In this document: in pieces, positions 1-37,059 of the stretch
Position numbering within the stretch: position 1 is the stretch's first letter
How the letters are laid out: each line of letters starts with the position of its first letter
NCBI GenBank assembly: GCA_030167865.1
Contig: JALAGF010006300.1
Location: forward strand, 1 to 37,059
Length of the DNA stretch: 37,059 nucleotides
Source: Craspedostauros australis
Taxonomy: Eukaryota
Direction of reading: 5' to 3'
Position numbers and translations under genes: made by a program
The notes under the pieces: model-generated
Seen by the model: only the letters and a program-made list of their open reading frames with translations
Database searches by the model: none
What the model was told of the DNA's origin: nothing

Positions 1-625
1 TGCAGCGGATTCCACGCTGCCGTCAACTTCCCACAATACGATGTAAGTGCAACTCGAATATGGACCGTGCTGTGACTTGGTTGTGTGCATTCACGCACAT
101 GCATATTTTTATGAATACGATGTCTTGGCTCCCTCTATGCCCACGACGCCACACGAAACCACACCGCATCCCCTCACACCACGCCTCACATCATCACATC
201 CGATCTCCCTTGCACTGTTGACTCCCCATTCCACATGTCCCATTCGACATCTTCCATTCCACCGCCACGCACAGTACTATGCGTACCAAGGCAACAAGCC
301 ACTCGGAATGCGCAAGTCCTTCGAACAGTGGAAGAGCGCAAAGGGAAGCGAACGCTGGATGTTCGAAGAGGCCATGCCGAACCTGGAAAGCGCACAGAAG
401 GCAGCCACGACCGTGCAACTTCTCACCCTGCCATCCAAGAACACCATCATGGACCTCGACAACAACTTCTCTGTGCGCGGAAAGAGTGCGTACGGCACGT
501 TCAAGAAGAACATGAACAGAATCGCGAACCATATCGAATTGCGCACCAAGGAGGACGAACGTACCGGCGAGCCGAAGTACGAGTACCTCAAGCCAGAGAA
601 TATCCCTGCATCCATCGACATCTAA
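1..625 (+). CDS. LOX: Lipoxygenase LOX-A, 3' part only (exons <1-42 and 275-625)
   Basis: 1-42 encodes CSGFHAAVNFPQYD (third Fe-His and Asn motif). GT-AG intron 43-274. Last exon YYAYQGNKPLG...YEYLKPENIPASIDI* ends in the C-terminal Ile Fe ligand. Same intron position as the complete copies. Confidence 0.93.
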
Positions 626-1757
626 CTCATGAACATTCATTCAAGCTCGGATACACATGATTAATTCATTTGAGCCACACTGACAAGTCCTTGTGTGGGA
701 GTGTTGTCCATCGTCGTTCTGTGCCGTTCCGCGTTGTTCAGCATGAGGTATGAAATGCATCAAGTCAGCCCCTTGGTATCCCTCTGTCTAGGCTCGCGCA
801 CGAAGCACAAGTCTCCGCGCGCTGAGCGGTGAAACCAATGATAGTTATTTTTGCCAGTTTGAACGAAGTGTTCTGTTCACATATCTCTTTTCACAATCTC
901 ATTTTGGGAAAATTAAGCCAACTTTTGGCATTTCTCGATGGTAAGAACTCAATTTAGAGAATCATGTGAACGCAGGACAGACATAAATGGTGATCACTGA
1001 TAGAGTTCTCCAACAGATCCAATGGAAAATGGCGCCAAAAGAAACTGCAAAACCGAATGGTATCTTGATCCATATCCTTTTTCTCTCGACAGTGCCATAC
1101 TCTCAGAGTACGGGGTAGGCACTGGATGCATCGAGGTTGCGATTGTGAAGAAGTCCTGCGAACACAACCAGCAATGCTGCAGAATTCTCAATTGATGGCG
1201 TAGCGAGCCACAGATGCAACATTCTCGTCACCCCAGAACACTTCCGCTTCTGCCTCCACATCTCTCCCCACCAATCACAATTGGGGGCCAAACCAAGACG
1301 TTACACCAATCACGGTTCGCAAGAGCAGACTAGGTTGACTCCAAGTCGCACCAATTGCGATCAAAGCCCTTCAACGTCGTCCCATTCCTGCACAAGCCGA
1401 GCGAACTTTCTAATACTTCGTTGAGCAAGTTCTTCGCAAGATTTTGGGTTTCTATCTCTTCCATAATATCGAAGAGGAGGTCGTGCATTGACTATGGCCA
1501 TAGAGTGAGGTGACACACTCCAAATCAGCGCCCAACAGTTCCCAACTGAAACGCTCACCTGTTCGACTTGCAGTTGGGCATGAACTGCAGGCGAAATGGC
1601 GCGAGTTGAATCCTTCATGGCCTCCACCTCTTATTGGTTTTGCTCTTGGAAGTCGCGGCCAGCGCAACCCGATCTGACCTCAGCCAGCAGGATTATCGAT
1701 TCCTGCATGGCTGTGCTACGCTTCTCAACCTCATCGGATTTAGTGGGGCTTGGGCGT

Positions 1758-1791
1758 AATAAATTCGAGCTCAAACTGTGAGGAGATTTAT
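1758..1791 (+). promoter_or_regulatory. Conserved LOX distal element AATTCGA..T..AAA.TGTGAGG(A/C)GA
   Basis: Also at 13381-13412, 17897-17922 and 35201-35233, ~670-810 nt upstream of each ATG. Confidence 0.5.
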
Positions 1792-2015
1792 ATGAGAAGC
1801 GACGAAAGAATTTATTGGACCAGAATTGACGAAACGTGGCCAGTCGTGTCACTTCGCTCGGAGTTATGATTCCCACCAACCTTTCGATGGTACACAGAAC
1901 AGCGCAATCTTACATTGCGACAGTCACACAAAGAGGCCGTGCGGAACGAAAACGAGAAACTTTGGTGTGCTCCGTCCTCTGTGCTTGTTTCTTTCTCGAA
2001 TCGGAAAAGATACGG

Positions 2016-2097
2016 CATCGACATCGACATCGACATCGACATCGACATCAACATCAACATCAACAACACCTCACCTCACCTCACTTCACCTCACCTC
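2016..2097 (+). repeat. Compound microsatellite (CATCGA/CATCAA)n followed by (CACCT)n
   Basis: Visible tandem 6-mers and then 5-mers upstream of LOX-B. Confidence 0.9.
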
Positions 2098-2420
2098 ATC
2101 ACTACGACTCGCAGAGGCACCGCCGGCTGGCATCAATAGCCGCAGCCAAAGCATCGCAGGAGAGGACTTCAGATCGGTTTTATCACCCCAGCTGATTACA
2201 CTCGCACAATCAAGGATGGTTTCAACAAAAGCAGCACATCATGCTGGCAACAACGCTACACCACACGCAAATCAATGACAACAGCGACACCACCAGTAGG
2301 AGTAGCGACGACAACAAGCAAAAGCCGCGGCAAGAGGCCTGTTGTCTTAGTGCAATCCCCGCGGTGCTGCGTGCAAGTTCACGCCGAACCTCAAAAGAGT
2401 TCATTCCAGCACTCGAATCA

Positions 2421-2460
2421 TCTCATAAAAATCGAAAGCGGATCAAGAACAATCCGCTCA
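2421..2460 (+). promoter_or_regulatory. Conserved LOX proximal element (CTCATAAAA...GYGGAT-N8/9-ATCCGCTCA), putative core promoter
   Basis: Also at 13985-14022, 18606-18643 and 35770-35807, always ~65-115 nt upstream of the LOX ATG. Function is inferred from positional conservation. Confidence 0.55.
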
Positions 2461-2537
2461 ACGCACAAGCGCACAAAAGCAAGCAATAACGCCAACACAA
2501 AACGCCAACAACGAAAGCAACAGCAAACACCGGCAAC

Positions 2538-5500
2538 ATGAAGCTCCACCTCATTTCTGCTGCCGCATCTGGGCTGCTCTGGGCACGCCCAGGTTCCGCC
2601 TTTCAAGCGGCGAAGCCCTTCATCCACCGTGCTGCCGTCCCGCGCACCGTCAACATCAGCCCATTGATGGTCAGCACGGAGAGTGATGTCGCCGATGCCA
2701 TTGAGGATGATGCCACCGAGACGTCCGACCTGACCGAAAAGCAGGCACTGGTTGTAGCAAAGATGCTTAGCAACCTCGAATCTATCGCTGACCTCTCTGG
2801 CGCAGAGACAACAGCCGATGTGTTGGAAGTGGCTCGATTGTTTGCGCGATTGGTGTCGAAAGACTTGAGTCGTGGTCAATCGAACACCGAGTTGGAAAAG
2901 GAATTCGAGAAACTGGGCAAGGAGATCTTTGAATATGGCCTCGCTCTCTATAGCCCGGCCATGTGGGCATCCTACACGTCGGAAGTAGGCCAAGCAATTG
3001 CAAGTGGTGCGGAAGGAAGCATGAGTCTTGACATCTCTCACGTCGCAGACTTGGCCATCGACGAAGCCTCCACCAGCGATGAAAGTTCCACCAGCGATGA
3101 AGGTTCCGCCGGCAGCTCAAGTTTGATAAAGACCATTCAAGAGCTCCTTCCAAACGCGCTTGAGCGCCGTGTCAACTTCGAGTACAACACCTATGGAATT
3201 CATGCAGAGGTGGGTCTGGGTATGCTTCGGAGTGCTTGGGAGTGCGTTTTTTTTCGGAGACCGTCAGGCTCATATTCATGAAAACAGAATCACAAAGGAT
3301 GCCTGCTTGCATCAATTCACACTCACACTCACACTCGCACTCGCACTCACACACGTACTCCATCCATCTTCCCCTTCCAACATATCCGTGCCACAACATC
3401 CTACCCCTTCCTTGTCAATGCACCGCACTGTGCTGCATCGAACGCAGTATCCTGATGTCGAGCTCGACGGGATGATGAAAATGATCGATGGTGTGCCCAG
3501 TGTTGAGTACTGGTTCTCCCTCAAGAAGTTCGTGAGGGTTTTCGCCCAAGTCTTGAAGGTCCAAGCTGGACTCAAGTTGACTGGGCTCGGCCCCGATGCT
3601 GTTAGCACCAAGGAAAACTATGAGAAGCTCTTTCAGCGACCGGGGCTTTTCTATGGCCACTACCCCAACCCCTATCTGCCAGCCCCCCAAAATGCTATCG
3701 ACAATTGGGACAAGGATAAGGAGTTCGCTCGCCAGTTCTTGAACGGCGTCAACCCAGTCATGATCGAAGTGGTCAAGGACAGCGCCAAGCTCACACCAGA
3801 GATGATGAAGTTCTTCGGAAACAAAGAGGGCGTCGACATCGATGCTCTCGCGAAGGACAACAAGCTCTTTTACGTTGACTACGTTGGATTGGCAGACCTC
3901 AAGAAGACGCCTCATCAAGCATATCCAAAGGCGTACAACAACGAAAAAACCCTTGATCCCAACAACCCTGCGGACAAAAAGATCTTGGACAAGGTTGGAA
4001 AAGAACCACGCTACTTCAAGGCACCTATGATCGTGTTCCGCAAGACTGAGGATCTCAAGAATATCGAGATCATGGCCATCCAGCTCGATCGTGAGGCTGA
4101 TTCCAAGGTCTACACTGCTGATAACTCGGGCGATATGGAATGGCAATTTGCCAAGACGACAGTCGCAACCGCAGACTCCCAGTACCATCAGGTGAGCACA
4201 CCGAGCGCGACTTGCTCACGCCAATTGCGACACAAACAACGGATACGTACGAAGAATTGCTTGTTCGCCTATCTGCAATGCGACGTTTGGGGTTGGTGAT
4301 TCTCGACAGCACCGTTCTTGGAATTCTATTCATCTCCTCGCTGTTATCTATCACCTCCTGTCGCTATGTGCCAATGATGCCATCACCAAACTCAATCCTC
4401 TCTCTTTCTCTTCTCTACTGCTTTACTTGTACATCCACGCACACATCCATGTGCGTATGGTTATGCCACTCTTCTTCCTCCTCATGTATTCAATAGTGGT
4501 TGAGCCACTTGGGGAAGACCCATTTGACCATGGAACCACACATCGTCGCCATCCACAACACGCTCCGCCGCCACGACCACAAGCTCTATCCATTCGTCAG
4601 GCCAATGTGTCGTGACACCCTCCTTCTCAACTACGCAGCGCGTCAAACGTTGGCCAAGTTTGGACCGAACAGCTTTGGTGATTACATGACATCTGTCGGA
4701 ACTGGCCAATTCATGCAACTCATCCTGAAGTATTGGGAATCTTACGACTTCTTCAAGTCTTCTGCCTTCGACGAAGAACTCAAAGGTCGCGGATTCACCG
4801 ACGATGTGGATCTTGGAAACTATCGCTACCGCACCGATGGCCAGAAGATCTGGGACGCATACGGCCGCTTCGCAACGAGCTACGTCGACGAGTGCTACAA
4901 GAGCGACACAGAAGTTGTGAACGACAAGATCTTGCAGAAGTGGGCTCACGAAACTAGTGATCCGGGGTGTGCTGCAGTCAAGAAGTTTCCCGGGAAGTTC
5001 GAGTCCAAGGCCCAGTTGGCTAAGACTTTGCAGACTCTCTTCTGGATCTGCAGTGGATTTCACGCTGCCGTCAATTTCCCGCAGTACGATGTGAGTACAT
5101 CTTGAAAGTGACATGAGTGATGGCTCATGGTTTGTCTCGCTGCGGAGACTGCTTGGCATGACGACTAGTTTTCCCGATTGCCCTCTTTGTGCGCACGCCA
5201 TATCCTCATCCCACTTCCCCCTATTTGTTCCATTCCTTCTCTTTGCGTCGACCGCCTTTTTACCATACATTCTCCCTTTGCTCTGCATATGCAGTTCTAC
5301 ACATTTCAAGCCAACAAACCACTCGGGTTCCGCAAGTCCTTCGAACAGTGGGAGGAAGCTGCCGGAAGCGAAGACTGGATGTTCGAAGAGGCCATGCCGA
5401 AGATGGACAGGGCAAAGGAGACCATATCTACCGCGACCGTCTTGACTCTTCCATCCGAGCACACCATCCTGGATCTGGACTACTCTTTCGACAAGATTGG

Positions 5501-5645
5501 AACGGATTCATACAAGGCATTCAAGCAGGAGTTGAAGACCATCTCATCTGAGATCGATGCGCAAAACGAGAAAGGAGCTCGCAGCGGCGAGCCAAAGTAC
5601 GAATACCTCAAGCCAGAGAATGTCCCTGCCTCCATCGACATCTAG
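2538..5645 (+). CDS. LOX: Lipoxygenase LOX-B, predicted plastid-targeted; exons 2538-3209, 3448-4191, 4497-5090, 5295-5645; ~786 aa
   Basis: Three phase-0 GT-AG introns join one open frame. Motifs FARQFLNGVNP, WQFAK, QYHQWLSHLGKTHLTMEP, LNYAAR, HAAVNFPQYD and C-terminal PASIDI. N-terminus MKLHLISAAASGLLWARPGSA|FQ is a signal peptide plus ASAFAP-like motif. Confidence 0.95.
3317..3353 (+). repeat. (CACACT/CGCACT)n microsatellite in LOX-B intron 1
   Basis: About six tandem hexamers. Confidence 0.85.
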
Positions 5646-5895
5646 AGCGTTCGTGTCCTTTGATGTCTGCCGTAGAAACAGTCGGAGCTTTGCTCTGCTG
5701 TGAGACCAGACGGCACGCTCAGACCCAACCCAACCAGACCAACCTTACCGAATCCAATCCACTTGCCTATCCGGGGACTGTGGTGAACTACACCTTGCGG
5801 AAGCAAATGTAGACGTAGCCACGATCCTTTGGCAATCGTTAAAAAGTCTCTAGTGAAATACATACAAATGCAACTCGAACTACTTCCGGAAGTAT
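5646..5895 (+). repeat. LOX-B 3' flank, highly similar to the LOX-C 3' flank at 17090-17345
   Basis: Shared text such as CAGTCGGAGCTTTGCTCTGCTGTGAGACCAGACGGCACGCTCAGA and TCTCTAGTGAAATAC. Confidence 0.9.
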
Positions 5896-6440
5896 CGGCA
5901 TCGATGGCGTGGCCTCATATTAGTGATTCGATTGGCGACATCTACATCGACCATCGTCGCGGAAACGGTCAACCACCTTGAGACATGTACCAGTGAGCTG
6001 CGAGGTGAATTGGGACAAGCCAAAGTGGCCCCCAACAGTGCTCGACTTGCAGTTCCGAAGTGGCGAATGAGATGGCGCGAGTTGGATCTTTCGTCACATC
6101 TTCGCTCCTTTCGTGATCTCTTGTGGCTCCCTGCATTCGACAATCAACCAACACAACCCAACCCAACCGTCCACGCCCCCTGCGAGGACTAGTGCGATTG
6201 TTCTTTTGCGAGAATGGTGCAAGGTTCACAACCACGATCAGGATCTTTTCGGTGGGCAGACCACTCGTAGATTTCACGACAGCGTGTAGGGCCATTGGCT
6301 CCGCATGAAGCTCTCTCAGCTTTGCCTTGTCGTATTGAGGAGTGCGTGTGTGTTAGTCAATTCCAATAACTGCATTTCACTTTCATCGTCTCCCAAGGTC
6401 AGCTGTCCTTACGAGTACAACGACTTGCCGAAGATGCCAC

Positions 6441-9400
6441 TCATTCGCAAAACCGTCGCTGCGTTTTGTCGAAGCGGTTGCAAATGCCGAATCCAGCCTT
6501 CACAGATGTTTCACGGCAGGAATACTCGTCGATTCGGGCATCTTCGCAACTTCGATCTTCGGGGATGTCCTGGGTGAGCAGGTTGTACGACCAAGACGGT
6601 ATTCCAGGTTCGTAGCTTGTCGACGGTGTTGGTTGCTCGATTGCGCCCGGGCCGAACCTCGACATCAACGCGCGCATTGTACGGTACAGATCATGGCCAG
6701 TGACCAATCGTCTCTGGTTGGCGTACAAGGCCTTCTTGGAAAGTCCAGCGATGTTCTCAGTCACCAGCATCTCTGTCCAAGGTCTGGAATGCTCCACCTG
6801 CGTGCTGTAATCCACGGCCAATGGCCCAAACTGGAGACCATGATCTGCGCGAACGATGATCATCGTCGGTGAGTTGGAGCTTGTGGCATCCTCGATAATG
6901 CTACGCAGCAGCGAGACGACGTGATCATCGTACCGCTCCGCCCTCAATGAGACTCTGGCCCAATCTGGAGTGTAATCGTGTGCCGCGATGGCATTCAGAA
7001 ATGCGAGCTTTGGGGAGGAGCTGTACACAGTCCACATCTGACGCAGCGCTTCGATCGAAATGTGCGCCTTCTCGATTCCCTCATTGCCGTCCAAACAGAT
7101 CTCGTTGCTGTCCTCAACTCCCCATCGCTGGAATTTGGTGATGCCGGTGAGGTTGAGCAGCTCGATCTTGCGTTCTGCAAGACGACAGAAGGTCCTGTGG
7201 GGACGGTAATCGATCTGGAAGGAAGGGAAGAGGTTGTTTTGCGTGACGTACGGCGACCCTTCAAAGCAGAACTCTTCGCCGAAGTACGTGATGTAGGCAT
7301 TATTCATACCCACGTCAAACAGCCATGGCAATCCGTTGTACTTGGTTTGCAATGGCTGAGGACACCAGACGGTCTCGTCGAGGTATGGTCGCTTGCGGTA
7401 CATCACAAGATCACGGACGACGGAATGCTCATCGTTACACACGTGGCCTTCACGGAAGGACTCCAGCAACTGCCCATTGCATTTGTCGGTCCCATTGCTT
7501 GGCATGGATATGCAGCCGCTCAGTGCGGCGACTTGGTTGGGAATGGAATTGGGTCCATAAATCGACACGTGAGAGGATAGATCCACTCCACAGATTGAGC
7601 CTTTGCATTTGTACGAGTACGGATCGTCATCGTCATCGTCATCGTCAGTATCATCATCGTTGTCTCTATCACTGCCGTTGTTGTGATGTTCGTCGCGAGT
7701 GTTGGGACCCGTCGAAGAAAGTGGAGCCTGTTGAAGACGCTGCATTCGGTATGATTCCAAAAATGATCGGGTTTTGGGGAAGAATCGATCCGCGTAGCTG
7801 GCTGATGCAGAGTCAATTTCTAGGAATAGGATGTTTACCATGTTGTCTTGATGAGCCGGCGGAAGCTGTTGCTTTCTTGCCCTCAATACGTCGAGTCCTA
7901 TCACACGAGTTTCCAGATGCAACGGCTTGCCTGGACAGTCCACCAGCATGAACGGGGTGATTCGGTCGACGATGACATTCACATCCTCGCCCCAAGGATG
8001 CTTGGAACAGCTGTACCAATCGCCAACCTTGCCGGCGCAGCGACAGCCTTCCGTAACAATGGCTCGCTGGTTGGATGGAAGTCTTGCAGTGAAATTGAGT
8101 TGGGGGCGCTGATGCTGTGGGATATCGGCATAGAATGACATCATTGATGGCGGTGTTGGCGACTCGAGCGCCATGCGCTTTCGGGTGGTTGCATTGGCCT
8201 CAATCAAGTCGCAGTACTTCTGTGGGATGGCCTGTGTTGTATGGCATTCATCACGAGCTTGAGGAAGCGGGAGGAGCAACGATTGGCCGTGCATTGCTAT
8301 TCTACCGTCCGTGTTACGATCAGGCGGTGGGACACCATCGTGTCTACTGTGACTGTTGTAATCGACTTGGTTCAGTTCCTCTTCAGTCTCAGTATCGTTC
8401 TCGTTCTTGTGTTGATTCAACAACACATCCAGCAACGTTTGGTGCACATCGAACGGGGTTGTGTGCTTGTGCCGGTTGTCGAGGATAGTTTGCCGCGCTT
8501 GCGTTTGTGCCTGTTCCTGGATGTGTTTGGGGAGTTTGATGTGGAGGATCGGTTGAATACGTTCCACCTGTCCTTCGTATGTTTGGAAGTACGGGCCGTA
8601 ATGCAGTCCATGATCGGAAACAAGCACCACCGTCAGATCATCCCACGCGCCGCGTCGGTTGAGTTGCATGCGCGTGGATTGCAAAAAAGTGCGCAACGGC
8701 GCATCCAGTGTGCCGGATAGCATCCCAGTGTCTTCATGACTGTCGATGAACGACAGGAAGGCGGCCCAAGGTGGTTGCTGGATCAGTTCGGAGCTCTGGT
8801 AGGATTGGATGAATTTGGTGGCGTACTTCATCAAGTGCAATGGCGCTGGGATAGAACCGATGCAATTGGGACGCTGGTAGTCAAAGCAGAACATGTGGTG
8901 CAAGGCGTCCCCGTGCGTTACGTTTGGCTTGATGGATTGGACCATGTTGGAGTTGAGCACGCACCCGTCCTCCGCCTTCAGCGTTGTGTATTTGTACCGA
9001 CTCTGCCGAAGCTCATCCCAAATCCACTTCGTCGCATCTCTCTGGTTGTGCGAGGAGATAGAATTGCGATCGTCCAATGACTCACCCGTGTACAGAGCTG
9101 CCTGATTCGGACCCGAATTATCTCCCACAGCGGTGTAGTTGGTGAACTCCACGAATCCGCTGTCTGGGCTGCGCAGCCACGACAATGTGCCGGGTAGGAA
9201 CCGCCGGAACATCCCGCGGCTGATGGGATCGATCATGATGAAGAGCAGGCTGTTGTTATTGCCTTTGCTGCTACTCTTCTTGGTTGTCATGGCTGACTTT
9301 GTTCGGTATTGAGAAATTGTCATCGGTTGGTTCTTTTTCGGCAGAACACCCAACCTGCGTTTATGGGAGTGTCGCTTCAGGTTGATAGCTACGTCATGCC

Positions 9401-11270
9401 GTTGGATGTGTGTCTCACAAACAGCGATCTGCTGGTCAGAGCTGTGCGTTTTCAAGACTCCTGTGGATGCCGACGCGGTCGGACAACGTATACAGACTGC
9501 CTCGGACTCATCAGCGGTGGGGCCATCAAACCAGATCATCGGCTTGCTGTCATCAATAGAGATTTCATCACGAGGGATGGCGAATGTGCCATTGCCATCT
9601 GTACCAAGTGCATCGGATGGTCTCCTTGGTCTTTTCTCTTTCTTTTGCCACTCGTCCCATACATCCTGGACACGTCGCTGATCCGGTCCGGCACATCCCG
9701 TGTACCATGTGCGCTTGCTGGGCGACCATCGCAACAAGCGGCTATCCTCCGCGTGAAGTCCAGCCATCTTCTGCGCACCCTTCATTTTCAATTCGTGCTT
9801 TTGGCAAGTGTTGTACGGGACGGGTCGCGTGAGATCGACCATGCCATTAGAAGATCCAACCTGCGGTCCATTATTGCTTTTGCTGGAGACAGTGTATAGG
9901 AGTTTTGTCAAATTCAAATGTTCCCGTTGCGATGGTATGGCTAAATCGAGGCCTTGCGTTGCGAATAGGTAGGCACGGAAATACGTGTAAGGCTTGGGTT
10001 GCGATGATGCCGGCATTGTGGCAGATGCTTCCTGCGTCCATGCCAAACCGCGCTCGAGAAATCGCTCCACATCTTGTTTGGATGCCAGCAGTGTGTTGGG
10101 ACCGTACCGGGGCAGCCGAACATCCAGCTTTTCATCGTGCGCTATGTCGGGACGAACGAGGATCGTATCCTGCGGATCCGTTCTGTTCGTCGGCGCGTGC
10201 GACATGGAAAGGATCTGGACCTTGTATCCCATCGATTGCAGCAATTGTGCGGCGCGCACGCCATGATACTGCTGGGTTCTGTTGTCATCGCCAGCGTCGT
10301 CGTCGTCGACGTCGTCGGAAAAGACGGCTGATACACGGAAGACCACGTAGGTCGCCGTTGCTTGCTTTAGGAATGTAGTCGCCCCCAGAACTGCTGCATC
10401 TTCCGTCCCAAATCGAAGCGGATCAAACACGGACAGCAGCATCCAATCTGGACGCTTCGCTGACACACCACCGCCATCATCAAACGACTGCCACCATTCG
10501 TCGACGGTGGAGTGTCGCGACATGGGCAGAGATGCGAGATTGTAAACGTCGTGACCTTGCCGCTGTGCTTCCGACGCAATGCAAGGTCCGATCTTGTGCC
10601 GAGCCGATCCAGATTCATCCGGCTGTGTCGTTGTGCTATCCTGTGGGTCTGTGACCACCAGCACGGAAGAATGGGCGATCTTTCGGCTCAGTATGCGCGC
10701 GCTGAGGTCACGAAACACAAAGCCGTAGAACGTCGCGTTCGATGTGGCCGTGTAGGTCCGTATCCTGTGGGAGTTGGTGTCATTGAGCGCATGAGATTGT
10801 TCCAATCCTTGCCATTGCAATCCATCGTGTTGCCGATCCATGGAATTCTTCGACGCTGCGATTGGCATTTGCCTGGCGCGTTGACCGTTTCCTTTGCTTT
10901 GTGGAAGTTGGTGCGAAGGATGCCATCGGTCGGCCGCATTCCATTGTCGGTCAAGAGAATGAAAGGACACGAGATTGAGAAGGCAGCTCACAAATGCCAG
11001 CACGGCAAAGATCCTTCCGCACAGCTTCCAGCGCTTGCCGTGTCTGCGCCACCGGGCCGATGCGCGGCTTTGCTGCGATGCGCTGCCATGTTTCGCAGGA
11101 CGATCATATGAGATGTGGGAATGATGATGCCGAGGTTTGTCATCAGAAGAATTTGTGCTCGATCGGTTCTTCAGCGTCTGCGATGACTTCAGCGATGTCT
11201 CGATCGACGCAGATGATGATGACCCGTTTGGAAGATTGGGTTGTGGGGTTTGCATCACCATCGTCTTCAA
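6441..11270 (-). CDS. Type II membrane protein with two tandem DUF229-like (alkaline phosphatase/sulfatase superfamily) domains, 1609 aa
   Basis: Uninterrupted 4.8-kb ORF with an N-terminal hydrophobic anchor (IFAVLAFVSCLLNLVSF). The motif series occurs twice: FIMIDPISR..VGDNSGPNQAAL..VSDHGLHYG..TPFDVHQTL..C/C and FLEIDSAS..YGPNSIPNQVAAL..RADHGLQFG..TGHDLYRTM..C/C. Confidence 0.8.
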   Translation of the reverse strand: MKTMVMQTPQPNLPNGSSSSASIETSLKSSQTLKNRSSTNSSDDKPRHHHSHISYDRPAKHGSASQQSRASARWRRHGKRWKLCGRIFAVLAFVSCLLNLVSFHSLDRQWNAADRWHPSHQLPQSKGNGQRARQMPIAASKNSMDRQHDGLQWQGLEQSHALNDTNSHRIRTYTATSNATFYGFVFRDLSARILSRKIAHSSVLVVTDPQDSTTTQPDESGSARHKIGPCIASEAQRQGHDVYNLASLPMSRHSTVDEWWQSFDDGGGVSAKRPDWMLLSVFDPLRFGTEDAAVLGATTFLKQATATYVVFRVSAVFSDDVDDDDAGDDNRTQQYHGVRAAQLLQSMGYKVQILSMSHAPTNRTDPQDTILVRPDIAHDEKLDVRLPRYGPNTLLASKQDVERFLERGLAWTQEASATMPASSQPKPYTYFRAYLFATQGLDLAIPSQREHLNLTKLLYTVSSKSNNGPQVGSSNGMVDLTRPVPYNTCQKHELKMKGAQKMAGLHAEDSRLLRWSPSKRTWYTGCAGPDQRRVQDVWDEWQKKEKRPRRPSDALGTDGNGTFAIPRDEISIDDSKPMIWFDGPTADESEAVCIRCPTASASTGVLKTHSSDQQIAVCETHIQRHDVAINLKRHSHKRRLGVLPKKNQPMTISQYRTKSAMTTKKSSSKGNNNSLLFIMIDPISRGMFRRFLPGTLSWLRSPDSGFVEFTNYTAVGDNSGPNQAALYTGESLDDRNSISSHNQRDATKWIWDELRQSRYKYTTLKAEDGCVLNSNMVQSIKPNVTHGDALHHMFCFDYQRPNCIGSIPAPLHLMKYATKFIQSYQSSELIQQPPWAAFLSFIDSHEDTGMLSGTLDAPLRTFLQSTRMQLNRRGAWDDLTVVLVSDHGLHYGPYFQTYEGQVERIQPILHIKLPKHIQEQAQTQARQTILDNRHKHTTPFDVHQTLLDVLLNQHKNENDTETEEELNQVDYNSHSRHDGVPPPDRNTDGRIAMHGQSLLLPLPQARDECHTTQAIPQKYCDLIEANATTRKRMALESPTPPSMMSFYADIPQHQRPQLNFTARLPSNQRAIVTEGCRCAGKVGDWYSCSKHPWGEDVNVIVDRITPFMLVDCPGKPLHLETRVIGLDVLRARKQQLPPAHQDNMVNILFLEIDSASASYADRFFPKTRSFLESYRMQRLQQAPLSSTGPNTRDEHHNNGSDRDNDDDTDDDDDDDDPYSYKCKGSICGVDLSSHVSIYGPNSIPNQVAALSGCISMPSNGTDKCNGQLLESFREGHVCNDEHSVVRDLVMYRKRPYLDETVWCPQPLQTKYNGLPWLFDVGMNNAYITYFGEEFCFEGSPYVTQNNLFPSFQIDYRPHRTFCRLAERKIELLNLTGITKFQRWGVEDSNEICLDGNEGIEKAHISIEALRQMWTVYSSSPKLAFLNAIAAHDYTPDWARVSLRAERYDDHVVSLLRSIIEDATSSNSPTMIIVRADHGLQFGPLAVDYSTQVEHSRPWTEMLVTENIAGLSKKALYANQRRLVTGHDLYRTMRALMSRFGPGAIEQPTPSTSYEPGIPSWSYNLLTQDIPEDRSCEDARIDEYSCRETSVKAGFGICNRFDKTQRRFCE

Positions 11271-11410
11271 CGCTTCACAGAACCGACAACGATGATGATG
11301 GCACCGGGAGGAAAGGCGATAAAATGGTGGTGCTGCGTTGTTGGATGCCTCGGACGCAATGCCCAGCCTGTCCTCGCGTCTGCTTTCCTGCCTTGTTGCT
11401 CCCGATGGTG

Positions 11411-11524
11411 TTGGTTGTGGTGAGTTGTGATGAGTTGTGGTGAGTTGTTGTGGGTTGTGGTGAGTTGTTGTGGGTTGTGGTGAGTTGTTGTGGGTTGTGG
11501 TGAGTTGTTGTGAGTTGAGGTGAG
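11411..11524. repeat. 10-bp minisatellite TG(A/G)GTTGT(G/T)G, ~11 units with 20-bp higher-order alternation
   Basis: tgagttgttg/tgggttgtgg units alternate; lies 140-250 nt upstream of the DUF229-like gene start. Confidence 0.9.
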
Positions 11525-12435
11525 CAGCAACGCTTTGTCTCTTTCTGCGAACATTGGCATCTGTTTCGTCACGAACGAATGGTTCGAAAGCTCCGCCAAG
11601 TTTTCAGGAATCGGAGTGTGCGAGCGAATGACTTCCCGCTTCGCGCAAACGCCGCAACCAAGCGTCGGACGCATTGGAACGACCATAATCGTTCGTTAAT
11701 ATGTCCGTAAATACAAAAAGGACGAATGATGTAGTTCGTTAGTGAATCTGCTCGTCTTGTTTGTCCGTGAAAATGTGGGGACTACTTCAGTCGTGTCATG
11801 TGGAGAGGAAGAGGACACACTAACCTCCTCGTCTTCGGTCATTCATCTCCAGAGTTGTCACTCTGGTGACAGGAAGTTGTTGAGTACTCTACTCTCAATG
11901 ATTGAGACCACGAGCATGGCATCCACCAAGTAGAAGATCAATCGAACTCGTGTCTGGGGGACGTACGTATATGAGCGGGGGGAACGCTTCGCGACAACGT
12001 CGCAAGGAGAGAGACAAGTGCGATCAAGCCGCGGAGTTGAGCAGAATAACCCAATCCTGCGAGCTACACCATCACCAAGTCTGAAAAAGGGCGGGGTCTT
12101 GCGTTCGACTTGCATAATATAATGGCTCCAAATCAGCGGGTGGGATGTATCCAGTGGTTGCTCATGTTGCAGATGTCACTCTGTATCGCGGTGTTCCAAC
12201 GCTTCTGATCGCTCACTAGGATCCATGACGCCATGCTCTCAATCCATCCCATGAACAACGTCTTCTATTCTCGGATGAGGATACTGTCGTTGACACCAAG
12301 GCTCCGACAGATGGTATCATGACTTCGAGGAGACGATCCAAGTAGGCAGCAGCACATGGACTTGGGACGCAACGGATCATGGGACGTGATGTCTGCAATG
12401 GCAGAGCACCAGATGTATGATTCCCAGTAAGTGTG

Positions 12436-15262
12436 GGACAAAAGGAGAAGCCAGAGAATCTCCAAAATTTCTCCGAATGGCTTCTCTTCTTGTTGTCACG
12501 AAGATCGAACATCAACAACACCAACAACACCACCACGAGAGGATTACAACCGAGGACATCGAAGACCCGAGAGGCACAGTGCTGGTGTTTGCAGCAACAA
12601 CAGCTACGACAACAGCTGCACAATTAAACAGAAGCATCGCGGCAGGGACACTGCTCGTAACAGTACTCCCATGAACAACCACGGGGACCATGATGTCTTC
12701 TTCGTGCATCTATCGATGGTTGATTGGTTTGTCAACCGGTCGGCTGGCTCCTCAAACAGCATGCACACTGCCAAGCTTCCAGAAGAATGACCTTCCTCTG
12801 GCTGGTTGTCTGCACAATACATCGGATTGGGAGCTGGGATAATAACCATCATACGGAACATAACAGCAGCGACCGAATCTTGAGAGGTGTTCGTCAGGCT
12901 CATCCAGAGTGATGGCGTTGTCATCTCTCTCTCTCTCCCTCTCCATCTCCATCTTTTTTTCTGGAGAATCTTTGAAGCGGATATGTGGGCAATTCATGTG
13001 ACAGCAATGGCCTATCATCTTGACTGTGCTGTTTCGAACAGATGTCAGCGGCTGATTTCTTTGGGAAGGCCATGGCAATAAATCCCATGCATGGCCAATC
13101 TTGACAGCACGTTTCATGTAGATGACTTAGAGTTCCGTTCGAGCCGTTGAATGGGGTGAACTGTAACCATGGGTGATGTCTGTCAAATGCAGAGCTCTCA
13201 TGTGTTCGGTTCGTTGGCCAGAAGCGACAACCAGGATGGCAGCATTTCGATCATTGGAGGCACCTGGTTCTCCTTCTGGATGTGGTTTTCTGTTCGTGTT
13301 TCGGGCGCATGGAAAAGCCACCAGTCCAACCAGCTGTCTTCGTCCACCCACACAGTTCTGTTGCGTGCCAGCGTGTGCAATAAATTCGAATTGAAAATGT
13401 GAGGAGATTTATGTCGCGGGGAATGAGCGACTTCATTGGATCTTACATGCCGAGAGAACACTTTTGCTCTCGCACCCTTCAGATTTATGATTCCCTGGTC
13501 GACTCCACCGATGTATCGACACGCATTGGGCCGAAATGAGAAATCGCTGGGTGTCCTGGACGCTGTGCATTTTCTTTTTTTTACATCGACAAAGATACGA
13601 CATCAACAACGCCTCACCAAAGACAGAAGCGAGATCGTGATGGGTGGCACCCAAAGATCGGGTGTCAACGACTGAGAGAGTTGCACAATCACAAGAGAGA
13701 AGAAGATCGACAGCAGCAGCAGCACCACTACCAATACCGGCAAGGATTACACTGGAGCAGCACGTACGAGGTATGGCATCAGGAGCAACCTCGACAGCAG
13801 CAAAATCGATAGCAGCAAAATCGATTGCAGCAACATCGATAGCAGCAACGACAACGGCTGAAGCAGCAACGACAACAGTAATGAAGACCGCGGCGATTAT
13901 CATACCTTCTTCGTGCAACTCTCGCGATGTTGCTCGCGAGATCGCACTGCACATCAAACGGATGGATTTGGACAATCAAATCAGCTCATAAAACCGAAAG
14001 TGGATCAAGAACAATCCGCTCATCGCAGAAGCACACACACGCACACAGCATACAAACAAACACAACCGTTCTACCAACACCATGAAGTTCCACCTCGTCT
14101 CTGCCGTCGCAACCGGCCTGCTCTGGGCATGCCCGAGTTCCGCCTTTCAACCCGCGAAACCATTCATCGCCCGTGCCACGGCTCCGCGCCAGCTCAACAT
14201 CGGTCCTTTGATGGATAGCGCCGAAAAGGAGCTCGAGGAGCTGGCCAAGGGTAACATCGGGGCTGTCGCCACTGATGCCAGTGAAGAGACCTCTGGGCTC
14301 ACACCTGATCAGGCGAAGGTCATCTCCGGACTGGTCCAAGACCTCGACACCTTCATGGGTGAGGGAACGGGAGACGCAGCGGCCGACAAGCAAAAGCAAG
14401 CGTTGGTGGGAAAGCTGGTCGCCGAGCTGGCCGCCAAAGACTACACCGACAACAACGAGGATCCTGACTTGGAGAAGAGGATGAAGTTCTTGCTCACGAA
14501 GATCATGGAGTACCGATCGATCAGCGCCCTCAATACCGAGAAAGTTGGCACTAACGCCTCGTCCGCGAAAAGTTCAGCGATTTCCAAGATCATCATGTTG
14601 GCACTCAAAGATTTGCTTGATAACGGACTTCCCATGGGATACGCTACATACCCACGGCATGCAGAGGTACGTACGCTTGGAAGACTGCGCGCGTGCTCAG
14701 TAGTGTCGCCAGCCCGGCGAACAATTGATTTCACGAACTCACATACTCTCTCTCTCTCTCTCTTCACTTCAACACACCTGTTCCACATTCGATCACGCAA
14801 TGCAATGCCATCTCAATCCCTCTCGCGATGCTTTCCATCGCGCTACCTGACACGACTCGACACGACACCAAACGCAGTACCCTGACGTTGATCTGTCGGG
14901 ATTGATGAAGATGGTCAATGGCATGCCGGGAACTGATTACTGGTTCTCTTTCAAGAAGACCTTGAGAGTGCTTGTCCGAGCCTTCCGCGGGCTGGCCGGC
15001 CTTGCCACGAACCCGCTTACAGCTACCGATACCTCCTCGGTGGACAACTACCAGCGAATCTTCAAGAACAAGGACACAGGCATGGATAACGAATTGATTC
15101 CGCCTCCAAAGCATGCCATTGCCTACTGGACAAAGGATGAAGAGTTCGCCCGCCAGTTCTTGAACGGCGTCAACCCCGTCATGATCGAAGTCGTGAAGGA
15201 CAGCACCAAGCTCACGCCCCAGCTGACCGACTTCTTCGCTTCGGAGCCGGATGTCGACGTCG
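12436..15262 (+). repeat. Segmental duplication copy A (~1.65 kb upstream region plus 5' part of LOX-C)
   Basis: Collinear and highly similar to 34245-37059, beginning at CAAAAGGAGAAGCCAGAGAATCTCCAAAATTTCTCCGAA. The other end cannot be defined because copy B leaves the window. Confidence 0.93.
13783..13850 (+). repeat. 15-bp tandem repeat GCAGCAA(A/C)ATCGA(T/C)A upstream of LOX-C (4+ units; two fewer in the LOX-E copy at ~35601-35637)
   Basis: Direct comparison of the two duplicated copies. Confidence 0.8.
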
Positions 15263-17089
15263 CTACTCTTATCGCCGCCAACGAGCTCTTTTGCGTCGAC
15301 TACATTGGCCTGGCGGACCTCACAAAGATGCCGCATCAGGCATACCCAGAGGCCTACAACAATGATAACTACCTTGATCCCTCCGTCCCTTATGACCAGT
15401 CGATCTTGGACAAGGTTGGAAATGAGCCACGCTACTTCAAGGCACCGATGATCGTGTTCCGCAAGGCCGCGGATCAGAGCAACATCGAGATCATCGGCAT
15501 CCAGCTCGACCGCGGTGATGGTGCCAAGGTCTTCACGTCTGCAAACTCTGGTGCTAACGAGTGGCTCTTCGCCAAGACCACAGTTGCGACCGCAGACTCC
15601 CAATACCATGAGGTAAGCACAATGGATATTGCTTGTCTATGTGAACGGACACAACACAGCCGACAAAGACATCGCGAGGAGGGCCTTCTCATGTCGCTGT
15701 CCACCATTCGGCCTTCCCTGGGCTTTCCTATTATTGATTGCAATATTGCGATGCTGCTGCCCTGTATCGCGTCATCGCTGCCATCAGAATTCTCTGCAAT
15801 GCATCATGGCCACCGCATACCATTGCGCCGGCGACTAGTAATCACCAAACTCAATCCTCCTTCTTCCTCTTTTTCCGCACCTACACACTCACATACCATG
15901 CGGACGCGTGTACTCTATGTCACTCATATACAATAGTGGTTGACCCATTTGGGAAAGACCCACTTGACCATGGAGCCACACATCGTCGCCATCCACAACA
16001 CGCTCAAGAAGAGCAATCACAAGATCTACCCATTCGTCAAGCCCATGTGCCGTGATACTCTCTTCCTCAACTACTTCGCCCGTCGAACTCTGGCTGAATT
16101 CGGGCCCGACAGCTTCGGCGATTATATGACATCCGTCGGAACCGGGCAGTACATGCAGGTTCTCCTGAAGTACTGGGAGGGATACCACTTCTTTGAATCT
16201 TCTTCCTTCGATCAGGAGCTCGAAAGCCGTGGATTCACCAGCGACGTGACCCTCGGAAACTACCGCTACCGCACCGATGGTCAGAAGATCTGGGACGCAT
16301 ACGGCCGCTTCACAACGAGCTATGTTGATGAGCTTTTCGTCGACGATGCAGAAGTCGCAAGCGACGTCGGATTGCAAGAGTGGGCCCACGAAACCACCAC
16401 GAAAAGTCGTGCTGCGATCAACGGTTTCCCCGAGAAGTTCGAAACCAAGGCCGTGTTGGCTAGCACCTTGCAGACGCTGTTCTGGATCTGCAGTGGATTC
16501 CACGCCGCTGTCAACTTCCCACAATACGATGTAAGTGCAACTCGAAGATGACGCGAGGTGCATCATGTTTGCATGCTTCTTCGATTGAGATGGAGCGCGA
16601 CTGTTTGTGTTCGTGGCAAAAATGATGACGGACTTGAACCGCCAGCTCACTCTCTCCGTTCCTTGCATCTGCTGCCAACCTCCATCTTTTGCCTCCATCC
16701 GCACCCAATCATACCTGACTTTCTTCATCTGTCCACAGTACTTTGGATACCAAGCCAACAAGCCGCTCGGAATCCGCAAGTCCTTCGAAGACTGGCAGGC
16801 AGCAACCGGAGACGAAGACTGGATTTTCGAGGAGGCCATGCCACACTTGGACAAGGCACAGGAGTCGCTCCTCACCGTGCAGGTGCTGACGTTGCCATCG
16901 AAGCACACCATCCTCGATCTCGATTACTGTTTCGAGACGGCCGGAAACGCCGCGTACACGGCATTCAAGGCGGAGCTCAACACCATCTCGTCTGAGATCG
17001 CAGAGCGCGGTTTGCAGGACGAGCGCGAAGGCATGCCGGCCTACAACTACCTCAAGCCAGAGAACATCCCTGCCTCTATCGACATCTAA
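14082..17089 (+). CDS. LOX: Lipoxygenase LOX-C, predicted plastid-targeted; exons 14082-14666, 14878-15612, 15937-16530, 16739-17089; ~754 aa
   Basis: Same exon architecture. Motifs FARQFLNGVNP, WLFAK, YHEWLTHLGKTHLTMEP, FLNYFAR, HAAVNFPQYD, PASIDI*. Presequence ...LLWACPSSA|FQPAKP. Confidence 0.95.
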
Positions 17090-17345
17090 AGCGTCCGTGT
17101 CCTTTGATGTCTACGGTGGCGACAGTCGGAGCTTTGCTCTGCTGTGAGACCAGACGGCACGCTCAGATCCAACCAAACCAACCTTACCGAATCCAATCGA
17201 CTTGCCTGTCCGGAGACTGTGGCGAACTACACCTTGTGGAAGCAAATGTAGACGTAACCACGATCCTTTGGCAATCGTTAAAACAATCTCTAGTGAAATA
17301 CTACACATGCAAATGAAGCTTGAACTCCTTCCGCAAGTATCAGTA
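17090..17345 (+). repeat. LOX-C 3' flank, highly similar to 5646-5895
   Basis: Direct comparison with 5646-5895. Confidence 0.9.
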
Positions 17346-18706
17346 TGGATAGAGTCGTCTCATTGTAGTGAATCGATTGGTGAGATCCGCATTGGCCACC
17401 ACAACGAGAACGCACGATCACCCCTCGATACCGCCAGTGAGGGAAAATACAAGGAGCCGCTTTCCGTGCGGGTACATAGTCGTAACGTACCAGATAGCAT
17501 CCTGGCCAATCCCACCATCACGCTGGTGGGGGATACCTTACTAGAACCAATCAAGCTGTACCGTGCGGTGAGGCGGGGCAGGGCAGGGGGAGGCCCAAGC
17601 AGCCACAAAAAGACCGGTCACCAAGCGCGGAACGCCCCTCCGATGGCGTTCGACTTGCAGGTCTGAAGCGGCGCGAGAGGAAGCGCGAGTTGAATCTTTC
17701 GTCACCTCTTCCCTTCCCCGGGTGATCTCTTGTCGCTCTCTCCACTCGACAATCAACCAACACAACCCAACTGCCTCTGTGCCGGCCTCTCGATACAGAA
17801 AGGTAGAATCACCAATTCCGGCATACCAATGCACGAACCGTCCTCGTATCGTCTCTATCGCCCCCTTGGCAAGTTCCGCGCGAAAATGATGTGATGAATT
17901 CGAAATGGAAATGTGAGGCGAGTACTATTCTATCTTCGAGCTACCTGTGTGTCGTTGACAGCACGTCAATGCACTCTCCTCGTCTCGGCAATGGCAGATT
18001 TATTCAACAATAATAGGTACGCCCACTCACCAACTGCCAAAACGTGATCTCTACACAAGGATTTATGGTTCCCGCCAACTTTCCCAAACGGGAAACGGAA
18101 CCGATCGATCTTCGCCATCGTGTGTGTCGCCAAAAGATACGATTTTGTTCTGTCGAAACGAGAAACATTCCGTACTCGTACAAACTACTCGCGCACATCA
18201 TCGCTCATGCATGCAACTTGCTATTCTCACATCACGAAGGATGCTTCATGAAAGATTCGACATCAACAACACCTCACATGCTGCCATGTGGTTGGGCACA
18301 GAGGCAGTTGTTGACACCATGACTGAAAGAGACGAGCACAGATCGATGGCACGCTTGAGCAGTACGAGTACGATCAAAGTTGCGACCAAAGCAGTAACGA
18401 CAGCAGTAGCGGTGGCAGTGGCAGGGGACACACGACACCCAAGCCAGCAACAAAGCGCAGAAGACTGCTCGCAACGACCCTTGCAGCAACGATACCTGCA
18501 ACAACAACACTGGCAAAAATGGCTCTTCCTTCGTGCACTTTCGTCGTTGTTGCACGCAGGTCCACGCCATCCATCCCAAAGACGCCATTTGAGCAATCTC
18601 ATCAGCTCATAAAAAGCAACCGTGGATCCAATTCAATCCGCTCACCGCACAAACACGCACAAACGCAATTGCAAGCGCAATCATCTCACCAACAAGCACC
18701 GGCAGC

Positions 18707-21700
18707 ATGAAGTTGCACCTCATCTCTGCCGCCGTAGCCGGCATGTTGTGGGCGTGCCCGGGCTCTGCCTTCCAGACGGCGAGACCCTTCGTCTCACGTG
18801 CCACGGCTCCACGTCACGTCAACATCGGTCCATTGATGGACAGCGCCGCGACAGAGGTCAAAGAACTCGAAGAGGGCGGTCTCGTGGGCATCGCAGCTGG
18901 CGCCATCGGCGAGACATCCGAGCTGAGCGAAGATCAGGCAGAGACCATCGCCGCGATGCTTGGCAAGCTCGAGGCGCTCAGCGAACTCACAGGCAAACAG
19001 AAGACTGCCGATGGGTTGCTGTTGGCCCAGTTGTTTTTCCGGCTCTCCGCCAAGGACCTCAGTCGCGGTCAATCGGCCGCCGAGCTGAACGAGGAATTCT
19101 TGGAGCTGGGGACTCAGATGATGGTCTACTACGGCGCCATCGCCAATTCCAGCAAACAGCGCACGGGAGGAACCTCGAGCTTCACCGGTGGCTCGAATCT
19201 GGCAAAGTTGCTTCGGGAAACGTTGCAAAAGGCGCTGCGGCGCCCAGCTACTATCGATTACGCAACATACCCCGTGTATGAGGAGGTACGTACGTACGCA
19301 TGGGCTTGCAGATGTATGTCCACGCACGAAACTGCGGTGATGTTGGTAGACGATACCAACGCCGATCTACTCGTCCCAGCAATCGATGCTGCGTTCCTCC
19401 AAATACCGGACTCTCGTGTTCAACATATCCGTGCCTATTCTCATATGCACACTCATACTCATTCCCATACCCATGACACATCATCTCATGTCTTCTTGTC
19501 TACCATGTCACGCTGCATCCACACAGTACCCCAACGTCCAGCTCTCTGGAATGATGAAAATGGTGAAGGGCGTGCCCAGCGTCGAGTACTGGTTCTCGTT
19601 CAAGAAGTTCGTGAGAGTCATTACCCGTGCCTTGCGGTCTCTGGCTGGGGTGGCCGTAAACCCGCTCACTGCCGATGACGTCTCCACAAAGAAGAACTAC
19701 GAGAGGATTTTCAAAGCAGAACTATCTCAGAAGTACGGGATTGAGGGTCCGAATCTGTTCCTGCCAATGCCTGAATACACCTTCAATCATTGGACGGAGG
19801 ATCAAGAGTTCGCTCGCCAGTTCTTGAACGGCGTCAATCCAGTCATGATCGAAGTTGTGAAAGACTCTGCCAAGCTCACGCCAGAGCTGCTCGACTTCTT
19901 CAAACAGGAGGGCGATGTCGACATCGATGCTCTCGCCAAGTCCAACAAGCTCTTCTACGTGAACTACATCGGCTTGGCAGACCTCACGACGAATCCCCAC
20001 CAGGCGTATCCGGAGGCGTACAACAACCCGACGTACACCAATGATACTGCCATCCTCGATCGTGTCGGAAAGGAGCCACGCTACTTCAAGGCACCGATGA
20101 TCGTGTTCCGCAAGACGGAGGATCTCAAGAACATTGAGATCATGGCCATCCAGCTTGACCGTGGCGCCGGTTCGAAGGTCTACACGGCTGACAACTCGGG
20201 TGACATGGAATGGCTGTTTGCCAAGGAAACTGTCGCGACCGCGGACTCCCAATACCACGAGGTAAGCAGATGATGCATTGTGCCGCGCGTTAACGGAGCT
20301 TTCGGCAATAGCAGCAGCTGCTGCTGCTCCTGAGGAAGGGTCGCTCGCTCAGATGTGAATCAGCGGAGAGACTTCACAAGAGACAGTCTTTCGTTGCATT
20401 GGTATTGGTCGGCGGGTGCTTTCCATCTCCGCGCTGCCATCTATCATTCTGCTGCACAAATGCGCCGATGCAACCACCGACTACCGGCAAATCGGACCTA
20501 ACAAGCTCATTCCTCCTCCTCCCTCTTTGTCGCTGTACATACTCGTATACACCCACACTGTTCAACAGTGGGTCAGCCATCTGGGAAAGACGCATTTGAC
20601 GATGGAACCACACATCGTCGCTATCCACAACACACTCCGCCAGGAAAATCACAAAGTCTATCCATTCGTCAGACCAATGTGCCGCGACACGCTCCTTCTC
20701 AACTACGCAGCACGTCAGACGTTGGCCAAATTCGGACCTGATAGCTTTGGCGACTACATGACATCTGTCGGAACCGGACAGTTCATGCAACTCATCCTGA
20801 AGTATTGGGAGTCTTACGACTTCTTCAAGTCCTCCGCCTTCGACGAAGAGCTGGAGTCTCGAGGATTCACCGACGATGTGACTCTCGCAAACTACCGCTA
20901 CCGCACCGACGGCCAGAAGATCTGGGGAGCCTACGGACGCTTCGCGACGCAGTATGTTGACGAATGTTACACTGAGGATGCAGAAGTCGCGAGTGACACC
21001 GGGTTGCAGAAGTGGGCCACGGAGACCACCGGGGAAAGCACCGCCGCGATCAAAGGTTTCCCCAAGAAGTTCGAGTCCAAGGCTCAGCTGGCCAAAACCC
21101 TGCAGACCCTGTTCTGGCTCTGCAGTGGGCTCCATGCCGCCGTCAACTACCCGCAGTACGACGTAAGTGCATTTGTGCAGAGGTTGCGCCAGGGCTGAGT
21201 CCTTCTTCTTCAACCGCAGGCGCGTGAATGTGCGTATGGTATGGACCTCCTGAACTCACCTCCCTTTGCCTCTCATCGTCATTCCTTGGATTCGATTCCT
21301 TTTCTGCTGGACACCTGCTTCTGCTCTCGACTTCGCATTCCCCAACCATCCAAAACCTCAGTACTATGCGTACCAAGCCAACAAACCGCTCGGAATCCGC
21401 AAGTCCTTCGAAGAGTGGAAGGAGGCCAACGGGAGCGAGGATTGGATGTTCGAGGAGGCCATGCCGCTCTTGGACAAGGCGCAGGAAGCAGCGGTGACGG
21501 TGCAACTGCTGACGCTGCCATCCGAGCACACCATCCTTGATCTCGATTACTGCTTCGAGACGTACGGGAAGGACGCGTACGCAGCATTCAAGGAGGAATT
21601 GAAGACCATCTCGAGCCAGATCGATGCGCGCAACGAGGAAGATGCCCTCGCAGGCGAGCCGAAGTACGAGTACCTCAAGCCGGAGAATGTGCCTGCCTCT

Positions 21701-21712
21701 GTCGACATTTAG
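18707..21712 (+). CDS. LOX: Lipoxygenase LOX-D, predicted plastid-targeted; exons 18707-19285, 19527-20261, 20569-21162, 21362-21712; ~752 aa
   Basis: Same exon architecture. Motifs FARQFLNGVNP, WLFAK, YHEWVSHLGKTHLTMEP, LNYAAR, HAAVNYPQYD, PASVDI*. Presequence ...MLWACPGSA|FQTARP. Confidence 0.95.
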
Positions 21713-22171
21713 CCCGCTTACACGCTGTACCTCGAATCCAGACGCCACAGCAATAGCCAAACAACCACGTTGCCTTTCCGGAGATCATAACGACCTACTA
21801 TGCCCTTGTGGCACAAACGTAGACGCAGTCGTAGTCTGTCAGAGATCACCGAAACGAGTACTTGTTCAGTATTTGAAGCGAAGCTGGAGCAGTACTCTTT
21901 CTATTTGAGCGTAATTCAAAGTGGAGTCGTGGATATTGTAGGGAGTTGCGAGTGAAAGATGACATTTCGCAATTTATTGTTGTTTCCAACTTGAAAACAA
22001 ATGGAAACGCGACGTGACGTGACATGACGCGACAAGGAAAGGTTTGTGTTTGTGAGATGTTCTGCCTGACGCTTGGGTCTGCAGATTCGGCTGGAGATCC
22101 CTCGGACGATTGTCATTGATGAGATTAGGAGAAGCGGCTTGTCGGCTGGAAGCAGTTCATCAGCCGTGGTG

Positions 22172-23674
22172 ATGGGCAGCAGAAATGCAACAGCGCGTGC
22201 TGGCGCTGGCATACCATCTGGACAAAGAGACAAGGATACCGAGATGTGGCAGCAGCAGCAAAGGCGACAGCATGACGCATCGCACGCGTACAGCCGCGCC
22301 AGATGGTACCTAAGACAGCCATACCAGTACGGCACGCATGCCTCCGCTGTTCCGAGCGGTGCGAGCGCCGGAATGGATCGATCCCCCACCAACATGTTCC
22401 AGAGCAGACCAAGGAGGACGATCTGCCTCTGCCCTCCCTCATCTCCTTCGGCCCCACCACCGGCTCCCTTAGCACAGCCATCGTCATCACCAAGGCATCG
22501 TCCATGGCAACGATGCCATCACTGCCACCAACGGCAGCAGCGCGCCATGCCGCACGGATACTTTCGTGACACGAGCATCCGCCGCAGGAGGCGCACGACG
22601 CGCATCAGCCTGTGCATAGCGGCGCTCACGTGTGGAATCATTGCCTATTTCGCTTCCGTTTGGCATTTGGCGTCGCTGTCGGCGCTGACGAGCATGGCAG
22701 GTGGTACAAGCGCCAACTCCAATGTCAGCATCAGTGCCGTCACCAATACAAAGGATCAGGAAATGGGACAGATATCACGTCACCAGCAAGGCTGGAATCC
22801 CATATCGCACTCCTTGTCGCGCTTTTCTTCCGAAGCGACGAAACCAGCTGCGCCATGGCAACACGACGCTTGCGACAGATACCGTATGCGCGAACATTCC
22901 CCCGATCCCATCGCGCAGCAGATCTACACGCAATGGAACTACATCAATCAAACCTTGCAAGCTCACAATACGGACCGCTTCTCCGGCGGCATCTTCCTGT
23001 ATCCGCGCCAAGCATCGCTGCTGCTTGCCATGATCCAACATCAGCAACCCCGCACGATCTGCGAAACCGGCTTCGGTTCTGGGCATTCCATGGCGCTCTT
23101 CGTCGCGGCACATGCCGGCGCATCTATCTACAGCTTTGACAAATTCGATCGGCCGTACCAGCTCGACATCTGGCGGCACTTGCGACGCGATGATCTGTCG
23201 ACGCACGTTGCCGGCGATTCGTGTCGTACCGTGCCGCAACGGTTGCCAGCGCATTGCGAGTTTGTGCACGGCTCCAGTTTGTGTCCCACGGATGTGATGG
23301 ATCTCGTCAAGTACAGCGGCGGTGGCACCATCGTGACGGCGACGGCCATGGCATCTTTGCATGATGGGGAGGTGTACTTTGCGCCACTTGACAAGCCGAA
23401 GACGAAGAAGAACAAACTGCCGCAGTGGGAACTGCTGATGCAACAAGGATGCCTTCGCGACGTGACGTGCTTTGAGGAGGAGGCCATAGTATTGGATCGA
23501 TCGTTTTTCTACGCCAAGAAAGGGGCGCGAATGAGCCATTACTTTTGCATTGGAATAACGACAGGGACCTGCAGCGTCCTCGGTGACATGAAACACAGCA
23601 CATCGCATGAACGCATCGGTCCGCTCGCAGATCTCTGTCCGCAGTATCAAGTAAATGTGCCAACTGTTCTATAA
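22172..23674 (+). CDS. Membrane-anchored class I SAM-dependent methyltransferase (Methyltransf_24-like); start codon uncertain
   Basis: ORF open from 22073, first ATG at 22172. Basic stretch RRRRRTTR, then TM helix ISLCIAALTCGIIAYFASVWHL. SAM motif I TICETGFGSGHS and motif II-like IYSFD. Confidence 0.72.
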   Translation: MGSRNATARAGAGIPSGQRDKDTEMWQQQQRRQHDASHAYSRARWYLRQPYQYGTHASAVPSGASAGMDRSPTNMFQSRPRRTICLCPPSSPSAPPPAPLAQPSSSPRHRPWQRCHHCHQRQQRAMPHGYFRDTSIRRRRRTTRISLCIAALTCGIIAYFASVWHLASLSALTSMAGGTSANSNVSISAVTNTKDQEMGQISRHQQGWNPISHSLSRFSSEATKPAAPWQHDACDRYRMREHSPDPIAQQIYTQWNYINQTLQAHNTDRFSGGIFLYPRQASLLLAMIQHQQPRTICETGFGSGHSMALFVAAHAGASIYSFDKFDRPYQLDIWRHLRRDDLSTHVAGDSCRTVPQRLPAHCEFVHGSSLCPTDVMDLVKYSGGGTIVTATAMASLHDGEVYFAPLDKPKTKKNKLPQWELLMQQGCLRDVTCFEEEAIVLDRSFFYAKKGARMSHYFCIGITTGTCSVLGDMKHSTSHERIGPLADLCPQYQVNVPTVL

Positions 23675-23682
23675 ATTGGAGC

Positions 23683-25968
23683 TTATCCCATCTTGGACCA
23701 CCAGCCGGACGAGTCCCATCCCTTCTTCTTGTGGTAGTCGCTGAGGTGGGAGTAGGCGGACTTGGCCTCCGACGCCGAATAGGTCCCCACCTGCGAGGCG
23801 GTGGCTGGACGTCGATGGGCGGGTGCCGACTTGCGGTGTCGTTTGGATGGCGTTGCGGTCTCCTCTTCGTTGTTGTCGTCACCGTCCTTGGCAGAGGATT
23901 TTTCCTTCGCTTCCTTCTGTGCGGCCGCGAGCAAGGAGTTGTACTTGGCCTCGGTGAGGTCGGTGGCTGCCTGCAGTCGGCCGTCGCCCACCACGAGCAG
24001 CGAGCGGACGGAGACGATGACGGACTCAATGTCGTTGACGGGGTTCCATCCCTCCTTGGTGAGCAGCTCCATGCAAAGGGCGCCGTTCATGACGAAGCCC
24101 GTCTGGCGCTTGAAGCGTGGCTTGACGACGCGGACGAAGGGCGGTTCGAACGGGTACTGGTCCGGGAAGGACATCTCAAGTTCGACGTTCTCGAGACCGA
24201 GCACGAGCATGTCCTTGGCGAGGTTTGAGTCGGCGTCGAACTGGAAGAGCTGGATCTTCCAGCGTTCCATGGAGTCCTCGGACTGCGGCGAGAGGCTGAA
24301 GCCGGATTCCAGCGTGTCCTGGTTCATGATTTTGTACAGGTCCTGCGCGAGACGACGTTTGCTGCCCGTGGACTCAGACTGCGCCCGCAGGGACATGTTG
24401 ACCGCCTGTCTTGTGGGTTCTCGCCATTTGCGTTTGGGCGCTGCTTCCGCTGGCGAGGACGACGCCGAGAAGAGGCTGTTGGGCGCTGCCGGTGCCGCTG
24501 AAGCGGACGCTGCGACGGGTGAGGAGGCCGAAGCCGCCATGGGCGATGGAGCAGAGTCCTCCTCCACGATCGCCGCGCCGGTCGTTGCGACGGCTGCAGC
24601 AGGCGTGGAAGCAGTGCTGAATGTGTTGGCGTGCTCCGATTGCATGATGAAGCCCGAGTACGCGACTTCGTCCTCATCCTCGTATTCGTACTCGAAGTCC
24701 GATTCGTCGTCCTCCTCTTCGTCATCTCCCATGGTGGTCTGCGCTTCTTCTGCGTCCGCATCTGTGGCATGCGCAGAGGGATCGCTGCTGATGGGCGCAT
24801 CGCTGCCATCGGCGCTCATTGCGGCCTCCGTGCTTGCGTTCGCGGCCACACGGGCGTCGGCGTCGACGTCCACGTTCGCCTGCGCAACAGCCTCCGGCTT
24901 GGCATCGCCTTCGTCCAGCGGGATCTGGGCTGCCTGTCTGGGAGAAGGGTCGTTCGTGGGGGCGGGTGCTGCAATGACGGCGTCATCGTCGTTGCTCGCG
25001 GAGTGCGTGGTGCTGCTGCTGGCGGCCACGATGTTGGTGGAGACCTGCCGCAGGTTGTTCATGCCGTTGCTTCGATTGTTGCTGCTGCTGTTGCCGCTAT
25101 TGCTGGGTTCGACCACAGCCGCCCCCATCTTCGCCAAATTGAAAAGGCGGGTTTGTTCGTCGCTGCTCTCGTTGGCGGAGCTCACGCGCTTGGCATTGTG
25201 CTGGTTCTGCGCCTGCGCTTGCACTTGCATTTGGTTGCCGTCCATCTGGGTGTCCATTGTGGTGAAGTCGTTGTGGTTGTTGTTGTCTTTGGTGTTGTGG
25301 CAGTTGTAGCTACTGCTGTTGTCGGTGATATCGTGCGTCGGGCTTTTTCCGCCGCGGACCGTTTTGTGTTCTTTGCGGCAGTTGCGCGATGCGTCCGAAG
25401 AGTCGTTGCGGCCGCTTTTGCTGCTGTTGTCTGCGTTCTCGCGCGCTTCTGCTAGTTGTTCTGCGGGTTTGCTGCCTTCTCCGTTTCGCGTTGCTTGGTC
25501 TGCCTTCTCCAGCCGCTTTTGCGAATACTGTCGCCGTTGCTTGGTTCCTTCGCTGTCACTGCTGTTGCCGTCTCCTATACTCAACTGCGCCTCAAATCGA
25601 TTCGACAGATCGTCGTCTGCTGCTGTTGTTTGTTGTGTGGCGATGGCCTCTTTCGGTGTCTTTGTGAGTGCTGTGGTTGCGGAACTACCAATAGTCGTGC
25701 TTGTGCGAGCGCAATTGCGAGTGCGGACAGTGTGGTCAGCAGAACCGTCATCTGCCTCTTTGATGCCGCCCTCTCTCGCCTCTTTGCGTTCCACACCGCT
25801 CTTGCCCTCGTTACGCCCGCTGTGCCCTGTTTGAGTTCCTTTCTGTTCGTTGACGCAGCGCCACAAAAAGCGCGGCTGCTTCTCGTTGGTCACACCCATC
25901 GTCCTCACCAGTGTTTTTGTGTCCATTTCAAAACAGACATCCAACGCCGCCGTCTTCTTCACGACCAT
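23683..25968 (-). CDS. UBE2Q: Ubiquitin-conjugating enzyme E2, UBE2Q-like, with long low-complexity N-terminus (true start may be a downstream Met, e.g. 25257)
   Basis: C-terminal UBC fold: FPDQYPFEPPFVRVVKPRF..GFVMNGALCMELLTKEGW (active-site Cys). The UBE2Q-type tail YS..EA..AY....YHKKKGW is present. Confidence 0.88.
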   Translation of the reverse strand: MVVKKTAALDVCFEMDTKTLVRTMGVTNEKQPRFLWRCVNEQKGTQTGHSGRNEGKSGVERKEAREGGIKEADDGSADHTVRTRNCARTSTTIGSSATTALTKTPKEAIATQQTTAADDDLSNRFEAQLSIGDGNSSDSEGTKQRRQYSQKRLEKADQATRNGEGSKPAEQLAEARENADNSSKSGRNDSSDASRNCRKEHKTVRGGKSPTHDITDNSSSYNCHNTKDNNNHNDFTTMDTQMDGNQMQVQAQAQNQHNAKRVSSANESSDEQTRLFNLAKMGAAVVEPSNSGNSSSNNRSNGMNNLRQVSTNIVAASSSTTHSASNDDDAVIAAPAPTNDPSPRQAAQIPLDEGDAKPEAVAQANVDVDADARVAANASTEAAMSADGSDAPISSDPSAHATDADAEEAQTTMGDDEEEDDESDFEYEYEDEDEVAYSGFIMQSEHANTFSTASTPAAAVATTGAAIVEEDSAPSPMAASASSPVAASASAAPAAPNSLFSASSSPAEAAPKRKWREPTRQAVNMSLRAQSESTGSKRRLAQDLYKIMNQDTLESGFSLSPQSEDSMERWKIQLFQFDADSNLAKDMLVLGLENVELEMSFPDQYPFEPPFVRVVKPRFKRQTGFVMNGALCMELLTKEGWNPVNDIESVIVSVRSLLVVGDGRLQAATDLTEAKYNSLLAAAQKEAKEKSSAKDGDDNNEEETATPSKRHRKSAPAHRRPATASQVGTYSASEAKSAYSHLSDYHKKKGWDSSGWWSKMG

Positions 25969-26904
25969 ACTGTGTCACACCATTTATCACCGCGTTACAT
26001 AATCGTGTTTGATTGGACAAAACACGTCCTCCAATCGCGCCCACCGTGTTTTGTCGGGCTGGCGTGGAAATCGTGTGGTCGGAGGAGTCGCAAAAAAGTG
26101 GATTGCGCGTGCTTGCGTTTTGAGTGTTCGCAAATGCTACGGCGTGGGAGAGTAGCTCGCAGAGGATGTGGAGACGCAACCACGGAGACACGATCGTGAT
26201 GCAGGCAGCATGGTTCTTGCTATGGCATGCTTGATCTCCGTAGCACGGTTGCGACCACTATTTGTTCAACGTGTATTCTCCGTATTTCTCGTTTGATGAT
26301 GGACCTCAATACTCTCTCTCTCTCTCTCCGTCCAGAGTCATCACGAGATTCCACGCTAATCGGTGATCGATTTCGGCATCGCAGTTTTCGGTTCACTTCC
26401 GGCGGCCTCGCGATTGACTTTGGCCTTCTCCGACAAGTCATGCACCGTGAAATCTCAACGAAAAATCAGAAAGGCAGCGTGCGCCGAAGTTCACGTTCGC
26501 CGTGTTGAGCCGCCTTGCCACGCAGCGATCATCGTCGTGTATAGTACATGAAGAGCACACGCCTCCAATCGAAGACGTCGAGGCCACTCGCCAGGGGTTT
26601 TCCTCAGAGTGGTCAATGAAGTCATGTGTGTGATGCACGACTTGCAATTGCTCGGAACTTGGTGTTGTCTCCGGAGAGAGGCCCATGTAGCTCGCAGGTC
26701 GCAGAGTGTAGCTTCAGCCAGAGCATTGCAACAACGCAGTTAGCTCCGCAAGCCCTGTCCTGTCATAGATTCATAAGACCCTCATCTTTGAATCGCAAAT
26801 AGGACTCTCTACTCTACACACTTTACGATTGCATGCTTGGGATCCAGTGCGATATTCTAAAATACATGCCACGAGCACTACATGTCACATGACCAAGTTA
26901 CGGA

Positions 26905-29900
26905 TCATTGTTGTACGTGCGCGCGCGCTGATCTCAACTTCTCCACCTTCCTCGTTGCACCCCATTCCTCGTACAGCCGAATGGCTTCTTCCATGACCTG
27001 ATCGGCCGCATCGTCCATCCCCATCCTTGTCAAGCACTCCGAAAGGCGCTCATTCGCCAGCGCTTGATCGTTCGTGAAGCCGCAACTTGTGGCGAGATCG
27101 ATCGCATCCTTGAACTTCACGACGGCAGAGTCAAACTTGGATCGCACCATCTTGTGTTCTGCTTGCACCAACGCGTAGCTGTGTTGGCAGTTTGGGTTGC
27201 CCATGTCGGCCCACTTCTGGAGCTGCTTGCGGCACCGGTCTCCTTGCTTGCGGTATGTGGCTGCTTTCGATTTGCTGGAGGTTGTGTAGCTCGTAGCGTA
27301 GCAGCAGATGCTGCCGTACGCTGCGACAACTGGAAGTTGGCTTACTCCTGGAATTTTCTTCAACAGCTCGTCGAAGGATTCCAGAGACGTGACTGCGCCG
27401 CTCTCAAAGTCGGCCAAGAACGTAACTGCGATCAGCCGGTATGCCATCGTAAAAAGGGCAGCGGTCTCATCTATCTGCTCAGGTGGCTGCGCGAAGAAGG
27501 CATCTTCATCGAACACGTGTCCTTTCAGCTTGGTTTCATGGTCGGAAAGGCCCCGGAGATTTTGCACGGCCTGCCAACTGATGTCGAGATAGTATTTTTG
27601 CTCGAGTTGCTGAGCGTCGTTCATGGTATGGGCGAAACTCAGCATGTCCCGATCCAGTTGAGCTAGCGGTTTGCCAATGAACATCTCGATTTGTAGATGA
27701 TTGGAGCGACTTCGAAATGCTGAAAGGACATCACCGGATGCCATGCCCAGCTCGTAGGCTCTCCACATTTGCTGCAAGATACCCTCCATCGGCCTTATCC
27801 AATGCATAGTGCCTCCATGCAGCGTGTAGATTACCTTACTTTTGCAGCTTTGATTGGATGCGTGATCCGTCATCTGTATGGAGATATCGCCAATCGTTTC
27901 CGCGGTTTTGAGATCTCCCATCACATGGCCGAAGATATAGGCGAGATGGGCAAAGGCCGAAGATGAGTAAGGCAGTATGCCATGCTTCATTGTCTTACCC
28001 ACGGACTCAAGAATGGCCAACGGGAACAGTTCCGGAGCAACGAAGAAAGACATACTAACCAGCTGGTCCAGCACTTGCATCGCAGCTACTTGTGTTGGAT
28101 CCGTGCACAATGGCATGCTTCGAAAGGACTCCACAGTCCATCTCGGTGCCACTCGTTTCATCTTGAGGAGACCACGTATCACCTTGAAGTTCCTGCCAAA
28201 CTTGCTTCTTGGGAACCTGCATCCAAGTTGGCCTAACACAGACATGATTGTTGGGATCGTCTTCGTTGTCCGAATTTCGTGAGGTCCAATGAAGACACCA
28301 TCGATAACGATGCGGTACGCCCGGACCTTGTCAAGGATGGAGCAATCCAATGACAACACGCTCGAGCAGTATCGTTCCACCTCATCGGTGTTTGCATTGA
28401 TGTACGCGCATTCGGCGGCCGACGAAAAGATGTCGATGCTCTGATGAAGATGGGTCTTCCAATGATCAGATGGCAACAGCTCCATTGCCGTCCGGAAATA
28501 CTCCGCCGCAGCTTGGAATGCAGCGCATTCGACAGCAAGCTGACCTGCCTTGGAGTTGAGCATGGCGATCCTCATGCGACGATCGGTGTGCTGAGCAGTG
28601 GCGGGTACGAGATCGAGCCTGGCATTGATGAGGCCAGCGATCATGTGGACCTTGTCCTCTCGTATCTCACCCTTCGAGTATGAGGTGAGCAAGACATCAC
28701 CAACTCTGTGCCGCAGCTCGGAGAGCTTGTCTTGAGGAACGAGCGACAGTGCAGCTTCCTGGACTTGATCGTGGATGAAGGTGTATCGATACCCTTGCTT
28801 TCCATTGGCGTTGTTCGTGGGCTGCTGCTGAGTGCCGATGCCCGTATCCTTCGTTCCAGACTTTCGGCGTTGAGAGCTGCGATGCAGATGTTGCTCGATG
28901 AGACCTTCTCTCTCACAGACATCCAGACTTTGTTGAATACCTTCGTACGAGATGAGGTGCGCCTGTTGCCGTTGCAGCTCTTGTGACCGCTCCGATTGAC
29001 GGAGGGATGAAGCACCATGCGACCGTTGTGATCCATCCGATCTCTGAGATGCATCTGATGACTGTGAAGATGGCATCAGCGCAGCATTCTCATCTGACGT
29101 CAACAGATCCTTGAAGAACGCTCTGTGGCCGGAGTGGATGGACAGTGTCCGGATCGCAAGGATCAGCCTGCGGTTCGAGAATGTGGATCCAAGGCATGCC
29201 GCGATCGGCAGCACGTGACGAGCAGCGTCCAGACGATCCAGCTTCTGCTTCATCAGATCAACCATATTGGCCGTGGCGGATGACCCGGCCATGATCTTCT
29301 GCTCGTCCCAGATCCATTTCATCCCGCCGTCCTCATCCACGGACAGCAGCTTCTCGTACACCAGCGACTCGAGGAACTGCTTCATGAAGAAGATGTTGCC
29401 TCCAGTCTTGCGGTGCACAATGTCAGCAAGACCGTTCACGTCGTCGTCNNNNNNNNNNNNNNNNNNNNNNNNNNNNNNNNNNNNNNNNNNNNNNNNNNCG
29501 AGGAACTGCTTCATGAAGAAGATGTTGCCTCCAGTCTTGCGGTGCACAATGTCAGCAAGACCGTTCACGTCGTCGTCATTGTCGGGCAGGAGGATCTCGA
29601 CGAGAAGATGGCGGACGCTCTGCAACGGTAGATCTTGGATCGGGATGTCAAGGATACGGATGGATCTCTCTCGTTTGCATTCTTGAAGAGCCGTGATCAT
29701 GTCTTGAAGGCCTTGGCTTTGATCGAGCTCATTGGATCTGAAGCATCCGATGATCATCAGGGATGAGATGTCGCCATCCATCGCCCATGTCTGCATGATG
29801 TCGATCGATGCCTTGTCAGCCCATTGGATGTCGTCCATCATGATCACCAGCGGGCTGTGATTGCAGACGATCCGAAGGAATCGCTTGAGCGTGTGCTTGA

Positions 29901-30936
29901 TTCGATCGGACTTCGCTTTGTATCCTTCCGTGACTGCGACTGATGCTGATTGAGCGGATAGATCAAGTCCATGAGCAGCCGATCCTGAGGTGGATGTTCT
30001 CGTGAACGAAGATTGTTTGATCAGAGATTGCTCACGAATGTCATGCGATGATGTGCTTGCATCTTCATCGGCATGTGCGCTGACATCATCATCGCTAATT
30101 TCTTGAAGGTCATGGCCCTTGTTCTGTCGATCTGCAATTGCATTGTTGGTGCTCTCGCCGACCATCATCTCAAGTAGACCTGGAATGATCTTGTACAGGG
30201 TCTTGAGCTCCTTCGATGACAGACGCCGAATCAATGCTTGGTGCAATGTCGAGAATCTTCGCGGATCGTCCACTGCCGCAGCAGCCATACGAGTATCCTC
30301 CTGAGGCAATGCCATGATCTGCTCCACCAGCTGGCCCATCGCGTTCTTGATGCCCGCGTACGGTTCCTCCATCTGCTGAAGATCGAACTTGCCAGAAATG
30401 AAGAAGGCGAAGTTGTCGAGGCAGTGCTGCTTGTAGTGCATGGCGAGTGCGGACTTGCCGCTTCCTGATGGTCCCGAGATGAAGCATACTGTCTTCAGAC
30501 TTGTGCGATGGCGCTGCTCGCGACGTTGCTGTTTGTGATGCATTTCGTCTTCACTGTTGTGGTTGGAGGTGAAGCTATCACTGCTGGTGGTGGTGCTGGT
30601 GGTGGTGATGCTGGTGCTATCCAGATTTCGCGTGCCTTGGGTGGCTCGCTTTCTGTTGAGCATCTGATTGATGGCATTGGATAGCACCCGTTTCTCCTTG
30701 TCCCGCCCAACGATTCCAGCGCGGTCGAAGTTGAAGGCATAACCATGTTGATGGGCAAGGGATAGTCCGCTGCTGGTGAGCGAGTCTGTGTCTGACATGT
30801 TGGTCGATGGATCGTTGAGGCTCTTCGTGCTGCTCGTCCTGTTCTTGTGCAGCATGTTGGACTGGGGTGTGCCGGCCAGCGGCACGGGAGACGATGTCGT
30901 TGTTGTCATTGTCGTCATCGTTGGCGTTGATGTCAT
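26905..30936 (-). CDS. STAND-class P-loop ATPase (AAA_16-like) with C-terminal TPR-like helical repeats; ~1300 aa after gap correction
   Basis: GIVGRDKE, Walker A ISGPSGSGKS, SGKFD...EPY, Walker B IMMDDIQWAD, HRKTGGNIFF, YTFIHDQVQEAA, C-terminal ALANERL...AIRLYEEWGATRKV. These match the ATPase-TPR core of bacterial STK/ATPase/histidine-kinase sensors. Confidence 0.85.
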   Translation of the reverse strand: MTSTPTMTTMTTTTSSPVPLAGTPQSNMLHKNRTSSTKSLNDPSTNMSDTDSLTSSGLSLAHQHGYAFNFDRAGIVGRDKEKRVLSNAINQMLNRKRATQGTRNLDSTSITTTSTTTSSDSFTSNHNSEDEMHHKQQRREQRHRTSLKTVCFISGPSGSGKSALAMHYKQHCLDNFAFFISGKFDLQQMEEPYAGIKNAMGQLVEQIMALPQEDTRMAAAAVDDPRRFSTLHQALIRRLSSKELKTLYKIIPGLLEMMVGESTNNAIADRQNKGHDLQEISDDDVSAHADEDASTSSHDIREQSLIKQSSFTRTSTSGSAAHGLDLSAQSASVAVTEGYKAKSDRIKHTLKRFLRIVCNHSPLVIMMDDIQWADKASIDIMQTWAMDGDISSLMIIGCFRSNELDQSQGLQDMITALQECKRERSIRILDIPIQDLPLQSVRHLLVEILLPDNDDDVNGLADIVHRKTGGNIFFMKQFLXXXXXXXXXXXXXXXXXDDDVNGLADIVHRKTGGNIFFMKQFLESLVYEKLLSVDEDGGMKWIWDEQKIMAGSSATANMVDLMKQKLDRLDAARHVLPIAACLGSTFSNRRLILAIRTLSIHSGHRAFFKDLLTSDENAALMPSSQSSDASQRSDGSQRSHGASSLRQSERSQELQRQQAHLISYEGIQQSLDVCEREGLIEQHLHRSSQRRKSGTKDTGIGTQQQPTNNANGKQGYRYTFIHDQVQEAALSLVPQDKLSELRHRVGDVLLTSYSKGEIREDKVHMIAGLINARLDLVPATAQHTDRRMRIAMLNSKAGQLAVECAAFQAAAEYFRTAMELLPSDHWKTHLHQSIDIFSSAAECAYINANTDEVERYCSSVLSLDCSILDKVRAYRIVIDGVFIGPHEIRTTKTIPTIMSVLGQLGCRFPRSKFGRNFKVIRGLLKMKRVAPRWTVESFRSMPLCTDPTQVAAMQVLDQLVSMSFFVAPELFPLAILESVGKTMKHGILPYSSSAFAHLAYIFGHVMGDLKTAETIGDISIQMTDHASNQSCKSKVIYTLHGGTMHWIRPMEGILQQMWRAYELGMASGDVLSAFRSRSNHLQIEMFIGKPLAQLDRDMLSFAHTMNDAQQLEQKYYLDISWQAVQNLRGLSDHETKLKGHVFDEDAFFAQPPEQIDETAALFTMAYRLIAVTFLADFESGAVTSLESFDELLKKIPGVSQLPVVAAYGSICCYATSYTTSSKSKAATYRKQGDRCRKQLQKWADMGNPNCQHSYALVQAEHKMVRSKFDSAVVKFKDAIDLATSCGFTNDQALANERLSECLTRMGMDDAADQVMEEAIRLYEEWGATRKVEKLRSARAHVQQ
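29449..29498. other. Assembly gap (50 N) flanked by an identical 79-bp overlap (29370-29448 = 29499-29577)
   Basis: Direct comparison of the sequence on both sides of the N run. Confidence 0.95.
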
Positions 30937-31651
30937 TGCGATCGTCGATTTGGCTGTTGTGGATGTCGAAATTGTGGAACGGTCTTGTGGATGCCGACTT
31001 TGAGGTGCCAGCTCCGGTTTCAGTTTGTGATCTCCAGCTGCACTGGGCGTTGCGTTTGTTCATTCTGGCAAGTGCAAATTCGTTCCACAATGCGATAGCG
31101 CCTCCACTGGAAAGTTGTTATCCCCTTGGCGAGGGCAATTTCCTCCTTCCGCTCTCCCTGTTGGGCAGTTTCAGGCATCTGTGTATCGATGCGGCAGCGC
31201 CCGAAACATCCCCAGCTGGAGAGGACGAGTTCTGCAGTTCTTGGCAGATGATACCAAGATGATGCAAGGGCGCGTCGCCACAAACTTCGTGTCTGTTGTC
31301 GGGTGCCTTGACTCGCACGAAATACTGGCACGGCCGCCCGGATCGTTCACAAAAGTACTTGCGTCTCGCTGGGAACGCGAAACGGAAGTTGACCTTTTGT
31401 GCGGTGTATCGGACCTCGAAATCACGAAGTTGGTTTTCGCGTTGGCACCCGCGTTGATATTTGTGGATTTGGTCACAACATGCTTTTGGGAATGACGTGG
31501 AACGAGTGTTCAGCTTTCGACACGTTCTACTTCACCACGCAAAGGGGACATTGATGACGTGGAAAAACAATCATTGGCAAATGTTGTATTTACGGACTTT
31601 TCCTACTACTGTATTGAGTTGTTTGTTTCGAGTTGGATTTCGAATGCTATT

Positions 31652-34247
31652 CCCTAGTTGCAGTTCAACTAAGAACGGACTACTTTCTCATTTGGGGTGT
31701 CCTGTATCGTCGCTTGAAATAGCCTTTTGGCGCGAAATTGAGCAAGCCCGACAATGGCCAGACACTTCCTTTGCCCCCCCCTCTTTTAAAGTTACGAACC
31801 ATTCCTGGTTCCCATGCTACGGTCCGTCTATCCAATCAACGCATGTGGGAACTATATGCTCCTTCGATCCTGTCAGATGGGCTTCACTTGGATTCCCTTT
31901 TACTGCTACGACATCCGCTGACTATGTTGGCTCTGTCGTCAACAATCCAAGTTGCTTCAACCACAGCAATGGAATCCTAACGCAAGTCCATACCGCCGAC
32001 ACCTGCTGCATTGTTCCTACAACTTCAACAGCTGCTGAAGCCACAAGACCTTTTGCATGATGTCATCAGTAATCAAGAGGAGAAGAACTGATGGAAAGTA
32101 AGGCCTCTTCTCAGCACTGAACCATGAGGGTCAGTGCAGAGCCGTGCCAACCTGTTAAGCATCGTTTCTTCATCCTGCCTACAACAATACTAACTCATAA
32201 AATCCCACAAGTTCAGATTAGTACAACATTACTACTCTATTCATCGTTACAAGTCCTAATAGCCAACAGCGTTCAAGCCCAGCGAACTGCGTCAATCGGT
32301 CTTCATCTGAAGCTGGCAGTCCACAAGGCCTTCTCCGGTTCGTCTGCAAAGGCACACGGATTTCAACTCCCTCAAAGACCCAGACCCCCAAAATTGGTTA
32401 CATTTGGTTACAGTTGACTACGGATGTTGGACCCATTTTTCCCAAACTCAGACTTCGTTTTATAGACACTCGATCCAACATCTCTTCATATCTACATTAA
32501 CTTAAGAGACAGGGCTATCCAGGCAAGTGATAGCATTCTAACACTGTCACTTGTCGAGATGTACATGTGAGTATATGTCAAGATGTACGTGTATATGTGA
32601 ATCGGTCACCCATTTTTTCTTATCCATGTTCGGACGGTACAACTACATTCGTGTAGATAGTATGCTGTGATTTGTCAAAATCAGTGGAAATGGAACACAC
32701 GAAAATGAGCAGAATTTCTGGAGGAAATTTGCAATCAACGATTTCTGAGAGAATTAGAAGATCGTCCGTCCATCCATCAATGGAAACGTATGGTATCGAG
32801 CAAAGCTCGATGTACCTCCCAACTAGACCCCAGATGACAATATCATCTGACAGACCATCGCATCATGGATGGAACGTGACATCTGGAGAGCAGAAGGACG
32901 ACAGCTGACATCAACAGGATGTCATCATGTCACCACGTCAACATCTGTCTCCATGTCAGAAGCAGAAGGTGAAGATTTGATGACCGAAGGGCATTGAGAT
33001 CATGGATACAGGAGGTGAAGTTCAAATGGTAAGTACTCACAGAGTAGGAACCAGCAATGAACAAACAGAGTGTTGAATGTGGAGCACGCATCGAACACAG
33101 AATATTGTGTAACACGCACATGCAACATTGGAGAGAGAGAGAGAGAATACAAAGAGTGGCGAGAGAGCATCTCGCGTATCGACTCATAGTCGGAGATTGA
33201 ATCTACGAAACAGATAAACGCGCCAAGAGCATCAGGCAAGAGAACGGACACTGAGAGGATCGGAGTACCAACGTAATGAAATAGCAAACAGAACGACTAT
33301 CAACCAACACCGTCTTCCACGATCATAGGCTTCCAATCACGGAACTTGCCAACACACCTGGCCCTCTTTTTCACCCTCAATACAACCTCATATGCCACAT
33401 CATGGATCCCGATTCCAGTTGGATTTTCGTGTGCTGGTAGGACATGATCCGGAAGGGAAGGCCTTGCTACCCGTCAGATTCAATGAAGCTGATGATGCAG
33501 TTTGCGAGGGTGAACCGTCTGGGTGATAGTTGTAAATGACAATGAGTAGAGTAGTGTTGCTGTGCTGGTCTTGAGTTGTGCTATTGGTTCTTTTGAATAG
33601 TCTGCATTGTGAGTTGATCAGTTTGAGATGAAGGATGAAGAAACGCTGTTCAGTTTGATGGTGCGGCTCTAATACTGACCCTCAGAGGTTCAGTGCTAAG
33701 GACGGACGAGGCTCCTCTCTCTCTCACTCTCATTCTCCACTATCTGTGGTAGTTGTTCTATGCTCAAGTACAAAGCCTTGACATCTTGATTGAGGTTGTA
33801 ATTGAGAACACAGGTTGTCAGGTGATAGGAATTGCAGCTGAATTCCCTGCTCATGTTGAAGCAGGGCGGATCTCCTTATTGTTATCGTGTGGAGTTGGTA
33901 GTTGACATAGCTGGCAATGGAATCGAGATTGGCTGTGGCACAAGGATTCAGAGGAGCATATAGTCCCCGGTGTACATTGAGTCCAGCGAATCAAGTGGTT
34001 TTGAGTCAGCAATGATTGGCGAATGAGAGTGGGAGAATGAGGGAAAGGAGTGATTGTTCCGTATTTGTTGGCGGATGGTTTCGCGCCAAAATTGACGCGC
34101 CAAAAACAATTTTACGGTGCGACATGGGATACACTAAGTGGAAAGTAGTCTGTTCTTGAGATGAACTTCAACTAGTGTTTGTTCCTAAGTGAACTTCATG
34201 ACGTAGTCTGTCCCTTCCTGAATTCCGACTATTTAAACAAACTAGGG
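31652..34247. mobile_element. Putative degenerate non-autonomous DNA transposon or foldback element with ~0.7-0.8-kb inverted arms (31652-~32368 and ~33417-34247)
   Basis: Ordered reverse-complement matches: 31671-87/34141-57, 31725-37/34079-91, 31851-63/33952-64, 32113-35/33674-97, 32163-76/33632-45, 32324-33/33457-66. Termini CCCTAGTT...AACTAGGG. No transposase ORF or TSD seen. Confidence 0.55.
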
Positions 34248-37059
34248 CAAAAGGAGAAGCCAGAGAATCTCCAAAATTTCTCCGAACCGCTTCTCTTTTT
34301 GTTGTCGCGAAGATCGAACATCAACAACACCAACAATACCAACACCACCACGAGAAGATTACAACGGAGGACATCGAGGAACCGAGAGGCACACTGCTGG
34401 TGTTTGCAGCAACAAAAACTACGACAACAGCTGCACAATTAAACAGAAGCATGGCGGCAGGGACACTGCTCGTAACAGTACTCCCATGAACAACCACGTT
34501 GACCAGAATGTCTTATTCGTGCATCTATCGATGGTTGATTGGTTTGTCAACCGGTTGGCTGGCTCCTCAAGCAGCATGCACACTGCCAAGCTTCCAGAAG
34601 AATGACCTTCCTCTGGCTGGTTGTCTGCACAATACATCGGATTGGGAGCTGAGATAATAACCATCATACGGAACATAACAGCAGCGACCGAATCTTGAGA
34701 GGTGTTCGTCAGGCTCATCCAGAGTGATGGGGTTGTCATCTCTCTCTCCCTCTCCATCTCCATCTTTTCCTCTGGAGAATCTTTGGAGCGGATGCGTGGG
34801 CGACTCATGTGACAGCAATGGCCTATCATCTTGGCTGTGCTGCTTCGAACAGATGGCAGCGGCTGGTTTCTTCGCGAAGGCCGTGGCAATAAATCCCATG
34901 CACGGGCAATCTTGACACCACGTTTCATGCAGATGGCTTCGAGTTCCGGTTGAGCCGTTGAATGGGATCAACTGGATCCGCAAGTGACGTTCGCCAAGTG
35001 AAAAGATCTCATTTGCTTGGTTCGCAGGCCAGAAGCGACATCCAGGATGGCAGCATTTCGATCATTGGAGGCACCTGGTTCTCCTTTGGACGCGGTTTTC
35101 CATTCGAAATTACTCTGCGTACCACACTAGCACAAAACCCATCAGTCCAACCAGCTGTCTTCGTCCACCCACACAGTTCTGTTGTGTGCCAGCGTGTGCC
35201 ATAAATTCGAATTGAAAATGTGAGGAGATTTATGCCACGGGGAATGAGCGACTTCATTGGATCTTCCCTCATAACGGAACACTTTTGCTCTCACATCCTT
35301 CAGATTTATGATTCCTAGTCGACTCCACTGAGTTATCAACGCGCATTGGGCCGAAATGAGAAATCTCCAGTCGCGCTGAACGCTGTGTGCATTTTCTCTT
35401 TCCCACATCGATAAAGATACGACATCAACAACACCTCACCGGAGGCAGTAGCGAGATCGTGATGGCACCCAAAGATCGGGTGTCAACGACTGAGAGAGTT
35501 GCACAATCGCAAGAGAGAAGAAGATCGACAGCAGCAGCACCACCACTACCAATACCGGCAAGGATTACACTGGAGCAGCACGTACGAGGTATGGCATCTG
35601 GAGCAACATCGATAGCAGCAACATCGACAGCAGCAACGACAACAGCTGAAGCAACGACAACAGCAATGAAGACCGCGGCGATGATCATGCTTTCTTCGTG
35701 CAACTCTCGCGATGTTGCTCGCGAGATCGCACTGCACATCAAAGAGATCGATTTGGACAATCAAATCAGCTCATAAAACCGAAAGTGGATCAAGAACAAT
35801 CCGCTCATCGCAGAAGCACACGCACGCACACAGCATACAAACAAACACAAAACAAGCACAACCGTTCTACCAACACCATGAAGTTCCACCTCGTCTCTGC
35901 CGTCGCAACCGGCCTGCTCTGGGCATGCCCGAGCTCCGCCTTTCAACCCGCGAAACCATTCATCGCCCGTGCCACGGCTCCGCGCCAGCTCAACATCGGT
36001 CCTTTGATGGATAGCGCCGAAAAGGAGCTCGAGGAGCTGGCGAAGGGTAACATCGGGGCTGTCGCCACTGATGACAGTGAAGAGACCTCTGGGCTCACAC
36101 CTGATCAGGCGAAGGTCATCTCCGGATTGGTCCAAGACCTCGACACCTTCATGGGCGAGGGAACGGGAGACGCAGCGGCCGACAAGCAAAAGCAAGCGTT
36201 GGTGGGGAAGCTGGTCGCCGAGCTGGCCGCCAAAGACTACACCGACAACAACGAGGATCCTGACTTGGAGAAGAGGATGAAGTCCTTGTTCTTGAAGATC
36301 ATGGAGTACCGATCGATCAGCGCCCTCAATACCGAGAAAGCTGGAACTAAATCCTCGTCAACGAAGGCAACAGTATTGTCCAACCTCATTGAGCTGGTAA
36401 TCAAAAATCAGATCAAAAACAAACTTCCCTTGGGGTACGCTACATACCCAGTGCATGCAGAGGTACGAACGCTCGGAAGACCGCGCACGCATGCTCAGCA
36501 CTGTCGCCAACCATGGCGAGCAATTGCTTTCACGAACTCACATACTCTCTCTCTCTCTCTCTCTTCACTTCAACACACCTGTACCACATTCTATCATTTA
36601 ATGCAATGCCATCTCAATCCTTCTGCCCCATGCGTGTCATTGCACTGCGCTACACCACACCACATCGAACACAGTATCCTGACGTTGAGCTCTCGGGATT
36701 GATGAAGATGGTCAATGGCATGCCGGGAACTGATTACTGGTTCTCTTTCAAGAAGTTCGTGAGAGTGCTTGCGCGAGCTTTGCGAGGACAGGCCGGCCTT
36801 GCTACGAACCCGCTTACAGCTAGCGATACCTCCACGGTGGACAACTACCAGCGAATCTTCAAGAACAAGGACACAGGCATGGATAATGAGTTTCTCCCAC
36901 CCCCAAGGCAAGCCATCGGCTCCTGGACGAAGGATGAAGAGTTCGCCCGCCAGTTCTTGAACGGCGTCAACCCCATCATGATCGAAGTCGTGAAGGACAG
37001 CACCAAGCTCACGCCCCAGCTGACCGACTTCTTCGCTTCGGAGCCGGATGTCGACGTCG
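34245..37059 (+). repeat. Segmental duplication copy B (upstream region plus 5' part of LOX-E)
   Basis: Collinear with 12436-15262. Confidence 0.93.
35878..37059 (+). CDS. LOX: Lipoxygenase LOX-E, 5' part only (exon 1 35878-36462, exon 2 36675->37059); recent paralogue of LOX-C
   Basis: Exon 1 is near-identical to LOX-C for ~130 codons. GT-AG intron 36463-36674. Exon 2 YPDVELSG...FARQFLNGVNPIMIEVV stays open to the window end. Confidence 0.92.

Follow-up and report, generated by a model that had tools for sequence, protein, structure and literature searches.

The analysed window, a stretch of 37,059 nucleotides (positions 1–37,059 of contig JALAGF010006300.1) of Craspedostauros australis, was found to harbor five lipoxygenase (LOX) genes, all on the plus strand, which were recovered by self-BLAST, by tblastn searches using two LOX proteins from diatoms and by the Pfam profile PF00305, the latter matching 7 of the 27 scanned ORF translations (Table 1). 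LOX_A, LOX_B and LOX_C are complete, and LOX_0 and LOX_D are truncated by the start and the end of the window, respectively, so that the copy count is a lower bound of at least five; together the LOX genes span approximately 10.9 of the 37.1 kb (~30% of the window). The preliminary description of this DNA had reported five co-oriented LOX genes in 37 kb with the terminal copies cut by both window ends, which these searches confirmed, and had spoken of an array. The common strand and the two adjacent pairs (LOX_0 and LOX_A, ~1.9 kb apart; LOX_B and LOX_C, ~1.6 kb apart) agree with that term, but the arrangement is an interspersed cluster, with one gene, the DUF229 ORF on the minus strand, between LOX_A and LOX_B, and at least three unrelated genes (an ORF without a significant family, a ubiquitin-conjugating-domain gene and a STAND NTPase gene) together with an assembly gap between LOX_C and LOX_D. 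As the paralogues are co-oriented and lie adjacent or a few unrelated genes apart, they still qualify as a tandemly arrayed family. Where relatives are named, both for the LOX genes and for the neighbouring DUF229 gene, they come from diatoms, and by these sequence affinities the source is a diatom, as had been proposed. The 16 minor ORFs of the window gave only sub-threshold Pfam matches at E values up to 1, Rfam and tRNA scans of the window found no RNA genes, and no oxylipin-pathway partners (CYP74, catalase-like AOS or lipase) were detected by Pfam among the window ORFs.

Table 1. Coordinates of the LOX genes, neighbouring genes, duplicated segments and conserved flanks in the window.
Feature	Position	Strand	Details
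LOX_0, 3' end of gene	1–625	+	End of exon 3 1–42, intron 3 43–274, exon 4 275–625 including stop
LOX_A, complete, 786 aa	2538–5645	+	Exons 2538–3209, 3448–4191, 4497–5090, 5295–5645
LOX_B, complete, 754 aa	14082–17089	+	Exons 14082–14666, 14878–15612, 15937–16530, 16739–17089
LOX_C, complete, 752 aa	18707–21712	+	Exons 18707–19285, 19527–20261, 20569–21162, 21362–21712
LOX_D, 5' part of gene	35878–37059	+	Exon 1 35878–36462, intron 1 36463–36674, exon 2 from 36675
DUF229 gene, 1720-aa ORF	6441–11603	-	Two DUF229 (alkaline-phosphatase-superfamily) stretches; PF02995, E 1e-63
ORF, 534 aa	22070–23674	+	Sub-threshold Pfam matches only, no significant family
UQ_con (ubiquitin-conjugating) domain gene	23683–25974	-	PF00179, E 9e-12
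STAND/AAA_16 NTPase gene	26905–31059	-	Assembly gap 29449–29498 inside gene
Segmental duplication, copy 1	12436–15262	+	1.6 kb upstream and 5' part of LOX_B; partner 34245–37059
Segmental duplication, copy 2	34245–37059	+	Upstream region and 5' part of LOX_D
Conserved 5' flank block	A 2304–2537; B 13908–14081; C 18529–18706; D 35650–35877	+	Upstream of LOX ATGs

The LOX genes exhibit a common structure, in which four exons are separated by three phase 0 GT-AG introns of 199–324 bp located at homologous codon positions wherever they are visible. Intron 3 of the truncated LOX_0 likewise has GT-AG borders at the same codon as in the other copies, and its exon 4 shares 60–69% amino acid identity with exon 4 of LOX_A, LOX_B and LOX_C. 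The spliced frames contain no internal stops and run intact to the terminal stop; the identical intron positions and the absence of frameshifts noted before hold wherever they are visible. The N-terminal region of LOX_A contains an extra acidic/Ser-rich insert of 39 amino acids compared with LOX_B, LOX_C and LOX_D.

The Pfam profile search was made on single-exon ORF translations, not on spliced proteins, and PF00305 reached 99–114 bits on the exon 3 ORFs of LOX_A, LOX_B and LOX_C and 30–36 bits on the exon 2 ORFs (cut-off 23.6), the ORFs of both exons of LOX_A being matched, with a marginal 23.9 bits for the exon 2 ORF of LOX_D; the LOX_0 tail has no Pfam match of its own and matches the relative P0001 at E 2e-36 (tblastn). 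The domain is present in 23 of 23 database relatives. The nearest of these are the Stauroneis constricta LOX (MMETSP1352 transcript; cluster of P0001) and the MMETSP transcript P0002, the closest identity being 74–75% over exon 3 and 50–56% elsewhere, with nothing closer among 1.8 billion representatives. The fold and PDB evidence was taken from P0001, at this 50–56% identity to the window LOXs outside exon 3. It matches 54 distinct PDB LOX sequences, and its AlphaFold model (pTM 0.82; pLDDT mostly >85 from residue ~220) retrieved with Foldseek only LOXs among the matches listed, down to E 1e-28, indicating the helical LOX catalytic fold. Human ALOX15B (4nre, 7laf) is the best solved match in sequence (E 2e-42) as well as in fold, and its His ligands align, but it differs from the diatom enzyme in its N-terminal PLAT domain, in Ser instead of Asn at the aligned fifth ligand position and in overall sequence (23% identity).

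All five metal ligands, namely the His-x4-His pair, the His and Asn of His-x3-Asn and the carboxylate of the C-terminal Ile, are present in LOX_A, LOX_B and LOX_C, which carry the pair as H-LGKT-H, and the HAAVN motif and C-terminal Ile are seen in these three copies and in LOX_0, where three ligands are visible; the sequence of LOX_D stops before these positions. The pair is formed by the second and third His of an H-x4-H-x4-H run located entirely within exon 3, because H479, H484 and H664 are invariant in 41 aligned LOXs and because the window His residues align with ALOX15B residues that we take to be metal ligands; N668 and I789 are at least 90% conserved in the same 41 sequences. The iron ligands are thus intact wherever they can be seen, as the preliminary description had stated, with the detail corrected as to which His residues make up the pair. 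The catalytic motifs are almost identical among the copies. Profile, PDB and fold matches agree with the earlier identification as lipoxygenases, and on this evidence the window genes encode iron LOXs, predicted dioxygenases of 1,4-pentadiene fatty acids.

The N-terminal PLAT/C2-like beta-barrel of canonical plant and animal LOXs was not recognised, as Pfam matched no PLAT/C2 domain either in the ORFs of exon 1 or in the four full-length relatives scanned. Residues 1–220 of the P0001 model consist of low-confidence helices only, its PDB alignments begin at residue 281 or later, and no usable relative of the N-terminal region was found in Pfam or the protein atlas. The barrel is likewise absent from Cyanothece CspLOX2 (5med) and the Pseudomonas aeruginosa LOX (4g32/4g33). 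CspLOX2 is covered nearly in full by the P0001 model (TM 0.83 normalised to the target; sequence match E 1e-39), whereas both of these enzymes differ from the window LOXs in being bacterial, in having no targeting presequence and in sharing ~24% identity.

In the LG+G4 tree with bootstraps (26 rows), which was built without the long-branch P0022, all five copies group in a single clade (99/96), and the sister group of this clade comprises Stauroneis constricta and one MMETSP transcript (100/100). The same five-copy clade was obtained with an SH-aLRT of 96 in the quick version of the PMSF mixture tree, and P0023 (22% query cover) was omitted from all trees. The Stauroneis constricta LOX and P0002 resemble the window copies in length, N-terminal region, xSA|F presequence and ligands, but they are single transcripts, whereas the window holds at least five genomic paralogues in a clade of their own. 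Gene conversion could inflate the apparent monophyly of the copies. The phylogeny bears out the lineage-specific family suggested earlier, and the LOX expansion, as far as sequence comparison can tell, is real and specific to this lineage.

All four LOX genes with a visible 5' end are preceded by a conserved flank block, in which an invariant 11-mer, CAATCCGCTCA, occurs at 2450, 14012, 18634 and 35797, that is, 70–88 bp upstream of a LOX ATG in each case and nowhere else in the window (4 occurrences against 0.03 expected by chance). This block suggests a common regulation of the copies. In the public run X1, a contig identical to the window joins position 21162 to 21362 (GT..AG, skipping 199), which is exactly intron 3 of LOX_C, and a second spliced contig has its join at the exon 2/3 boundary with a sequence distinct from LOX_A, LOX_B and LOX_C; an unspliced contig across LOX_C intron 3 is also present. 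The run, the only one found to contain the locus, is small and presumed to be RNA, contains 8% of the sampled sequence words of the locus, leaves most of the 20 kb compared without cover and is uninformative on the expression of LOX_A and LOX_B. With the run taken as RNA, LOX_C and at least one other paralogue give rise to spliced transcripts.

Differential duplication ages were observed for the copies. LOX_0, LOX_A, LOX_B and LOX_C share 70–81% of nucleotides and 59–69% of amino acids in pairwise comparison, with dS of ~0.6–1.1, and dS among all copies ranges from ~0.6 to 1.6 except for the pair LOX_B/LOX_D, which shows 88% amino acid identity and a dS of 0.14. The dN/dS ratios of the nine pairs computed (0.20–0.49) indicate that all copies are under purifying selection. 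The estimated duplications are mostly old (dS ~1), with LOX_B/LOX_D younger, and the earlier characterisation of the family as actively duplicating therefore applies to this one younger event but not to the others, with their dS of ~0.6–1.6. The B/D duplication displays 88.7% identity over 2.86 kb in self-BLAST (exons 92%, intron 1 84.5%, upstream DNA 91.5%), and in a six-frame comparison of the duplicated upstream DNA no frame was better conserved than the DNA itself. Such similarity, and the position of LOX_D beyond a 50-N gap, would also be expected if some copies, chiefly LOX_B and LOX_D, were uncollapsed haplotypes or homeologues placed in false series, giving a lower true count; the gap flanks are an exact 79-bp duplicate, and therefore the window represents two contigs joined. 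This assembly artefact is nevertheless very improbable, as the divergence among LOX_0, LOX_A, LOX_B and LOX_C is far above the allelic level, the 79-bp overlap itself supports the contig join, and the B/D similarity stops sharply at 12436/34245, identity falling to 37% just outside, where the unrelated flanks fit a segmental duplication and not collinear haplotigs.

With the copies regarded as genuine paralogues, their location in the cell and their functional differences come into question. In the four visible N-termini (LOX_A to LOX_D), a hydrophobic core (Kyte-Doolittle 10-mer maximum 1.9–2.2, from residue 5) is followed at residues 21|22 by GSA|F in LOX_A and LOX_C or SSA|F in LOX_B and LOX_D, and from F22 onwards by 23–26 residues that lack Asp and Glu and include 3–4 Lys or Arg, giving a net positive charge. 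The signal-peptide-like start with SA|F mentioned in the preliminary description is thus seen on reading in all four copies, each with an F in the +1 position of an ASAFAP-like motif, where F, W, Y or L is allowed; a crude regex site-finder scored SA|F in LOX_C only and chose xxG|L, located 9 residues before SA|F, in LOX_A, LOX_B and LOX_D, and it scored a +1 Phe in 8 of 18 full-length relatives. According to the available text of PMC4329603, in which plastid import is said to depend crucially on the +1 Phe, the presequences match the ASAFAP rule on reading. The plastid routing claimed earlier is in agreement with this rule, but at the level of a motif that relatives share, and plastid targeting of the window LOXs is weakly indicated. 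It is rather unlikely that they are instead secretory-pathway proteins of the ER, periplastidial compartment or vacuole, or secreted proteins, with SA|F being coincidental or the signal for another compartment. In favor of this are the motif-level nature of the targeting evidence, the Skeletonema marinoi relative, whose signal-peptide-like start is followed at once by acidic residues with no aromatic +1, and the literature searched (of incomplete coverage), where no report on the localisation of any diatom LOX was found. However, SA|F and the acid-free positive stretch are kept in all four N-termini despite 45–50% amino acid divergence of exon 1 between LOX_A and LOX_B/LOX_D, an F was scored at +1 in 8 of the 18 relatives, and the dependence of import on this residue, as given in PMC4329603, points to the plastid.

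Copy-specific residues were also observed, namely HQW in LOX_A against HEW in the others, NYFAR in LOX_B against NYAAR in the others, and GLH in LOX_C against GFH in LOX_A, LOX_B and LOX_0. These changes beside the catalytic motifs and the strongly diverged N-terminal regions argue for diversification, although different products are not thereby proven. The ligand motifs are identical in LOX_A, LOX_B and LOX_C, as is the Ala at what is presumably the stereo-control position of LOXs, and the conserved upstream block is present at all four visible 5' ends; it is accordingly quite possible, with somewhat less than an even chance, that the products of the copies do not differ and that the copies are retained for raised expression or for expression at different times, representing dosage or redundancy and not diversification. 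A further reading, which we consider unlikely, is a co-regulated plastid battery of sub-functionalised LOXs, in which the 11-mer block would mediate a common wound or stress response, and the copy-specific changes and diverged PLAT-less N-termini would confer different positional specificities or lipid or membrane preferences.

Among known diatom LOXs, those described by Giordano et al. 2024 (PMC10968607; Pseudo-nitzschia arenysensis PaLOX and Skeletonema marinoi LOX, groups 1–2) have the same H-x4-H, H-x3-N and C-terminal Ile. The S. marinoi LOX (P0011) is 58% identical to the window over exon 3, and the likeness to the PaLOX group was deduced from the ligand pattern and P0011. The survey covers 45 LOXs, and in its available text gene clusters and targeting are not treated. 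The available parts of two further papers report at most one LOX in each of three diatom genomes surveyed in 2017 (PMC5712309) and, for P. arenysensis, the one species with functional data, a unique LOX transcript (PMC11111692), which upholds the earlier statement that model diatoms have few LOX genes; no paper on a diatom LOX gene cluster was found among the literature matches listed. In the kelp Saccharina japonica, as far as the available text of PMC5712309 goes, a stramenopile LOX family has likewise grown by tandem and segmental duplication. Its dN/dS ratios all stay under 0.5 and its dS values range between 0.05 and 1.7, comparable to the window, and some of its members are predicted as chloroplastic by ASAFind. 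It differs from the window in being a brown alga with LOXs of another, prokaryote-like clade, comprising 11 genes genome-wide and three tandem clusters.

Taken as a whole, the window likely comes from the nuclear genome of a raphid pennate diatom and holds, as a dispersed cluster, at least five paralogous iron LOX genes of four exons each, which grew in number within the lineage by duplication, are under purifying selection and have a predicted plastid role. Older local duplications (dS ~0.6–1.6) would have built the family within the lineage, and a later segmental duplication, spanning at least 2.8 kb and including 1.6 kb of DNA upstream of the gene, would have produced LOX_D from LOX_B or the reverse. 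The predicted proteins combine a bipartite presequence of plastid type with a helical N-terminal region (~170–210 amino acids) that shows little conservation and stands in place of PLAT, and with a canonical LOX domain. The enzymes may be imported into the complex plastid, where they would add O2 to PUFA (EPA and C16 PUFA from galactolipids), yielding hydroperoxides for oxylipin synthesis, and the upstream block common to the copies may provide shared regulation.

Iron LOX chemistry and family growth by local and segmental duplication are textbook matters, with a close precedent for LOXs in the kelp Saccharina; the enzyme type and the mode of growth are ordinary, and the size of the expansion is unusual for a diatom. 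Research on diatom oxylipins has dealt with how they act on grazers, on bloom dynamics and in signalling, and to our knowledge the underlying genes are low in number and little characterised. The conserved promoter-proximal block offers a handle for regulation studies, and a single diatom locus with five or more paralogues that are intact, under constraint and in part transcribed represents a natural system for studying whether species-specific oxylipin profiles originate from LOX diversification. If the copies did constitute a co-regulated, sub-functionalised battery, the locus would be the first genomic basis of a species-specific oxylipin profile in a diatom.

Stop-to-stop open reading frames (ORFs) in the window (37,059 bp, G+C about 52%) exposed lipoxygenase-like pieces on the plus strand at about 0-0.6, 2.5-5.6, 14-17.1, 18.7-21.7 and 35.9-37.1 kb, corresponding to the lipoxygenase (LOX) copies LOX_0, LOX_A, LOX_B, LOX_C and LOX_D (hereafter 0, A, B, C and D); long unrelated ORFs, mainly on the minus strand, lie between these pieces, so the window is not one uniform array. 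The Pfam lipoxygenase family (PF00305), proposed as a check in the preliminary description, was matched by 7 of 27 ORF translations, and 17 of the 27 had no Pfam match. The LOX regions are 70-81% nucleotide-identical to one another in self-BLAST, the B/D segment being the exception, and their gene spans sum to about 10.9 kb (about 30% of the window). The observation of five copies was confirmed, far beyond chance, by Pfam, self-BLAST, tblastn and the spliced models. The proposed array stands in that the five copies are co-oriented, but it is an interspersed cluster, with 0/A and B/C as adjacent pairs and unrelated genes parting A from B and C from D.

Lipoxygenase copies and neighbouring genes in the window
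Feature	Coordinates	Strand	Basis
LOX_0 (cut by window start)	1-625	+	
LOX_A	2538-5645	+	
LOX_B	14082-17089	+	
LOX_C	18707-21712	+	
LOX_D (cut by window end)	35878-37059	+	
DUF229 gene, 1720-aa ORF	6441-11603	-	Pfam
UQ_con (UBC-domain) gene	23683-25974	-	Pfam
AAA_16 (STAND NTPase) gene	26905-31059	-	Pfam

Among the neighbours, the DUF229 ORF holds two DUF229 (sulfatase/phosphodiesterase-like) stretches and, near its start, a short Thr/Pro/His-rich tandem repeat (11406-11524); it is 35-50% identical to its named relatives, which come from diatoms (Nitzschia inconspicua, Ditylum and one MMETSP record, 'Pseud...'). A 534-aa plus-strand ORF (22070-23674) has no significant family and a weak sub-threshold Methyltransf_24 match around a GxGxG-like stretch, and it shares the G+C-rich (58-61%) part of the window with the UBC-domain gene. 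The gene-poor 32-34 kb stretch is low in G+C (about 45%) and carries two adjacent inverted-repeat pairs (32138-32247 and 33539-33670; 72-74% complementary, about 1.3-1.5 kb apart), which may mark a degraded transposable element. An exact 79-bp direct duplicate (29370-29577, self-BLAST) lies on either side of the single gap of 50 N (29449-29498), as if two overlapping contigs had been placed end to end across a gap and left unmerged; both fall inside the STAND NTPase ORF, which reads through with a 26-aa stretch repeated.

Gene models were built from junction inspection and from tblastn, for which the queries were two full-length LOX proteins of diatoms, P0001 (Stauroneis constricta, MMETSP1352) and P0002 (an MMETSP transcript). 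Every copy displays the same four-exon structure, with three phase-0 GT-AG introns of 199-324 bp at homologous codon positions: intron 1 after ...HAE or ...YEE and before YP(D/N)V, intron 2 between YH(E/Q) and W, and intron 3 between QYD and the next aromatic residue. Once spliced, A, B and C encode 786, 754 and 752 aa, each with one, terminal stop, while the frame of D stays open for 323 aa up to the window end and that of 0 over its last 130 aa. Divergence among the copies is greatest in the region encoded by exon 1, which has no relative in Pfam, the PDB or the protein atlas; in A only, it carries a 39-aa acidic/Ser-rich insert (2949-3065).

The five copies are lipoxygenases. All 23 database relatives recovered with exon 3 of A carry PF00305, and P0001, the closest of them, has matches to 54 distinct LOX sequences of solved structure, led by human ALOX15B (E 2e-42) and then an 11R-LOX, Cyanothece CspLOX2 and coral 8R-LOX. 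In four full-length relatives the LOX domain was the sole Pfam match and PLAT was absent. Three residues, H479, H484 and H664 in P0001 numbering, never vary across a 41-LOX alignment, and two more, N668 and the C-terminal I789, reach at least 90% conservation; in ALOX15B their counterparts are H-x4-H and HAAV(S). A, B and C each have H-LGKT-H, HAAVN and the terminal Ile, and 0 has the latter two. The iron ligands are intact, as initially described, but within the histidine run, H-x4-H-x4-H, it is the second and third His that make up the invariant pair, so that the ligand pair lies wholly in exon 3; intron 2 directly follows the first, non-ligand His. The 41-row alignment gave an AlphaFold model of P0001 (pTM 0.82) that is confident beyond about residue 220, residues 1-220 showing nothing but low-confidence helices, and all listed Foldseek matches were LOXs, with best coverage for the likewise PLAT-less CspLOX2 (TM 0.83, normalised to target).

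The nearest named LOX relative is that of Stauroneis constricta (74-75% over exon 3), and the others are from the diatoms Epithemia clementina, Skeletonema marinoi, Aulacoseira subarctica, Ditylum brightwellii and Chaetoceros neogracilis and, more distantly, one pelagophyte. When 1.84 billion representatives were searched exhaustively without a profile, 1539 matched at E<=1e-3 and 47 at E<=1e-30, none above 74% identity, indicating that the source species and its close kin are absent from that library. In the maximum-likelihood tree (LG+G4; 26 rows, namely the five window models and 21 of 23 relatives, with P0022 and P0023 left out), the five copies formed one clade (ultrafast bootstrap 99/SH-aLRT 96), sister to Stauroneis plus P0002 (100/100), with B and D grouped inside it (100/100); a quick mixture-model tree gave the same five-copy clade (SH-aLRT 96). 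The proposed lineage-specific expansion is borne out by this topology.

Differential ages were observed for the duplications. Amino-acid identities are 59% for A/B, 69% for A/C, 64% for B/C, 60-69% for 0 against A, B and C over 130 aa, and 88% for B/D; Nei-Gojobori dS is 0.59-1.63 in all pairs except B/D (0.14), and dN/dS is 0.20-0.49 in the nine pairs computed, the tenth, D/0, having no shared codons. Self-BLAST aligned 12436-15262 with 34245-37059 at 88.7% over 2.86 kb, with exons 92%, intron 1 84.5% and the 1.6 kb upstream 91.5% identical and a sharp edge at 12436/34245, where identity drops to 37%. From the clade, the dS values and the B/D data it follows that the family grew once the sampled Stauroneis-like lineage had branched off, for the most part long ago and with a single younger segmental duplication; the family first described as 'actively duplicating' is thus mostly old, B/D being the one younger case. 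Gene conversion could inflate the monophyly of the five copies; with dS about 1, such conversion could not be recent. The distal duplicated upstream region (12436-12985 against 34245-34800) is 93-97% identical, above the exons and intron 1, no reading frame stands out in it, and a regulatory element, a non-coding RNA and a conversion tract are all possible explanations. The 3' flanks of A (5646-6162) and B (17090-17771), not C, are 79-83% similar up to about 680 bp past the stop.

A, B, C and D can be aligned with one another over about 175-235 bp 5' of each ATG. Within the window the 11-mer CAATCCGCTCA has exactly four occurrences, each 70-88 bp before a LOX start codon (chance expectation 0.03; 0 of 100 shuffles reached four). 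As synonymous coding sites are near saturation among A, B and C (and for D against A and C), the block looks constrained, and it might be a candidate core promoter or 5' UTR element.

A 9.4-kb probe was matched in one public run only (X1, a single small run; 8% of words), and 11 of 30,610 X1 contigs matched 2001-22000. One window-identical contig joins 20807-21162 to 21362, skipping 199 bases (GT..AG) that are exactly intron 3 of C, a second covers 21362-21854, and a third, unspliced, covers 21183-21391. Another runs from the end of exon 2 (20261) through 18 letters into exon 3 sequence unlike A, B and C, and a 435-nt contig resembling exon 4 of A and C (about 90%) has its join at the exon 3/4 boundary. 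These contigs show that spliced RNA exists for C and for one or more additional paralogues (0, D or a sixth copy), the RNA label of the run being a guess, and they confirm the positions of two of the three introns. Spliced contigs differing from A, B and C lie at 4515-4561, 5364-5644, 20261 and 21362-21421, one reading WVTHLG at the exon 3 start, and indicate a transcribed paralogue with catalytic exons outside the window. A contig identical to 5926-6243 may represent a long 3' UTR of A or, alternatively, the convergent DUF229 gene at its 3' end.

The four visible N-termini read M-K-(L/F)-H-L, a hydrophobic core and then (G/S)SA↓F at residues 21/22, and from F22 there are 26 (A) or 23 (B, C, D) residues devoid of Asp/Glu with 3-4 Lys/Arg. 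Diatom plastid presequences span an ASAFAP motif whose +1 Phe is crucial for import, according to the available text of PMC4329603. A simple site-finder picked an upstream xxG↓L site in A, B and D, and script scoring of the +1 residue in 18 full-length relatives assigned F to 8 and L to 6 and located no site in the other 4; the Skeletonema protein carries acidic residues directly after its hydrophobic start. Judged from these residues, the plastid-type presequence is not special to this locus, and plastid import can reasonably be predicted as on balance probable.

The catalytic motifs are nearly identical in all copies, and the Ala preceding the conserved Arg (NYAAR or NYFAR), which we take to act in S-stereocontrol by the Coffa-Brash rule, is retained in the three complete ones. 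Beside the motif, A has HQW against HEW in the others, which we infer to be the positions of Glu388-Trp389, among the docking contacts of Pseudo-nitzschia arenysensis LOX (Table 2 in the available part of PMC10968607). NYFAR and LFL are specific to B and GLH and NYPQ to C; such changes are compatible with divergent specificity.

As the preliminary description had it, model diatoms have few LOX genes: the available text of PMC5712309 gives at most one (T. pseudonana, P. tricornutum, F. cylindrus), and that of PMC11111692 a unique LOX transcript in P. arenysensis. Another survey gathered 45 diatom LOXs into six groups, and its accessible part discusses neither clusters nor targeting (PMC10968607); no report of a diatom LOX cluster or expansion was found in the literature searched. 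The expansion mode has a close precedent in the kelp Saccharina, where the available text describes 11 LOXs arising by tandem and segmental duplication, every dN/dS being below 0.5 (PMC5712309). Overall, the initial interpretation holds in part. The LOX expansion in this pennate diatom is real, lineage-specific and under constraint, some of it is transcribed, and its proteins carry plastid-type presequences; plastid localisation and functional diversification into an oxylipin arsenal are putative.

Follow-up and report, generated by a model that had tools for sequence, protein, structure and literature searches.

The window is the whole of contig C6300 of the Craspedostauros australis assembly and contains 37,059 nucleotides. 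The assembly is eukaryotic and contains 65.9 Mb in 6734 contigs. Five lipoxygenase (LOX) genes, A to E, were found on the + strand of the contig. LOX-A is present as its 3' end only, and LOX-E is truncated by the contig end. Phase-0 GT-AG introns lie at the same places in LOX-A to LOX-E. More LOX copies were found on at least eight other contigs of the assembly. Coordinates are given in Table 1.

Table 1. Lipoxygenase genes, the two copies of the duplicated block and the divergence patches (positions are those of the window; E was compared with C; patch P4 was read on contig C1100 and is placed by its position in LOX-C)
Feature	Position	Counterpart in LOX-C	Strand	Details
LOX-A, 3' end	1..625		+	multi-copy C6136-type family; 93.6% to C6136, exon 4 differs at 7/351 nt; 71% to C exon 4
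LOX-B	2538..5645		+	older paralogue
C copy of block	12436..17099		+	about 4.7 kb; likeness to C1100 stops about 10 nt past the stop codon
LOX-C	14082..17089		+	four exons (14082-14666, 14878-15612, 15937-16530, 16739-17089), 754 aa, GT-AG phase-0 introns
C stretch with no E counterpart in the assembly	15263..16513		+	1251 bp; catalytic core, exon 3
LOX-D	18707..21712		+	older paralogue, yardstick for the C/E comparison
E copy of block	34245..37059		+	1.6 kb of upstream DNA and the 5' part of LOX-E, cut by contig end; probable continuation on G000:C1100:1-586
LOX-E	35878 to contig end		+	5' part only in window
LOX-E exon 1	35878..36462		+	signal/transit-like presequence (about codons 1-43) and PLAT-less N-terminal region
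Homogenised tract, codons 1-135	35878..36282		+	6/405 nt differ from C: 1 replacement (A66D), 5 silent
P0, codons 136-139	36283..36294	14487-14498	+	3 residues differ; 4 replacement, 0 silent changes
P1, codons 155-192	36340..36453	14544-14657	+	20/38 residues differ; dN 0.40, dS 0.46; linker and amphipathic helix ahead of Y-A-T-Y motif
LOX-E intron 1	36463..36674		+	32/206 aligned sites differ from C, 21/83 in 3' part
P2, codons 223-234	36756..36791	14959-14994	+	5/12 residues differ: T/F223, L/V224, V/A228, F/L231, L/Q234; helix alpha2 equivalent
P3, codons 268-278	36891..36923	15094-15126	+	6/11 residues differ; precedes W-x-x-D motif; mostly silent-rich, dS > dN
P4, codons 681-687		16865..16885	+	S/A681, L/A682, L/I683, V/L687 vs C1100; penultimate helix

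LOX-C and LOX-E were identified as lipoxygenases by the Pfam family PF00305. Exon 2 of LOX-C scored 31.2 bits, its exon 3 scored 97.4 and exon 2 of LOX-E scored 25.4, all above the cut-off of 23.6 bits. Dioxygenase activity on polyunsaturated fatty acids is predicted only. LOX-C contains the complete set of iron ligands (H444, H449, H629, N633 and the C-terminal I754) with H-x4-H and H-x3-N spacing. Exon 3 of LOX-E, with the iron-ligand region, is unassembled; the C-terminal Ile is encoded on contig C1100, its probable 3' end. Exon 1 matched no Pfam family, and no PLAT domain was detected in it. Its residues 44-195 had no usable match in the ESM Atlas, and in an hhalign comparison of LOX-E exon 1 with the family profile the match was confined to the last 14 residues. 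No LOX structure was retrieved when exon 4 served as the sole query. The presequence contains an S-S-A-F-type motif, by which we take it to be plastid targeting. Exon 1 of B, C, D and E (about residues 44-190) contains a few conserved helical blocks with linkers that are highly variable among the paralogues. No closer orthologue of C and E was found (3 matches among 1413 candidates and 8 among 8000; 95 representatives, the best about 55% identical). Of four homologue clusters that were looked up, two bear diatom names, in keeping with a probable diatom. For the C locus neither RNA nor DNA runs were listed, which weighs in neither direction.

The window also contains several other open frames. 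A 1720-codon frame with two DUF229 (sulfatase-like) stretches lies between LOX-B and LOX-C (6441-11603, - strand). A 534-codon frame (22070-23674, + strand) has no Pfam match. It contains an E-T-G-F-G-S-G-like motif that presumably recalls methyltransferases. The frame at 23683-25974 (- strand) encodes a UQ_con (ubiquitin-conjugating) domain after a long low-complexity region. At 29370-29577, a 79-bp exact repeat flanks a 50-N gap inside the minus-strand ORF 26905-31059 and is an assembly artefact; the part of this ORF that was scanned had no Pfam match. The DNA downstream of LOX-B and LOX-C is 79-83% alike for hundreds of bases past the stop codons (5307-5953 vs 16751-17398 and 6042-6162 vs 17650-17771), unlike that of C and E. 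This likeness may be the edge of an older duplication or a conversion tract.

LOX-C and LOX-E lie in two copies of one block. The E copy (34245-37059) is 88.7% identical to 12436-15262 over 2863 columns. Contig C1100 (positions 1-586) is 95% identical to the 3' end of the C copy (16514-17099), and the probable exon 4 of LOX-E on it differs from that of C at 21/351 nt. Only two 5' ends of the C/E type occur in the whole assembly, and gene A falls in a different sub-family, so by elimination C1100 probably carries the 3' end of LOX-E. Gene A itself was considered as the missing end and was rejected because it belongs to the C6136-type family.

The neighbours of C and E are unrelated, upstream and downstream. 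The two genes are therefore paralogues, not alleles. We consider it extremely unlikely that the pair is an assembly artefact, with the reads of two copies merged or with C and E as alleles. Such an origin would fit the missing middle of LOX-E and the 50-N scaffold gap between C and E (29449-29498). It would also fit the broken ends of LOX-E, since the last 84 nt of C6300 and the first 84 nt of C1100 are identical to C. These matches of exactly 84 nt suggest that E is broken at a near-identical repeat that was collapsed in the assembly. The differences between the C and E flanks are scattered throughout (longest internal identical run, 107 nt), which speaks against merged reads, as do the unrelated neighbours on both sides.

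LOX-C and LOX-E differ at 39 of the 323 comparable residues. The differences are clustered. The best 30 codons hold 23.3 replacement differences vs a permutation mean of 9.9, a value reached in 0 of 20,000 permutations. Four patches were delimited in the window (P0 to P3) and a fifth on C1100 (P4), with limits chosen after the data had been seen. An earlier sequence-only reading had described about 130 initial codons with one A/D difference, followed by divergence in two short segments. The first point is confirmed over codons 1-135, with five silent changes besides, and all three peptide pairs quoted in that reading are present. The clustering stands, and the count of two does not: the window holds four, of which P0 had been missed, and the fifth patch lies on another contig. 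The genes had also been described as nearly identical again after the divergent segments. This rests on 43 codons, because the window ends inside LOX-E, and the probable exon 4 on C1100 holds a further patch, P4. P4 contains 5 replacement and 0 silent changes, and the adjoining intron differs at 4/207 sites.

Non-coding divergence peaks inside the block too. The values are 47/229 sites at 34901-35140 and 21/83 sites in the 3' portion of intron 1. The peak at 34901-35140 (vs about 13090-13320) adjoins stretches with 2% difference and could be regulatory.

Silent sites are raised in the patches together with replacement sites. In the 69 patch codons, pN is 0.274 and pS is 0.395 (pN/pS 0.69). In the other 254 codons, pS is 0.047 and pN is 0.008. 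Codons for the same residue differ between C and E at 12/31 in the patches, 6/70 in the links between them and 13/270 outside (P 6e-4 and 3.5e-7), with the patch limits for this test set by amino-acid differences only. Outside the patches altogether, links included, 19/340 same-residue codons differ. The ratio of replacement to silent changes in the patches is not significantly above that elsewhere (P 0.07 and 0.12). There is thus no sign of diversifying selection from dN/dS, and the silent excess indicates that the patches are older and not merely faster in protein. The sequence-only reading had offered diversifying selection or patchy gene conversion. The former, in the sense of dN/dS > 1, is not seen, with pS above pN, and the latter is the likely process.

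It is very unlikely that the genes were duplicated recently, underwent no conversion and then diverged in the patches by a burst of positive selection. Such a history would account for the strong clustering of the replacement changes. It would also suit P2, where the C codons at 223, 224 and 231 depart from those that E has in common with most of the other paralogues (compared directly with C and E to judge which way the codons changed), and the branch lengths, which are 0.17 for C vs 0.08 for E. But purely silent codon differences are about 8-fold enriched in the patches. Protein selection alone does not produce such a silent-site excess, which, with a pN/pS below 1, largely refutes this explanation.

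Interlocus gene conversion very probably homogenised most of the block and left the islands behind. LOX-D was used as the yardstick. In the N-terminus, same-residue codons differ at 5/129 between C and E vs 25/55 between C and D. The corresponding values are 6/70 vs 19/37 in the links and 12/31 vs 14/21 in the patches. The C and E branches add up to 0.85 in the tree of 61 patch columns, vs 0.04 in that of 108 non-patch columns. The two genes are sisters in both trees (bootstrap 80 and 100). Codons 44-135 are the most variable region of the family, with a mean pairwise identity of 0.24 among the other LOXs. Here C and E differ at 1/92 residues. In the presequence they differ at 0/43. One conversion tract explains both the identical presequence and the identity at all but one of the 92 residues after it. 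The targeting peptide had been singled out as more conserved than the mature enzyme. It is indeed identical, but so are nearly all of the mature residues that follow it, and its conservation follows from homogenisation and not from a constraint of its own. Mitotic recombination is frequent in diatoms according to the available text of bioRxiv 2020.11.08.373134, between homologues and not paralogues.

A second near-identical LOX set (93-99%) is present in the assembly. It comprises copies on C6136, C225, C1788, C1801, C1789, C6039, C1740 (minus strand) and C1741 and the LOX-A end at 1-625 of the window. These may be alleles or paralogues. The copies of this set, too, agree fully over their first 160 codons, an identity to which contig-end overlap may contribute. 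Exon 3 occurs in two versions, with 5 replacement and 2 silent changes at codons 39-74 in the arch-helix/pocket region and alpha2 nearly unchanged. On C6039 (L028), the start of exon 4 is present in two tandem copies, possibly by assembly overlap.

Alternatively, one of the two genes could have received its patches from a third sequence, be it another paralogue, a copy since lost or a divergent allele. We judge this highly improbable. In P2, E is as near to D (25/36 nt) as to C (26/36), and in P4 it matches gene A at 19/24 nt, the same as C. The fragmented assembly may moreover lack copies. Against this, no assembled paralogue is nearer than the twin in P1 (at most 50/114 vs 78/114) or P3 (at most 27/45 vs 32/45). 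In P2 and P4, silent codon choices common to C and E are absent from D, B and G, and the two genes are still sisters on the patch columns. No donor paralogue was found among seven copies.

The patches were mapped onto LOX helices by sequence and profile alignment, with a profile of 65 sequences. P2 aligns ungapped and with high posterior to G174-M185 of 5-LOX. It also aligns to 11R-LOX and 15-LOX-2. Helix alpha2 of 5-LOX comprises residues 171-197, and alpha2 rims the active site (PMC9418500, available text). By this alignment P2 is the only patch of the window that corresponds to alpha2. The helix after the P-x-E-x-x-F-S-x-K-K motif had been named as alpha2 from the sequence alone, and the ungapped alignment to 5-LOX agrees. 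The divergent segments had been called predicted lid segments. Two such segments are not supported, with P1 placed weakly upstream of alpha2 and P3 before the W-x-x-D motif. P1 matches, with low posterior, the helix that comes first in the catalytic domain of 5-LOX and 11R-LOX, ahead of the Y-x-W motif. The distance from K222 to W279 is 57 residues vs 53 in 5-LOX. This alpha2-to-Trp spacing leaves no room for the long bacterial two-helix lid (alpha2A/alpha2B); the EnLOX lid has about 140 residues (PMC10690365, available text).

The P2 changes sit at the equivalents of 5-LOX 174, 175, 179, 182 and 185. Of 18 helix positions 7 are on the hydrophobic face, and four of the five changes are among these (P 0.047); the 5 basic positions are unchanged. 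The plug equivalents of 5-LOX F177 and Y181 (V226 and A230) are the same in C and E. P4 was placed on the penultimate helix by two methods. Residue 681 corresponds to 8R-LOX A620 and 5-LOX H600, and residue 687 corresponds to 8R-LOX I626. In the available text of PMC10968607, the pocket of 8R-LOX is closed at its back by A620, and I626 is one of the residues that orient the substrate. The P1 and P3 regions are absent from the list of 8R-LOX substrate contacts in that text.

C and E would thus derive from one segmental duplication in the tandem array, of greater age than their overall identity implies. Most of the block, including the presequence, N-terminal region, core and intron 3, would have been reset by repeated conversion between the two loci. 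In the short islands the earlier divergence would survive, both at silent and at replacement sites. The alpha2 and penultimate-helix islands may have been kept because conversion would erase a difference in the shape of the substrate channel, bearing on the substrate or the site of oxygenation. P3 and P1, which is larger, are possibly neutral or structural companions. We give about an even chance to this view as a whole, a conversion mosaic in which at least the alpha2 and penultimate-helix islands are kept for a difference in channel shape. Selection keeping some of the islands is a similarly balanced proposition. The position of these islands hints that C and E may make different products.

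The sequence-only reading had named an equal rise of dS in the patches as one result that would refute it, and dS was found raised there as well. By its own test, that reading fails. The test was too strict, since protection from conversion also lifts dS. Selection against conversion leaves a general divergence peak around the protected site (PMC3924837 and PMC2588116, available text), so raised dS does not exclude selection.

The islands may also be a neutral conversion patchwork that protects no function. They would then persist by chance, or loosely constrained segments would drift beyond the identity needed for pairing. We consider this possible but somewhat doubtful. Silent sites are raised as much as replacement sites, and the non-coding peaks (47/229 and 21/83 sites) reach 20-25% divergence, both as such a patchwork would have it. 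The patches also fall in family-variable regions. The residues at which C and E differ are variable in the family as a whole (0.75 vs 0.46), and in older pairs silent divergence is also somewhat higher in the patch regions. The same caveat is voiced for the GOT1 paralogues (PMC3728101) and for divergence scans (PMC2588116) in the available text of these papers. Outside the patches, however, only 6/165 family-variable positions differ between C and E vs 31/50 inside. The tiny P4 island lies on a pocket helix and contains replacement changes only. Three sharp islands are also rare in neutral simulations.

In a toy simulation, the island pattern appeared in 49/2052 matching runs with protected sites vs 5/2098 and 1/465 without them, with statistics that were chosen after the data had been seen. 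The runs numbered 18,631, 15,570 and 15,078 in all. An initial grid had been badly set and was uninformative (0/150 in each of 11 settings). The simulation favours protected sites by about 10:1, and under this model selection at the pocket helices is plausible.

The T223-L224-V228 state of C recurs in P0001 and P0002, and the F-V-A state of E recurs in paralogue G, in a separate clade (two cases only). PLAT-less diatom LOXs might contain a specificity switch. It would be a recurrent alpha2 face with two states (F-V-x-x-x-A vs T-L-x-x-x-V), acting together with the penultimate helix and with the N-terminal helices that replace PLAT. Selection would shield exactly this co-adapted set from conversion in C and E, and the same switch would have arisen separately in the G/P0001/P0002 clade. 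We regard this proposal as unlikely. If it is true, C and E are a natural swap experiment.

The islands are known from one genome and one C/E pair. The determinants of positional specificity in diatom LOXs rest largely on modelling, and oxylipin profiles vary between species (PMC10968607, available text). A near-identical pair whose differences come to about 40 residues in five islands narrows the candidates for this specificity to a short list that can be tested. If the islands are protected, a protist enzyme joins the few cases kept against gene conversion. If they are neutral, the pair is a case of ordinary concerted evolution in a tandem array.

A literature search, with limited coverage of subscription papers, found no report of such islands or of this gene conversion pattern in LOX genes. 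Among solved structures, the best relatives of C and E are coral 8R-LOX, human 5-LOX, 11R-LOX and 15-LOX-2. They share with C and E a single alpha2 of like spacing and the penultimate helix, and with LOX-C the iron ligands. Unlike these animal-type enzymes, C and E have no detected PLAT domain, and their N-terminus contains a presequence and a variable region. LOX-C also has A488 at the position of 8R-LOX G427. A diatom LOX modelling study describes the same H-x4-H and H-x3-N spacing as in LOX-C and discusses pocket positions 620 and 626 as shaping specificity, in a comparison across species (PMC10968607, available text). The LOXs of the brown alga Saccharina japonica are also from a stramenopile, expanded in tandem and PLAT-less, with dN/dS < 1 (PMC5712309, available text). 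They were modelled on the bacterial lid type, and the term gene conversion is absent from the main text of that paper as available.

By its pattern the C/E pair appears to be a fresh case of one already described in opsin, RH and GOT1 genes, known here from one genome. In the Teshima-Innan model, in the human red/green opsins and in Drosophila CG18281/CG17637, short divergence peaks lie near putative functional sites in homogenised paralogues, as in C and E (PMC3924837 and PMC2588116, available text). The opsin and Drosophila peaks are shared across species, and the opsin peaks are tied to measured function, whereas C and E come from one genome and have non-coding peaks too. The Tigriopus genes GOT1p1 and GOT1p2 likewise encode paralogous enzymes and have islands in their exons, surrounded by converted sequence; selection was suggested for them and is unproven (PMC3728101, available text). 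The GOT1 study had population data; for C and E, known LOX helices allow the islands to be placed.
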